Positions 1 through 64,000 of a stretch of 64,000 nt of DNA are shown here, piece after piece. Under the pieces are notes generated by a model. It had not been told where the DNA came from and made no database searches. It saw nothing but the letters and a program-made list of their open reading frames with translations. The stretch is from positions 128,001 to 192,000 of the forward strand of contig OZ241865.1 in NCBI GenBank assembly GCA_965203275.1, in the 5' to 3' direction. The DNA is from Bdellovibrionales bacterium. Its GTDB lineage: Bacteria; Bdellovibrionota; Bdellovibrionia; Bdellovibrionales; JAUICD01. The first letter of the stretch is position 1. Each line of letters opens with the position of its first letter. The position numbers were made by a program, and so were the translations under genes.

Positions 1-224
1 ATAGTATGAAGTCTTTCCATGGAAAGGCTCAGGCCCTTGCTCTTAACGAGATCGTTATGGGAGATTATCGATTCTTTTTTGAAGACATACAAAGATACTT
101 AAATGTTTCATCTCAGCAAATTCAAAAAGTAGCTCAAAAGTACCTTAACCCCTGGCAACAAACTTTAATTCATATTCAACCTCAACAAAACAACGCTCAA
201 AAAACAACAAGGAAAAGCCAATGA
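1..224 (+). CDS. M16 family zinc peptidase subunit, C-terminal part (5' end outside window)
   Basis: 'VSSQQIQKVAQKYLNP' is a typical M16 C-terminal helix. The stop overlaps the ATG of the next M16 gene (paired M16B subunits). Confidence 0.75.
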   Translation, partial: SMKSFHGKAQALALNEIVMGDYRFFFEDIQRYLNVSSQQIQKVAQKYLNPWQQTLIHIQPQQNNAQKTTRKSQ

Positions 225-1600
225 AAAAATATCTCATAGCAAGTCTTTTTTTCTCTCTGACCTCTTGTGCAAGTCTTTCACCGGTCAACAAGCCATTTGT
301 TATTCGAGATTATCAAGAAGCAACTTTAACAAATGGTTTAAAAGTGCTACTTGTAAAAGACAATAGTTTGCCTTATATTTCGGCTACTTTGATGATTCAT
401 TCAGGGAGTGTTAGTGATCCGTCTCCGCATTTTGGACTGACTTCTTTTGTCAGTGGCATGCTCGATAGAGGGACCAAAAAATATTCTACAATGGAAATAG
501 CAGATGCTTTTGGAAGACTTGGTACAAATCTTTCTATTGCGACTGATAGAGAATATACTTTCATTACAAGTAACACTCTTTCAGATCATCAAGTTACATT
601 GTTTGATTTGTTAGGTGAGGTGATCAGTCAAGCCACTTTTCCTCAAAAAGAAATTAAGCGTTATAAAAGTGAAGTTTTAGCAGCTTTAAAAACTATGGCA
701 GATAAACCCTCTTCGTATACTCAGAGAATGTACGATGCTTATTTATATGGAGATCATCCTTATGGACGTTTGACTGTTGGTTCTATTAAAAGTGTAGAGA
801 TGATAACAAGACCTCAAATCTTAAATCATTATTCAAAAGTCTTTCGTCCAAATAATGCCACTTTAGCTGTTGTAGGTGACTTTAAAGAGAACATTATATC
901 TCTATTAGAAGACTCTTTCAAAGATTGGAAAGAGCAATCAATAGAACCTATAGCTTTTGCCTCTAAGCCAGTGATGAAAAAGCGTCTTGTACGTTTAGTG
1001 ACCAAAGAAGATTTAAAACAAGCAGAGATACGCATTGGACATATTGGAATTAAACGAGATAATCCTGATTTTTTAAAATTAAGGGTTGCTAATACTATTT
1101 TAGGGAGAGGATTTGTGAGTCGATTGATGGATCATATTAGAGATAACTTAGGCTTAACTTATAGTATTTCAAGTGACTTTGATGCTCGTTTAGATTATGG
1201 TCCTTTCACTATTGCAACTTTTACCAACAATCAAACAGTGGCTAAAACTATTGAAGAAACCTTAACTCTTTTAGAAACTTTTCACAAAGAAGGTGTAACA
1301 AAAGAAGAAGTTTCAGTAGCTAAAAAATATCTTTTAGGGGTTTTTCCGCAGGCCATAGATACACCTGAAAAGCTAGCTTTTAATTTATTACTTTTGAGGC
1401 TATATTCTATCCCTGATAGTTATTTAGAAACTTATTCTTCTAAAATTTCTAAGATCACTGTCAAGGACGTCAATCAAGTGATCAAAAAATACATTGATCC
1501 TTATAACTTAAAGATTTTGGTTTATGCTCCTTCTAAGGTCTATGCTCAGGTACAGTTTGTTGGTGAGACTGAAGTTCATCCTCACACAAATTTCAAATAA
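221..1600 (+). CDS. M16 family (pitrilysin/insulinase) peptidase, probable lipoprotein, non-catalytic partner subunit
   Basis: Lipobox-like LTSC, 'LTNGLKVLLV', 'YGDHPYGR', 'SRLMDHIRDNLGLTYS'. No HXXEH motif. Confidence 0.9.
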   Translation: MKKYLIASLFFSLTSCASLSPVNKPFVIRDYQEATLTNGLKVLLVKDNSLPYISATLMIHSGSVSDPSPHFGLTSFVSGMLDRGTKKYSTMEIADAFGRLGTNLSIATDREYTFITSNTLSDHQVTLFDLLGEVISQATFPQKEIKRYKSEVLAALKTMADKPSSYTQRMYDAYLYGDHPYGRLTVGSIKSVEMITRPQILNHYSKVFRPNNATLAVVGDFKENIISLLEDSFKDWKEQSIEPIAFASKPVMKKRLVRLVTKEDLKQAEIRIGHIGIKRDNPDFLKLRVANTILGRGFVSRLMDHIRDNLGLTYSISSDFDARLDYGPFTIATFTNNQTVAKTIEETLTLLETFHKEGVTKEEVSVAKKYLLGVFPQAIDTPEKLAFNLLLLRLYSIPDSYLETYSSKISKITVKDVNQVIKKYIDPYNLKILVYAPSKVYAQVQFVGETEVHPHTNFK

Positions 1601-1700
1601 AAATTTAAAAGCATCTTTCAAGAACATAGCAAATTAGTTTTCTTATTATTTTTTTTAACTCTCATTGAAAGCTCATCAATTAAAAATCAGGGTACGAATA

Positions 1701-3020
1701 ATGTCTAAAGTGGCTATTTTAGGATCTCCAAATGTAGGTAAGTCCACTCTGTTTAATATCTTAACAGAGACAAGAGATGCCCTTGTGAAAAATCAACCAG
1801 GCGTAACAAGGGATGTGCATATTGGTCAAGTTCAGTGGGAAAATCATAGATTTGAGATTATAGATACAGGGGGCCTGACACAATCTCAAACTGATAGCTT
1901 CTCAAGTTTAATTAAAAATCATATTCAAAAAATCATTCCCTCCGTTAATTGCTTAATTGTAGTGGTGGATGCACACACCAATTTATCTCCTCAAGATCAA
2001 GAGGTTGTTCATTTTGCAAGACAAACAAATAAACCTTTTTTAATTGTGGCTAATAAAGTCGATCGCATTCAAGATTGGCAAAACCTACAAAGTGACTTTT
2101 ATTCATTAGGACAAACTGTTTATCCTGCGGCTTTTGAAAAACATTTAGGTGTTTCAGAAATTTTAGACTGGATCACTTCTCATATTCCTCTTAATGAGGC
2201 TTTTCAACAACCTATTCAGGCTTTAACTCAACCTATTTTAAGCTTGATTGGAAAGCCCAATGTAGGTAAAAGCCATTTATTCAATCACCTTTTAGGTTCT
2301 CAACGTATGCTTGTCACAGATATCCCTGGTACCACAACAGATAGCATCGATAGCCTGATTGAATACAAAGACAAATCTTATACCTTAATTGATACAGCAG
2401 GATTAAGGCGAAAGTCTTACAGAAAACAAGAAGGACTAGAAATCCTAGCTGGATATAAAACAAAACAGGCTATGTATAAAGCAGATATCATTTTACTCTT
2501 AGTAGATGTTCTGGAAGGACTAGGCAAGCAAGAAGCCCAGTTAGTTCAACAAGCTTTAGAAATGCATACACCTGTTATTTTAGTGATCAATAAAACCGAT
2601 TTAGCTCTACCAGAGTTTCGTAAGAATATACAAGAACAAATCAACAAATGTTTTCATTTTTTTACTGATATACCTGTCGTATTTATTAGTGCAGAGACAG
2701 GCGTAGGTTTAGATTCTCTTTTTTTGAAAATAAATACTATTTGGAAAAAGCTTCATTTTCGTATCTCAACTTCTCACCTCAATCACTTTTTCACTCAAGT
2801 GACAAATCAACAACCACCTCCTCTTGTAGGTTCTACTCCTATTAAATTTTACTATTTAACTCAGACCCATCAAGTTCCTCCAAGCTTTATTGCTTTTACA
2901 AATAAATCACAAGGTCTTACGTCCAACTATAAAAAATTCTTAATCAGAAAAATCAAACAAAAGTGGTCTTTATCTGAAATCCCTATTCGCATCTTTCCTC
3001 TTAAAAAAAGCAAGGTCTAG
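1701..3020 (+). CDS. der: Ribosome biogenesis GTPase Der (EngA)
   Basis: Two GTPase domains (GSPNVGKST/DTGG/NKVD and GKPNVGKS/DTAG/NKTD) plus a C-terminal KH-like domain. Start moved to the ATG at 1701. Confidence 0.95.
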   Translation: MSKVAILGSPNVGKSTLFNILTETRDALVKNQPGVTRDVHIGQVQWENHRFEIIDTGGLTQSQTDSFSSLIKNHIQKIIPSVNCLIVVVDAHTNLSPQDQEVVHFARQTNKPFLIVANKVDRIQDWQNLQSDFYSLGQTVYPAAFEKHLGVSEILDWITSHIPLNEAFQQPIQALTQPILSLIGKPNVGKSHLFNHLLGSQRMLVTDIPGTTTDSIDSLIEYKDKSYTLIDTAGLRRKSYRKQEGLEILAGYKTKQAMYKADIILLLVDVLEGLGKQEAQLVQQALEMHTPVILVINKTDLALPEFRKNIQEQINKCFHFFTDIPVVFISAETGVGLDSLFLKINTIWKKLHFRISTSHLNHFFTQVTNQQPPPLVGSTPIKFYYLTQTHQVPPSFIAFTNKSQGLTSNYKKFLIRKIKQKWSLSEIPIRIFPLKKSKV

Positions 3021-3100
3021 TTTATCTTAACTGGATTTTGAATATTCATAGCTTCAAAGTAAAATATCAAAATAAGATATCACAAAAACGGCGTTATAAT

Positions 3101-4834
3101 ATGAATAATGTGCGACCCATCTCAATTAATTTCAAAAGATTTTGCTTATTTATTGGCCTGACTTTTTTATTAGGTCTTTTCATACGTTTTTTAGGTTTAG
3201 ATATGAAGCCTCCTCATTTTGATGAGGGAATCAATTGGTTTTTTACTCAAGCCCTTTTAACAGAGGGTTTTTATAAATATGACCCACACAATTACCATGG
3301 ACCTCTACACTTTTACTTACTAGCTATAGTCGATCAACTTTTAGCACCAGAGGTGTGGAATTACCGGCTTGTGACCTCTTTTTTCTCTGTATTGACTTGT
3401 ATTTGTTTATTTTACACAAGGTCTTTGATGGGGTTCACAGCTGTTTTTGCCACTATTTTTATGTTGATCAGTCCAGCATTTACTTTTTATGCAAGATACG
3501 CCATCCATGAAGCTGAATTTGTATTTTTTCTTGTTTTAATGATTTATGGACTTGTGGCTATGGCCCAGCAAAAAGCACACAGGGGTTTTTGGGCTTTGAT
3601 GATAGGGGTTACAGGTTGTTTTTTAACAAAAGAAACTGTCATTATCCATTTGACTGCTTTTGTTGGTATTTTTGTGCTTTTGTTATTAAAAAAGAATTTA
3701 TTTGTTTTAAAAGTTTGTGAAACTGCTAAAACTTTACCTAAAATTGTTTACATTTCAAGTACTGCTCTGATGCTCTTGACACTTTGCGTGTTTTATACAG
3801 GGTTTTTCCAAAACTTAAATGGCATACGAGATTTTTTCACAGCTTATTTCTTTTGGATCACAGATAAGGATAAAGGACTTGATACCACAGGAGGCCATGC
3901 TAGGCCTTTTTACTTTTTTATTGATCTCTTAAGGCGATATGAATGGCCTATTTTACTAGGATTGATTGCATCTCTTGGATGGATTCTGCCTGTTCATTCA
4001 TGGAGCCGATATTTTCAAAAGATGACAAAAAAAAGCAAAAAAAAGTTATCACGCAAAAAGCCATCTGAAACTTCACTTAAAGACTCTTGTCTTGTGTTTA
4101 TATCTGCTTATGGTCTTTTGGTTTTTTTAGGTTATTCTCTGATACCTTATAAAACACCTTGGTGTTTAATTTCTATGGCATGGCCTTTTTGTTTTTCAGC
4201 AGGCTATTTTGTAGAAAAATATGTTTTTCTTAGCTCTTTACCTTCTTTAACTAGCCAATGGGTGTGGGGCTTTTGGAGAAAGACTCAGAATGTTTCTACT
4301 TCTTTGATTTATTTTTTGTTATTTTTTGTTGTGATCAGTGTTTCCATTTATCAAACGATATCTCTCAATTTGGTCAAATACAGTGATACATTTTCTCATA
4401 AATATGTCTATGTACAGACTAAAAAAGACTATTGGGATTTTATCTTACGTTTGAAAATCTTAGTTCAAAATAATCCTGTAGCTCTTTACAAATATCCTAT
4501 TTTAGTTTTAGCTGAATCTAAGTCTTATTGGCCCTTGCCTTGGGCTTTGTCTCATTTTTCTGTCAGTTACATAGATTTAGGTTTTATAGAAAACAAAGAA
4601 AATATCACTATTGATATTGAAAAATATCCTTTTATGATCATAGAAGGTATTTATTTTGATATTTTTAAGAGACAAATTGAAAAGTTAATTCATCAGCCCA
4701 ATAAAACAAATACTTTTACAGGAGTGACTTATCATTCCTTAGATTTAAACAATGCTATTGCAAAACCTTATGTTTTGGTATTTTCTAATTCTGTTTTTAA
4801 AGATACAAGCTGGTGGAACAAGATTGTTCATTAA
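3101..4834 (+). CDS. GT-C fold membrane glycosyltransferase-like protein (TIGR03663/PMT-like)
   Basis: 'PPHFDEGIN...YKYDPHNYHGPL', 'YARYAIHE', 'PYKTPW' motifs and many TM helices. Confidence 0.75.
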   Translation: MNNVRPISINFKRFCLFIGLTFLLGLFIRFLGLDMKPPHFDEGINWFFTQALLTEGFYKYDPHNYHGPLHFYLLAIVDQLLAPEVWNYRLVTSFFSVLTCICLFYTRSLMGFTAVFATIFMLISPAFTFYARYAIHEAEFVFFLVLMIYGLVAMAQQKAHRGFWALMIGVTGCFLTKETVIIHLTAFVGIFVLLLLKKNLFVLKVCETAKTLPKIVYISSTALMLLTLCVFYTGFFQNLNGIRDFFTAYFFWITDKDKGLDTTGGHARPFYFFIDLLRRYEWPILLGLIASLGWILPVHSWSRYFQKMTKKSKKKLSRKKPSETSLKDSCLVFISAYGLLVFLGYSLIPYKTPWCLISMAWPFCFSAGYFVEKYVFLSSLPSLTSQWVWGFWRKTQNVSTSLIYFLLFFVVISVSIYQTISLNLVKYSDTFSHKYVYVQTKKDYWDFILRLKILVQNNPVALYKYPILVLAESKSYWPLPWALSHFSVSYIDLGFIENKENITIDIEKYPFMIIEGIYFDIFKRQIEKLIHQPNKTNTFTGVTYHSLDLNNAIAKPYVLVFSNSVFKDTSWWNKIVH

Positions 4835-5241
4835 TAAGTATAGCTATGATAAATTTGATTTTTTCTCATCTTATATTGTTTGTCTAAGAGATATTCTTGT
4901 AGATGATGCTGACATTCTGGATATTTTGCTAAGATGGATTCTTTTAAAAAACTCGACCTAGAAAAGTTTCTCCAAATCATACCTTGCTTGCAATAATTCC
5001 TTAAAAAAGTCCTTGCTTGTTGGGGTGAATCCTTAACAAATTTAGATGCTGTTTCAATTAAAAGAATACAATGTTGTGGAAATTGTCCTTGATTCCATTC
5101 TTTATAACACTTTTGGCTATATCCTTTATGACGAGAGATATAGTGCAGTCGAACTTCTAGCTCTTCCACAGAAGATGTATTGATCACGATATTATAAAGA
5201 TGAAATTGAAGAGAAAAAGCTATAATTTGTAAAATGATCAT
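4831..5241 (-). CDS. Hypothetical protein, coupled to the tadC-like gene
   Basis: The ATG at 5241 overlaps the upstream TGA (ATGA overlap). Confidence 0.65.
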   Translation of the reverse strand: MIILQIIAFSLQFHLYNIVINTSSVEELEVRLHYISRHKGYSQKCYKEWNQGQFPQHCILLIETASKFVKDSPQQARTFLRNYCKQGMIWRNFSRSSFLKESILAKYPECQHHLQEYLLDKQYKMRKNQIYHSYTY

Positions 5242-5675
5242 AGAAACTCCAATATTTGTGTCAAAACAGGCCCCATTAATAACATTAGGAATGCTGGAAA
5301 TTGCAAACAAAGCAAGGGGATGGTTGATTTTAAAGGTATGCTATCAACAAAAGCTTTCATGTCTGCTATGGCAGCTTGATTGATTTCTTCTTTTAAATTT
5401 TGTAGCTCTTGATAAATACTTTGACCTTTCAACTCAGACCAAAGTAAATCTTTTAAAGCACTTCTATAGATCGTCTTTGATCTCAATGTGGATGGACGTT
5501 TATTTATTAAAAAATTCTGAAGAAGCTCTTGAATTTCATAAGCAAAATGATTTTGATCGGTCGAAGATTTTTCTGCCTTTATGTATTTTTTCAGACCAGT
5601 TTGAACTGATTGTCCTTCAGCTAGAGCTTGTTCAATGTATAAAATGCATTTAAGTGGTGGTGGTATTTCATCCAT
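5238..5675 (-). CDS. TadC-like (type II secretion F-domain) small membrane protein
   Basis: C-terminal 'LPxKxxIPLLxxQFPAFLxLLxGP'-type TM motif. Follows the TadB-like gene. Confidence 0.6.
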   Translation of the reverse strand: MDEIPPPLKCILYIEQALAEGQSVQTGLKKYIKAEKSSTDQNHFAYEIQELLQNFLINKRPSTLRSKTIYRSALKDLLWSELKGQSIYQELQNLKEEINQAAIADMKAFVDSIPLKSTIPLLCLQFPAFLMLLMGPVLTQILEFL

Positions 5676-5687
5676 TGTCTGTCCTCC

Positions 5688-6437
5688 TTAAATTTTCCAT
5701 TTAAATCTTCTAGGAATATTCATTAGTATATAAGTCCCAAGAACCATAAATGGCAGAGAGAAAAAAAGCCATGATTTGACCACAGGGAACCCGTATGTTT
5801 TTGACATCAAAAGGGCAGTGATGACATAAACTCCAATTAAAATTAAACCTTGTAAGCGAGTTTGAAATGCAGCCTGCATAGATTTATTACGAAAGTCGTT
5901 CCTCATTTTCATTTCATTTCTTAAATGAATGATTTGATTTAAACGATGAGAGGGTGATTGCATAATAGCCTGCAATCTTAAAACAATCTCTCGGTCAAAA
6001 CCTTTCAGTGAGTTAGCTTGTTTTTCATTCCAATATTCAAGCAAGCTGACAATATTACGCATTTTTTTTTGCAGAATAGGTTCACTTTCTTGACAAATAC
6101 TTTGGAAGGCATTTAAAAATGAATGTCCTGATCGCATTTTAAGGACTAAAATATTCAAGATATGACTAAAATGATATCGCATTTTTTGTTCTAAATATAT
6201 TTGGACTAGAGGTTTGAGAGCAAATGAACTGAGACACAGGATTCCAAAGACCCAATAATTAGCGGGAAACTTGAGTTGAAAGATAAAAAATATCAAAATA
6301 CAAGAAGCACCAGCTACATAAAAACTTTTTCTTATATAAAAAGATAGATTTATTAATCCAAATAAACCGAAAATGAGATAAATATTCCGGAATATAGTCA
6401 AAATGCCGAAAAATAAAAATAAAAACTCAAAAATCAT
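5688..6437 (-). CDS. TadB-like / T2SS F-family membrane protein
   Basis: 'LVLKMRSGHSFLNAF' and 'QTRLQGLIL' motifs, with TM segments at both ends. Confidence 0.65.
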   Translation of the reverse strand: MIFEFLFLFFGILTIFRNIYLIFGLFGLINLSFYIRKSFYVAGASCILIFFIFQLKFPANYWVFGILCLSSFALKPLVQIYLEQKMRYHFSHILNILVLKMRSGHSFLNAFQSICQESEPILQKKMRNIVSLLEYWNEKQANSLKGFDREIVLRLQAIMQSPSHRLNQIIHLRNEMKMRNDFRNKSMQAAFQTRLQGLILIGVYVITALLMSKTYGFPVVKSWLFFSLPFMVLGTYILMNIPRRFKWKI

Positions 6438-6631
6438 AATATTTACCTTCTTGATATTTATGATTAGCAAAAAAGATGCTAAAAAAAATATTTTTTTGTT
6501 TTTTTTTAAAAAAAATAGTTGACGAAGATTTTGATTATTGTCAATCTATTATTAAAAGGTGCAGTAATTTTTTATAAATTACTTTGTTTAATCATTCACT
6601 TTATCATTTATTTAAAAAAAGAGGAGTTATA

Positions 6632-6847
6632 ATGGCAGCTAAAGCAAGAAAATCAACCAAAAAAGCAGCTAAAAAAAAGGTAACCAGAAAGAAGGCCACA
6701 AAAGCCAAAAAAGGAGGAGCTAAAAAGAAAGTAACTAAAAAGAAGACTAGAAAAAAAGTAACTAAAAAGAAGCCTGCGACTAGAAAAAAGGCTAAAAAAG
6801 CAGGTAAAAAGGTAGCTAAAAAAGCAACTAAGAGAAAACGTCGTTAA
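6632..6847 (+). CDS. Lys/Ala-rich histone H1-like (Hc1/Hc2-type) basic DNA-binding protein
   Basis: 71 aa of KKA/KKVT repeats, SD GAGGAG upstream and an intrinsic terminator downstream. Confidence 0.8.
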   Translation: MAAKARKSTKKAAKKKVTRKKATKAKKGGAKKKVTKKKTRKKVTKKKPATRKKAKKAGKKVAKKATKRKRR

Positions 6848-6883
6848 TTGATTTAAGTATTTCTTTACTTAATAAATTGAATC

Positions 6884-6916
6884 AAAAAGCTCTACTCTAT
6901 TGGTAGGGCTTTTTTG
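6884..6916 (+). terminator. Rho-independent terminator
   Basis: AAAAAGCTCTAC-loop-GTAGGGCTTTTTT hairpin followed by a T run. Confidence 0.8.
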
Positions 6917-7247
6917 TTTCATTCAAAATAATCCTTGTTTTTAATGGCTGTCTCGTAATGATCGCAACAGATCAAATATGTCTTTTATGTAGGTCATCGT
7001 TAGAAGGTTGAAACATCTTGGTCTTTATATGTTCATATAAGATTTTAAGGAACAAATGAAAATAGTAAAAATCTGTTTGCTTTTTCTTGACTTGATTTCT
7101 TTGTATTATATGGTAGATATGATAAAAAATTCAATCATTGATGAAAATTTCATTGATGAAATTAAAATAAGTTACTTTTTAGACAAAAATTAACTCTAGC
7201 CCCCTTATTAAATATACAAAAACAGATATATAAAAAGGTGATTTAGT

Positions 7248-8303
7248 ATGCCATTGCAAAACCAAGAAAATTCTTGTCATTCTTCTACTACTTCTAAAAA
7301 AGATTATTTACTTTTGTGTTCTAGTGCAGTTGTTTTAGGAGGATGCGTTTTTTATCTTATTGTCCAATGGACCGGATTATCTTTACCACTTTCTTTATAT
7401 ATATTTGCTCATTATGAATATATGTTACTTAAGCAGATGTGGATAGGTATTATGCTAGGGATCATTTCTGTAGGATTACTTAGTTATGTACCTAGGGAAA
7501 TTGTGATGGGTATTTTAGGTCCAGGTCAAAGTGTTAAAGGATTATTAAGAGCTATTGTGGCAGGATTATTTTTAGATGTATGTAGTCATGGTATTTTAAT
7601 GATAGGGATCAAGCTCTATGAAAGAGGTGCAAGTTTAGGTCAGATGATGACCTTTTTGATTGCTAGCCCATGGAATTCTTTTTCTCTATCTCTCATACTC
7701 CTCACATTGATTGGATGGAAATGGACTTTATTGTTTATTTTACTATCTGCTGTGATTGCATTTTTATCAGGAATGGTTTTCGAATGGTTAGTAGTAAAAA
7801 AGATTTTACCTGCTAACCCTTATCAATATCAAATGCCACAACATTTCAATTTAAAATCTGAATTGTGCCAATTATTGCAAAATAAGTCATTTCATTGGGG
7901 CTTTGTATTATCTGTTTTGAAAAAAGGATTGCAAGGAGCCAAAATGATCATTAAGTGGACTTTTGTAGGTATTATAGTGGCTAGTTTGATCAGGGTTTTT
8001 GTTCCTCAAGATATTTTTGCTAGTTATTTTGGAGCTACTTTTTTAGGGTTGTTTTTAACTGTGATCGTTGCCTCTTTGATAGAGGTTTGTTCAGAGGGTT
8101 CTACTCCTATAGCTACAGAATTTATAAAACAAGCACCAGGCAATACATTTGCTTTTTTGATGACAGGTGTTTCCACCGATTACACAGAGATTATGGCTAT
8201 TAGAGAAAATTGCAAGTCTTGGAAAGTTGCTTTCTTTTTACCGCTCATTACTTTACCTCAAGTTTTTGCTCTTTCCCTCTTGATCAATCATTTAAGTGCG
8301 TAA
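7248..8303 (+). CDS. Permease, DUF318/ArsP family
   Basis: 'DVCSHG', 'GASLGQMMTFLIASPW', 'EVCSEGSTP' motifs and multiple TM helices. Confidence 0.85.
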   Translation: MPLQNQENSCHSSTTSKKDYLLLCSSAVVLGGCVFYLIVQWTGLSLPLSLYIFAHYEYMLLKQMWIGIMLGIISVGLLSYVPREIVMGILGPGQSVKGLLRAIVAGLFLDVCSHGILMIGIKLYERGASLGQMMTFLIASPWNSFSLSLILLTLIGWKWTLLFILLSAVIAFLSGMVFEWLVVKKILPANPYQYQMPQHFNLKSELCQLLQNKSFHWGFVLSVLKKGLQGAKMIIKWTFVGIIVASLIRVFVPQDIFASYFGATFLGLFLTVIVASLIEVCSEGSTPIATEFIKQAPGNTFAFLMTGVSTDYTEIMAIRENCKSWKVAFFLPLITLPQVFALSLLINHLSA

Positions 8304-8728
8304 TCTTTTTGTTGTATTATTTCCTTTTGAATGCTATCAAGAACTCCATTAATAAATCGGCTAGAATCAAGTGTGGAATACTCTTTTGCAATTTCAATTG
8401 TTTCATTGATCACCACAGAAGGGTCAATATGAAGATACTTGATTTCGTAAGTACCTATTCTGAGTATAACTTTATCTACACTCACCATACGTTCTAAAGT
8501 CCAACTTGTGGTATGTGCAGAAATCATTTGATCAATGGTAGCTTGATGAGAGAGGACTCCTTTGACAAGACTTTGAGCATAATTGAGGATCTCAGCGGAT
8601 AAATTGGTTTGATCTTTATAAATGGCTTCTTCTTTATTGATAGATTTTGGAACTTGAAATTCATAAGGAAAAAGCATTTTCAAGGCTAACTGCCTGGCCC
8701 TTCTTCTGCGATATATTTTTTGATTCAT
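8288..8728 (-). CDS. nusB: Transcription antitermination factor NusB
   Basis: 'RRRARQLALKMLF', 'WTLERM..VDKVILR', 'VINETIEIAKEY', 'FINGVLD'. Confidence 0.95.
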   Translation of the reverse strand: MNQKIYRRRRARQLALKMLFPYEFQVPKSINKEEAIYKDQTNLSAEILNYAQSLVKGVLSHQATIDQMISAHTTSWTLERMVSVDKVILRIGTYEIKYLHIDPSVVINETIEIAKEYSTLDSSRFINGVLDSIQKEIIQQKDYALK

Positions 8729-8805
8729 AAAGGCTCCATATCACTCTAACTGCTTTACATTTAATTATTTTTGTGTTGAGTTGTCATCTGTCTTTGAAAT
8801 AAAAG

Positions 8806-9621
8806 TTAAAGGGTCTTAAAAAAGGGAAAGAACAAAACAAGGATATAATCTACAAACCATTGATCTCCACCAAAGATATAAATTGCACTTGATAAAGCTA
8901 AAAAAGGACCATAAGGAATCCCTGTCTTCAAACCTTGTTTAGTCGATCCCATCAAAAAAAAACCTGCAAAAATGCCGAACATACTAGATACAAGAATAAC
9001 AAAAGGAATACTTTTAATACCTAAGACTGTTCCGATCCATGCTAATAATTTAATATCACCACCACCTAAGCCTTCTATTTTACGTAAAGAATAATAAACA
9101 GAAGCCATAGCCCAAAAAAATCCACCACCTACAATTAATCCTACAAAACTATCTAAAAACGAACGTTCTGGATTCAAAGCTGCCCCTAAAAGCCCTAACA
9201 CAATACCTGTTAAACTTAAAATATCAGGGATCAAAAAGTACTTCAAATCAATAACTGTGATAGCTGTCAATCCAAATAAAAGGAAGGCATATTCTGCTAA
9301 AGTCCATTTTAAACCAATATGCCAATATAGAGATAAGAAAAGCAAAGCCATGAATATTTCTATTAAAAAGTAGTCAAAACCAATTTTATACTCACAGGAT
9401 CGGCATCGTCCTTTTAAAAACAACCAAGAGATCAATGGGATATTATCATATCCAGCAATGTATGTTTGACAATGAGGGCATTGGCTCCAACAAAAGAGAA
9501 AAGGCTTTCCGGCAGGCCATCTTAGAATAATAGTATAAGCAAAGCTACCCATGTATGCCCCAAGGACAAATATAATGTATGGAGATGCTATCTCCATAAA
9601 TGCAAGGGCATCTTCAAGCAA
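8806..9621 (-). CDS. pilD: Prepilin peptidase/N-methyltransferase
   Basis: Two CxxC pairs, 'DNIPLISW', 'GLGGGDIKL', 'IPYGPFL'. The start may be the ATG at 9597. Confidence 0.93.
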   Translation of the reverse strand: MLEDALAFMEIASPYIIFVLGAYMGSFAYTIILRWPAGKPFLFCWSQCPHCQTYIAGYDNIPLISWLFLKGRCRSCEYKIGFDYFLIEIFMALLFLSLYWHIGLKWTLAEYAFLLFGLTAITVIDLKYFLIPDILSLTGIVLGLLGAALNPERSFLDSFVGLIVGGGFFWAMASVYYSLRKIEGLGGGDIKLLAWIGTVLGIKSIPFVILVSSMFGIFAGFFLMGSTKQGLKTGIPYGPFLALSSAIYIFGGDQWFVDYILVLFFPFFKTL

Positions 9622-10384
9622 GGTCTTTTCTCCTAAAAATTAAATGGGCAATAGCTTGTAAAACAAATATCCAACTTATGGCATAGAAAAAAGTATAAGT
9701 TAAAAGTGTTGTATCTATAATGAAAGTTTCTTGAAATATAACTGACTTCCAATCCCACCTCTCAAAATTAGGAATAATATAAGGTAGCACATTTGTTAAA
9801 AGTTTTAATATTTCATTGTCACTTCTGTTTAAAAAATACTCTAATGTGGAAGTCCATTTACCTATTAAAAGCACACCTATTGTCAAAGGTACTGTTAGGG
9901 TAGGTCTGACGATGACTCCTAATAAAATAGTGATAGAGATCAAAACAGCAGCTTCTAAAGCAAAACCATAAATGACTGCTAGAAATATGCTATCAAATGT
10001 CCATTCCATATAAAGTAGTATACCTATCAAAATAAGAGATAAAAAGAAAAGTGCAGAGAATACCACAGCATATAATCCTAAAAACTTTCCCATCAAGAAA
10101 GACCCTCTAGTGATAGGACGAATCAGTAATGTAAATACTGTTTGCTTTTCAATTTCTCTGAAGATAATTGTAGAGCCTAAAAAAATGGAGAGGATTATGA
10201 TACTTAGCTCTAAGCCTGCTAAGCCTAAACTCAAAGCAATTCTTGTGTGATCTATATAAGTCAGTTGTGATAAAAGAAATCCTGAGACCAAAAACAAAAC
10301 TGAAACAATAAAAATACTATAAATAATACGATCTCTGATAAACTCACGAAAAGTATTGATAGCAATAGTGATTATAGATCCCAT
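9614..10384 (-). CDS. ABC transporter permease (PilI-like)
   Basis: 'IAINTFREFIRDRI', 'EIEKQTVFTLLIRPITRGSFLMGKF'. Lies between the ABC ATPase and pilD, as in deltaproteobacterial pilHID. Confidence 0.85.
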   Translation of the reverse strand: MGSIITIAINTFREFIRDRIIYSIFIVSVLFLVSGFLLSQLTYIDHTRIALSLGLAGLELSIIILSIFLGSTIIFREIEKQTVFTLLIRPITRGSFLMGKFLGLYAVVFSALFFLSLILIGILLYMEWTFDSIFLAVIYGFALEAAVLISITILLGVIVRPTLTVPLTIGVLLIGKWTSTLEYFLNRSDNEILKLLTNVLPYIIPNFERWDWKSVIFQETFIIDTTLLTYTFFYAISWIFVLQAIAHLIFRRKDLA

Positions 10385-10394
10385 TTATTAACCT

Positions 10395-11300
10395 CTATTT
10401 TTTCTTATCTCTTAAAAATAACTTTAAAAAAGCTTCTTCTAAGCTGACTTTTTTAGGTGTGACATATAAGATGTCTGCTTTTGCTTTAAGCTGTGTTTGG
10501 AGCAAATGATGTAAATCTTTTTGAGACTTAACTGCGAGGGTTTCAATCTTACTGTCTTTATTAGCAGGCTTAACTTGCACTTCATAACCAGAACCTAGAT
10601 TTTTCAAAAGGTTTTCCATAGAGCCTTGGTAGGCAACAAGTCCTTTATTGAGGATGACAAGGTTTTCACATAAATTTTCTACATCATGTAGAAGGTGGCT
10701 ACTAAAAAATACAGTTTTATTCTTAGCAGCTGACTTGATCAGGTTACGAATCATAGCTCGCCCATCGGGGTCTAAACCTGCCATAGGTTCGTCTAATACA
10801 ATTAATTGTGGTTGATGTAAAATGGCTTGTGCAAAACCTATACGTTGCAACATTCCTTTAGAATAAGACCTAAGGGAAATATTTTGAGCGTGTTCTAAAT
10901 TGACTTGTTTAAGGATGTGGTCAATAGCTTGATTGAGGTGACCTAATTTGTTATTCCAGCTAAGTTTACCATAGAATTTTAAGAACTCTCGACCTGTAAG
11001 GTATTCATAAAAGTAGGGTCTTTCTGGCAAAAAGCCAATTTTTTTTCTATTTTCAATAGTTAGGGGGCCTTGTCCAAAAAAAGAGTAAGAACCAGAAGTG
11101 GGTTGAATAAGGTCAAATAAACATTTAAGGGTTGTGGTTTTCCCTACTCCATTAGCACCTAAAAATCCTGTAACTTTCCCCTTTTCTACATGAAAGTTAA
11201 GCCCCTTTAAAACTTCTATTTTCTTTTCTCGTAAAGCACGAGGTAAGAAGTAAGGGAGTGGAAATGACTTTTTTAAATTAGTGACTGATATAATCTTCAC
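10395..11300 (-). CDS. ABC transporter ATP-binding protein (PilH-like)
   Basis: Walker A GANGVGKTT, signature YSKGM, 'LDEPMAGLDP'. Confidence 0.9.
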   Translation of the reverse strand: MKIISVTNLKKSFPLPYFLPRALREKKIEVLKGLNFHVEKGKVTGFLGANGVGKTTTLKCLFDLIQPTSGSYSFFGQGPLTIENRKKIGFLPERPYFYEYLTGREFLKFYGKLSWNNKLGHLNQAIDHILKQVNLEHAQNISLRSYSKGMLQRIGFAQAILHQPQLIVLDEPMAGLDPDGRAMIRNLIKSAAKNKTVFFSSHLLHDVENLCENLVILNKGLVAYQGSMENLLKNLGSGYEVQVKPANKDSKIETLAVKSQKDLHHLLQTQLKAKADILYVTPKKVSLEEAFLKLFLRDKKK

Positions 11301-11463
11301 AAATCCTCCAAAATCTTTTATTTCCGTATTTTAATTTTAAACCTTCTATTAATTATTTTAAAAACAAATAATAAAAAAATGCAAATATTTTTTTAGATAT
11401 TGTGACAAATTATTGAAGTTTTTATATTTTAGCATTTTACGTGATTTTTCTTAAGGTGGTGTG

Positions 11464-12590
11464 CATCCGGGATCTGGGATTTGGGATCTGGGATCCGGCA
11501 TCTGGTCAGAAGGAACTTCCCTAACCCCACCCCCCGCCCTTCGATTCTGCTTTTATATTTGTATGTTTTTTATGAGTGGAATGCGAAGGCAGGCTTCCGA
11601 AGTCCTCATTTTTTTTCACTCAAAATAAATCATACCTCTGGCATGTTTTCTGGCAGTTAGCCCGACGGCTACCGCCGTCGATCAAAGGCTAACTGCCTAG
11701 AAAATCCATTTATTTTGAGTAGAGGAGGATCCTTTTATTCCTCTACACCATGTTAGGGAAACAAGATATGCTTCTAAAACTTTTAGTGAGCCAACACTTC
11801 CAGTCTCCCACTGCCCCATCCTCCACCTAATTATTTTTTGTTTGAGAGTTACGCAGAATCTAAAAGAAAATAAAAAAAACAAAAAAGGAACATCTTGTTT
11901 CCTTAAAATTTCACTCAAAATAAATCATGCCTCTGGCATGTTTTCTGGCAGTTAGCCCGACGGCTACCGCCGTCGATCAAAGGCTAACTACCTAGAAAAT
12001 TCATTTATTTTGAGTAGGGCGGATCTCCTTGCTTCTGACACCATGTTAAGGAAACAAGATATGCTTCTAAAATGTCTTTGGAAAGCAAGCGGATTGCGAT
12101 AAAGGAAATTTTTCCTTAACATCATGTTAAGAAACGAAGAGATCCTTTCTACTAAAAATAAACGGATTTTTGAGGCATTGCTCTTTTAATATAATTTTGA
12201 AAGCATTTTGTTTCCTTAACATGATGTTAAAAGAGGAAAGGATCCTCCTACTAAAAGTGGTCAGGCTTTCTAGGCGATGACCATTTTGCCAATGGGAAAT
12301 AAACATCTTGTTTCCTTAACATCGTGTAAAGAGACAAGAGGATTCTTCCTACTAAAAATAAACGGATTTTTGAGGCAATCAGCCTTTGATCGACGGCGAC
12401 AGCCGTCGGGCTGATTGCCCAAAAACAGCCAGAGGCTGGTTTATTTTTAGTGAGACAAACGCGGTCATTGTCCAAAAGTAGCCAGAGGCTAGTTTACTTT
12501 TAGTGAACCAGAGGTGTGGCTCATTTTGAGTGAAACAGAGGTCAGTTCACTTTGAGTGAACCAGAGGTCAGTTCACTTTGAGTGAAAACG
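11464..12590. repeat. Cluster of structured palindromic repeat elements (both orientations), heptamer repeats and tandem 3' tails
   Basis: Full units at about 11616-11760 (-), 11911-12054 (-) and 12311-12455 (+). Partial units at 12111-12300. CAGAGG...GTGAA tails at 12482-12590. Confidence 0.9.
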
Positions 12591-13362
12591 ATTGGCGAAT
12601 TTTTTTGATTTCTGCTTCTGATAGGCCAGTGATTTCACAGATATCTTGTAATTTTGCATTTCTCTCAATTAGTTTAAGTGCAATCTCTTTTTGTTTCTTC
12701 TCAATACCTTTCTTAAAACCCTTCTCAATACCTTCTTCACGACCCTTCTCAATACCTTCTTCACGACCCTTCTCAATACCCTTCTCAATACCTTTCTCAA
12801 TACCTTTCTCAATACCTTTCTCAAGACCCTTCTTAAAACCCTTCTCAAGACCTTCCTCACGCCCCTCGTCACGAACAAATTCTTCTCTGTCTACTTGATC
12901 CCTCCTTGCTCTCTCTTTCACCATATCAAGCTCTTGTAATGTCTCATCTTTTGATAATACCCATAAATGCTCAGCTGCTTCTGCCATGATTCCTCCTTTA
13001 TCTTTGAAATATAAATATTCCTTTTGGTCCATCTGACCTGACCTCTTTAAAAAATAACACCAATTCTCTTTTATGTCAATTAATTCTCCTAATTGGGACT
13101 GAAATTTATCTAATTCTACTATCACAAAACTCATACCCCGCGACATCACTACTTCTGGATGCCCTATCCGACGAATATTGCAAACATGGTAATAGTCCTT
13201 TATTCCTTCAAATTCTTTTAAATTTACAGTTGTGAAAACCAATGAATACACGGGAAGTAACTTATCAATATTCTCCCCTTTCCTAATTTGACCTGAATAG
13301 AGCCGAGATAGATACATCAGTAACCTATCCGTAAAATGCTTTTGAGCTGTCGTTTGTTTCAC
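12568..13362 (-). pseudogene. Rpn family / PD-(D/E)XK nuclease family transposase, N-terminally truncated
   Basis: 'QTTAQKHFTDRLLMYLSRLY..Q', 'VELDKF', GIEK repeats and 'ICEITGLSEAEI' tail. Begins right after the catalytic ExQ motif, at a repeat junction. Confidence 0.85.
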
Positions 13363-14095
13363 TCAAAATGAACTGGCCTCTGGCCACTTTTGGGTAGCCA
13401 GCCCGACGGCTACCGCCGTCGTAAAAGGCTGGCTACCTCAAAAGCTTGTTCATTTTGAGTAGAGGAGGATCCTTTTATTCCTCTACACCATGTTAGGGAA
13501 AATTTCTTTTATTACCTCAAGAGCAAGCGAGTTACAATAAAGGAACTTTTTCCTTAACATCATGTCAAAAAACGAAGATATCCTTCCCTACTAAAAGTGG
13601 TCAGGCTTTCTAGGTTGCCAGCATTTGAGAAGGCGAAAGCCTTCGGCTGGCAACCAGAAAGTGACCAGAGGTCAGACCACTTTTAGTGAAAAAAACTATG
13701 TAAAGTTTACAAAGTACCCTATAACCTTTACAATGTGGGTTGTTTTCGTTTGCAATCTGTTGCAATCTATGCATAATAAGGCAAGAAAGGATTCATTCCG
13801 GGATCCGGGATCCGGCAATCGGGCAAGCCGGCATCAGAAGGAAATCTTTTTCCTTAACATAGTGTTCATTCCGGGATCCGGGATCTGGCAATCCGGGAGC
13901 CGGCATCAGAAGGAAATCTTTTTCCTTAACATGGTGTTAAGAAATGAGGACATCCTCCTTCCTAAAATTGAACAGGCTTTTGAGGCAGTTAGCCTTTGAT
14001 CGACGGCGGTAGCCGTCGGGCTAACTGCCCAAAAGTAGCCAGAGGCTAGTTCAATTTTAGGGAAACAGAGGCTGGTTTATTTTTAGTGAAACAAA
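13357..14095. repeat. Cluster of structured palindromic repeat elements
   Basis: Full units at about 13359-13500 (-), 13550-13691 (+) and 13921-14065 (+). GGATCCG heptamers at 13796-13908. Confidence 0.9.
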
Positions 14096-14242
14096 CTATG
14101 TAAAATTTACAAAGTACTATATAACCTTTACAATGTGGATTGTTTTCGTTTGCAATCGTTTGTAATCTGTGCATAATAAGGCAAAAGGTATTACATTGAA
14201 GATTTTTTAATGATTAAAAGACTTAAAGAAAGGAGAAAAATT

Positions 14243-15160
14243 ATGAAACCATTAAGCATTATAATAATAACTATAATAACTTTATTTTTCAGTTCAACGG
14301 CTGTTTTAGCTCAAACAACTAACCTTTGTGATTCTGATTGGTATAGTTCTGCCAGTAGCAACGATGTATCAAATGCTATCAGAAGTGGCTCTAACGTCAA
14401 TCAATCTTGCTCAAGTGGGTCGTCGCCTCTACTACTTGCCTTAGATTATGGCAGAGCCGATGTGGTCCTGGCGTTGATACGGGCAGGTGCTAATTTAGAT
14501 CATCAAGACCCTTACACTCAAAAAACACCCAATCAAGTGATCACCGACCAATGTGATAGGGGCCGGATCGATCGTAGTGTGTGCAATGAAGTTAGACGTG
14601 GATTTGAGGCAAGAGCCGAAGCTCATAATAACCTGTGTAACCCGCGTTGGTGGCAGTCGTTCTATCGGCAGAGTCAAGCTCAAGCCACAAGTCGTATGCA
14701 AGCTGTGATGCGTACACCAGGTTTAGATGTTAATTATGATTGTGGTAGAGGTGATCGCCCTTTACATATTGCCCTACAAGATTCCCTAACTCCACTAACA
14801 ATAGGAGCTGCCTGGGCTATAGGAACTTTTATGCAGGAAGCTAACAATTTAGATCATTTTGTAAGGAATGGATCTGGCAGATCCATTATGGAGCTTGCAG
14901 AAGTTAGATATGACCATCAAATCAGAGGTAATTATGTTAATCTTTTAAAGAAATTTTGTAACAATCAAATAACAGAACAAGAATATAATCAACAAGCTAA
15001 TCAAATTTATGACCAAGAAGTAAGCGTATATATATATATAAAAGGATATGGAAGTGATCAAGCGTATCAAGAAGCTAGAGCTAATTTTAATCAAGAAATT
15101 TTTGGTACAACTCAAACTGGTGGAAAAAACAGAGAGCAACTCTGTTTAAAATATAGGTAA
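14243..15160 (+). CDS. Secreted ankyrin-repeat protein
   Basis: Signal peptide (AVLA/Q), ankyrin motifs 'SPLLLALDYGRADVVLALIRAGAN' and 'RPLHIAL'. SD AGGAG before the ATG at 14243. Confidence 0.8.
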   Translation: MKPLSIIIITIITLFFSSTAVLAQTTNLCDSDWYSSASSNDVSNAIRSGSNVNQSCSSGSSPLLLALDYGRADVVLALIRAGANLDHQDPYTQKTPNQVITDQCDRGRIDRSVCNEVRRGFEARAEAHNNLCNPRWWQSFYRQSQAQATSRMQAVMRTPGLDVNYDCGRGDRPLHIALQDSLTPLTIGAAWAIGTFMQEANNLDHFVRNGSGRSIMELAEVRYDHQIRGNYVNLLKKFCNNQITEQEYNQQANQIYDQEVSVYIYIKGYGSDQAYQEARANFNQEIFGTTQTGGKNREQLCLKYR

Positions 15161-15251
15161 AATAATTTTATAGTTGAGCATATTAATTATCTAAAATATT
15201 GACAGTTTGATAAAAAGTAGACACTGAAAAGCAAATAAATGCCTTAAAACT

Positions 15252-15267
15252 TGGCATCCCCCTTGCA
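15252..15267 (+). promoter_or_regulatory. Sigma-54 (-24/-12) promoter
   Basis: TGGCATCCCCCTTGCA matches GG-N10-GC, 60 nt before the 15327 gene. Confidence 0.7.
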
Positions 15268-15326
15268 GGTTTTAAAGTAGGTGAGGTTTTATTTCATGTA
15301 CTTTCAAATCAAAGGGGGATTGATTT

Positions 15327-16997
15327 GTGATCAATAAAAAGTATTTCTTAAGAACTCTATTTTGTCATACTAGTTTAATTATTTATATTGGCCTTATATT
15401 TGTCTTTATTCCTACTTTAAGCTTAGCACAAGGAGCAGAAACTCAATCTGTAAGTAGACCATTTGGCAATTTAGGTGATATGTCCTTTGAAGATAGACCT
15501 ATAATCCCTTATGATCAACAAGGCCGTGTGACAACTCCCACTATAAGCCCTCGGCATACTGAAGCAATAGAACATGCAAGAAACAACCCCGCAACGGATA
15601 CTGCAACAAAAAGTGGTAATAGATTTGGTATATATTCAATGGCTTGCACCACTATTCAAAGCACAGTCCTAAATTTAGCATGCAATCAGAAGGCTTATAA
15701 AGATGCTACCAAACCCGTTACAGATCGCTTTGAACAGATGATGGCCAATAATAGCAATGGCAGTCAGAAGGACCAATGTCAATTGACACAACAGATGAAT
15801 GAAGTAACTAAAAAAATCAATCAATCCATCACAGGCAAATGCCATACGGCCATTCTCTCATGCAAAGCTACTTGTGGTATGGCCCTTAAAAATGCAAAAG
15901 TAGCCCACGCTGCTGCTATTGAACCTACGGCCAAAGCTATGTTCTGGGCAGAGATGACCGCTATTAGCAAGAGTATGGCAAGCTGTGCTAGCAAATGGGC
16001 CAGTGTTAAGAAAACCAGCGATCTTCAGATAGCTCGTAATACAGATGCCATTAAGCAAGCTAAAGACTGCGTAGATGGTTTGGGTGGATCCGGTGAGTTG
16101 AGCGATTCTTCTAATTGCGATCAACTTCCGCTAGCTAAAAAAAACCTCTGTCAACAACTAGGTGAGGTGGCCTTTTGCAAACAACATCCAAAGATAGATT
16201 TTTGCCATAGTGTAGATAGCCTCTTTGCCGGCAAGACAGATACCCCCGGTCCTGGTCATACGAATGCCAATGCCATCGACTCAAATCCCCTAAAACAAAG
16301 GCTTCCCAGGGGGGGGGGGGACAAACGTCCAGGAGATCAATCGCAACAAGACTTAGCCACGTCTGAGATATGTCAACAAGATCCAGATAGTCCGGAGTGT
16401 AAGAGAGATGAGTGTAATTCTTTACCAACTTCAGATACTCGTAGTTTATGCCATGCAGAGGGTATAGAAGAGACTTGCAAATATGTCCCTCAATTACCTC
16501 GATGTAAAAAAAGAGCAACCGATTTAGCTAAGAATAAGGTCGACCCTTTAAGTGGTCATACAAGTTTAGGGTTAAAAGGTGGTTTTGCTGGTGGTGGAAG
16601 TGCTGGTAGTTCTGCTGGTGGAGGTTCTGGCAGTGGAGGAGGCTCTGGCAGTGGTGGCTTAGGTGGCAGTGACTTTGCAAGTGGAGATGGTGCAGAAGGA
16701 TTAAAGCCACTGGCAGGATCATCTGTGATAAAGGTGGATAAGGATGGGAATGTCCATGCTCTTGTGAATGGTCGATATACAAATTTAGGTAGTGGCAGGC
16801 GAGCAAGGAATCTCCACAAAAAAATATCAGGTTTAAGTTATAGTGATTATCTATTGAGGAAGCCTCAAAAGCGAGGACCTGCAAGTATCCAACAAGCTAA
16901 AAGCGAAGATGTAACACCTGCAAATGGTTTAACCAACTTCCAAAAAGTCTCCCGCACCATAAAGCTGTTGTTTCCTACATTGGTTTACTCAAAGTAA
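15327..16997 (+). CDS. Secreted Cys-rich protein with Gly/Ser-rich linker (Bdellovibrio-type)
   Basis: Signal-like N-terminus, many Cys, GGGSG linker and RGPAS motif near the C-terminus. Confidence 0.8.
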   Translation: MINKKYFLRTLFCHTSLIIYIGLIFVFIPTLSLAQGAETQSVSRPFGNLGDMSFEDRPIIPYDQQGRVTTPTISPRHTEAIEHARNNPATDTATKSGNRFGIYSMACTTIQSTVLNLACNQKAYKDATKPVTDRFEQMMANNSNGSQKDQCQLTQQMNEVTKKINQSITGKCHTAILSCKATCGMALKNAKVAHAAAIEPTAKAMFWAEMTAISKSMASCASKWASVKKTSDLQIARNTDAIKQAKDCVDGLGGSGELSDSSNCDQLPLAKKNLCQQLGEVAFCKQHPKIDFCHSVDSLFAGKTDTPGPGHTNANAIDSNPLKQRLPRGGGDKRPGDQSQQDLATSEICQQDPDSPECKRDECNSLPTSDTRSLCHAEGIEETCKYVPQLPRCKKRATDLAKNKVDPLSGHTSLGLKGGFAGGGSAGSSAGGGSGSGGGSGSGGLGGSDFASGDGAEGLKPLAGSSVIKVDKDGNVHALVNGRYTNLGSGRRARNLHKKISGLSYSDYLLRKPQKRGPASIQQAKSEDVTPANGLTNFQKVSRTIKLLFPTLVYSK

Positions 16998-17973
16998 TCC
17001 GGATTCGGCATCCGGGATCCGGGATCTGGGATCCGGCAGAACTTTTTCCTTAACATCGTATTAAAAAATGAGGACATTCTCCCTACTAAAAGTAAACGGA
17101 CTTTTGAGGCATTGCTCTTTTTAGACAGCGTGAGCTGTCAGAGCAATGTCCAAAAACACACCAGAGGTTGGTTTACTTTTAGTGAACCAACTCCTTAACA
17201 TGGTGTTAAATGAGAAATGGATCCTCATTACTAAAAGTGGTCAGGCTTTCTAGGTTGCCAGCATTTGAGAAGGCGGTAGCCTTCGGCTGGCAACCAGAAA
17301 GTGACCAGAGGTCAGACCACTTTTAGTGAAACAAACTCCTGTAGCCTGCCTTCGCATCCCACTCATAATATTTATATTTAATATTTATATTTTTTGAAAA
17401 TTACGCAGAATCTAAAAAAGAATAAAAAAAATAAAAAAACGAAACTCTTTTTCCCTAACATCGTGTTAAAAAACGAAGAGATCCTCTCTACTAAAAGTGG
17501 TAAAGCTTTCTAGGTTGCCATTGGTGATGAAGGAATTTTTTCCTTAACATCATGTTAAAAGACGAAGAGATCCTTCCCTACTAAAAGTAAACGGACTTTT
17601 GAGACAATGACCATTTTGCCAATGGCGAAATATCAAAGTGAAATAAACATCTTGTTTCCTTAACATTGTGTTAAGAAATGAGGAGATCCTTCCCTACTAA
17701 AAGTAAACGGACTTTTGAGACAATGACCATTTTGCCAATGGCGAAATATCAAAGTGAAATAAACATCTTGTTTCCTTAACATTGTGTTAAGAAATGAGGA
17801 GATCCTTCCCTACTAAAAGTAAACGGACTTTTGAGACAATGACCATTTTGCCAATGGCGAAAGCCATTGCGGTCATTGTCCAAAAGTAGCCAGAGGCTAG
17901 TTTACTTTTAGTGAACCAGAGGTGTGGCTCATTTTGAGTGAAACAGAGGTCAGACCACTTTTAGTGAAACAAC
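16998..17973 (+). repeat. Cluster of structured palindromic repeat elements incl. 117-nt tandem duplication
   Basis: Heptamers at 16998-17037. Full units at about 17045-17187, 17193-17331 and 17771-17915. Duplicated truncated units at 17540-17870. Tails run to 17973. Confidence 0.9.
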
Positions 17974-18819
17974 TCACTTTTGACTAATATGTCTTAAAGC
18001 TTCTGTTAATGAGGTTTTTTTATTTGTTTTTTCTGATCTCTGGCCAATAATTAAAGCACAAGGAATGTGATAAATCCCTCCAGGGAATTTTTTAGGCCGG
18101 ACTCCAGGTATGACAATAGCATTCTGGGGGACTCGTCCTTTAAAAACTTGAGGCTCTGAAGTAGTTACATCTATAATAGGAGTGCTTGCCGTGATCACAA
18201 CACCCGCACCTAAAACAGCACCCTCCTCCACAAGAACACCTTCTACAATCACACACCGACTGCCTACAAAGACTTGATCCTCTATGATCACAGGTTTTGC
18301 TTGTAAAGGTTCTAATACACCTCCAATACCAACACCACCAGATAAATGGACATTTTTACCAATATAAGCACAACTGCCTACAGTCGCCCATGTATCTACC
18401 ATGGTTGATGAGCCTACAAAAGCTCCTATATTTACAAAACTAGGCATTAACACCACAGAAGGTGCAATATAAGAACCCTTACGAATTGTAGCAGGAGGAA
18501 CGACTCGAATGCCATTTTCTGGTTGTTGATCACTCCAATCCTGCAAGAAGACTTTATCACGATAGGTTAAATCAGAGCCTTTACAGAAAGTCTTTATAGG
18601 AGATATTTGCAAATAAAGCAAAATAGCCTTTTTGAGCCATTGATGAACAATCCACTGGCCTGAAATTTTCTGACAGACTCTCCAGTGTCCTGATTCTAAA
18701 CCATCAAAAACATCCTTTATTACAGATACAAGATCACAATGGTGTTCTTTACAGAAAGCTTTATCATCAAATGCTCGCTCTATAAGCTCTTTTATTTCTT
18801 TCTCATTATTGCTGACCAT
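17974..18819 (-). CDS. dapD: Tetrahydrodipicolinate N-succinyltransferase
   Basis: 'WIVHQWLKKAILL', 'MVDTWATVGSCA', 'HLSGGVGIGGVLEPLQA'. Confidence 0.95.
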   Translation of the reverse strand: MVSNNEKEIKELIERAFDDKAFCKEHHCDLVSVIKDVFDGLESGHWRVCQKISGQWIVHQWLKKAILLYLQISPIKTFCKGSDLTYRDKVFLQDWSDQQPENGIRVVPPATIRKGSYIAPSVVLMPSFVNIGAFVGSSTMVDTWATVGSCAYIGKNVHLSGGVGIGGVLEPLQAKPVIIEDQVFVGSRCVIVEGVLVEEGAVLGAGVVITASTPIIDVTTSEPQVFKGRVPQNAIVIPGVRPKKFPGGIYHIPCALIIGQRSEKTNKKTSLTEALRHISQK

Positions 18820-19228
18820 ACACAATACTCCTTTTTGTGTTTTCATCACCTGTTAAACAGATGCATTTTTGAAACTCATTGTCTGTCTGCTTGTATGTCA
18901 GACTTTTGTTATATTGTATACAATATATAATTAAAATTTTGTTTATTTTTTAAACACCTATTTTTAGAACATTTCTTAAATTTTAGCAAAGTTTTTATTT
19001 TCACACCGATATATTATGACATTATGCCTAAAAAATTTTTAGACAAAATACCAAAAATAAAGTGTGTTTGATAGTAAGTGTTTTAACTTGAAACACTTAT
19101 ACCCAAAAGTCACTCAAAAGTGTTTAAAAATTAGACTTTTCATACTTAAAATTCAAAAAATAAATACATTATTTTGAAAAAAATATTTAAGTTATATGCG
19201 AAGGAAAACGATATATTTTATAGAATGA

Positions 19229-19747
19229 ATGTTGGAGGTTGCATTGAATATTTCACATTTACATCAAGAAAAACTTATTGAAAAAATCACTCATTTTGTA
19301 AAGAAGTCTTCTGGTTTAACCACAAATGCATCTAATGAATTTTCTATACAAATTCAACAGCTTGCAGATGGTAAATCATTGCCTATTCATATTTATAATT
19401 TACATAATGTTATTTTAAGAAAAGACTCTCAAAACAGAAATTTCATACAGGTTGACTTTGTCAATGGGTATAAAATTTTAATCACGCAACTATTGATTGG
19501 CTTTAAGCCTTATCCTATTGACAATTTAGATATGAAAGAAGTCCCTAATGTTGTCACTACCCCTGACTTACATAAAGTTTTTCAAACATTAGAAGAAGCT
19601 ATAGCATTGGATGAAAACCATATCGAAGTTGAAATTTTAAATAAAATTTTTAGGTCTATACTTAAAGGTGGTCAAAATGTTGGATTTGACCTCAAGAATG
19701 AAAGAGCTTGGTTTCATCGACTGTCTTATTTTACTGCCACTGCTTAG
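19229..19747 (+). CDS. Conserved hypothetical protein
   Basis: Intact 172-aa ORF with conserved-looking motifs ('LIGFKP', 'VVTTPDL', 'GGQNVGFDL'). Confidence 0.7.
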   Translation: MLEVALNISHLHQEKLIEKITHFVKKSSGLTTNASNEFSIQIQQLADGKSLPIHIYNLHNVILRKDSQNRNFIQVDFVNGYKILITQLLIGFKPYPIDNLDMKEVPNVVTTPDLHKVFQTLEEAIALDENHIEVEILNKIFRSILKGGQNVGFDLKNERAWFHRLSYFTATA

Positions 19748-19812
19748 AATCACTAATGGTTTTATTAAAATAAAAGATTGATTACATTACATTAAAGAAG
19801 ACTGTCATAAGA

Positions 19813-20895
19813 TTATTCTGTAATAGAAAAATTAAGTGTTTCTGTTCTGCCATTACGTTCTATGTTAATGGCAATATTAGAGTCTGTTTTAAGGCTATTG
19901 TAAAGTTGCATAGCCTTAGCTGGGTCATTGACAGCTTCTCCATTAACAGCTTTAATAAGATCATTTCTTCTAAGGCCTAATTTTTCATAAACGCTTCCAG
20001 GCTGTATATCCACTAAACGGAATCCATTCACAGCTCCTGTGTTAGGGTCCATATTGGGGACAGCCCTTGCTTGTTGTAAGAGGGCTGGTAAATTCTGCAT
20101 ATATTGATTGATCTCAGATCTTTTTAAGGAAAAATTATTACCTTGTTGTCTCACAGAAGATCTACCTGAACGTAAAGGATTAGATGGTCTTTTAGTAGGT
20201 AGAGCAAGTCCTTCGACTTTCATTTCTATGTATTCCAATCGTCCATTTTGAGTGTTTCTAAAAATGGCTTGATGGCGTTCCACTTTGAGGAGCTTAGCTA
20301 AAGAGTCCATATCATCATTAGGGATATATGGAGTCACTTTACCTTGCATTGCAACAGTAGCCACAGAGCGATCAGGGTTGGCGTGAACAATTGTGCCAAC
20401 AAGTTTCATCGGAAGCTGAGAAGGTACAGGATTACTTAAATCTTCATTATTAGGTTGATTTTCACTTGAAAGAGGTGGAGGGATGAGACCTGATGCACTA
20501 AAAATATTTCTATCTGTGATGACATTGTATTCTGCACGAGTAGGTTGTTTGGCTAAAAATGCTCTTTGAGGTGAAATACGCATTGCTGATGAAGCTATAA
20601 ACTTATCTCGAATACTCAATATACCTAAATCAGCAAGTAGCCAGCCTAAGAATAAAGCAAATAGATAGGCATAAGCCCATTCAAAAGGTGGTTTTTTATA
20701 GCCATCTTCTGATTTGTTGACCGATACATAGCGTGATTGATCCACTGTTTTAGAGAGATTGTCTTGATGGGCAGAGGGTGTGGTGGAGATACGTTTTTTC
20801 TTTTTAAAAAACTTAAAGGGAATTTGAAAAAGCTTACCTATTGGTAACATTTTTGGTAATATTTTAATTTTTTTAAGAAACAACATAGCAGACAC
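19813..20895 (-). CDS. gspC: Type II secretion system protein C with PDZ domain
   Basis: TM segment, 'RNIF', 'LVGTIV' HR domain and PDZ 'GFRLVDIQPGSVYEKLGLRRNDLIKAVNG'. Confidence 0.85.
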   Translation of the reverse strand: MSAMLFLKKIKILPKMLPIGKLFQIPFKFFKKKKRISTTPSAHQDNLSKTVDQSRYVSVNKSEDGYKKPPFEWAYAYLFALFLGWLLADLGILSIRDKFIASSAMRISPQRAFLAKQPTRAEYNVITDRNIFSASGLIPPPLSSENQPNNEDLSNPVPSQLPMKLVGTIVHANPDRSVATVAMQGKVTPYIPNDDMDSLAKLLKVERHQAIFRNTQNGRLEYIEMKVEGLALPTKRPSNPLRSGRSSVRQQGNNFSLKRSEINQYMQNLPALLQQARAVPNMDPNTGAVNGFRLVDIQPGSVYEKLGLRRNDLIKAVNGEAVNDPAKAMQLYNSLKTDSNIAINIERNGRTETLNFSITE

Positions 20896-20981
20896 CTATT
20901 TCTTTAAACTTAAATAATAAAATTGTATATGTTTAGTCTACTTATTTTTTATGAGGCTGTCAATTTGGACCTTTTAATTTG

Positions 20982-21432
20982 TTTCACTCAAAATAAATCA
21001 TGTCTCTGGCATGTTTTCTGGCAGTTAGCCCGACGACTGTCGTCGTCGATCAAAGGCTAACTGCCTAGAAAATCCATTTATTTTGAGTAAGGGAGGATCT
21101 CATCGTCTCTTGACATGATGTTAGGGAAAAAGTTCTTTCTTACATCTTTTGGCTGTCGCCGTCGATCAAAGGCTGATTGCCTCAAAAGTCCGTTTACTTT
21201 TAGTAGGGAGGATCCCTTCGTCCCTTAACTCCATGTTAAGGAAAATATCCTTTTAATACCAGTTAGCCCGACGGCTGTCGCCGTCGATCAAAGGCTGATT
21301 GCCTCAAAAATCCGTTTATTTTTAGTAGGGGAGGATCCTCTCGTCTCTTGACTACATGTTAAGGAAAAATTCAGTTTTAGGATCTGATGCCTGACTGCCG
21401 GATCCCGGGTTGCCGGATCCTAGATGCCGGAT
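20982..21432 (-). repeat. Cluster of structured palindromic repeat elements
   Basis: Full unit at about 20984-21130, half units at 21150-21367 and GGATCC heptamer-like repeats at 21379-21432. Confidence 0.88.
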
Positions 21433-21602
21433 AAAGGTCAAATCAAAAAATGAAATGTCAAACTCAGAGGTTATGAAATGACAAATGCATTTTTTGTTTA
21501 AGTTTAAAGATAAATGAGCCGAAGTATATTCTAAAGTTAAATTTAAATAAAAAATCTATTTATTCTAAGGTATTTATGAAAAGAAAGGCATGCTAAACAC
21601 TT

Positions 21603-23336
21603 ATGGACCTGAATAAAAACACAGCCATTGGATTACTTAAATTTTTAAAAGAATTTAGTGAATTAAGAAGTAAAAAGATCTTAACAGTGGATCAATTTGA
21701 GTCAGTTATTTATTTTTCTGACATCCCTCAAGAAAAAGAATGTAGTGTGATCACAAGGCATATCGAACAAAATCAAAAAAATCAAAAAAATATCAATTAT
21801 GATAAATGGATTGAGGTGAAAAAGCCTCAAAATATAGAACCCCCTCATCCACCCTCTACCATAACTGATTGGATTAAACATCAAGACTTAAATTCTTATC
21901 ATCAAGATTTAAAGCTTTTCTCTTATATTATACAAGAAAGTCTAGGTGTGAATGCTGAAGTCTTTACTCAAAAAGTTTTTATAGAAGATAATCCAAAAGT
22001 CCAACAAGCATTTGATATGTACTATCAACAAAAATGGCTTCCGTGGGCTGAAGAAAAAAGACGCATTGAACCTGTACAGAAACTTTATAATCAACTTTAT
22101 AACATTTATAACAAATATAAAAATCTAAGCGAAAACTATCAAATAGTATTAGGTTTAGGACTTCTCTCTACTTCAAGCTCAAATTCAAAAAATCAATCCC
22201 AATATATCAAAAGACATATTGTCACCACCCCAGCCTTAGTAGAATTTCATATTCAAACAGGCACAATAACCATTAAGCCTAAAGAAGATATGGAACTATC
22301 CCTTGAGCAAGAAATGCTTGATCTGAAAGAAATACCAGATGTGAGTGACAAGATAGACAAACAACTCAGTGAAATAGGAAATAATTTTTGGTCAAATGAT
22401 GCATTTTATAATTGTCTTAAGTCATGGATTCACTCGTATGATTCAGAAGCTCAATTTTGTCAAAATATTAATCAATTAAACTCGAGCTAAAGAAATAAAA
22501 ATATTAGGACAGGTGAGCATTGATGATCATAAAATTCGCTCTTATGAAGATGTTATTAAATTAAATGATCGCCTAGAAGCTCGCAGGGCAAGTCAAAAGT
22601 TAAACAAATTATGGGCCAATAAAATTTCAAGCTTAGATACTTCTAGTGATTTAGGTAATAATTATCACTACTTCAAAGATCTTTGTGAACCATTAGAAGA
22701 ATGCTTGAAGATTCATAAATCTGTTGAAGGCATAAAATCTATATTAAGTAAATACAAAATAGCACAACCGCAATGGCATTTACAAAATTTAAAAAAAGAA
22801 TTACAAATCATCAAAGCAGTATATGCCAATAGACAAAAAGCAAACATAGAATCTCAATTTGAAAACCTTACTTTACAATTAAAACCTTTTGAAAACCAAA
22901 AAAATCAAATGGCCTATCAAATGATACAATGTATTTATAATAGAGATTGTGATTCTTATGATTTTTTCTATACAAAGCTAAAAGATATTATTATGTATCA
23001 AGAGAGTTTTCAAAAAATAAATTCAATGTTTTTTTGAAAATAATAGATAAAGGGTTTCAGGTGATACCTCAATATGAAATTGGAGATTATAAGATCGATA
23101 TGGTTATTATCGGTCAAAAAGGCCAATTAGCTATTGAATGTGATGGTGATTTTTACCACCATGAAGGCAATAAAGCAGATGATCAACAAAGACAGTGGAA
23201 ATTAGAGCGGTGTGGTTGGACATTTTGGAGATTAAAGTATAGCAGATTTCAGTGGGACAAAGATAAATCTTTAGAAGAGCTATGGGAAACGCTCAAACAA
23301 ATGAATATAAATCCTAAGATTGGTAGCTGGGCTTAA
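21603..23336 (+). pseudogene. Remnant of a large SF1 helicase / very-short-patch-type REase (MTES_1575-like) gene, in three pieces
   Basis: N-terminal 'QKLYNQLY...YQIVLGLGLL...IKRHIVT' and C-terminal 'VIPQYEIGDYKIDMVI...LAIECDGDFYH...RQWKLERCGWTFWR'. No helicase motifs are left between them. Confidence 0.7.
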
Positions 23337-23611
23337 AAAATATCAATAAATTCTTGCTGAGATATTTGTTTTATATTACACATAATATAATAAGCCTTAG
23401 ATGCACTAAAATACGAATGTATCACAACATTACATTATGAAGAAGACTTTAAAAATAGCAGATGTATTTGATCAACAGGCTAAAGTTTGAGTTTTATTTC
23501 TCTATAAAAGTTGATAGAGCTACTAAAAAATTGCTTTTGCTTTAGTAATAAAAAATCATATTAAAACTTTTAAAGATTATTTTCAGGAAAAAAGAACAGG
23601 TTAAGAGGTGT

Positions 23612-25087
23612 ATGGAATCTCACGTAAGGGTACGCTTTGCTCCGAGTCCTACAGGCTATCTCCATATAGGTGGAGCAAGAACTGCCTTATTTAATTATTT
23701 GTATGCAAAACACACATCAGGTCAGTTTCTATTAAGAATAGAAGATACAGATCAAGAGCGATCAAATCTTGATTTTTTACAAAGTCAATTGCAAAGCCTT
23801 CAGTGGCTTGGACTTCAATGGGATCCATTGAATCCTTCAGAAGGTCAATTATCTAAAGACAACCTTTATCATCAAAGTCAAAATTTAAAAGTGTATAAAA
23901 AATATGCAAACCAATTGCTCCAAAATGGCAAAGCTTTTTATTGTTTTTGTACTGATCAAGAGATAAGCAGTAAAAAGCAAAAAGCTATTGCACAAGGTTT
24001 ATCGCCTCATTATGATGGAACTTGTTATCAATATTCATTAGATGAGGCCCAAGCAAAAAAAGCTACAGGGCAACCAGCCGTCATTCGTTTTAAAGTGCCG
24101 AAGATTCAAAAGCAATATCATGTACCCGATCTCATCAGAAAAGACGTATACTTTCCATCTAATATGATAGGAGACTTTGTGATTTTGCGATCGGATGATA
24201 TGCCTGTTTATAATTTTTGTTGTGTCATTGACGATCATCTTATGAAGATCACACATGTTTTTCGATCAGAGGAACATTTAAGTAATACTTTAAAGCAAAT
24301 GATGCTTTATGAAGCTTTTAATTGGTTATTGCCTCACTTTGTTCATTTGTCTTTCATTCTCTCTAATGATGGGAAAAAGCTCAGTAAGCGACTAGGTGCC
24401 ACATCTTGCCATGAATATCAAAAAAGAGGATTTTTACCAGAAGCTTTACTTAATTATTTAGCTTTATTGGGTTGGAGCGATGGTACAGATCAAGAAATTT
24501 TTACTCTTGAAGATCTCATTTCAAGGTTTACACTTGATCGTATTAACATTACCCCTGCAAGGTATGATGAGGACAAACTCAAAGCCATTAATGTTCATCA
24601 CTTGAGAAACTTGCCTTATAAGGAGCTTTGGCACAGAATCACTCCTTTTTTACAGACAGCTCATTTGGATATTAAAGGAACAACTCAATGGAAATATCAA
24701 TCTTTAGAGGTTTTAAAAAATTATATAGAAACCTTAGCAGATGTTCCTGCTTTGTATAAAATGTTAATGGATGCTTATTTTGAAGTGACAGAAGAAGGCT
24801 TAGAGGTTTTAAAATGGCCAAAATCTCATACAATACTTTTAGCTTGGCAAAAAAATCTAAACAATTTTTCAGGAGAGATTATGGATCAAGAACATTTTAT
24901 AAGCACACAAAAAGATATTCAAAAGCACTGTGAGGTCAAAGGTAAAGATCTATTTATGCCTTTAAGAGTGGCTATTTTAGGTCAACCACAAGGTTTAGAG
25001 CTTAAAAAACTTGTGCCATTATTTAAAATATCTTCTCTTCAAAAACGAGTGCAACAAGCTATAGATAAGCTAGATAAACGATCATGA
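23612..25087 (+). CDS. gltX: Glutamate--tRNA ligase
   Basis: 'RVRFAPSPTGYLHIGG' (HIGH) and 'KKLSKR' (KMSKS). Confidence 0.97.
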   Translation: MESHVRVRFAPSPTGYLHIGGARTALFNYLYAKHTSGQFLLRIEDTDQERSNLDFLQSQLQSLQWLGLQWDPLNPSEGQLSKDNLYHQSQNLKVYKKYANQLLQNGKAFYCFCTDQEISSKKQKAIAQGLSPHYDGTCYQYSLDEAQAKKATGQPAVIRFKVPKIQKQYHVPDLIRKDVYFPSNMIGDFVILRSDDMPVYNFCCVIDDHLMKITHVFRSEEHLSNTLKQMMLYEAFNWLLPHFVHLSFILSNDGKKLSKRLGATSCHEYQKRGFLPEALLNYLALLGWSDGTDQEIFTLEDLISRFTLDRINITPARYDEDKLKAINVHHLRNLPYKELWHRITPFLQTAHLDIKGTTQWKYQSLEVLKNYIETLADVPALYKMLMDAYFEVTEEGLEVLKWPKSHTILLAWQKNLNNFSGEIMDQEHFISTQKDIQKHCEVKGKDLFMPLRVAILGQPQGLELKKLVPLFKISSLQKRVQQAIDKLDKRS

Positions 25088-25965
25088 TCACAGAGAAAGG
25101 GCATCTTTTTGTTGTCGGTCTACCTATAGGCCATATAGAAGATATAACCTTAAGAGCTTTGTTGACTCTCAACCAAGTGGATATTATTGCAGCAGAAGAC
25201 ACAAGAAGTTTTCAAAGATTTTATCATCAAGTAAATAAAAAGTTACAAAATGATTTTCAATTTAAAGTCATATCTCAAAAATCATCTTTTAAAATTATAA
25301 GTTATCATAAGCACAATGAAGCTAAAGCGACTCAATATCTTCTCAAGCTTCTGTATGCTCAGAAAAGTGTAGCTCTTGTTTCAGAAGCAGGAGTACCTCA
25401 AATCAGTGATCCTGGATACAAAATCATATCTCAATGTTACCAAGAAGGTATTCCCGTGATAGCTATTCCAGGAGTTTCAGCTTTAACAACAGCACTCTCT
25501 CTTTCTCCTTTTCATTCTAGTCATCATTATTTTATAGGATTTCCACCTAAAAAAGCTCATAAAAGAGATAATCTTTTTCAAATTTTGAGTCATTATGATT
25601 GTCAGCTTATTGCATTTGAAGCACCTCATAGATTGTTAGAGCATATACACTCTGCTCAAAAATGGTTTGCTAATCGCTCTGTTTGTATTCAAAAGGAACT
25701 GACCAAACCTTTTGAAAGCATCAAAATCTATCCTAGTCCCAGTTGCTGTGTTTTAGAACAGAAGCCTCAAGGTGAATTTGTTATTATTTACTCTGCTCCA
25801 CATCATCAAAAATTCAGTAAAGAAAAAACAACAGAGCATATTCACCAGATGATAAAGCAAAATAAAACATCTAAAGAAATTGCAAAACAGCTTGCTCCCC
25901 ATAGTATCTTAAACAGGTCAGAGATTTATCGTCTTGTAGAAAAATTACAAAAGGTTTACTTTTAG
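25084..25965 (+). CDS. rsmI: 16S rRNA (cytidine1402-2'-O)-methyltransferase
   Basis: 'PIGHIEDITLRAL', 'AAEDTR', 'VSEAGVPQISDPG', 'KELTKPFE'. Confidence 0.92.
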   Translation: MITEKGHLFVVGLPIGHIEDITLRALLTLNQVDIIAAEDTRSFQRFYHQVNKKLQNDFQFKVISQKSSFKIISYHKHNEAKATQYLLKLLYAQKSVALVSEAGVPQISDPGYKIISQCYQEGIPVIAIPGVSALTTALSLSPFHSSHHYFIGFPPKKAHKRDNLFQILSHYDCQLIAFEAPHRLLEHIHSAQKWFANRSVCIQKELTKPFESIKIYPSPSCCVLEQKPQGEFVIIYSAPHHQKFSKEKTTEHIHQMIKQNKTSKEIAKQLAPHSILNRSEIYRLVEKLQKVYF

Positions 25966-26234
25966 TGAGCCAACTCCTCCAGCCTGCCTTCGCATCCCAC
26001 TCATAATATTTATATTTTTTGAAAATTACGCAGAATCTAAGAAGAATAAAAAAACAAAAAAAGAAATCTTGTTTTCTTATGCATTTTGAGTGAAGCAAAC
26101 GGCTGGTTTATTTTTAGTGAGACAAACGTGGTCATCACCAGAAAGTGACCAGAGACTAGTGGCACAAAATCTCTTTCGAATCATAACCCACTGATTTTAC
26201 TAAACTTTATTTTTGCAGGCTATCAAACTCAGGA
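25953..26234 (+). repeat. Repeat cluster: element tails, AT-rich linker module and TCAAACTCAGG-ended module
   Basis: Shares 'GCCTGCCTTCGCATCCCACTCATAA...TTACGCAGAATCTAA' with 17343-17415 and CTAGTGGCACAAAATC with 46441-46456 and 50255-50270. Confidence 0.8.
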
Positions 26235-26412
26235 GCAACCTACTGAAAAATTTAATATTTTTTCTTATTTTTGTTAAAGATTTTTTGCAAACATCCGATA
26301 CCATACTTAAGTAGTGATCACCATGTAAATCTTAAAACCATTAATTCAGTAAGCCGTGGAGGTATGAGTCCCATAGCTCTTTTTAATTTTAATTTAAACA
26401 GAGGGGGTAAAA

Positions 26413-26661
26413 ATGAAATATTTAATTTGTTTTTTATTTGCTTTTGGTATTTCCAGTTTGGCCAATAATGCCTTTGGATATGACAGCACAACATTTATTG
26501 GAAATAGTGCTTATTATTCTGACGGCACTAGTTCAAGAAAAATTGGGAGTGCTTGGTATAATTCAGACGGCACTAGCTCAAGAAAGATTGGGAATACTTT
26601 ATTTCATTCAGACGGCGAAAGCTCAACACAAATAGGCAACATTATTTTTCATAATCAATAA
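26413..26661 (+). CDS. Small secreted protein with SDGxSSxxIG repeats
   Basis: Signal peptide, 15-aa repeats and SD GAGGGG. Confidence 0.75.
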   Translation: MKYLICFLFAFGISSLANNAFGYDSTTFIGNSAYYSDGTSSRKIGSAWYNSDGTSSRKIGNTLFHSDGESSTQIGNIIFHNQ

Positions 26662-26761
26662 AGCTTCTGTGAGACGACCTTATAATCATCCACATTGGCA
26701 AAAGCTAAGTGGATGCTGTGAGGGTTTATTAATTTAACTAGTTAAAAGAGGGGGCAAGAAA

Positions 26762-27025
26762 ATGAGGTATTTAATAATATTTTGCATGTTTTTTATTCCT
26801 TTACCTACATTTGCTGGGAACTGCGACTATTCTTGGCAAAGAGATTCGGCAGGACGTCGATGCGGAGGGAGGGCGGCCAATGTTCGACCTGGTGGACGAC
26901 TTGGCGGGACCGGACATTATATAGATTCTTATGAAAGGCCTAGAATTTATGGCAGAGATAATGATCCATACGATGATTTTAATTTTAATTATGAGGATGA
27001 TGAGAAAGACTCATGGGATGATTAA
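26762..27025 (+). CDS. Small secreted protein with C-x12-C 'GRRCGGRAA..RPGG' motif
   Basis: Signal peptide, SD GAGGGG and an acidic tail. Confidence 0.75.
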   Translation: MRYLIIFCMFFIPLPTFAGNCDYSWQRDSAGRRCGGRAANVRPGGRLGGTGHYIDSYERPRIYGRDNDPYDDFNFNYEDDEKDSWDD

Positions 27026-27054
27026 TTTAACCAACTAAAAGAAGGAGATAGATT

Positions 27055-27270
27055 ATGGACTTTTTATCGTCTGTTTTATATTTTGCTCTCTTGGTGGCTG
27101 TGTGTGTGATTGTCGTTTTCTGTGTTCTGTCAATACTTGGTAAAATTGAAGCACATAAAGAGCGAGAGAGACTTAAGAGAAACATTGCACAAATGAATGA
27201 CTTCGAAATTTCTCTTTTCTTGATGTATTTAAGAAAAGCAAAGACTATGAGATGGTACGCTTCATTATAG
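27055..27270 (+). CDS. Small membrane protein
   Basis: SD AAGGAG and an N-terminal TM helix. Confidence 0.6.
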   Translation: MDFLSSVLYFALLVAVCVIVVFCVLSILGKIEAHKERERLKRNIAQMNDFEISLFLMYLRKAKTMRWYASL

Positions 27271-27664
27271 CGATCAGAACTGAGGTAATGAAAGAAAGAA
27301 TGGAAGAAATCGGAATTCGTGAACCTGAGAAATAGAGTTTTTTAGCCAGTGTTTTCCATCTAGTTCATTTGCTCGCTTTTTTTCAGTTATTATAGGCTTT
27401 TTTGTTGGATATTTCTGGTTATTTCAAGCATTTAAACTCCTTTTTAATACATGGATTCATTTTAACATTAGTGTATCACCTATTCTCATAAGCGACTTGA
27501 AAACTAGATAAACAGTCAGTCTATGAAATATGGAGTGAGGTCAGTGCAAGAAGAAGATTTACAGAAGATACGGAAAATACAGGATTGAGATTAGATGCAT
27601 TAAAAAGTATCTTTTTTGATAAGCATAAGATTTGCAATGTAGATATATTTGATGTTTTAGCATC

Positions 27665-27945
27665 TGCGTCTTTATTGATTAAATTATCAATAATCCTTTC
27701 TACATGTAGGGCATGGGATGATTTTCCTTTTTAAAGGTTGTCCAATTATTAATATCTGGATAAAATTTTTGCTCTCCATGATCAACTACAATACGGGAAG
27801 CATAAGCAATAGAAGGTAAATTAATAACTAAAATGCCAGATTTTTTATTTACTTTGCCATCATACATGCTTGAGTATATTTCCCAATCAATGTGTTTACG
27901 ATCTTTTGTTTCTTTACCGACAAGAAGAATCGTCACAGTGGACTT
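27665..27945 (-). pseudogene. TIR-domain (Thoeris ThsB / MTH538-like) gene remnant
   Basis: 'STVTILLVGKETKDRKHIDWEIYSSM...GILVINLP' keeps the WEI motif. After a frameshift it continues as 'ERIIDNL'. The N-terminus is missing. Confidence 0.7.
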
Positions 27946-27969
27946 AAATATAAAAAAGTAAAATGTGCA

Positions 27970-28878
27970 TTAGATGGGAAGAGATAATCTGTTTGAATGA
28001 AGTGATAACTTTATAAATTCTCTCTGCAAAGTATCAGGTCTTATAGCCTCAATATAATGAGGATTTTTCTTTCCTAACTCTTTCAAAACTGTTTCCTTTT
28101 TTTTCTTCTCAAGATGATTCAATAGCATTTCAACAGTAATACCTGCTCCAATACCAAAAACAATTGACCCACCTTTTGAAATATTAAAAAGATTCCTTGC
28201 TACATGGTACCCAGCTATTCCTGCAAGTGGAGAGGCTGTTCCCCTCAACAAATCATAAGACTGTATCTTCCCATGATAGACACCATATCCAAGACCACAA
28301 ACTCCTAAAATAACTTGGAGTGGGTTAGCTGTTGCAAAACCAAGGCAAAGCGTGCTAGCTGTAACCCTCGATATAGCTTTAGGATCACCTGATCGTATAG
28401 CTGAAATAAGAAATAAAACATTAAGACCTGAAGCAAAAGCTTCCCCTGCATTGATACTATTTATATCCCTCATGTATTCTCGGATTTGTCCAGGAGTAAT
28501 GATTCCACCTAAGCTTCCTGAAATTTCAGAACTTAAACTTTTATAAGCTGGTCTGTCTAAAGTAAAAAGAGGGATACCTTCAGGAGTAACAAACTCATTA
28601 AAGTGTGCCTTGATGTATTCAAAAAAATCTACCGATCCTGTTTGGTCTTTAATAGCTTTATAGCTACCTACTAAAGTATGAAAGCCATCAAATGATCTGT
28701 GAGATCCTCCCCCAATATGTGTTTTGTTATAAACCTCGTCCATAATTTTACTATATTGGCTCGGACTATGATTTTCTAAAAATTTAAAAAAGCCTTTATG
28801 AGTTTCTAAAAACATAGCACTAGCAAATAAACTTGGATCTTTAAGACCTTGAAATTTCTTCTTGGGTTTATAGAACAT
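27970..28878 (-). CDS. Hypothetical membrane-associated protein
   Basis: Intact ORF with 'GGGSHRSFDGFHT' and Gly-rich hydrophobic C-terminal helices. SD GGGAGG. Confidence 0.7.
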   Translation of the reverse strand: MFYKPKKKFQGLKDPSLFASAMFLETHKGFFKFLENHSPSQYSKIMDEVYNKTHIGGGSHRSFDGFHTLVGSYKAIKDQTGSVDFFEYIKAHFNEFVTPEGIPLFTLDRPAYKSLSSEISGSLGGIITPGQIREYMRDINSINAGEAFASGLNVLFLISAIRSGDPKAISRVTASTLCLGFATANPLQVILGVCGLGYGVYHGKIQSYDLLRGTASPLAGIAGYHVARNLFNISKGGSIVFGIGAGITVEMLLNHLEKKKKETVLKELGKKNPHYIEAIRPDTLQREFIKLSLHSNRLSLPI

Positions 28879-28892
28879 AAACATCCTCCCTA

Positions 28893-30041
28893 TCACCAGT
28901 CATAAGCCTGAGACATTTCTTTAGCCTTTTTATATAAAGAGATTGTTTTGTTTAAGTTTTCTTTATTAGATTCAGATAATTTATTTTGCAGTTCTTCACT
29001 TCTAGTTTCTAGTTCTTCTAAACTTTTATTAATTTGTTCATGGATCAAGTCAGGTATTAGAGAAGCTTTGTAAAAGTGTTTTTGTACCCGCCCTATAGCT
29101 AAAGCTAAAGGAAGAACCATTTGAGTTTGTTGTTCCATTCCTTTTAAATTTTTAACAGTAGAAGCACTGCCAACTATTGCACCAGTAGTAAATCCTAAAA
29201 TTTGACCACCAAGCATTCCAAATCCGCCTGATGCCAATGAACCACCCCCTAACAATGCTAATCCATAGTTAGTTGCCGCTGCACCAGATAGTCCAGCTAG
29301 ACTACCAATGCAACCGGCAGCTATAGGAGTTAAAAACAAACCGCTTGCACCCATTGCTAAACCACCCATTATAACTTTTCCTACATATCCTACCTTCTTC
29401 CAAAATATACCATGTAATTCATAGGAGGCTTCTTCAATTTCTTTGGCTATATTCACTTCTTGCATTTCAGTAAGCAGGGGACATAGTTCTTTCTTTAATG
29501 ATAAAATATCTTTGTTTGGAAAAAATATTTCATATATCCAATATATCCATCTTATCCACCACGACTGTTTAGTAGATAATGAAAGCTCTTTTGAAGATAT
29601 GACTTTAATTGATTCTTTAATAAATCGCTCAAAAAGTTTTTGGTTTTCTTCAGCAAATTCTTTATGATCTGGTATTTGTTTCCCTTCTTTGTTTGTAGTA
29701 AAAAAGGGGTATATATAATTTCTAAAAAAGACAAACTGCAATCGATATAGTAATCCATATCTTCTATCTTTGGCTTTAATCCGCTTATGTTGCTTGTACC
29801 ACTCTAACTCCTCAATCCACCACTGTTTTACAAAAATAGAAAATAAATCAGAATCATTCTCTGAATATTTAAGTTGCAATTTAGGAAATGATTGCAGAGC
29901 ATTATTGAGTTGTTTTTTTCTCCTCGCTTGATCTTCTGGACAAGGTGTATTTTGAACAGTATTTTTAGCACAGTCAATGAGAAGCCATTTTATAATTTCT
30001 TTTTGATAATCTGTGGTTTTCTCTAAATTTTCAAAATGCAT
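28893..30041 (-). CDS. Hypothetical protein with glycine-zipper membrane segment
   Basis: 'GLSGAAATNYGLALLGGGSLASGGFGMLGG' motif. SD AGGAGG before the ATG at 30041. Confidence 0.7.
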   Translation of the reverse strand: MHFENLEKTTDYQKEIIKWLLIDCAKNTVQNTPCPEDQARRKKQLNNALQSFPKLQLKYSENDSDLFSIFVKQWWIEELEWYKQHKRIKAKDRRYGLLYRLQFVFFRNYIYPFFTTNKEGKQIPDHKEFAEENQKLFERFIKESIKVISSKELSLSTKQSWWIRWIYWIYEIFFPNKDILSLKKELCPLLTEMQEVNIAKEIEEASYELHGIFWKKVGYVGKVIMGGLAMGASGLFLTPIAAGCIGSLAGLSGAAATNYGLALLGGGSLASGGFGMLGGQILGFTTGAIVGSASTVKNLKGMEQQTQMVLPLALAIGRVQKHFYKASLIPDLIHEQINKSLEELETRSEELQNKLSESNKENLNKTISLYKKAKEMSQAYDW

Positions 30042-30155
30042 GCAACACCTCCTATTTAATGGTTTTAAAAAATATTTAATTCTATACATAATTTAATTTT
30101 ATACATAAAGTTATATCGGTCACATAATTGAAAAACTTAAGTTAAATCTTTTATT

Positions 30156-31510
30156 TCACTAAAAGTGGTCAAGCTTTCTAGGTTGCCAGCATTTAAGAAG
30201 GCGAAAGCCTTCGGCTGGCAAGCCAAAAGTAGCCAGAGGCTAGACCACTTTTAGTGAGCCAACTCTTGACAAGCTTAAACATAAGTGCTTAGCTAGTACT
30301 TCCAACAACTCAGAGGGCAATAATAAGGAGGTTTTATGTCTGCTAAAGTTACTCAAAAAGGCATACAGACAGCAAAGGAAAAGCAAGATATTTTATTACC
30401 AAAAAAAGCTGGTTCTATCCACAACGATGCTTTCCAAGGTGTTTTTGATGATGAAGACAGACTAAAGCGACTGCTTTTTTTCCACTCAAAATAAATCATG
30501 CCGTCTGTTTCACTTGAAATGAACCACACCTCTGGTGTGTTTTTTGGTGTTGCCTGCAAAGGCTTTCGCCTTTGACAAAATAGGCAACACCTAAAAAATC
30601 CATTCATTTCAAGTAAGAAAGGATATCCTTGCCACTTGACATCATGTTAAGGAAAATGTCCTTCTAATGGCAGTTAGCCCGACGGCTACCGCCGTCGATC
30701 AAAGGCTAACTGCCTAGAAAATCCATTTATTTTGAGTAGGGAGGATCCTTTTATTCCTTTACACCATGTTAAGGAAATTTTTCTTTTATTGTCTTAAGAG
30801 CAAACAAGCTTACAAATGAAACTCTTTTTCCCTAACATTGTCTTTATCCGGGATCTGGGATCCGGCAACCCACCATCGGGCAGATAGTTATCAAAAGGAA
30901 ATTTTTCCTTAACATGTAGTTAAGAGACGAGGAGATCCTCCCCTACTCAAAATGCATAGATTTTTGAGGCAATGACCATTTTGTCAAAGGCGAAAGCCTT
31001 TGCGGTCATTGCCCAAGGTGTAAGAAGGAACTTTTTCCTTAACATGTGGTCAAGAGACGAGAGGATCCTCCCCTACTTGAAATGAACAGATTTTTGAGGC
31101 ATTGCTCTTTTTAGACAGCGTGAGCTGTCAGAGCAATGCCCAAAAACACACCAGAGGTGTGGTTCATTTCAAGTGCAAAAGACGGCATGATGCATTTTGA
31201 GTGAAAAAAAACGTATCGAATTTTGAGTATATCTTGTATAATTTGAAGGACTGTGATATTCTTAAAGATGTAAAAGATAATGTGATTCGACCTTCATTAT
31301 GGACCTTTCAACAGATATGGTCTTTAAAGAAAGGTCAAGATCAGAAGTCAAGTAAAAGTCTTGTTTCCTTAATATGGTGTTTATCAAGAGATCCGGCAAA
31401 CAGGCAAGGATGAAGCAAACGCCTTGTTTTCTCATGATATTCATCTGGGATCCCGGATTGACACAATGTTAAGGAAACAAGCTGGTTAGCACGACGGCTG
31501 TCGCCGTCGA
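30156..31510. repeat. Cluster of structured palindromic repeat elements with embedded gene stubs
   Basis: Units at about 30157-30258 (+), 30510-30655 (-), 30669-30776 (-), 30904-31015 (+) and 31034-31175 (+). Degenerate pieces run to 31510. Confidence 0.88.
30336..30494 (+). pseudogene. N-terminal stub of an Rpn/YhgA-like gene truncated by a repeat
   Basis: Strong SD AAGGAGG. MSAK...'IHNDAFQGVFDDEDRLKRLL' resembles the HDxxFKxxF...FL start of Rpn proteins. The stop comes from repeat sequence. Confidence 0.55.
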
Positions 31511-31604
31511 TCTCTCTAACACCTATAAATAAAACATTCTCAAAAAAAAAGATATCCACATTCGCAAATCAAATGTCAAGCTCAGGAACTGTCAAAGTCA
31601 GGAC

Positions 31605-32582
31605 TTATAATTCAAGTTCATTAAGGACGTTATTTTCAGAAAGTTCTTCGATGATGCCTCTTACATTCGTGACCAAATTTTCCCATTGCTCTTTTGTGAT
31701 AGCTATAACTAGTCCTGTTTCGTGTGGGTGATTCTCTTGGGCATAGTCAAAAAGCATTTGACCGCCTACAATACTCGCACTAGCTAAAACAGCTCGAAAG
31801 GTCCATCGACCTACAAATTTGCTAGCTCTCACAGCTTTGCTTATAATCACTGAAAGAGTGAATCTGATTTTTCCTGCTTTGAGATATTTTTTAAAGTCTG
31901 TTGGATCATCTGATTGTAATGCACCTATTAACTCATCAAAATATTCTTTTTCAATATATTTTAAATAATAAAAATTATTTGCCGGTTGCCATTTTCCATC
32001 TATTTTACGACCAAAATAAAGAGTATTTCTCGAACCATTATGAGTTGAATACGGATCACCATATATCCGTTCGCGTTCAATTGTAACTCTATATTTTTTT
32101 CTTGGATCAGTAACAGTAATGAGCATGTCATGAGGTGTCTCAGTTATATATACATGGGGGATGTCTTTAAAATAATTCTTTAAAAAGTTATTATGTCTTT
32201 CCCATATTTCGTTTTTACGCCGAAATATCCTTCCCTCAAACTCTGCATCTTCCTTTGTATATTTTCCTCCACCGCCTCCAGGCCCACCATGATCTCCGGA
32301 TACCACAGCCATTCCCATTCCTAATAAAACATTGACGTTTTCTGAAAACCTAACTTGATAAGTGCCATCTTGTAAGACCTCAAGGTTTTCTGATAAGTCA
32401 CGTTCAACAGACGTGTAGAATTCCTTTATTTCTTGAGCTTCTTGAAGTGTAAGAGGTGCTTCATCTAAATTGCTTGAAACACCGCATCCTTCAAATTGAC
32501 AATAGGCTTGCAATTTTATAGGACTTAGGAAAGATAAACAAAATACAAATAACAATATGGTTTTATAAAATTTAATACTCAC
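31605..32582 (-). CDS. Secreted hypothetical protein
   Basis: Signal peptide, 325-aa intact ORF and SD AAGGAG. Flanked by direct repeats. Confidence 0.75.
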   Translation of the reverse strand: MSIKFYKTILLFVFCLSFLSPIKLQAYCQFEGCGVSSNLDEAPLTLQEAQEIKEFYTSVERDLSENLEVLQDGTYQVRFSENVNVLLGMGMAVVSGDHGGPGGGGGKYTKEDAEFEGRIFRRKNEIWERHNNFLKNYFKDIPHVYITETPHDMLITVTDPRKKYRVTIERERIYGDPYSTHNGSRNTLYFGRKIDGKWQPANNFYYLKYIEKEYFDELIGALQSDDPTDFKKYLKAGKIRFTLSVIISKAVRASKFVGRWTFRAVLASASIVGGQMLFDYAQENHPHETGLVIAITKEQWENLVTNVRGIIEELSENNVLNELEL

Positions 32583-32969
32583 TTTAACTCCTTATATTTT
32601 TAGTTTTATGGAATAAAGAAATAATATTAAAGTATATACCTGTAAAGTATAGGCCATAATTGTTTTTTTTGTCTAATAGACTAAAAACCTTGCAAATACT
32701 AAAGTGAAGTAAAACAGGGTTTCTGATGGGAGACAAAAATGGTCAATGTAGACAAAATACGTCAAGCTTTTACATAAAACCATTTATTTATTTATCCTTA
32801 CGTAATAACTTAAAGTAAATAGATCACATAATTTTTCTAAACTCAAAAGATTAGATAAAAAATAAGAGCCGTTTTTAAGCCCTTATTAGAGAGTAAATAA
32901 AACACTGTCAAAAAAAGATATTCACATCCACAAATCAACTGTCAAACTCAAGACTGTCAAATTCAGGAT

Positions 32970-33992
32970 TTACTTAATAGCTTCTCGAATATGAGCAGAT
33001 GCTGTATCTAAACTCCATACAGCTATGACAATCAACAAGGTCAGGGTACTGACTTCACTCCAGAGGGCTTGACCAAGATACTGCATGAGCATAGTGCCGA
33101 TACCTCCACCCCCCATAATTCCTACAAGAGTAGCCATCCTCACATTGACATCCCAACGATAGATAGTGAAAGAAACATAAGGTAATAAAACTTGTGGTAC
33201 AATAGCAAACCACACCACTTGCAAAGGTTTTGCACCAGTAGACAATATAGCTTCTACAAGTTCTTCTTCTACACACTCCACCAGTTCACTATATTGTTTG
33301 GTGAGGGCTGCAACAGAGTGAAACATCAAAGCTAACATACCTGCGAAAGGGCCAATCCCTACCCATACAGTAAAAATAATAGCCCAAATTAAAGGTTCAA
33401 TTGATCTAACAATATTTGCAATGGTTCTTAAGGTCATATAGATAAAAATCCCTAAAACACTTGATGCCATAACATTTTTAGCAGAAAGAAAGCTCATCAC
33501 AAAAGCCAAAGGTACAGCTAAAATTGTAGCCATAAAAGCAATGAAAATAGTCTCTAAAATAGACATAATGCCTTGAGGTAAGATAGACCAATTCGGATGC
33601 AGTAACCCTATTAAAATTCTTTTTGCACCTCTCAAACCATCTAAATCTGTGAGTTCATATAAATTCATTTGAATCATTTGGCTACCTACCACACAGGTCA
33701 CAATCAATAAAATGGTTAGCTGATAAAACCAAAAGGTTCTATACCAAGTGACAGGGTTTTTTGGTATGTGTTTCTTTTGAGTAGGAGAATGAAAAATAAA
33801 CTCCCCTAGAGATATTATTTTAAGTTGAGGTAGAATGAAGCTTATTAAGAGTCCAATAGTCAAAGCCAATAAAACACTTAAAAAGCTCCAATCACTATTA
33901 AGATATGTTTCCTGAGAAGGTTGCAGAATAGCAATCAGTGCTATGATCGTTAAATAGGTAAAGGCCATACTGTCAAAAATTCTTGCCTTCAT
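32970..33992 (-). CDS. phnE: Phosphonate ABC transporter permease
   Basis: 'RSIEPLIWAIIFTVWVGIGPFAGMLAL' and 'YRWDVNVRMATLVGIMGGGGIG'. Confidence 0.9.
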   Translation of the reverse strand: MKARIFDSMAFTYLTIIALIAILQPSQETYLNSDWSFLSVLLALTIGLLISFILPQLKIISLGEFIFHSPTQKKHIPKNPVTWYRTFWFYQLTILLIVTCVVGSQMIQMNLYELTDLDGLRGAKRILIGLLHPNWSILPQGIMSILETIFIAFMATILAVPLAFVMSFLSAKNVMASSVLGIFIYMTLRTIANIVRSIEPLIWAIIFTVWVGIGPFAGMLALMFHSVAALTKQYSELVECVEEELVEAILSTGAKPLQVVWFAIVPQVLLPYVSFTIYRWDVNVRMATLVGIMGGGGIGTMLMQYLGQALWSEVSTLTLLIVIAVWSLDTASAHIREAIK

Positions 33993-34171
33993 ATAAAGAC
34001 CTTATATTTTTTAAGTAGAACAATTTCAGAAGTAAATATTTCTTAGGTGTACAGTTTATAGATGGATTTTATACTGATTTGTTTGCTGTTGTCACATATT
34101 TTTTCTTTTCACTTTTTTAACATGGCAAGTAGACTTGTATATATAAGATTTGAGCTTTCAATGTGAAGGTA

Positions 34172-34945
34172 TTATAGAAGGAAAACAAGTCCAGCAGAAC
34201 ATAGAAAATGAAAAGTCAGCTGACGTTTAAAATGATCTAATATGTATGGTTCATTAGTTGCTATAGCCTGGGTAATATTGGCATCAAGATAATTTGGGCC
34301 AAGATACATAAGTGCCATAATATCTAAGCGGATGCCCCATCTTTTACCAAAATACAATCTCTGACCCATTCCTACAGTAAAAGCAGGTAAGGGAGAGCCT
34401 GCATCAAAGATAATAGTTCCACCTCCTGCTGAAAATAAAAAATCTATATTTAATACAACATTCTTTGCAAAGCTCATTTTGCCATACAGTGGAGACATTT
34501 CATAGATAGCTAAGGCTAACATTTTAGCCTTTGGAAAATTCCTTATATCTCTCAAATACTGGTTATCGTCGCCTTGTAACTCCCGATCATTAGCAATGTC
34601 TGTGGCATACTGAGTGGATGTATTAAAAAAATAAGCTCCCAACAGATTTAAACTATGAAATTCATTGAAATGATATCCTAAAGTCCCCCCAGGGCCTAAA
34701 CTAAAAAAGAAAGGATTATTGAGTACAAGACCTCCAAAAGGGTAAAAAGTAAAAGCTCTTCCTTTAGAGACATTGCGATTTCTGATAGCTTGAGCCCCTT
34801 CAATCACAGGTAAAACAGACTCTCTTGCTAGTTCTTTATCTGTTAAGTTGAGATTTTCCTGTGCCACAACTACACCAACAGTCAAAAAAGTCACTATTGT
34901 CAAAAGGCTTTGGACAATAAAATATCTGACAGGGGCTATCAACAT
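34172..34945 (-). CDS. Outer membrane beta-barrel protein (myxobacterial/Bdellovibrio gliding-associated type)
   Basis: Signal peptide, 'ESVLPV', 'GYHFNE', 'PLYGKMS', 'GMGQRLYF'. Confidence 0.75.
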   Translation of the reverse strand: MLIAPVRYFIVQSLLTIVTFLTVGVVVAQENLNLTDKELARESVLPVIEGAQAIRNRNVSKGRAFTFYPFGGLVLNNPFFFSLGPGGTLGYHFNEFHSLNLLGAYFFNTSTQYATDIANDRELQGDDNQYLRDIRNFPKAKMLALAIYEMSPLYGKMSFAKNVVLNIDFLFSAGGGTIIFDAGSPLPAFTVGMGQRLYFGKRWGIRLDIMALMYLGPNYLDANITQAIATNEPYILDHFKRQLTFHFLCSAGLVFLL

Positions 34946-34958
34946 AAAAACATTCCTC

Positions 34959-35465
34959 CTACTTATTACTATAATAACCGTATTTTAATAAAATTTCACA
35001 AACTTCACGTACGGCCCCTAGTCCACCTGGACTTTTAGTCACATAATGAACAGCCTCTTTCACTTCATCTGAACCATTAGGTACACTGATACTCCAGCCA
35101 CATTTTTGTAAAATAGGTAGATCAGGTATATCATCGCCCATATAAGCGACTTGATTGGCTTGTAGATTTGTTTTTTTGAGGAGATCCATAAAAGAAGGTG
35201 TTTTTTCTAAAATTTTTTCATAAAAGTAATCAACACCTAAGTAAGTGACTCTTTTGCGTACGTCTTCTGCATCAGACAGAGTGATAATAGCTACTTTATA
35301 ACCAGCCTCTTGCAATCTTTTTATACCTACACCATCTCGAACACAAAAGGCTCGCTTCCAGTGACCATCTGAGCCTAACCAAATACGTCCATCTGTCAAG
35401 ACACCATCTAAGTCACACGCTAACATTTGGATATTTTCGATAAGGTTCTTATTGATCACTGCCAT
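34959..35465 (-). CDS. kdsC: KDO-8-phosphate phosphatase
   Basis: HAD motif DLDGVLTDG, 'RDGVGI', 'YMGDDIPDL', 'GGLGAVRE'. Confidence 0.9.
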   Translation of the reverse strand: MAVINKNLIENIQMLACDLDGVLTDGRIWLGSDGHWKRAFCVRDGVGIKRLQEAGYKVAIITLSDAEDVRKRVTYLGVDYFYEKILEKTPSFMDLLKKTNLQANQVAYMGDDIPDLPILQKCGWSISVPNGSDEVKEAVHYVTKSPGGLGAVREVCEILLKYGYYSNK

Positions 35466-35586
35466 GAAAATATTACACTGATTAAATAAATATAAGTCAA
35501 TAATGTTTTTTCATTCAAAAGCTTTTAAAAGTGCATGACATGGCTTTGATGGCATAGATGACCGTTTGAAAATTTTTGAAATATAT

Positions 35587-36768
35587 TTAGACTCGTTCTA
35601 CAATAACAGCTGAAGCCTCGCCTCCACCAATACACAGGGTAGCAAGGCCACGCCTTACTTGAAGATTCTCCATAGCATGTAAAAGAGTGATGAGTATTCT
35701 AGCACCACTAGCACCTATGGGGTGTCCTAAAGCAATAGCCCCGCCGTGGATATTTAAACGCTCTCTAGGAATCTTTACTTCATCTATGACAGCCATCACT
35801 TGCACAGCAAATGCTTCATTGATCTCCCAAAGATCAATATCTGATACTTGAAGATGTGCCATATCCAAAGCTTTTTTAATAGCTCCAGAGGGAGCAAGGG
35901 TAAACCACTGAGGGTCTCTAGCAAAGGAAGCTTGAGCTAAGATATAAGCTATAGGCTTAATGCCTTTTTCTCTCACAACATGATCTGACATCAAAACAAG
36001 AGCTGCTGCTCCATCATTGATCTTACTGGCATTACCTGCTGTGATCGTTCCGTCTTTTTTAAATGCAGGACGCAGATGAGGTATTTTGTCATACTGCACT
36101 TTTTCAATTTCTTCGTCCTCTTTAACAATCACAGTTTCTTTTCTTTTTTTGACAGAGACTTCTGTTATTTCGCTCTTAAAAGCACCTTGCTCTCTTGCTT
36201 TTTGAGCTTTTTGATAACTATTTATTGCAAAGGCATCTTGAGCTTCTCTATTGTAGTTTTTTTCATCTGCACATAACTGGCCACAATGGCCCATGTGCAT
36301 ATTGTTATAGGGATCCCAAAGTCCATCATAAATTAAAGAATCAGTGAACTCCTGATGTCCTAGACGTAAGCCCTCTCTGGCTTTTTTCACAAGGTAAGGA
36401 GCCTGTGACATATTTTCTTGCCCTCCAGCCACAATCACATCTGCTAATCCTAATTGAATAGCATTGTGAGCTAACATCACAGCTTTAAGACCTGAACCAC
36501 AGACCTTATTGACTGTCATACATTCCACTGATGTAGGTAGCCCTGCATAAATAGCAGCTTGTCTAGCTGGAGCCTGCCCTACACCTGCTGTCAAAACTTC
36601 TCCCATAATGCATTCTTGAATATGTTGAGGTTGAAGTCCTGCACTTTCAATAGCAGATTGAATAGCAATAGCTCCTAGCTGAGGAGCAGGCACGTCCGCT
36701 AGAGAACCTTGAAAAGCACCTATAGGTGTTCGCTGACCACTGACAATAAAAACTTTGTTCTGAGCCAT
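35587..36768 (-). CDS. atoB: Acetyl-CoA C-acetyltransferase (thiolase)
   Basis: 'NKVCGSG', 'NEAF', 'GHPIGASG', 'CIGGG'. Confidence 0.93.
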   Translation of the reverse strand: MAQNKVFIVSGQRTPIGAFQGSLADVPAPQLGAIAIQSAIESAGLQPQHIQECIMGEVLTAGVGQAPARQAAIYAGLPTSVECMTVNKVCGSGLKAVMLAHNAIQLGLADVIVAGGQENMSQAPYLVKKAREGLRLGHQEFTDSLIYDGLWDPYNNMHMGHCGQLCADEKNYNREAQDAFAINSYQKAQKAREQGAFKSEITEVSVKKRKETVIVKEDEEIEKVQYDKIPHLRPAFKKDGTITAGNASKINDGAAALVLMSDHVVREKGIKPIAYILAQASFARDPQWFTLAPSGAIKKALDMAHLQVSDIDLWEINEAFAVQVMAVIDEVKIPRERLNIHGGAIALGHPIGASGARILITLLHAMENLQVRRGLATLCIGGGEASAVIVERV

Positions 36769-37063
36769 AATTTGTTCCTTTTTATGTCATTCATGTCTTC
36801 ATTCATCAATCTTATACTATTAAGACTGCTTTATTATTCTGGTACTATATTCTTTAAGTATATCCTTATTATGTTAAAAAATAAAAGACAAATAATAAAG
36901 TTCTTCCTCATCAAAATAAAAACTTATTGTAAAATAATTTTTGTATTGATATGTCGGACACTTATTTGAGATATTTTCTATTATAGGGACAATCATTGCC
37001 TTAAGTACTTAAAATGTTTCAACCGAATATAAAAATACTTTTAAGTAAAAAAAATCTAACGAT

Positions 37064-38743
37064 TTACACATTCTTATTGTCAGAGTCAGAATCAGAGTCA
37101 GAGTCAAGAGGAATTTGAAGAAGGTCGGAAGCTTCACTGCTGGATATTTGTTCTATTTGATGCATGCCTTCAAGTTTATGTTGAATTTTTTTAGATTTTT
37201 CTGTGACTCTGCCTATTTCTTGTGATGCTGATGAAATCTTTTTTTCTGTTTTTTCTAATAGCGTTACAAAGTTGCCAAACTGACTTTTCACAGCGGCTAA
37301 TAAACGAACAACTTGAGTGGATTTTTTTTCAATAGCTAGAGTTTGAAAACCTACAGATAAACTGAGGAGCAGGGCCGTCAAAGTCGTTGGACCTGTGATC
37401 AATACCTTATATTGCTTTTGCAAACTCTCACTCAAACCTGGTTGACTTAAGACTTCAGCATAGAGGCTTTCTGTAGGCAGGAACAAAATAGCAAAATCTG
37501 TCGTCATAGGAGGATTAATGTATTTTTTAGAAATATTTTGGGCTTCTTTTTTAATAATATCTTTAAGGTTTTTACGGTAACGTTCAATATTTTCTATTTG
37601 GTTTTCTTTCTGCGTGGCCTCTATCAATCTTTGATAATCTTCTAAAGGGAATTTAGCATCAATAGATAGTAGAACAAAATCAGTTTTATTTCTACCAGGC
37701 ATTTTGACAGCATACTCTACTCTTTCATGGCTGTCTTTTTTAACTTGGGCATTTTTAATATATTGATGAGGAGAGAATATATCTTCTAAAATGCGACCTA
37801 ACTGAATCTCCCCCCAAATCCCTCGGCTTTTCACATTGCTCATCAGTTGAGTTAAGCCTTTAACATTGCCAGACAAGTTTTGTATTTCTCCCAAACCTCT
37901 ATGCAACTGAACAAGCTTTTCGTCTACTTGTGAAAAAGCATTTTGCAGTCTTTTTTCTAACGTACCTTGTAATTTTTCATTCACAGTCTCACGGACCTGA
38001 TCTAATTGTTTGCCTACTTCTGTCTTTAAGGCTTCTTGGTCTTTTTTGTTTTGTTCGGTGAGTTGACTCATTTTTTGGTCGACCACATTTTTTAACTCTG
38101 TATTGTTTTGATGGACTGAAGATGACACTTTATCGAGTTGATTAAACACTTCTTCCCTTAAAGAGCTTTGGTCTTTTTTATTCTGTTCGGTGAGTTGAGT
38201 CATTTTTTGGTCGACCGCATTTTTTAACTCTGCATTGTTTTGATGGACTGAAGATGACACTTTATCAAGTTGATTAAACACTTCTTCTCTTAAAGAGCCT
38301 TGGTCTTTTTTGTTTTGTTCGGTGAGTTGACTCATTTTTTGGTCGACCACATTTTTTAACTCTGCATTGTTTTGATGGACTGAAGATGACACTTTATCAA
38401 GTTGATTAAACACTTCTTCTCTTAAAGAGCCTTGGTCTTTTTTGTTCTGTTCAGTTAAGTCAGTTAGCTTTTTTTCAAGACTTTCTCTTAAGCTACCTGT
38501 GTTTTTAAGGATAGAATCATTGACTTCTTCTCTTAAGGCCTGGCTATTACGACGAAATTCTTCCCGATGAGATTGGTTTTCTTCTTTGATGGCTTGCTTT
38601 ATAGTTTCTTCTTGTTTTTTTTGTAGTTCGCCAGAAAGATAACTCAAAAGCTTTTTCTCAAAGTTTTTGATCAGCCAAAAAATAACAACCGCGAGACATA
38701 CAAGACAGATAAAAATAAAAGCTAGTCCTAAAAAAGATTCCAT
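37064..38743 (-). CDS. rmuC: DNA recombination protein RmuC with internal 44-aa tandem repeats
   Basis: 'KSRGIWGEIQL', 'IDAKFPLEDY', 'TTDFAILFLPTE'. A 132-bp repeat occurs three times plus a partial copy. Confidence 0.9.
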   Translation of the reverse strand: MESFLGLAFIFICLVCLAVVIFWLIKNFEKKLLSYLSGELQKKQEETIKQAIKEENQSHREEFRRNSQALREEVNDSILKNTGSLRESLEKKLTDLTEQNKKDQGSLREEVFNQLDKVSSSVHQNNAELKNVVDQKMSQLTEQNKKDQGSLREEVFNQLDKVSSSVHQNNAELKNAVDQKMTQLTEQNKKDQSSLREEVFNQLDKVSSSVHQNNTELKNVVDQKMSQLTEQNKKDQEALKTEVGKQLDQVRETVNEKLQGTLEKRLQNAFSQVDEKLVQLHRGLGEIQNLSGNVKGLTQLMSNVKSRGIWGEIQLGRILEDIFSPHQYIKNAQVKKDSHERVEYAVKMPGRNKTDFVLLSIDAKFPLEDYQRLIEATQKENQIENIERYRKNLKDIIKKEAQNISKKYINPPMTTDFAILFLPTESLYAEVLSQPGLSESLQKQYKVLITGPTTLTALLLSLSVGFQTLAIEKKSTQVVRLLAAVKSQFGNFVTLLEKTEKKISSASQEIGRVTEKSKKIQHKLEGMHQIEQISSSEASDLLQIPLDSDSDSDSDNKNV

Positions 38744-39044
38744 AATTTGACTTTGGTTCTCCTAAAATAAGTTTTTTTGGGGTCTTCCATAAATAATGAC
38801 AGCACAAATGGTCGAATGAAAATATCATATCAAAACCAAAATGAGCAAGAGATTATTTAATAACATGAGGTGTTATTAAAGTACTATTTCCTTAGAAAAG
38901 CTGTGAGATGTGTGAGATATACAAAATAAGATCATATATAAGAAGGTTTTATTTTGAGGAAACAGTATGTGTATTTTTTACATCCTTTTATGAAAAAAGC
39001 ACCTTCTAGCCCTCATTCAAATGCCTTTTTTACACCTTTTTAAT

Positions 39045-39060
39045 TGGCATATCCTTTGCT
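39045..39060 (+). promoter_or_regulatory. Sigma-54 (-24/-12) promoter
   Basis: TGGCATATCCTTTGCT matches GG-N10-GC. Confidence 0.65.
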
Positions 39061-39094
39061 ATATACAATAGAGTGATCTATATGTCACTTTTGA

Positions 39095-39222
39095 AGTGTA
39101 CCACTCTTAGAGTGTACCGCTCTTAGAGTGTACCGCTCTTAGAGTGTACCGCTCTTAGAGTGTACCACTCCTAGAGTGTACCACTCTAAGGGTGTGTCAC
39201 TCCTGAAGTGTATTTTACTCCG
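39095..39222 (+). repeat. 16-nt tandem repeat (AGTGTACCRCTCTTAG), about 8 units
   Basis: Six near-perfect and two degenerate units read directly from the sequence. Confidence 0.95.
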
Positions 39223-39357
39223 GGGACAGGATTTATTTTAAAAGAATGAACTTAAAAATTTCTCATTTTAGATGCGTCTGTAATATTTAGGTTATTTTTT
39301 GATAGTCGCTCTATAAAACACTGCAAAGAGAAAAGCAGAAAACAAAGGAAAATAATT

Positions 39358-40191
39358 ATGGAAAGAATGATTTATTTTAAAGATACCCATATTTTAAACA
39401 ACATGGCTCTTTGTCGAAATGTTTTACGTATTCCAGAGATTTTCCTCATATTTAGACAAACTATAGATATTCTTGATCAGAAAAAAGCTCCTCACTATTC
39501 AAAGCTCAAAGAAAAGCTCTATCTTTTAATCAACATGGATGAAGCACTTTTTAAAAAGGCTGTTTCTTTTGATATTCATTTTTGGTATGTTGTGATGACT
39601 TTGATACAGGTTGGACTTTATAAGCGTTACTTAAAAACACAAGCTCGCCCTCTTGCTTTCATTACACCTTCTCATATTACGTATGCCTCTCAAATATGTG
39701 GAAAAACTCTTACCATTAAAGATCTAATTGAAAAATTATTTGATGAGGATAAGGATGAGGATAAGGATGAGGATAAGGATGAGGATAAAAATAAAAAATC
39801 TTCATCTAAAACAAAAAAAACTTCTCAGTCTCAGATTGTTTCATCCCATAACAACACGCTTAGTTTTTTCAAGCACAATAAAGACAGCAATCAATATGAC
39901 TGTGTAGCATCCTCTTTGTCTATAAAAGAAGATCTTCTTAAATACTTAGAAAAATATACAATATCTCAAATTATTGTGATAGGACCTAATTGTTTTGCTG
40001 ATACAGCACTCCAATTTAATGGCAACTCTCAATTTAAAAAAGCAAATCGTAAAGACAATTTATTGCATGAAATCAAAACTTCAGCTGTTCTCAATGATAA
40101 GATATCTATTATTGAATCCATCGATCTCGATCCTCTTTTATTTTGGTTTTGGAAAGACATGCAAAACTCTCGACAGCTGTCTGGCTATTGA
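39358..40191 (+). CDS. Hypothetical protein with DEDK repeat insertion
   Basis: 'LRIPE', 'QVGLYKRY', 'ESIDLDPLLFWFW' and a GATGAGGATAAG tandem. Upstream of iscS-mnmA. Confidence 0.7.
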   Translation: MERMIYFKDTHILNNMALCRNVLRIPEIFLIFRQTIDILDQKKAPHYSKLKEKLYLLINMDEALFKKAVSFDIHFWYVVMTLIQVGLYKRYLKTQARPLAFITPSHITYASQICGKTLTIKDLIEKLFDEDKDEDKDEDKDEDKNKKSSSKTKKTSQSQIVSSHNNTLSFFKHNKDSNQYDCVASSLSIKEDLLKYLEKYTISQIIVIGPNCFADTALQFNGNSQFKKANRKDNLLHEIKTSAVLNDKISIIESIDLDPLLFWFWKDMQNSRQLSGY

Positions 40192-40261
40192 CAATAGCCT
40201 ATACAATAACAAAGTTTTAAAAATAATACTGTTAATCATCAAAAGGTAAAAAGGTGTTGCA

Positions 40262-41428
40262 ATGAGTTATTTAGATCACAATGCTACGACGCCTCTGGAT
40301 ATTGATATTGCTACTGCCTTGAAGCAATGGAGTCAAGATTGGGGTAATCCCAGTTCAACCTATTCTTACGGTAGAAATATCAAATCTCATTTAAGGTATA
40401 GCCGATCTCAAATAGCAAACTTAATAGGAGCTAAGAGTTTAGAAGTGGTTTTCACCTCTGGAGGTTCTGAATCCAACAATCAGATTATTCAAGGAGTTTA
40501 TTTTCATAACCAACAATACAACAAAAGTAAAAATCATTATTTGGTAGGAGCTGTTGAACATCCTTCCACCTTAAAAGCTTTTGAATTTATTGAATCACTG
40601 GGTGCTATTGTCGAGACCATCCCTGTAAACAAACAAGGCCAAGTAGATTTAGAGGCTTTTAAAGAAGCTATTCGACCGGATACAGCTTTGGTATCCTTTA
40701 TGTTGGCTCAAAATGAAACAGGCCATATTTATCCTATCAAGAAAATGGTCAAAATAGCCCATCAAAAGCAAGTACTTTTTCACTCTGATTGTGTTCAAGG
40801 TTTAGGTAAAATGCCTCTTTCTGTATCTGATTTAGATCTTGATTTTGCAAGCTTTTCAGCACATAAGTTTTATGCTTTAAAAGGTTGCGGAGCTGTTTAT
40901 ATCAAAACAGGTTATATGCTTTCGTCTTTGATCCATGGAGGGCGACAAGAGCGTTCTCGAAGAGCTGGCACAGAAAACACATTAGGTATTAGAGCCTTTG
41001 CTGTTATGGCCAGTAAGAAAGATCAAATACAAGAAGCTTGTTTGCGTATGCAAGACATTCGAGATACAATGGAAAACAAGCTTTCTAAAATAAGAGGTCT
41101 ACAAATTTTGAAGGGAGTCAAAAGGCTTTGTAATACATCTCATTTTATAATAGATGGTATTGATGGAGAAACACTTTTGATTAATTTAGATCTTTTAGGT
41201 TTTGCTGTCAGTACAGGGGCTGCTTGCAGTTCAGGACAACAAGAATCAAGTCCTACATTAAGGGCTATGGGATTAAGCCGAAGGGAAGCACAAAGTAGCT
41301 TAAGAGTGAGTTTGGGGTGGCATTCCACACAACAAGAAATTAATGCATTTTGTTTAGCACTTGAAAGTGTTATAAATAGGTTAAGGAGCCATCAAAATAA
41401 AAACTTGTATTTATCTCAGAGAATTTAA
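40262..41428 (+). CDS. iscS: Cysteine desulfurase (IscS/NifS family)
   Basis: 'YLDHNATTP', 'FTSGGSES', 'SAHKF', 'STGAACSSG'. Confidence 0.9.
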   Translation: MSYLDHNATTPLDIDIATALKQWSQDWGNPSSTYSYGRNIKSHLRYSRSQIANLIGAKSLEVVFTSGGSESNNQIIQGVYFHNQQYNKSKNHYLVGAVEHPSTLKAFEFIESLGAIVETIPVNKQGQVDLEAFKEAIRPDTALVSFMLAQNETGHIYPIKKMVKIAHQKQVLFHSDCVQGLGKMPLSVSDLDLDFASFSAHKFYALKGCGAVYIKTGYMLSSLIHGGRQERSRRAGTENTLGIRAFAVMASKKDQIQEACLRMQDIRDTMENKLSKIRGLQILKGVKRLCNTSHFIIDGIDGETLLINLDLLGFAVSTGAACSSGQQESSPTLRAMGLSRREAQSSLRVSLGWHSTQQEINAFCLALESVINRLRSHQNKNLYLSQRI

Positions 41429-41432
41429 ACCA

Positions 41433-42572
41433 ATGGGTAACACATTGTCTTTTTCTAAAACTAAAAATACTTTTTGCCAAACTAAAAAAAAACATCGAGT
41501 TTTAGTGGCCATGAGTGGTGGAGTGGATAGCTCTGTAGTTGCTGCTTTATTGGCAGAACAAGGTTATGAGGTGATTGGTGTCACTATGCAAGTATGGGAT
41601 TATTCTAAAAATTGTGCTATTGAAGAAGGTAATGGAACGTGTTGTTCAAGTATAGATGTAGACGATGCCAGAGATGTTGCAGATAAAATTGGGATCCCTT
41701 TTTATGTGATCAATTGTGAATCTAGCTTTAAAACCCATGTCATAGATCCTTTTATTGCAGCTTATCTCAAAGGGCATACGCCTTTACCTTGTGTTCATTG
41801 CAATACTTTTTTAAAGTTTGATTATCTTTTTCAAAAGATGTGGGAATTAGACTGTGATTTTTTAGCTACAGGTCATTATGCTCAAAAAATACTATTACAA
41901 AACAATACTTATGGCATTCTTACAAGCAAAGATTCTTGGAAAGATCAAACTTATTTTTTATTTACATTAGCAAAAGAGCGTATTGCAAAGTTACTTTTTC
42001 CTATTGGTCACTTGCAAAAATCACAAGTGCGTCAATATGCAGAAAAATTTCATTTAATTAATGCCCGTAAAAAAGATAGCACAGGGATTTGCTTTATTGG
42101 ATCACAAGGTTATGGTCAGTTTATTCAAGAACATGTCAGCGAAAAGGATATTAAAAAAGGGCCTATTTGTCTTTACCCTACAGGTGAAGTATTGGGAACA
42201 CATCAAGGGATTCATCATTTTACGTATGGACAGAGGAAAGGACTTGGTATCAATGCTGGTTCTACCCCTCTTTATGTCATTAAAATCGACCATCGTACTT
42301 GCAAGGTATGGGTTGGAGATGAAAAATATTTAATGACTCATAAAATGCAGGTCGAAAACTTAAATCTTTTAGATACCATAGAAGATGGTCAAAGACTTAA
42401 GGTGAAAGTTCGCTATCAACATGTAGGAGATTGGGCTTATTTTTCTAGAGAGAAAGAAAATAACCAAAAAGCTTCTCTTGTCTTTGAAAAGCCACAAAGA
42501 GCAATCACACCTGGTCAAGCTGCTGTTTTTTATAAAGAAAAACAACTAATGGGTGGTGGCTGGATTATATAA
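41433..42572 (+). CDS. mnmA: tRNA-specific 2-thiouridylase
   Basis: 'AMSGGVDSSV', 'ATGHYA', 'KDQTYFL', 'TPGQAAVFY'. Confidence 0.96.
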   Translation: MGNTLSFSKTKNTFCQTKKKHRVLVAMSGGVDSSVVAALLAEQGYEVIGVTMQVWDYSKNCAIEEGNGTCCSSIDVDDARDVADKIGIPFYVINCESSFKTHVIDPFIAAYLKGHTPLPCVHCNTFLKFDYLFQKMWELDCDFLATGHYAQKILLQNNTYGILTSKDSWKDQTYFLFTLAKERIAKLLFPIGHLQKSQVRQYAEKFHLINARKKDSTGICFIGSQGYGQFIQEHVSEKDIKKGPICLYPTGEVLGTHQGIHHFTYGQRKGLGINAGSTPLYVIKIDHRTCKVWVGDEKYLMTHKMQVENLNLLDTIEDGQRLKVKVRYQHVGDWAYFSREKENNQKASLVFEKPQRAITPGQAAVFYKEKQLMGGGWII

Positions 42573-42654
42573 TTGTTGATTTATTGACATCTATAAAATA
42601 GTGTATTTAAAATATAAATTTATTATAGTATTGCAGATGCAAAAGGAGAACACT

Positions 42655-44004
42655 ATGGATAAAGACGTACAAAATTTAATTTCTACACTTGTTAAAAAAG
42701 TCACAGATGCTAACTCTGATATTCAAGGACCTAGAGTTCCTGTGGATTCTCAAAGTCAATACAATCAAACGCTGATAGAAAGCGTTCATCAATTAAGAGG
42801 TCGACCTCTTTTTTTACCTTACATTGGTAAGGGGCGTGGTCATGGTGTTTATGTAGAGCTTGAAGATGGTAGTATCAAAATGGATCTGATCAATGGCATT
42901 GGTATTCATATTATGGGGCATAGCCATCCTGTTTTAATGGAAACAGCCCTTCAAGCTAGTCTTTCAGATATACTTATGCAAGGTAATTTACAGCTGAATA
43001 AAGAATGGATTCATTTGACAGAGAAATTAGTACAACTTGCTTCTAAAAAATCCAGATTGAGACATTGTTGGCTAACAACTTCAGGTTCTATGGCTAATGA
43101 AAATGCTCTTAAAATGACTCGACAAAAACACACACCGGCTCGAAAGATCATCACTATGAAAGAAGCCTTTGCTGGCCGTACGACTATGATGGCTGAAATA
43201 TCAGATAACCCTGCTCATAAAATAGGATTGCCTTCATACAATGAGGTTTTAAGAGTGGATTTTTACGATGCTAAAAATGCTCGTTCTGTAGAACATTCTC
43301 TAGCTCAACTTAAAAAACATATTGCAGAAAATAAGAATAATATTGCTGCCTTTGTTTTTGAACCTCTTTTAGGAGAAGGTGGTTATAAAGTAGCACCTAG
43401 AGAATTTTTTATCCCACTACTTGAAGAGTGCCAAAAGGCGGGCCTGGCTATATGGGTTGATGAAATTCAAACTTTTTGCCGGACAGGTGCCTTTTTTGCT
43501 TATGAAAGATTAGACCTAGGTCCTTATATAGATGTTGTTACAGTAGCTAAGACTCTCCAGTTGGGAGCTACCCTTTACACTCCTGAATATAATCCTGGGC
43601 CAGGCTTAATTGCTGGTACTTTTGTTGCGTCCACTCCTCAATTAGCTGTCGCATTAAAAATTTTAGAAATTTTAGATGCTGATGGTTATATGGGATCTCA
43701 GGGAAAGATTCAATCTATCCATGAATCATTTGTCACTATGTTAGAAAGGCTATCTCAAAATAGCTGTAAAGGATTGATCTCTGATATAGGGGGTATGGGT
43801 TTAATGGTTGCTTTCACTCCATTTGATGGACAAAAAGAAAAACAAACACAGCTGGTTAAAGCACTTTTTAAAAATGGTTTGATTGCTTTTGGATGTGGTC
43901 ATGGCCCTCATCGGATTCGCTTTTTAATCCCTGCCATCATGCAATCAAAAGATATTTTAATAACTGAAAAAATAATAGAGCAGTCTTTATTAGAAATAAA
44001 ATAA
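42655..44004 (+). CDS. Class III PLP-dependent aminotransferase
   Basis: 'SGSMANENALK', 'FAGRT', 'EPLLGEGG', 'DEIQT', 'AKTL'. Confidence 0.9.
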   Translation: MDKDVQNLISTLVKKVTDANSDIQGPRVPVDSQSQYNQTLIESVHQLRGRPLFLPYIGKGRGHGVYVELEDGSIKMDLINGIGIHIMGHSHPVLMETALQASLSDILMQGNLQLNKEWIHLTEKLVQLASKKSRLRHCWLTTSGSMANENALKMTRQKHTPARKIITMKEAFAGRTTMMAEISDNPAHKIGLPSYNEVLRVDFYDAKNARSVEHSLAQLKKHIAENKNNIAAFVFEPLLGEGGYKVAPREFFIPLLEECQKAGLAIWVDEIQTFCRTGAFFAYERLDLGPYIDVVTVAKTLQLGATLYTPEYNPGPGLIAGTFVASTPQLAVALKILEILDADGYMGSQGKIQSIHESFVTMLERLSQNSCKGLISDIGGMGLMVAFTPFDGQKEKQTQLVKALFKNGLIAFGCGHGPHRIRFLIPAIMQSKDILITEKIIEQSLLEIK

Positions 44005-44047
44005 ATTAGAAATAAAATAAGATTTCTGTGTACTGTGTATGAATTAA

Positions 44048-44821
44048 TTATGATGTTTTGGAAATTTTAGAAATACGATATTTCATTATGATGATGTCTT
44101 TGAGCATTTTAAGAGGGTCGAGCCATAAGTTCACAGTACTGCCTGCTATATCATGCCATACTACAGGAAGGTTTTTGTAGGTATAGTGAAAGTGCCTTGC
44201 TAAAAGCAAAACTTCTATATCAAAAGCAAAATGATCACATTCAATGAGAGGGAAAATCTTTTTTGCAACCTTGTAACGGAAGGCTTTAAAGCCACATTGT
44301 GTGTCTTTAATAGGTAACCGAATAAATTGTTGTATGACAATACCAAAGATTTGACTTATTTTTTGTCTTATAAAAGTTTGTTTGACTAAGGATTGACGAT
44401 GCTTTCTATCAGCAATCAAGATATCTATATGAGGATTTTCTTTAAACTCTGCTACAAATTTTAAAACCTCAGCAAGAGGTGTTGCCAGATCAGCATCGCA
44501 AAAGAAAATATATTCTCCTGTAGCATATTGCATACCTGATTTGACAGCAAAGCCCTTACCACGATGGACCTTGTTATCAATTAATTGAAACTGCACACAG
44601 GTTTTAATGCTTTTATCTTCTATATATTTTTCAGCTACTATTAAAGTTTTATCAGTGGATTTTTCTACAACGATAATTACTTCTATATCTAAATTCATTT
44701 TAGTAAAAAAAGATTTAATACTTTTAATGGCAGATGGGAGTCTAGCTTCTTCGTTATAGGCAGGAATGACAATAGAAATACGATCTTTTACAGGCTTTTC
44801 TGTTGTAGCATTTTGTGACAT
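44048..44821 (-). CDS. GT2 polyprenol-phosphate glycosyltransferase (dolichyl-P-glucosyltransferase-like)
   Basis: 'SIVIPAYNEE', 'GKGFAVK', 'DADL', 'DTQCGFK', 'FDIE'. Confidence 0.9.
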   Translation of the reverse strand: MSQNATTEKPVKDRISIVIPAYNEEARLPSAIKSIKSFFTKMNLDIEVIIVVEKSTDKTLIVAEKYIEDKSIKTCVQFQLIDNKVHRGKGFAVKSGMQYATGEYIFFCDADLATPLAEVLKFVAEFKENPHIDILIADRKHRQSLVKQTFIRQKISQIFGIVIQQFIRLPIKDTQCGFKAFRYKVAKKIFPLIECDHFAFDIEVLLLARHFHYTYKNLPVVWHDIAGSTVNLWLDPLKMLKDIIIMKYRISKISKTS

Positions 44822-44932
44822 TTGAGTCTCCTCTTGACTAGAGAGAGTTATTTTATAGCATACCTTCCATTTGATAGGCGTCTTTTTTTATTTGATAGGC
44901 GTCTGTTTTATTTGTCAAACAAATGGTTTTTC

Positions 44933-46132
44933 TTAATTAGGTATTTCTTTTGCAGAATTAATATGAAGTGTACGAGTAGGGAAGGCAAAATCAATAGTTA
45001 ATTTTTCTGCCAATTTGAGTATGGCTAAATGAATTTCTTGATTGACTATAAGCTCTTGACCCCAGCTAGGAACTTCTAAAAAGCAATAGAGCATCACATC
45101 TAAACTGGACTCTTTATAACTTTGGAAAACAACATGAAGCTTTTCTTTATTTGTGTAGGGATGTTGCCGGATAATATCTTTGATCCCTTCTATGAAAGCC
45201 TCTATTTTATGGGAAGGGGTATCATAAGTCACTGAATAAAATGCTTTCATCCTTCGCATTTTACGTCTTCCCATATTATCTATGTTCATTGTAGATAAAT
45301 CGCCATTGGGGATAACCACTAAGGAATCATAAAAAGTACGAATGCGAGTGGAACGAAAGCCTATATCTTCTACTGTTCCTTCTACACTACCAATGATCAC
45401 CCAATCTCCTACTTGAAAGGGTTGATCTAAAAAAATCATAATCGATCCAAAAAAATGACTGCACATATCCTTAGCTGCTAAAGCAAAAGCTAATCCGCCT
45501 AAGCCTAAACCAGCCATGACACTCACCACATTAATGCCTAAGTTTTGAAGAGCTACTAAAATACCAAAAACCACTACTAATATTTTCAATGCACGTTTTA
45601 AAGTGTGTGCCATCTGCTGACTAATTAAAGATTGGCTTTTGTTCATCCACTGAACAGAAAAGTCAACGATGATATCTGTCAACCTATAAAAAGCAGTTAA
45701 AATAGCAAGACATAGCACCACTTTAATTAAAAATAAAAGAAAAGTTAATGTACTACCTTGAACGTTGAAAAGATGGATCCATAAAAACCAAAAAAGACAA
45801 GCTAAAAGCCATTTATTAGAAGGTCTTAAAGCTTCCAAGACGTGATCATCCCAAGTTGTTTGTGTTTTTGCAATCCATTGGTTTAAATATTTTTCTAAAA
45901 AGGTCAATATGTACCTTATAAAGAAGCGACTGACAGTCAAACCTAAAAGTAGCCCTAACCATTTCCACAGTGCCACTTGGAATAACTCAAAGTGCATGAG
46001 GTTTTGTATTCTTGCTTCAAAAAGCAAATCATCCAAATATGTAAATCCTGTTGCCTGTGCTTTTAAAGTACAAAACAACAAAGTTATAAAAAATAATAAA
46101 AAGTGCTTTTTCTTTTTTGCCGTTATTGTCAT
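44933..46132 (-). CDS. Small-conductance mechanosensitive channel (MscS family)
   Basis: 'AGLGLGGLAFALAAKD', 'PFQVGD', 'GFRSTRIR', 'FAFPTRT'. Confidence 0.92.
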   Translation of the reverse strand: MTITAKKKKHFLLFFITLLFCTLKAQATGFTYLDDLLFEARIQNLMHFELFQVALWKWLGLLLGLTVSRFFIRYILTFLEKYLNQWIAKTQTTWDDHVLEALRPSNKWLLACLFWFLWIHLFNVQGSTLTFLLFLIKVVLCLAILTAFYRLTDIIVDFSVQWMNKSQSLISQQMAHTLKRALKILVVVFGILVALQNLGINVVSVMAGLGLGGLAFALAAKDMCSHFFGSIMIFLDQPFQVGDWVIIGSVEGTVEDIGFRSTRIRTFYDSLVVIPNGDLSTMNIDNMGRRKMRRMKAFYSVTYDTPSHKIEAFIEGIKDIIRQHPYTNKEKLHVVFQSYKESSLDVMLYCFLEVPSWGQELIVNQEIHLAILKLAEKLTIDFAFPTRTLHINSAKEIPN

Positions 46133-46635
46133 TTCAATCCTTGTGATTGTGATTTTGTGATTTTAAATTATAAAGTTATTCTTTTAAAGAAGCTTATTAT
46201 ACCACAATTTTTTATTTTTGTCTAGCTTTTTTGTCTATTATTTTAAAAAATAACAATAACAAAAAGTTTAATCTTTATAGGTATTTGTCACATAAAAGAG
46301 AAGTTTTTGTTTATTTATAATAAGCTTGTTTTTACTTTTAGTAGGGATAATATCCTTGTTTTTTACATGATGTTAATCCTGAGTTTGAGAGCAATGGAAA
46401 AATAAAGTTGTGGGATTTCATTAGGTTATGAGCGTAATAAGATTTTGTGCCACTAGGTTTTTGTTTTTGTGGCAGAATTTTGGACAATCTATTAAGATTA
46501 AGATGATTCTACTTTTACTTTTAAGCTTTGATGGGTTTTGCTGGGCTTTATTGGTATTTTAATCTTGGACAAAGGAAGCATTTAAGAGATATTTATATGT
46601 TGATCCGCTCACAAAAAATGATTTGAAACAAAATC

Positions 46636-47298
46636 TTAAAAGGGGTTATTGCTATAGAAATTCAGAAGCTTCTTTTTTTCTGTTATAATCCAGGTATCAT
46701 TATAGATATTTCTTGCTCCAATAAGAAATTTTACATCCTTATAACCATTATTGTTTATTATTATGTTTCTTGGATTTGATTCACCTAACTGACTGGCAGT
46801 GACCACACGAGGAGGGGCCATCCCGCCATTACCTGTAGTAGGTGTTTTTAGAAAGCAAGGTTTCCGTCTTGTTGTTGCTGTTGCTCTGTCACATGCAGTG
46901 CTACTGTTGACATTGTTTTCATCGTTTTGACCTTGTGCATCTTTAGCTAGAGGCCCTGTGTAGCTTACTGGTAGTCCTGTTATATCGGATTTTCGAAACT
47001 TATTGACGTTGTGTGGAGTGCCATACCTATTACCATGAGGCCATCCAGTCGAATAATGATAAACACCCTTTGGATTAAATCCTAGTTGTGAAAAGTTGGC
47101 CGTACCATATCCATAAGTAGTGATAAATACCTTTTCCATTGTGTAAAGTGTAGATAAGGAAAGTTTAGCCTCTCCCTGTCTAGCTTTCGCTTTGTACTTT
47201 TGATATTGTGGGATTGCCACAACACTTAAAAGACCAATGATGGCTACTGCCACCATTAACTCTATAAGAGAAAAGCCTTTTTGATTTGATCTGTCCAT
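46636..47298 (-). CDS. pilA: Type IVa major pilin
   Basis: 'QKG/FSLIELMVAVAIIGLLSVVAIPQYQKYKAKARQGEAK' prepilin motif. Confidence 0.88.
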   Translation of the reverse strand: MDRSNQKGFSLIELMVAVAIIGLLSVVAIPQYQKYKAKARQGEAKLSLSTLYTMEKVFITTYGYGTANFSQLGFNPKGVYHYSTGWPHGNRYGTPHNVNKFRKSDITGLPVSYTGPLAKDAQGQNDENNVNSSTACDRATATTRRKPCFLKTPTTGNGGMAPPRVVTASQLGESNPRNIIINNNGYKDVKFLIGARNIYNDTWIITEKKKLLNFYSNNPF

Positions 47299-47350
47299 AA
47301 TATCCTTTTATTTCTCTCTATACCTTTAGTGAGTACAAAAAAATGAGCCT

Positions 47351-47763
47351 AGTGATTTCAATGACTTAGCACTGTAACTTTTGTATAAAAGTCACAATTT
47401 GAAAGAGTAAAAAACAGGCAAATTTTTGCAAGAAAATTGTTTTGAAAAATCAAACAAAGCAAAAGTCAGAAAACACAAATGAAAATTTATTGTTTATTTC
47501 ACTGATCTTATGTCTTTAAGATTGGTCAAGTGTTTTAAGATGATACAAAAATTTAAAAAAGTGATTCTTTTTGATACAAAATGTCACTTTTTTTGATTTT
47601 TTTTAACAAAAATATAAAGTTTTATGTCATAATAAACGATAAGAATTGTGTTAGACGAAAAATTAGAAATTTCTAAAGTCGACCTAAAAAAGTCTAACAA
47701 TTACAAACACTTAATACTGTGACTTTTATACAAAAGTTACAGTATTAAATAGCTGAAATCACT
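47351..47763. repeat. Segment bounded by inverted repeats (26-bp exact core at 47371-47396 and 47718-47743)
   Basis: ACTGTAACTTTTGTATAAAAGTCACA and its exact reverse complement, plus outer AGTGATTTCA/TGAAATCACT. Confidence 0.85.
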
Positions 47764-48535
47764 GAATTTCCAATTTCCAAATACTTTTTCCCCATCTTTT
47801 AGAAAATACAGAGAAATGAACTTCTTGTTCCCTTAACATCTCACTCAAAATGCATCATGCCTTTCTTTCACTAAAAGTGGTCAGGCTTTTGAGACAATGA
47901 CCATTTTGTCAAAGGCGAAAGCCTTTGCGGTCATTGTCCAAAAGTGGCCAGAGGCCAGTTCACTTTGAGTGAAACAAACTTATTGAAATCACTAGATTTC
48001 CAATTTTCAAATACCCTTTTCCTACCTTTTCAAAAAATCCAAAAGGACGAACATCTTCTTTCCCTAACATCCTGTTAAAAAGCAAGGTGATCCTTCTTAC
48101 TAAAAGTGGTCAGGCTTTCTAGGTTGCCAGCATTTGAGAAGGCGAATAGCCTTCGGCTGGCAACCAGAAAGTGACCAGAGGTCAGACCACTTTTAGTGAA
48201 ACAGCTCAGCCTTTGATCGACGGCGAGAGCCGTCGGGCTAATGATTAGAAGGATGTTTTCCTTAACATGGTGTTAAGAAACGAAGAGATCCTCCCTACTC
48301 AAAGTGAACAGGCTTTTGAGACAATGACCATTTTGTCAAAGGCGAAAGCCTTTGCGGTCATTGTCCAAAAGTAGCCAGAGGCTAGTTCAATTTTAGGGAA
48401 ACAGAGGCCTGGTTTATTTTTAGTGAAAAAGATAAGAAGGCGAATAGCCTTCGGCTGGCAACCAGAAAGTGACCAGAGGTCAGACCACTTTTAGTGAACC
48501 AGAGGTGTGGTTCATTTCAAGTGCAAAAAACGGCT
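47754..48535 (+). repeat. Cluster of structured palindromic repeat elements
   Basis: Units at about 47868-47974, 48060-48200 and 48257-48400, with halves and tails to 48535. Confidence 0.9.
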
Positions 48536-48775
48536 GGTGGAATACCAGATAAATCAATTATTTTTAAGCTTTTGTATTCATTTTCGCTTTTATTTCCATT
48601 AATAATATTTTCAATAATTGTATGAAGGTCATCGTGAGATTGTCAATTTTTCATCATAAAACTATAACGAGAGTCACGTGTTAATAAATCTAACTTCTCT
48701 AAAATTTTTAAATATGGCTCTTGTTGACTTTTATTTTTAGATGGATTATCTCTTTTAGTTTCAATGTTTTTCTTA
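48530..48775 (-). pseudogene. HerA/DUF87-like ATPase remnant
   Basis: Minus-strand translation 'LEKLDLLTRDSRYSFMMKN*...KSLKIIDLSGIPP' has an in-frame TGA and ends at a repeat. Confidence 0.5.
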
Positions 48776-49056
48776 AATACCTTCAAAATCAAGGCTTTTT
48801 TGAAACAACAGTCACAGCTTTACCGCAGGCCTGTTGTGCCTCACACCAAAGAAAAAATAATCGGTTAATATTTTAATCATACCACTTTTTAATAATTCTT
48901 TTTGTTTACTTTGGCCAGTCATAGAATCCTTCAGGGTTGTTTATATTTCTAAACTGCTTTCTTTGGTATAGGATGATTTTCTAAGGAAGTCAAAAAAACA
49001 GAGAGACGTAGCAAATGCCTCTCTGTCATTAAGACAAATATAAAATTGGTCTTATT

Positions 49057-49964
49057 CTATGGTGCTATAGCACCAGCCTTTTTTAATAGTTTTACAATCT
49101 CAGTATGGCCTCTATCTATAGCCAACGCTATAGCCGTACCTTCATAATAACTACCAAAACTACTACTAAGATGATTGACGTTCGCTCCGGCCTCTATCAA
49201 TAACCTTACAATTTCAGTATGACCTTCACGACTAGCCCACAATAAAGCTGTATAGCGATTATAAGTTTGAAGATTGACGTCCGCCTTGGCCTCTATCAAT
49301 AATATTACAATCTCGGTATGGCCATTCCGGCTTGCCCATATTAAAGCTGTATAGCGATCAGAAGTTTGATGATTGACGTCTGCCTTGGCCTCTATCAATA
49401 ACCTTACAATTTCAGTATGGTCTTCATCACTAGCATACATTAAAGCCGTCCAGCCACCATAAGCTTGAAGATTGACGTCCGCTCCGGCCTTTAGCAATAA
49501 CCTTACAATATCAATATGATTATTCTTACTAGCCACCATTAAAGCCGTCATACTTATAGGTTGATCTATTGTTTGATAATTGACGTTCGCACCGGCCGCT
49601 AGCAATAACCCTACAATTTCAGTATGGCCTCCACTACTAGCCACCAATAAAGCCGTCAAGCCACCATAAGTTTGAAGATTGACGTCCGCCTTGGCCTCTA
49701 TCAATAACCTTACAATCTCAGTATGACCTCCATTAATAGCATACATTAAAGCCGTCATACCTATAGGGTGATCTATTTTTTGATAATTGACGTTCGCACC
49801 GGCCTCTAGCAATGACCTTACAGATTTAAGACGACCGTGTTCAGCTTCCTCTAGTAATTTATTTTAATATCCAATTGATTTGGCATAAGACTTTCAGCAC
49901 AAGCCCATAGAGAATCACTAGGAACAAGCAAAGCAATAAATAAGATAAAAATATATTTTTTCAT
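49057..49964 (-). pseudogene. Secreted ankyrin-repeat protein with a frameshift near the N-terminus
   Basis: SD AAGGAG and MKKYIFILFIALLV signal at 49964. The frame breaks near 49862. About 7 canonical 'TALxxASxxGHTEIVRLLIEAxADVN' repeats follow. Confidence 0.8.
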
Positions 49965-50199
49965 TTGTACTTCTCCTTCTTTTTCTTCTTTGAATTAATT
50001 AATTTTTGATCTTATAACATCACACATCTAAAAAGTCAAGCCTAGGTTATAAAAAACTATGGAACTATAGGATTTTAGAAAATTTGGGCAGGACTTAACT
50101 ATTTTTTGAGATTTTTTTAAGAAATATCAGCAATTTGTATCAATTTGAGAAAAAGATATATTGAAAAAAACAAAAGGGACTCTAAGCTTGTCTTTAAAT

Positions 50200-50385
50200 C
50201 ATGAGTTTGATAGCCTGAAAAAATAAAGTTGAGCAGTAGGTTATGTGTCGAAAGAGATTTTGTGCCACTAGGATTTTTTACAAAATCCCAAAAATTCAAG
50301 CTTGCAAATCCCTCTAATGCCTATAAATAAAGCATTCTTAAAAAAGAAAATGCCCAAATTTGCAAATCAACTGTCAAACTCAGGA
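50200..50385. mobile_element. MITE-like element with inverted (CC)TGAGTTTGA ends
   Basis: CATGAGTTTGATAG at the left and CTGTCAAACTCAGGA at the right. The left ~70 nt are similar to 46377-46457 and to the reverse complement of 26157-26234. Confidence 0.5.
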
Positions 50386-50425
50386 TTTAAGTCAGAGGCA
50401 TTTAAAGTTAGAGGCATTTAAAACT

Positions 50426-51391
50426 CTAAAAGTCTGCATCTAAAGTAAAGACTTGATTGGCTCGATTGACCATAACACCAGCTTTCTGATAGTCACCAAC
50501 CCTTTTTTCAAAAAAGTTGGTTTTGCCCTGCAAAGAAATCAGCTCCATCCAATCAAATGGGTTTGTGACCTTATAAAACTTATTTAAACCTAAAGACAAC
50601 AAAAGACGATCTGCTACAAATTGAATATACTGTGTCATCAGTTTGGCATTCATACCAATCAAGCTGACAGGCAAGGCATCAGTGACAAAATGAGATTCAA
50701 TAGAAACAGCTTCTGTGATAATCTCTAAAATACGTTCTGGTGAGGGTTTATTTTGTATCTTTGCAAAAAGCAAACAAGCAAAATCTGTATGCAAACCCTC
50801 GTCTCTACTGATCAGCTCATTAGAAAAAGTCAATCCGGGCATCAAGCCACGTTTTTTAAGCCAGAAAATAGCACAAAAACTTCCGGAAAAGAAAATCCCC
50901 TCTACAGCAGCAAATGCCACCAACCTCTCTGCAAAAGAACCACTGTTGTCAATCCATTTCAAAGCCCATTGACCTTTTTTCTTCACAGCAGGTATATTGT
51001 CTAAAGCTTTGAAAAGATGATTTTTTTCTTGCATATCTTCTATATAAGTATCAATCAAGAGACTATAGGTTTCTGAATGAATATTTTCCATAGCCATTTG
51101 AAAACCATAAAAACATCTAGCTTCTGGAATTTGTACCTCCTGACAAAAGCGAAGAGCTAAATTTTCATTGACGATGCCATCACTGGCAGCAAAAAAAGCC
51201 AGTACATGCTTAATAAAATGTTTTTCTTTGTCATTAAGCTTTTTCCAATCTTGTAGGTCTGATGATAAATCAATTTCTTCTGTTGTCCAAAAACTTGCTT
51301 CTGCTTTTTTGTACATATCCCAAACATCTTTGTATTTAATGGGCAAAAGGACAAAACGATCATTTTGGTTTGATAAAATAGGCTCTTGCAT
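50426..51391 (-). CDS. nrdB: Class Ia ribonucleotide reductase beta subunit
   Basis: '[13 protein letters not shown]', 'ENIHSETY', '[10 protein letters not shown]', 'SRDEGLH'. Confidence 0.95.
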
Positions 51392-51687
51392 AAAATTCCC
51401 CCTGGCTATTTGAGTAAGGATGATCTTCTCGTCCTTATTTATTTATAGATTTATTTATAGATATTAAAAAATCAGATATTGAAAAATATATTTTAAAATT
51501 TATCTTAAGTTGTACTTTTTTGAAATCTTTTTCACAATAGCAAGGTATAAAGAAGATGTTCAATCTTTAATGCAATGAGTAATGCAATGAGCTTAAAAAA
51601 ATAATTCTTTTTTGACTTTTAATTTAAAAATGGTTTATACTCAAAAAAAATGAAGTATTATAAATATTTAATCTAAAAGGAGATTTT

Positions 51688-51849
51688 ATGGCTTCCCCCA
51701 CTCGTCAAACTCGTCTAAGAAGGCATAGGAAGAGAATAAAGCAAGGCCAAAGCCGTAAAGCTCAAAATCGAAATAAAGGCACTACAAAGTCTCCGTCCGA
51801 ACTTTTTGCTGATCTGCCATCAAATCAGTCAAACCAGTCAAATCAGTGA
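51688..51849 (+). CDS. Small basic protein, 53 aa (below the ORF-track cutoff)
   Basis: MASPTRQTRLRRHRKRIKQGQSRKAQNRNKGTTKSPSELFAD..., SD AAGGAG, and TTGACT-N18-TATACT at 51612-51641. Confidence 0.75.
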   Translation: MASPTRQTRLRRHRKRIKQGQSRKAQNRNKGTTKSPSELFADLPSNQSNQSNQ

Positions 51850-51865
51850 TTTTCTGTACATGTTT

Positions 51866-53827
51866 TTAAATGGTAGTAGCAATTTCTTTGTATTGCTTTA
51901 AGCATTGGGGATCTGCTACAGCTTCTATATCTGGTAAGTCCTGTTGTTGAGCAGGATTTTGATCAAATAAATTACGAATTAAAATTTCCATCTTTTTGCC
52001 ATTGCGAGTATAAGGGATGGCACCCACTTGGAAAATATAAGCAGGTAAATGCCTGACTGTTAGCCTTTTCTTGATCTCATGACGAATAAAGTCCTCAAAT
52101 TTTTGATCTAAAGAAATATTTTTGTTAAGTTTCACAAATAATAAAATTTGAACATCACCCTGCCAATTTCGACCAATACATAAACTATCTTCAATATTTT
52201 CAAGGCTTTCAACTACGTTGTAAATTTCTGCTGTGCCAATACGTACACCTCCAGGATTTAAGGTCGCATCAGATCGTCCAAAAATACGTATTGTACCTTT
52301 ATGAGATATACGAATTTGATCTCCATGACACCATACATTAGGATATTTTAAAAAATAAGCTTTTTGATAATTTTCTCTATCATTGGGGAAAATATCTAAA
52401 ACAGGTTGTGACGGGAAACTCTGTCTACACACAAGCTCTCCTTGTTTTTCAACAGTAGCTTGACCTTGAAGATCAAAAGCAACTATATCCATCCCTAAAC
52501 CCTTGCAGGTGATCTCTCCCTTATAAACAGGCAAAAGGGGATTGCCTAACATAAAACAACTTAAAATATCTGTACCACCGGCAATGCTGGATAACATCAC
52601 ATCTGACTTAATGGACTTATAAACAAAATCAAATAAATCTTCACTGAGTGGAGAACCTGTTGATAAAATAGTTTGTAAGGTAGGTAAAGCTATATTGTGA
52701 TGATAGCCTGAATCTTTAAGGATACTTAAAAATTTAGGACTTGTTCCAAAAATATGAATACCTTTTCTGTTGATCATCTCAAAAAAATGCCAAACAGACG
52801 GGCATTTAGGAGAACCTTCAAAAAGACATACAGTTCCACCAAAAAAAAGCCCACTGATCAGCCAATTCCACATCATCCATGCACAAGTGGTAAAATAAAA
52901 AATAGTTTTATTTTCAGAAAAATCACAATGTAATCCAAGTTCTTTAACATGTTGCAAAAGTGTACCCCCCACAGAATGTACAATGCATTTAGGCTTTCCT
53001 GTTGTGCCTGAAGAATACATAATATAAAGAGGACTTTTAAAAGGAACTCTTTTGAATTTTAAATCTTTGGCCTTAATTTGTGATCGTGAACTCACAGCTT
53101 CTTCCCATATATCAATAGGGATAGATGCTTTGATCTTTTTTTTAAAATGATTTGTCTTTAAAAAATCTACAATAATAACCTTTTGAAGGTGCTTGAGTTG
53201 AGGAATGATTTTTTGAATATTATTTATAAGGTCATAACGTTGACCATTGTATGTATAACCATTTGCAGTGACTAAAACCTTGGGTCTTGTTTGAACAAAA
53301 CGATTTAATACACTATCTACACCAAAATCACAGCTCATTGAAGTAAACACACCACCTAGAGAGGTGGTCCCTAACATAGCAATAACAGTTTCAATAATGT
53401 TGGGCATATAGGCTGCGACCACATCTCCCTGGACCACAATATCCTTAATGTTATCTTGGAATCGAGCCACTTCAAGTCGTAACTGTTGATAAGAGATTTG
53501 TCTTGTCATACCAGATTCAGATTCAAAGGTAAGAGCTATGTGATCGTCTTGTCCTTTAGCAAGTAAGTTTTCTGCAAAATTTAATTTAAGAGATGGAAAC
53601 CAAGAGTAATTAAAAAAACTATTTTGTGGTCCAGTTATAATGGAAGAATCACCCTCATAAAGGATCGAATAAAAATCCAAAACATCTCTCCAAAATGTAT
53701 GTGTTGAACTAGGAGGTTGAATGCTATCGTCATATAGCTCATGGTAAGAAGAAAATCCTTTTTGTCTCATAAACTCAGACATTTGGGATTGGTCTGTGCA
53801 AGTGGGTTGCCACATTATAGAATTCAT
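51866..53827 (-). CDS. Acetoacetate--CoA ligase
   Basis: 'LNFAENLL', 'YSSGTTGKPKCIVH', 'WMMWNW', 'GRSDATLNPGGVRIGTAEIY'. Confidence 0.92.
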   Translation of the reverse strand: MNSIMWQPTCTDQSQMSEFMRQKGFSSYHELYDDSIQPPSSTHTFWRDVLDFYSILYEGDSSIITGPQNSFFNYSWFPSLKLNFAENLLAKGQDDHIALTFESESGMTRQISYQQLRLEVARFQDNIKDIVVQGDVVAAYMPNIIETVIAMLGTTSLGGVFTSMSCDFGVDSVLNRFVQTRPKVLVTANGYTYNGQRYDLINNIQKIIPQLKHLQKVIIVDFLKTNHFKKKIKASIPIDIWEEAVSSRSQIKAKDLKFKRVPFKSPLYIMYSSGTTGKPKCIVHSVGGTLLQHVKELGLHCDFSENKTIFYFTTCAWMMWNWLISGLFFGGTVCLFEGSPKCPSVWHFFEMINRKGIHIFGTSPKFLSILKDSGYHHNIALPTLQTILSTGSPLSEDLFDFVYKSIKSDVMLSSIAGGTDILSCFMLGNPLLPVYKGEITCKGLGMDIVAFDLQGQATVEKQGELVCRQSFPSQPVLDIFPNDRENYQKAYFLKYPNVWCHGDQIRISHKGTIRIFGRSDATLNPGGVRIGTAEIYNVVESLENIEDSLCIGRNWQGDVQILLFVKLNKNISLDQKFEDFIRHEIKKRLTVRHLPAYIFQVGAIPYTRNGKKMEILIRNLFDQNPAQQQDLPDIEAVADPQCLKQYKEIATTI

Positions 53828-54164
53828 TTGAAACCTATTTAAAATATGTTCTTATTTTGTTCATTTGCTTTTATCAAAGAGCCAAATGTATTGAAAGTGC
53901 ATTTTTACAAAGAGAAGAAAGACTTTTTAATATGGGTTTTCATTTGTTTTTTGTTTTCATGTTCATCAAAGCAAAGTAGAATAAAATGGCTTAAGTTGAC
54001 TCTAAGTTTAAGCATCTATTTTATTCACTGTATGTGATCAAGCCTATAGAGTCAATAAATCCATAAAATATTTAAAATAGATAAAATATTCAAAATAAAT
54101 AAAATATTTGCTTTGTTTGAAAATATATTTTAAAAATGAACTATCAACTCAAAGGTGATGAACA

Positions 54165-55449
<1,285 letters not shown>

Positions 55450-55574
55450 AAAGAGACTTAAGATAGGGGGCTTAATCTTGATATCTTGATATTTTATATC
55501 TTGATATTCGATATTTCATAATGAGTTTGATCTACTCATTTATAAGAGTTAAATATGAGAGTTAAATGTTTTCA

Positions 55575-55603
55575 TTGACGGATCAAAATGGCTTTTGTAG
55601 CAT
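55575..55603 (+). promoter_or_regulatory. Sigma-70-type promoter of sdhCAB
   Basis: TTGACG-N17-TAGCAT, 20 nt before the ATG. Confidence 0.55.
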
Positions 55604-55622
55604 AAGTGCAATAGGTTAAAAT

Positions 55623-56282
55623 ATGAAACAAATGTATATTTTTTCTTCAGTAGGGCAGAAGCAATTAATGGCTCTCTCCGGTTTAGGATGGGCCATTTTT
55701 GTCCTTATGCACATGTTAGGCAATCTGCTGATTTTTTTAGGAGATGAAGCTTATAACAAATACAGTCATGCCCTTACAAGTAACCCTGGTATTTTACTTG
55801 CCGAGTTAGGATTGCTCATTTTACTCCTCACGCATGTTTTTTATGGGATCAAGACAGCTATTGAAAATGCAAAAGCCAGATCAGTCCCTTATGCAACTTC
55901 TAAAACTTCGCCTAAAGAAGCCTCATTGGCTTCTCGTACCATGAAATACCATGGCATTTTGTTATTACTTTTTATTATTTTACACTTAGTTAATTTTAAA
56001 TTTGGAGCCTATTACACAGTGACTTACAATGAGACTCCTATTCGAGATATTTTCCGTCTTGTTGTTGAAAAGTTTCAAAGCCCACTTTATGTCAGTATTT
56101 ATGTGGCCAGTGTTTCTTTACTAGGGTTTCATTTAAGTCATGGACTTTATTCAGCCTTGCAATCACTGGGTTTTTACAATGAAAAATACATGATAGTCTT
56201 AAAAAAATGTAGTATGGTTTATGGTATTATAATTGCTGTAGGTTTTAGCCTAGCCCCTTTGTATATATTATTTTTTTACTAG
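55623..56282 (+). CDS. sdhC: Succinate dehydrogenase cytochrome b subunit
   Basis: 'SSVGQKQLMALSG', 'HMLGNL', 'HLSHG'. First gene of the operon. Confidence 0.92.
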   Translation: MKQMYIFSSVGQKQLMALSGLGWAIFVLMHMLGNLLIFLGDEAYNKYSHALTSNPGILLAELGLLILLLTHVFYGIKTAIENAKARSVPYATSKTSPKEASLASRTMKYHGILLLLFIILHLVNFKFGAYYTVTYNETPIRDIFRLVVEKFQSPLYVSIYVASVSLLGFHLSHGLYSALQSLGFYNEKYMIVLKKCSMVYGIIIAVGFSLAPLYILFFY

Positions 56283-56327
56283 GAATATAAACGAAAATTT
56301 CAAAATGTCTTAGAGGATGTTTTAATT

Positions 56328-58238
56328 ATGGTATTAAACTCTCAAATTCCAAGCGGAGATTTAGAGACCTTGTGGCAAAACCACAAATCTCAAATGAGCC
56401 TTGTCGCACCCAACAATAAGCCTAAGCATACAATCATTGTTGTAGGGACGGGACTTGCAGGGTCTTCTGCTGCTGCATCTTTAGCAGAACTTGGATATAA
56501 AGTTAAAGCTTTTTGTATTCAAGATAGCCCTCGAAGGGCCCATTCTATTGCAGCTCAGGGAGGGATCAATGCAGCTAAAAATTATCAAAATGATGGGGAC
56601 AGTGTTTATCGTTTATTTTATGATACCATTAAAGGGGGAGACTTCCGGGCTAGAGAAGCTAATATCTATCGTCTTGCAGAGCTTTCTATCAACATTATAG
56701 ATCAAGCTGTTGCTCAAGGAGTTCCTTTTGCCAGAGAATATGGAGGTTATTTAGATAACCGCTCTTTTGGTGGAGTACAAGTCAAGCGTACATTTTATGC
56801 CAGAGGGCAGACAGGACAGCAACTTTTATTAGGGGCCTACTCGGCTCTTTCTCGACAGATAGCTCAAGGCCGTGTTGAAATGTACCCTCGACATGAGATG
56901 CTGGATTTAATTGTGATCAAAGGTCAAGCTAGAGGCATTATCACGCGTAATTTGATCACAGGAGAACTCAAATCTCATAAAGCAGATGCTATTTTATTAG
57001 CTACAGGAGGTTATGGTAATGTATTTTATCTTTCGACCAATGCAAAGGCATCTAATGTCACAGCTAGCTTTCGTGCTTATAAGAAAGGAGCTTTTTTTGC
57101 AAACCCTTGTTATACACAAATCCATCCCACCTGCATTCCTATCTCTGGAGACTATCAATCAAAGCTAACCTTAATGTCAGAATCTTTGCGGAATGATGGA
57201 CGGGTTTGGGTTTCTCAAAAGTCCAATGATGTACGTTTGCCACAAGATATCCCTGAAACAGAAAGAGACTATTATTTAGAACGCAGGTACCCTAGCTTTG
57301 GCAATCTTGTGCCACGTGATGTGGCTTCTCGTGCAGCTAAAAAAGTTTGTGATGAAGGCTTTGGTGTAGGTAACACTCAGCAAGCTGTTTATTTAGATTT
57401 TCAAAAGGCTATTGAAGATTTAGGAACAGATGTGATTGCTAGTCGATATGGCAATTTATTTGCTATGTATCAAAAGATCACAGGCGAAGATCCCTATCAA
57501 ACACCTATGAGAATTTATCCTGCAGTCCATTATACTATGGGTGGTTTATGGGTAGACTATCATTTAATGACAACTATCCCTGGTCTTTTTGCCTTAGGAG
57601 AGTGTAATTTTTCAGATCATGGGGCCAATCGTTTAGGGGCTTCAGCTTTGATGCAAGGGCTAGCCGATGGTTATTTCATTATACCTTATACACTAGGCCA
57701 TTATTTAGCCAATCACACTTTAGAGGATGTATCCTTAAAAAATGAAGCATTTCAAGAATCTTATAAAAATGTGCAGCACACTCTACAAAAATTGTTAAAA
57801 TTAAAAGGAAAGCAAACAGTCAATGATATCCACCGCAAATTAGGGCAGGTGATGTGGGATGATGTAGGTATGTCAAGGAATGAAAAAAGCTTAAGACATG
57901 CCCTAACAAGGATTGCTCAGTTGAAAGAAGAATTTTGGGAAGATGTACATTTGCCAGAAGGTCAGGAGTGCAACGTAGAGTTAGAAAAAGCAGGTCGGGT
58001 TTTAGATTTTTTAGAGTTGGGAGAAATCATGACCCAAGATGCTTTAGAAAGAAAGGAATCTTGTGGAGGACATTTTAGGACAGAATATCAAACTCCAGAA
58101 GGTGAAGCATTAAGGGACGATAAAAATTTTACACATGTAGCAGCTTGGCAATATCAAGGGGCAGGAAAGAAGGCTCGAAGACATCAAGAAGAGCTTGAGT
58201 TTTCTCGTATTCACCTTGCTCAAAGAAGCTACAAATAA
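56328..58238 (+). CDS. sdhA: Succinate dehydrogenase/fumarate reductase flavoprotein
   Basis: '[14 protein letters not shown]', 'QIHPT', 'HYTMGG', 'HGANRLG'. Confidence 0.96.
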
Positions 58239-58251
58239 AAATGAGGTTATT

Positions 58252-59019
58252 ATGTCAGAAAAGCTAATTGATCACTTGAAACTTAAGGTTTGGCGACAGC
58301 CTCAGCAATCATTGCAAGGTCGGTTTGTAGACTATACCTTAGATCAAGTCAATCCAGATATGTCTTTTTTAGAAATGATGGACTTGTTGAATGAAAAACT
58401 CATCAAACAAGGCCAAGATCCTATTGCTTTTGACCATGATTGCCGTGAAGGTATTTGTGGAATGTGCAGTATGACCATCAACGGGAACCCACATGGCCCA
58501 GAAAAAGGAACCACTGTTTGCCAGTTACACCTCAGGCATTTTAATAATGGGGATACTATTGTGATAGAACCTTTTAGAGCTAAAGCTTTTCCTGTTATTA
58601 AAGACTTGATGTTAGATCGCTCAGCATTTGATCGGATCATACAATCTGGTGGTTATATTTCTGTATCAACGGGTAATGCTCCTGATGCCAATAGTATTCC
58701 TATCAAAAAATCAAAAGTCGATAAAGCCTTTGATTTTGCTGCTTGTATTGGATGTGGAGCCTGTGTGGCTGCTTGTAAAAATGCATCAGCTATGCTGTTT
58801 GTAGGAGCTAAGGTCTCTCAGTTAGGATTACTTCCACAAGGTCAACTAGAAGAAAGCAAACGTGTCTTAGATATGGTAGCAACTATGGACAAGGAGGGTT
58901 TTGGGTCCTGTTCTAATACAGGTTCTTGTTCGGCGTCTTGCCCCAAAGATATTAGTTTAGAGGCTATTGCTCGCTTAAATCGTTCTTATCTCAAGGCTTC
59001 TGGTCTGGGTTCCAAATAG
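58252..59019 (+). CDS. sdhB: Succinate dehydrogenase iron-sulfur subunit
   Basis: 'CREGICGMC', '[11 protein letters not shown]', '[13 protein letters not shown]'. Confidence 0.95.
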
Positions 59020-59563
59020 TGTCAGGGATTTTTTGTAAATAATTAAGATAACGAGACAAAGTAAAAAAATAATCACTCAAACGATTGAGATAAGCTAGAA
59101 TCATTGGGTCAATGGACTCTCTGAGATCAACACAAGTGCGTTCTGTCTTTCGGCAAGTGACACGGCAAAGGTGTGCCAGACTAGCTATCCGGCTACCTCC
59201 TGGTAAAATAAAATTTCTTAAAGGAGGTAAATGTTCTGTCATTTGATCTATTTGCTTTTCTAAATTGTCTGTCCATGTTGTTTTGAGAGGAGGGATTTGC
59301 TTTAAAAAAGTTTTATCTACACAAGCTAAATGACTTCCTATTGTCAAAAGTTGAAATTGAATATTTTGAAGAAAATCTAATATCTCTAGTTTTTCATCTA
59401 AGCATTCTTTGCGTTCTTTTGCATCAGCTAATAAAAGCCCAATGTAAACATTTAGCTCATCAACATGACCGTAGGCATTGATACGTGTTTCTGACTTATA
59501 GACTTGGGTTTTACCAAGCAGGCTTGTTGTACCTAAATCGCCTTTCTTTGTATAGATTTTCAT
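58991..59563 (-). CDS. Cob(I)alamin adenosyltransferase, PduO type
   Basis: '[12 protein letters not shown]', 'YGHVDELN', 'FILPGG', 'YLNRLSD'. Confidence 0.92.
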
Positions 59564-59980
59564 TGGGACCTTTTATACTTTGATGTTGATATGATGGCTT
59601 GCAAATCATGGTGCGATCATTTATTGTTTTTATTAGTAATAGAAGCTTTAATGCTCAAAGCATCAAAGTCATTCAATAAAATATTATATGCCACTTTTTA
59701 TTAAACTTTCCCCTTTTTGATTTGAATTTGAATATGATCTTAATGCGTGTTCTTTTTATTTTAACATCATTTGTCAATAATTTCTACTATAAAAAAAAAC
59801 TTATCAAAATTTTAAATGGTCTTAATATGCAAATGAAGACACTTTTAGCTTCAAATAACAAAAATATACACGACCTTACCTTTAAGATCGCTTAGATCGT
59901 TTATTTAGTTAATATTTTATTTGACTTTATAAAAGCTTAGATTTAGCCTAAAGTTTCGGATGAAAGGTGGTGGGATTTAG

Positions 59981-60193
59981 ATGACTTACATTAAAATCAG
60001 GGATGGAGAAGGCTTTGAGCAAGCATTTCGCCGGTTTAAAAAGCAGGTGGAGAAGGCAGGTACGCTCTCTGAAGTGAAAAAACGAGAGCATTACGAAAAG
60101 CCAAGCATCAAAAATAAAAAGAAGCGATTAGCAGCCCGTAAGCGAGCCTTGAAAAAACACAGAAAGCTTTCTGGTTATGGGTTTTTTTCATAA
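59981..60193 (+). CDS. rpsU: 30S ribosomal protein S21
   Basis: '[16 protein letters not shown]...KREHYEKPS'. Confidence 0.95.
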
Positions 60194-60338
60194 ATTGAGA
60201 TGCTTTCCCTCAAAATATAAATCTCACTTTTAAAAGATTGTTTATAATATTTTTATAAAGTATGTATTTTGTAAATCTATAGTATGAATCTATCATAACA
60301 ACAGCTAAAGTGCATAAACCTTATTATTGGAGGTAAGC

Positions 60339-60800
60339 GTGGGTTTAAAAGAGCAAATCACTGAGGAAATTAAAAAAACAATGAAAGCTAAAAACTCAAG
60401 CCGATTGGAAGTCTTGCGTTTTTTGTTATCTCAAATTAAAAATAAAGAGATCACCTTACGTCCTATACCTATCACAGATCAAGACATCATCTCTGTCATT
60501 CAAAAACAAGCTAAACAAAGGCAAGAAGGCATTGAGCAGTTTCAATCAGGAGGCAGGAAGGACCTTGCTGAAAAGGAACAAAAAGAACTCATGATCCTTA
60601 AAGAATTTTTACCACAGCCTCTGACTGAAAATGAACTTAAAAAAATCATAAACAATGTCATTGCTTCTTTAAAAAATGATGACAAATTACCAGATCAGCG
60701 TCTGATGGGGCAAACTATTAAAGAAGTCATAGCTCAAGTACAAGGCCGTGCTGACTCTAAAACCATCAGCCGATTGGTCCAAGCTACACTCAATTCTTAA
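60339..60800 (+). CDS. GatB/YqeY domain protein
   Basis: 'LKEQI..EIKKTMKAK', 'KQRQEGIEQF..GGRKDL', 'FLPQPL'. Follows rpsU. Confidence 0.9.
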   Translation: MGLKEQITEEIKKTMKAKNSSRLEVLRFLLSQIKNKEITLRPIPITDQDIISVIQKQAKQRQEGIEQFQSGGRKDLAEKEQKELMILKEFLPQPLTENELKKIINNVIASLKNDDKLPDQRLMGQTIKEVIAQVQGRADSKTISRLVQATLNS

Positions 60801-60893
60801 ATTTCTGAAAAGCATAGATTGAACTGCCACACGATGAGAGATGGCTATCCCTGAAAAGAACAAAATAACAGTAAAAACTTTTTAAAAAGTTAT

Positions 60894-61883
60894 TTAGCTA
60901 CTGTCTTGCTTAGCGGAGTTAGTGGAGTCATCTTTTTTTGAAGAACAAACTTCTCGTTCAAAAAGATGTGAGAATTTTTTAACAAATTTATTTGCAGTGC
61001 CTTCTAATTGGATAAATTCATCGCTCATTCTTAATTTCAGAGAACGGATATTGCCATCCATGATATCTTCCAAGAATTTCTGAAAAGCATAGACTGGACC
61101 TGCCACACGATGAGAGATGGCTATCCCTGAAAAGAACAAAATAACAGTAAAAACAATACTGATAATAATATAAAGAATCAAAAAAGTAATAAGTATTCTA
61201 TTAGCATCTATTGGGGTAGCCCCAGATAAAAGTGTATCAGATGCAATCTGCTGGAGAGCCACTCGTAAGAAGGTATAGGAATAAATACCTGCGATAATAG
61301 AAAATGCAAGACCAAATGATATGAGCCTCATACAATAACGGATTTGATATTTTTTATCTATGATATAAGATTGCCTTAAGTTAGATTCAGGCCAAAGTTC
61401 TTTCCCTTCTATCACGAAGCCATACACAATCAGAATATACCCTACCCATTGCAATGCGTCTGCTAAGTTGAAAACAGGAGAATAATAAGAAAAAATAGAC
61501 ACAAAAACAAAATCAATAACAGATCCCCAATAGATACGATCTGCAATATTCCCTAAGATACCACCTAATAAAATAGCCATTCCAGATCTTAAAAAAGGAG
61601 ATCGAATAGGTAAAAAGATTTGTATAATAATAAAGATAAAAATCAAAAAACCGCCACTTGTGGACAATGACACAATCCGTAATAATGGAGGCAGATCAGA
61701 AAAGAAACCTAAAATAGCCCCTGAATTATGATGTAGTGTAAAACCTAGAGGTCCCAAAAACTTAACCTTGTCTTCTGGGAAATCAAGAAAACAATATTTT
61801 GTAATCCGGTCAATGGTCCAAACCAGTAGTAAGGGCAATGCAACTAAGAGAAACCAGTCTTTTTTTTTAATAATTAACCCCAT
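60894..61883 (-). CDS. lspA: Signal peptidase II fused to a C-terminal membrane/HAMP-like domain
   Basis: 'NSGA', 'GNIADR', 'VIDF', 'FNLAD', then 'SHRVAGP...LKLRMSDEF'. Confidence 0.85.
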   Translation of the reverse strand: MGLIIKKKDWFLLVALPLLLVWTIDRITKYCFLDFPEDKVKFLGPLGFTLHHNSGAILGFFSDLPPLLRIVSLSTSGGFLIFIFIIIQIFLPIRSPFLRSGMAILLGGILGNIADRIYWGSVIDFVFVSIFSYYSPVFNLADALQWVGYILIVYGFVIEGKELWPESNLRQSYIIDKKYQIRYCMRLISFGLAFSIIAGIYSYTFLRVALQQIASDTLLSGATPIDANRILITFLILYIIISIVFTVILFFSGIAISHRVAGPVYAFQKFLEDIMDGNIRSLKLRMSDEFIQLEGTANKFVKKFSHLFEREVCSSKKDDSTNSAKQDSS

Positions 61884-62247
61884 TCCTTATATGGATTTTT
61901 TAGATTTTAATAGCTAAGGTGTGAAGTTACCATTTTAAAAATGCACCATTTTAAAAATGGTTGATATTTCAGAACCTTTTATAAATAACTTTTTACGAAT
62001 GGTATTATTGTAGATACCATAAAAGACTCATCGGCAATTTATTTATAATACTTTCCTATACTTTATGGTAGATTATAGTGGGTTTATTTTGAGATCGTCT
62101 AAGGTCATCCTAGATGCCTCTAGGAAATGCATTTGTTGATTTTTCTTGACAAGAGATGAGTTTATGATATGAGATAGTCAAAATAGGTTGTGTTTAAATG
62201 ATGAGATGACCTTTGTAAATCAAGTCAAAATAAAGGAGAGAGTTAAT

Positions 62248-62802
62248 ATGTTACCTAAACCTAGTCATTTTAAAACGCTATTTACAGAAGAGCAAATCAA
62301 AAGGCGTGTGCAAGAGATGGGCTTGCAGATTTCTGAAAAATTTGCCTCATCAGAGGAAAAACTTAAAGAAAATCTTATGACTATTTGTGTACTTAAGGGT
62401 TCTTTTATTTTTTACTCTGACCTCATTCGTAATATTAATAGAGATTTTCAATGTGACTTTATATCTGCATCTTTCTTTCTAGATCACAAAAACTTACAAA
62501 ATCGCAGACTTACATTAGACCTGGCTTCTTCCATTAAAAACCAACATGTTTTATTGGTCACAGATATTGTATCTTCAGGACAGACTTTAGAATATTTGAT
62601 CAATATTATCAAAATGAAACAGCCAAGTTCTCTGACCACAACAACTTTAATTTTAAAAAAAGACTCTCTTAAAGCAAATATCACTATAGATTATGTTGGC
62701 TTTGAAATTGAAAAGCAAACTGTCTTAGGATATGGCATAGAACATCAAGGATACTACAGAAACCTCCCTTATATTGCCCAAATTCAAGAAACTCTTAATT
62801 AA
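62248..62802 (+). CDS. hpt: Hypoxanthine phosphoribosyltransferase-like protein
   Basis: 'VLKGSFIFYSDL', PRPP loop 'VLLVTDIVSSGQTL' (divergent), 'YRNLPYI'. Confidence 0.8.
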   Translation: MLPKPSHFKTLFTEEQIKRRVQEMGLQISEKFASSEEKLKENLMTICVLKGSFIFYSDLIRNINRDFQCDFISASFFLDHKNLQNRRLTLDLASSIKNQHVLLVTDIVSSGQTLEYLINIIKMKQPSSLTTTTLILKKDSLKANITIDYVGFEIEKQTVLGYGIEHQGYYRNLPYIAQIQETLN

Positions 62803-62823
62803 GTCTTATAGAGAGAAAATACA

Positions 62824-64000
62824 ATGTGTGGAATTATTGGCTATCAAGGTCCTCAAAACACAAAAAAAATACTCCTCAATAGTCTTGAAGCTTTAGAATA
62901 CAGAGGCTACGATAGTGTAGGTATTGCTATCTTTGACAAAGGGAGGATTCAACAAAGGCATGCACAAGGGCCACTTGCTAGCCTAAAAAAAGAAGTTAAA
63001 GATATCCAGTTTGATGGTTCACTAGGCATAGGTCATACCCGATGGGCTACCCATGGTGTCCCTTCTAAAAAAAATGCTCACCCTCATTATGCTGATGGTT
63101 TCAGTATAGTGCATAATGGGATCATTGAAAATCACATTCAGTTAAGAAAACATATTTTAGAATCTGGATCAAAGATTTTATCTGAAACAGATTCAGAGCT
63201 TATTGCTCATTTACTTTCAATGGCTTTTAAAAAAACTGGAGACCTTTTGCAAGCAGTTCAACAAACAATGACAGACCTAAAAGGGGCTTACTGTGTTCTA
63301 GCTATTAATGAAAGAGAACCTGAGACATGGCTAGCTTTTAAGTTTGGTCCTCCGTTGGTTTTAGGTATATCACCTTCAGAAATTTTTGTAGCTAGTGATA
63401 TCCAGCCGATTATACCACATACCGATAAAATAGTTTACTTGCAAGACAATGAGATTGTTAAAATTCAAAAAACAAAATATCAAATATTTCATCTCAAAGG
63501 TCTACCTATTGAAAGAAAACCTATTGCTTTATCTAATAAAAAAGAAGCTATAAATAAAAAAGGCTATCCTCACTTTATGCTGAAAGAAATTTTTGAACAA
63601 AGCGAGTCTATACAGCGAGTGCTTGCACCTTTTTTAGATCCTTCTCATCATAAGATACATTTTGATCATTTAAAGAGTGATGTGAAAAGGCAAATGAAAG
63701 AGGCTCAACGCATTTTCATTATTGCTTGTGGTTCAAGTTATTATGCAGGGCTAGCCCTTCAATATCTTATAGAAAGATGGGCAGAAATACCTGTGGATGT
63801 AGAGCTTGCTAGTGAGTTTCGTTATCGTGATCCTGTGATCAGCTCTTCAAATCTTTATTTATTTATTTCTCAAAGTGGAGAAACAGCAGACACATTAGCA
63901 GCTTTACGTTTAGTGAAACAAAAAGGAGGAAGTACGCTAGCTATTTGCAATGTGCCTTATTCTACTATTGATAGAGAAGCTCATGCCTGTATAGATATGT
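62824..64000 (+). CDS. glmS: Glutamine--fructose-6-phosphate aminotransferase (runs off the window)
   Basis: Translated by eye: MCGIIG..LEYRGYDS..GHTRWATHG..NAHPH..HNGIIEN..MLKEIFEQ..SQSGETADT. Confidence 0.95.
   Translation, partial: MCGIIGYQGPQNTKKILLNSLEALEYRGYDSVGIAIFDKGRIQQRHAQGPLASLKKEVKDIQFDGSLGIGHTRWATHGVPSKKNAHPHYADGFSIVHNGIIENHIQLRKHILESGSKILSETDSELIAHLLSMAFKKTGDLLQAVQQTMTDLKGAYCVLAINEREPETWLAFKFGPPLVLGISPSEIFVASDIQPIIPHTDKIVYLQDNEIVKIQKTKYQIFHLKGLPIERKPIALSNKKEAINKKGYPHFMLKEIFEQSESIQRVLAPFLDPSHHKIHFDHLKSDVKRQMKEAQRIFIIACGSSYYAGLALQYLIERWAEIPVDVELASEFRYRDPVISSSNLYLFISQSGETADTLAALRLVKQKGGSTLAICNVPYSTIDREAHACIDM

What the first reader, a model, noticed from the sequence alone, without database searches (positions are those of the whole stretch)
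11464..48535. Family of ~140-nt structure-conserved, sequence-covarying repeat elements (candidate novel ssDNA/RNA mobile element)
At least a dozen full or near-full copies in about 8 clusters share one architecture. Order on the CCAGAGG strand: TTCCTTAAC-N5-GTTAA, a GATCCT box, CTACT, a 13-bp outer stem P1, an inner stem P2 with a bulged base, an apical hairpin P3, a side hairpin P4 with an invariant CC-AGA-GG, and GTGAAA. Stems differ between copies but stay paired. P1 examples: ACTAAAAGTGGTC/GACCACTTTTAGT (13590), CCTAAAATTGAAC/GTTCAATTTTAGG (13961), ACTTGAAATGAAC/GTTCATTTCAAGT (31075). P2 examples: GGTTGCCAGC, GGCAGTTAGCC, GACAATGACC, GGCATTGCTCT. P4 arms: TGACC, TAGCC, CACACC, CATGCC. Compensatory change on this scale within one genome implies selection on the fold. 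No transposase, RT or integrase gene is in the window, so any mobiliser would act in trans (inference).
Basis: partly seen in the sequence, partly recalled or inferred. Interest (0 to 1): 0.9.

Follow-up and report, generated by a model that had tools for sequence, protein, structure and literature searches.

The report
Self-targeting three-armed hairpin DNA repeat
A 145-base non-coding unit that folds into a three-armed hairpin fills about 6% of a small Bdellovibrio-like bacterial genome, swaps its paired stems as whole modules, and inserts with short A-rich joints and no target duplication, so it looks like a new family of selfish repeats copied from a folded single strand by an enzyme that is still unidentified.

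Summary
Confirmed and much larger than stated: 27 profile hits in the window (15 near-full) and 1,330 in the genome (748 near-full, 5.9% of it). It was found only in this genome, one congener and three probably mis-binned contigs. Covariation is real: 96% of cells pair and 31 of 40 pairs change on both sides; G·T is favoured over A·C on the CCAGAGG strand. Linkage follows the fold, not the line: the P1 arms match in 494 of 561 copies, yet for the two commonest alleles P1 and the adjacent P4 assort freely. Insertions show no target duplication, lose target DNA, carry A-rich 3′ filler and prefer older copies. No RT, Y1/Y2 HUH, IS110 or integron integrase was found in the genome. Best reading: a non-autonomous element copied by target-primed synthesis from a folded single strand (RNA slightly ahead of ssDNA); template switching explains part of the covariation. 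The Avd-like four-helix-bundle cassette is its only neighbour enriched in both species; Rpn is enriched in one. Not REP/REPIN, attC or a classical MITE; closest described is bcr1. Five earlier notes of this scan report the same family elsewhere in this genome.

The parts
11614..11761 (-). full copy
   Evidence: nhmmer model 1-145
11909..12054 (-). full copy
12111..12295 (+). two 5′ halves (model 1-77 and 1-86), each cut off by the next head
12311..12455 (+). full copy
12460..12587 (+). stack of four 3′ fragments of different alleles, three of them joined at the P4 loop
12568..13356 (-). rpn (TIGR01784/PF12784) gene lacking its 5′ part; the 3′ end of the 13356 copy abuts it
13356..13501 (-). 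full copy
13549..13691 (+). full copy (P1 at 13590)
13921..14065 (+). full copy used as exemplar; sub-parts listed below
13924..13940 (+). head: invariant CCYTAACAT, three variable bases, GTHAA; sequence-conserved, not a covarying hairpin
13961..13973 (+). P1 5′ arm (13 bp; pairs with 14049-14061)
13977..14035 (+). P2a (6 bp), bulged A at 13983, P2b (10-11 bp), asymmetric internal loop, P3 (6-7 bp) with a GNNA loop at 14008-14011
14036..14048 (+). P4 hairpin with AGA loop; hot spot for insertion of new copies
14049..14065 (+). P1 3′ arm and terminal GAAA
14066..14091 (+). 26-nt 3′ stub of another allele, starting in the P4 loop
17045..17332 (+). two full copies in tandem
17450..17746 (+). three 5′ halves; two belong to a 116-bp tandem duplication
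17771..17970 (+). full copy plus two 3′ stubs
20982..21367 (-). one full copy and two 5′ parts
30155..30258 (+). headless copy that starts with the reverse complement of a 3′ end (inverted-junction form)
30336..31353 (+). second rpn gene split by the cluster: residues 1-37 and 169-217 match a paralog at 100%, and the part between is largely replaced by the cluster
30480..31206 (.). back-to-back cluster: full copies 30507-30655 (-) and 31034-31177 (+), 5′ parts 30668-30777 (-) and 30904-31016 (+), outer 3′ stubs with A-runs at both junctions
47829..47974 (+). copy whose head is joined to a reversed 3′ end
48059..48535 (+). two full copies (48059-48202, 48257-48402) and stacked 3′ fragments
11518..11611 (+). 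fragment of the second structured family X; further fragments at 11799-11909, 17335-17469 and 25977-26066
11467..11500 (+). CCGGGAT/CTGGGAT heptamer run of the type that flanks the four-helix-bundle genes; further runs at 13798, 13871, 17012 and 30848

Best explanation
A genus-confined, non-autonomous selfish element of about 145 nt. The CCAGAGG strand folds into a three-way junction (P1, P2/P3, P4) behind a sequence-specific head. It spreads by target-primed copying of that folded single strand: a broken target end pairs by microhomology with the A-rich 3′ end, the element is copied, and synthesis rejoins the target further on. This loses some target DNA, leaves filler or fold-back bases, and makes no duplication. 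Older copies and other hairpin repeats are preferred targets because they offer homology. Copying into a resident copy swaps interior modules in place, and template switching re-matches the arms. SHOWN: fold, strand bias, module swapping, junction anatomy, self-targeting. INFERRED: target priming, the template (RNA about 0.3, ssDNA about 0.2), and any role of the Avd-like protein. The enzyme is not identified.
For: Fold kept across species: 96.2% of cells paired, against 77.5% shuffled and 35-47% slid. G·T 51 vs A·C 17 distinct single-mismatch arm pairs; rare variants 23:4 in the same direction. In 13 filled/empty pairs out of 204 clusters tried, the gap is -1 to 20 bp and no duplication is seen; an rpn gene in the window lost about 120 codons at a cluster. 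50 of 61 scored 3′ junctions carry 1-6 filler bases, 122 of 199 being A. GAAAC|AGAGG joins occur 139 times. A subfamily with the tail GAAATGTTAAGG meets reversed heads 98 times, with 68 different downstream contexts. 232 of 298 3′-truncated copies are followed by a new head. Orthologous sites in two species keep a copy but with different interior alleles.
Against: No RT in G000, a single contig estimated 90% complete. No RNA data exist here. Loops are GNRA 338 vs GNYA 197 of 580, so there is no RNA tetraloop constraint. 5′-truncated copies (225) do not outnumber 3′-truncated ones (298), unlike typical retrocopies. The empty alleles are paralogs 74-99% alike and not all independent, so some target loss may be later. 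No empty site or excision was seen in four public runs (contigs only). Module exchange is not free: only 1 of 561 P1×P4 and 0 of 1,207 P2b×P3 allele quartets show all four combinations.
Confidence: 0.5

Rival explanations
1. No dedicated mobility: palindromes spread by replication template switching, slippage and gene conversion, and the matched arms arise mutationally, not by selection.
For: 48 inverted-interior forms; 13 copies with fold-back units in the P4 loop in relatives' loci; weak fold-back excess in the 5′ leader on both strands; a P1-mismatched body found 14 times; PMC8794818 (abstract, start of introduction).
Against: Template switching should erode the bulge, the internal loop and P4, yet these persist across species. 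The G·T bias is one-sided. Copies are dispersed in 440 clusters with defined ends. MutL is present.
Confidence: 0.17
2. REPIN/PATE-like ssDNA element moved by a Y1 or Y2 HUH transposase that has been lost or comes from outside.
For: Intergenic (6 of 2,056 features in genes); mosaic clusters like BIMEs; no target duplication; GNNA loops; GTAG lies on the minus strand next to P1 in many copies.
Against: No Y1 or Y2 in G000. The only Y1 of G001 is a plain IS200 with no copy within 1.5 kb. The GTAG position is not invariant. Filler bases and target loss do not fit the precise joints recalled for HUH enzymes.
Confidence: 0.13
3. attC-like, structure-specific recombination site used by a tyrosine recombinase, with CCYTAAC as R box; exchange on folded substrates swaps apical modules.
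For: CCYTAAC resembles RYYYAAC (PMC7439510 passages). All three repeat families meet at CCYTAAC. 44 complete copies end in a complementary GTTAAGG, and none of them has the internal GTTAA, against 302 of 553 others. Linkage decays with depth in the fold.
Against: No integron integrase: 55 bits against a cut-off of 265. The two recombinases are XerD-like and a 187-aa protein found in 23 of 31 order genomes. 553 of 597 copies lack the closing box. Junctions are imprecise and show no sharp crossover at the AAC. The 44 copies may be one lineage.
Confidence: 0.08
4. Rpn PD-(D/E)XK nucleases are the cognate mobiliser, as RAYT is for REPs.
For: 44 of 46 rpn genes or fragments in G000 have a copy within 300 bp, against 349 of 1,415 other genes. 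RpnA leaves 3′-OH ends that can prime template switching (PMC5350276 abstract).
Against: 0 of 5 rpn loci in G001 have a copy within 600 bp. Pilin (17 of 24) and an unrelated family (14 of 16) are enriched too. Many rpn genes are broken by the element, so they look like tolerant targets.
Confidence: 0.05
5. A domesticated host element (mRNA-stabilising stem, regulator binding site or chromosome organiser) kept by host selection.
For: Copies persist at orthologous sites, including between rpsQ and rplN, in two species. The head is a pseudo-palindrome like a dimer binding site.
Against: No orientation bias relative to flanking genes or, roughly, to replichores (298 vs 299). Copies break genes and each other. 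G000 lacks the rpsQ-rplN copy.
Confidence: 0.07

Closest known systems
bcr1 repeat of the Bacillus cereus group (PMC3184786, passages read)
   Same: About 150 bp, dispersed, branched fold kept by compensatory changes, mobiliser not named in the passages read.
   Different: bcr1 is flanked by 5-bp direct repeats and is transcribed. Here there is no duplication, there is target loss and A-rich filler, the fold is a three-way junction with a separate head, and stems swap as modules. No sequence comparison with bcr1 was run.
REP/BIME/REPIN with RAYT (PMC3333891 and PMC3337134, passages read)
   Same: Hundreds of intergenic hairpin copies in mosaic clusters, probably with a single-stranded stage.
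   Different: Four times longer than a REP, not an inverted doublet, GTAG not invariant, no Y1 enzyme in the genome.
Integron attC sites (PMC7439510, passages read)
   Same: Structure conserved over sequence, extrahelical base, asymmetric internal loop, RYYYAAC-like motif.
   Different: Branched fold, closing box in only 44 of 597 copies, no IntI, no gene-cassette arrays, imprecise junctions.
Prokaryotic MITEs (PMC10969869, two passages; PMC3184786)
   Same: Short, non-coding, high copy number, mobilised in trans.
   Different: Only a loose 9-14-bp terminal similarity whose variants do not covary; no target duplication; no matching IS ends.
DGR retrohoming / 23S rRNA IVS cassettes with Avd-like PF05635 proteins (PMC10053308, passages read)
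   Same: Replacement-type insertion; an Avd-like gene is the one neighbour enriched in both species.
   Different: No RT, no TR/VR pair, no A-to-N bias. PF05635 occurs in 129 of 384 order genomes, nearly all without this element.

Membership tests
Rfam families | Score at the gathering threshold | tested here: not met
   0 hits in the window. An E-value scan of 5 loci gave 4 sub-threshold hits; only a 23-bit miRNA hit fell on a copy.
REP/REPIN-RAYT | Cognate Y1 (RAYT) gene flanked by the repeats | tested here: not met
REP/REPIN-RAYT | Conserved GTAG at the 5′ foot of a 30-40-nt palindrome, in inverted doublets | tested here: not met
   The CTAC position varies (TTAC, CTCC, TAGT); the unit is 145 nt.
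attC / integron | R box closing the hairpin | tested here: not met
   A closing GTTAAGG is present in 44 of 597 copies.
attC / integron | Integron integrase in the genome | tested here: not met
attC / integron | Recombination of the folded strand by IntI | not testable with these tools
   Needs an assay.
MITE (DDE) | Terminal inverted repeats shared with a resident IS | tested here: not met
   IS256 and IS1634 ends differ; terminal variants are unlinked, p = 0.42. Other IS families were not surveyed.
MITE (DDE) | Target-site duplication | tested here: not met
   13 filled/empty pairs; 14 solo copies do not differ from shuffles.
IS91/ISCR or IS200/IS605 derivative | Y2, Y1 or TnpB parent element with the same ends | tested here: not met
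   (the only TnpB-domain hit is a 1,365-aa Cas12)
IS110/IS1111 bridge RNA | DEDD recombinase next to the RNA | tested here: not met
Retro-element (retron, DGR, group II derivative) | RT gene in cis or in the genome | tested here: not met
   None in G000. G001 has three RT hits; two loci have no head motif, and one has a single motif that was not examined.
Retro-element (retron, DGR, group II derivative) | Discrete transcript with the predicted ends | not testable with these tools
   No RNA holder listed.
bcr1-type group A repeat | Branched fold kept by compensatory changes | tested here: met
bcr1-type group A repeat | 5-bp flanking direct repeats | tested here: not met

The most novel reading that the evidence does not exclude
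A bacterial SINE-like element: a structured RNA trimmed four bases beyond its closing stem, A-tailed by host enzymes, chaperoned by the Avd-like four-helix-bundle protein and copied into the chromosome by target-primed reverse transcription through an unrecognised or host polymerase. Its 3′ tail would program the target, and the same pathway would move family X and the widespread heptamer/four-helix-bundle cassettes.
Probability: 0.18. Interest if true: 0.92.

Novelty: new variant of a known kind. Interest (0 to 1): 0.63.

Why it matters
How structured bacterial repeats without a cognate transposase move (bcr1-type repeats, heptamer/four-helix-bundle cassettes) is open. This genome offers about 750 near-full copies, 180 fully paired module combinations and dozens of scorable junctions, so the mechanism can be read from sequence. 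Linkage that follows the fold rather than the line, and a subfamily whose 3′ tail matches its target, would be unusual for any bacterial element. It is also a warning case: strong covariation within one genome can partly come from template switching. The limits are a narrow range (one genus), an uncultured host, and no enzyme or expression data.

Tried and rejected
Mobiliser searches in G000 were blank for Y1, RVT_1, IS110 and IS91 Y2; a motif scan of 1,848 self-called proteins for YADD and HUH gave 4 unconvincing hits. The proteome was not scanned whole against Pfam: only 51 window proteins and 4 others. IS256 and IS1634 ends are unlike the element. The 187-aa recombinase is order-wide. MutL loss was rejected. 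The Rpn link failed in G001. Wider range: the model hit 3 of 151 order genomes and 1 of 151 phylum genomes, the own one; only 20 candidates per genome were scored. Metagenome scan: 2 hits, both without the fold. Viral scans: 0 and 1 chance hit. Phages and plasmids: none. No RNA holder listed. Laying 4 runs (contigs only) gave no clean empty site. dif, CtrA-box, attI, hammerhead and sigma-70 readings of the head were compared from recall only and dropped; the promoter scan put no site in the element. The head pseudo-palindrome is not a covarying hairpin. G004 as a second genus was rejected: its element-bearing contigs are 90-93% identical to G001. No supplements were read.
Full report
1. Observation. 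The window is G000:C1:128001-192000 of a 2.57-Mb single-contig genome, 35% G+C, 90% complete. Pattern hits with the same fold lie in records titled Bdellovibrionales bacterium. Four runs that hold about a fifth of the stretch's words are labelled sponge metagenome, and one of them was laid. The quoted P1 stems are at 13590, 13961 and 31075. A profile finds 27 hits in the window, 15 near-full, and 1,330 in the genome, 748 near-full, covering 5.9%. 663 of 1,170 CCAGAGG anchors have a complementary arm, against 9 of 600 random sites. Rfam has no match. Only 6 of 2,056 head or tail features lie inside called genes, and there is no orientation bias relative to flanking genes.

2. Anatomy (CCAGAGG strand). 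A variable purine-rich leader ends in TTT. The head is CCYTAACAT-N3-GTHAA, followed by a weak 4-5-bp hairpin. Then come P1 (13 bp), a 3-nt junction, P2a (6 bp), a bulged base (A in 563 of 597), P2b (10-11 bp), an asymmetric internal loop, P3 with a GNNA loop, P4 with an AGA loop, the P1 3′ arm and GAAA. In 58 distinct copies (20 from G000, 29 from G001, 5 from G004, 4 from a named Bdellovibrionales record), 96.2% of cells pair and 31 of 40 pairs change on both sides; controls give 77.5% (shuffled) and 35-47% (slid). That control ignores relatedness. RNAalifold predicts no pairs in the head, and its third GTHAA base varies against an invariant partner, so the head is a sequence motif rather than a helix.

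3. Strand and polymer. Arm pairs with a single mismatch show G·T 51 times and A·C 17 times on the CCAGAGG strand (148 vs 27 copies). Rare variants are C>T or A>G 23 times and G>A or T>C 4 times. These counts are not fully independent, but copies lie equally on both genome strands, so the bias points to a single-stranded stage. Loops are GNRA 338, GNYA 197 and five-base 45. That fits DNA GNNA mini-hairpins (recalled) at least as well as RNA.

4. Module exchange. With anchors that do not require pairing, P1 alleles match in 494 of 561 copies, against 84 expected; 539 of 613 have all four tested helices intact. Normalised mutual information is 0.90 between the P1 arms, 0.54 from P1 to P2b, 0.28 to P3, 0.18 to the loop, and 0.14 or less between the two head modules tested and the body. 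The two commonest P1 and P4 alleles occur in all four combinations (44, 44, 44, 39), although P4 lies directly beside the 3′ arm. Exchange is limited: such quartets are 1 of 561 for P1×P4, 31 of 1,207 for P4×P2b and 0 of 1,207 for P2b×P3. 487 of 597 parsed copies are fully paired, in 180 combinations. Orthologous sites in G001 and G004 (before recG, after mutY, between rpsQ and rplN) hold copies with different interior alleles, and one site is filled in G004 only. Template switching is a real rival for the matched arms (PMC8794818): 41 + 7 inverted-interior forms exist, 13 copies in relatives' loci carry fold-back units in the P4 loop, and one P1-mismatched body occurs 14 times.

5. Junctions. 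Of 204 single-orientation clusters, 13 had an empty paralogous allele; the gap was -1 to 20 bp, with extra bases at the ends and no duplication. Several of the 13 share a site. Fourteen solo copies show no excess of flanking direct repeats. In the window an rpn gene is 100% identical to a paralog on both sides of the 30480-31206 cluster but lacks most of residues 38-168. Of 92 3′ junctions with an empty allele, 61 were scored after dropping poorly aligned ones, those whose target was another copy, and duplicates. Eleven are flush or share microhomology; 50 carry 1-6 filler bases (the method caps at 6), 122 of 199 being A. The element targets itself: 139 GAAAC|AGAGG joins; outer brackets match in 59 of 180 nested cases, against 24 shuffled; 232 of 298 3′-truncated copies are followed by a head, and 114 of 225 5′-truncated ones are preceded by a 3′ end. 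Only 17 of 83 P4-loop cases keep the matching 5′ arm upstream, so replacement is commoner than clean nesting. A subfamily ends in GAAATGTTAAGG and meets reversed heads 98 times, with 68 downstream contexts. None of its 44 complete copies has the internal GTTAA, against 302 of 553 others; this may be one lineage. Identical bodies occur at up to 16 different flanks, so spread or conversion is recent.

6. Range. BLAST, pattern and covariance-model searches find it in G000, G001 (242 head motifs) and three small contigs of G004. Those contigs are 90-93% identical to G001, while non-cassette proteins on a large G004 contig are 31-49% identical to G000, so they are probably a mis-binned third species of the genus. 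It was not found in the other genomes searched: 148 of the order sample and 150 of the phylum sample, which overlap. Nor was it found in the viral, metagenome, phage or plasmid collections.

7. Mobiliser. G000 has no Y1, Y2, RT or IS110 hit. Its two tyrosine recombinases are XerD-like and a 187-aa protein found in 23 of 31 order genomes. IS256 and IS1634 ends are unrelated. Rpn genes are flanked in G000 (44 of 46, against 349 of 1,415) but not in G001 (0 of 5). Four-helix-bundle genes (TIGR02436/PF05635; PDB 2GSC at E = 0.001), which resemble DGR Avd (PMC10053308), are flanked in both species: 11 of 11 downstream in G000, 10 in the same orientation, and 12 of 17 examined (of 19 hits) in G001, against a background of 0.14-0.20. 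But the family occurs in 129 of 384 order genomes and on large G004 contigs without the element, so it is not sufficient, and the link may only reflect a preferred target.

8. Companions. A second structured family, X (about 270 nt, z = -10), has modular stems and a similar asymmetric loop; it begins with CCCTAAC and ends at a head. Heptamer runs follow heads in 115 cases. All three families meet at CCYTAAC.

9. Mechanism. Target loss, filler, microhomology, fold-back leaders and homology-led self-targeting fit target-primed copying of a folded single strand better than the precise joints recalled for HUH and site-specific recombinases, or the duplications of DDE enzymes. A 3′ end four bases beyond a stable stem followed by A-rich bases resembles a trimmed, tailed bacterial RNA (recalled). 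The missing RT, the GNYA loops and the lack of 5′-truncation excess argue the other way. I give the combined model 0.5 (RNA 0.3, ssDNA 0.2).

10. Comparison and novelty. It works most like bcr1 and REPIN/BIME elements and shares design features with attC, but it fails a defining test for each. Papers seen: passages of PMC3184786, PMC3333891, PMC3337134, PMC7439510, PMC10053308 and PMC10969869; abstract and outline of PMC5350276; abstract and opening text of PMC8794818; all others as search listings only; no supplements. Ten searches listed no description of this family; the library lacks most subscription papers. Earlier notes of this scan describe the same family in other windows of this genome; they were read after and are not independent support. 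Verdict: a real new family and a new variant of the non-autonomous structured repeats, with an unusual junction signature and an unknown enzyme; interest 0.63.

Noticed in passing
window 11518-11611, 11799-11909, 17335-17469, 25977-26066; intact in L115-L119: Second structured repeat family X, about 270 nt, with roughly 45-95 core motifs in the genome, covarying stems and some inverted interiors; a shorter hairpin with the same inner motifs occurs in G001 and G004.
   Followed up: partly
L042, L045 (G000); L041, L174-L188 (G001); L040, L043 (G004): 99-aa four-helix-bundle genes flanked by heptamer runs, each with an upstream hairpin that sequesters the ribosome-binding site; 14-19 hits per genome.
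   Followed up: partly
window 13695-13790 and 14095-14190: A duplicated block of about 95 bp with 10/12 sigma-70-like sites lies after two different copies; it is probably the promoter of the multi-copy gene at 14210.
   Followed up: no
window 31510-31593, 50257-50384, 32894-32950: IS1634 left-end fragments without a transposase.
   Followed up: partly
L167 (G000), L166 (G001): A Cas12-sized protein (1,365 and 1,343 aa) occurs in the two genomes of the genus and not in G002-G004.
   Followed up: no
L002:1417-1980: A 187-aa tyrosine recombinase without the N-terminal domain is conserved in 23 of 31 order genomes; its role is unknown to me.
   Followed up: partly
G004 contigs C1, C4, C11 (L013-L015): Probably mis-binned from a species of genus g1 (90-93% identical to G001).
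   Followed up: yes
L031:7700-8520 and L008:1480-2190: Copies between rpsQ and rplN lie in tandem units of about 200 bp that include the end of rpsQ; L015 also shows repeated rplN pieces.
   Followed up: partly
G000 genome-wide: Large paralog families: ankyrin proteins (73), Rpn (50), two small coiled-coil families (33, 31), pilins (27), and 16 long repeat-rich proteins mostly flanked by the element.
   Followed up: partly
L109, L111, L112 (G001): A group II intron-type RT, an internally deleted copy of it, and a 590-aa RT that looks retron-like (labels from recall).
   Followed up: partly
L120:418-727: A sub-threshold Rfam hit (Rickettsia sRNA47, 44.6 bits against 60) away from the element; probably compositional.
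   Followed up: no
window 21603-23336: Three consecutive ORFs ending in a DUF559/MTES_1575 nuclease domain; they look like one fragmented gene.
   Followed up: no
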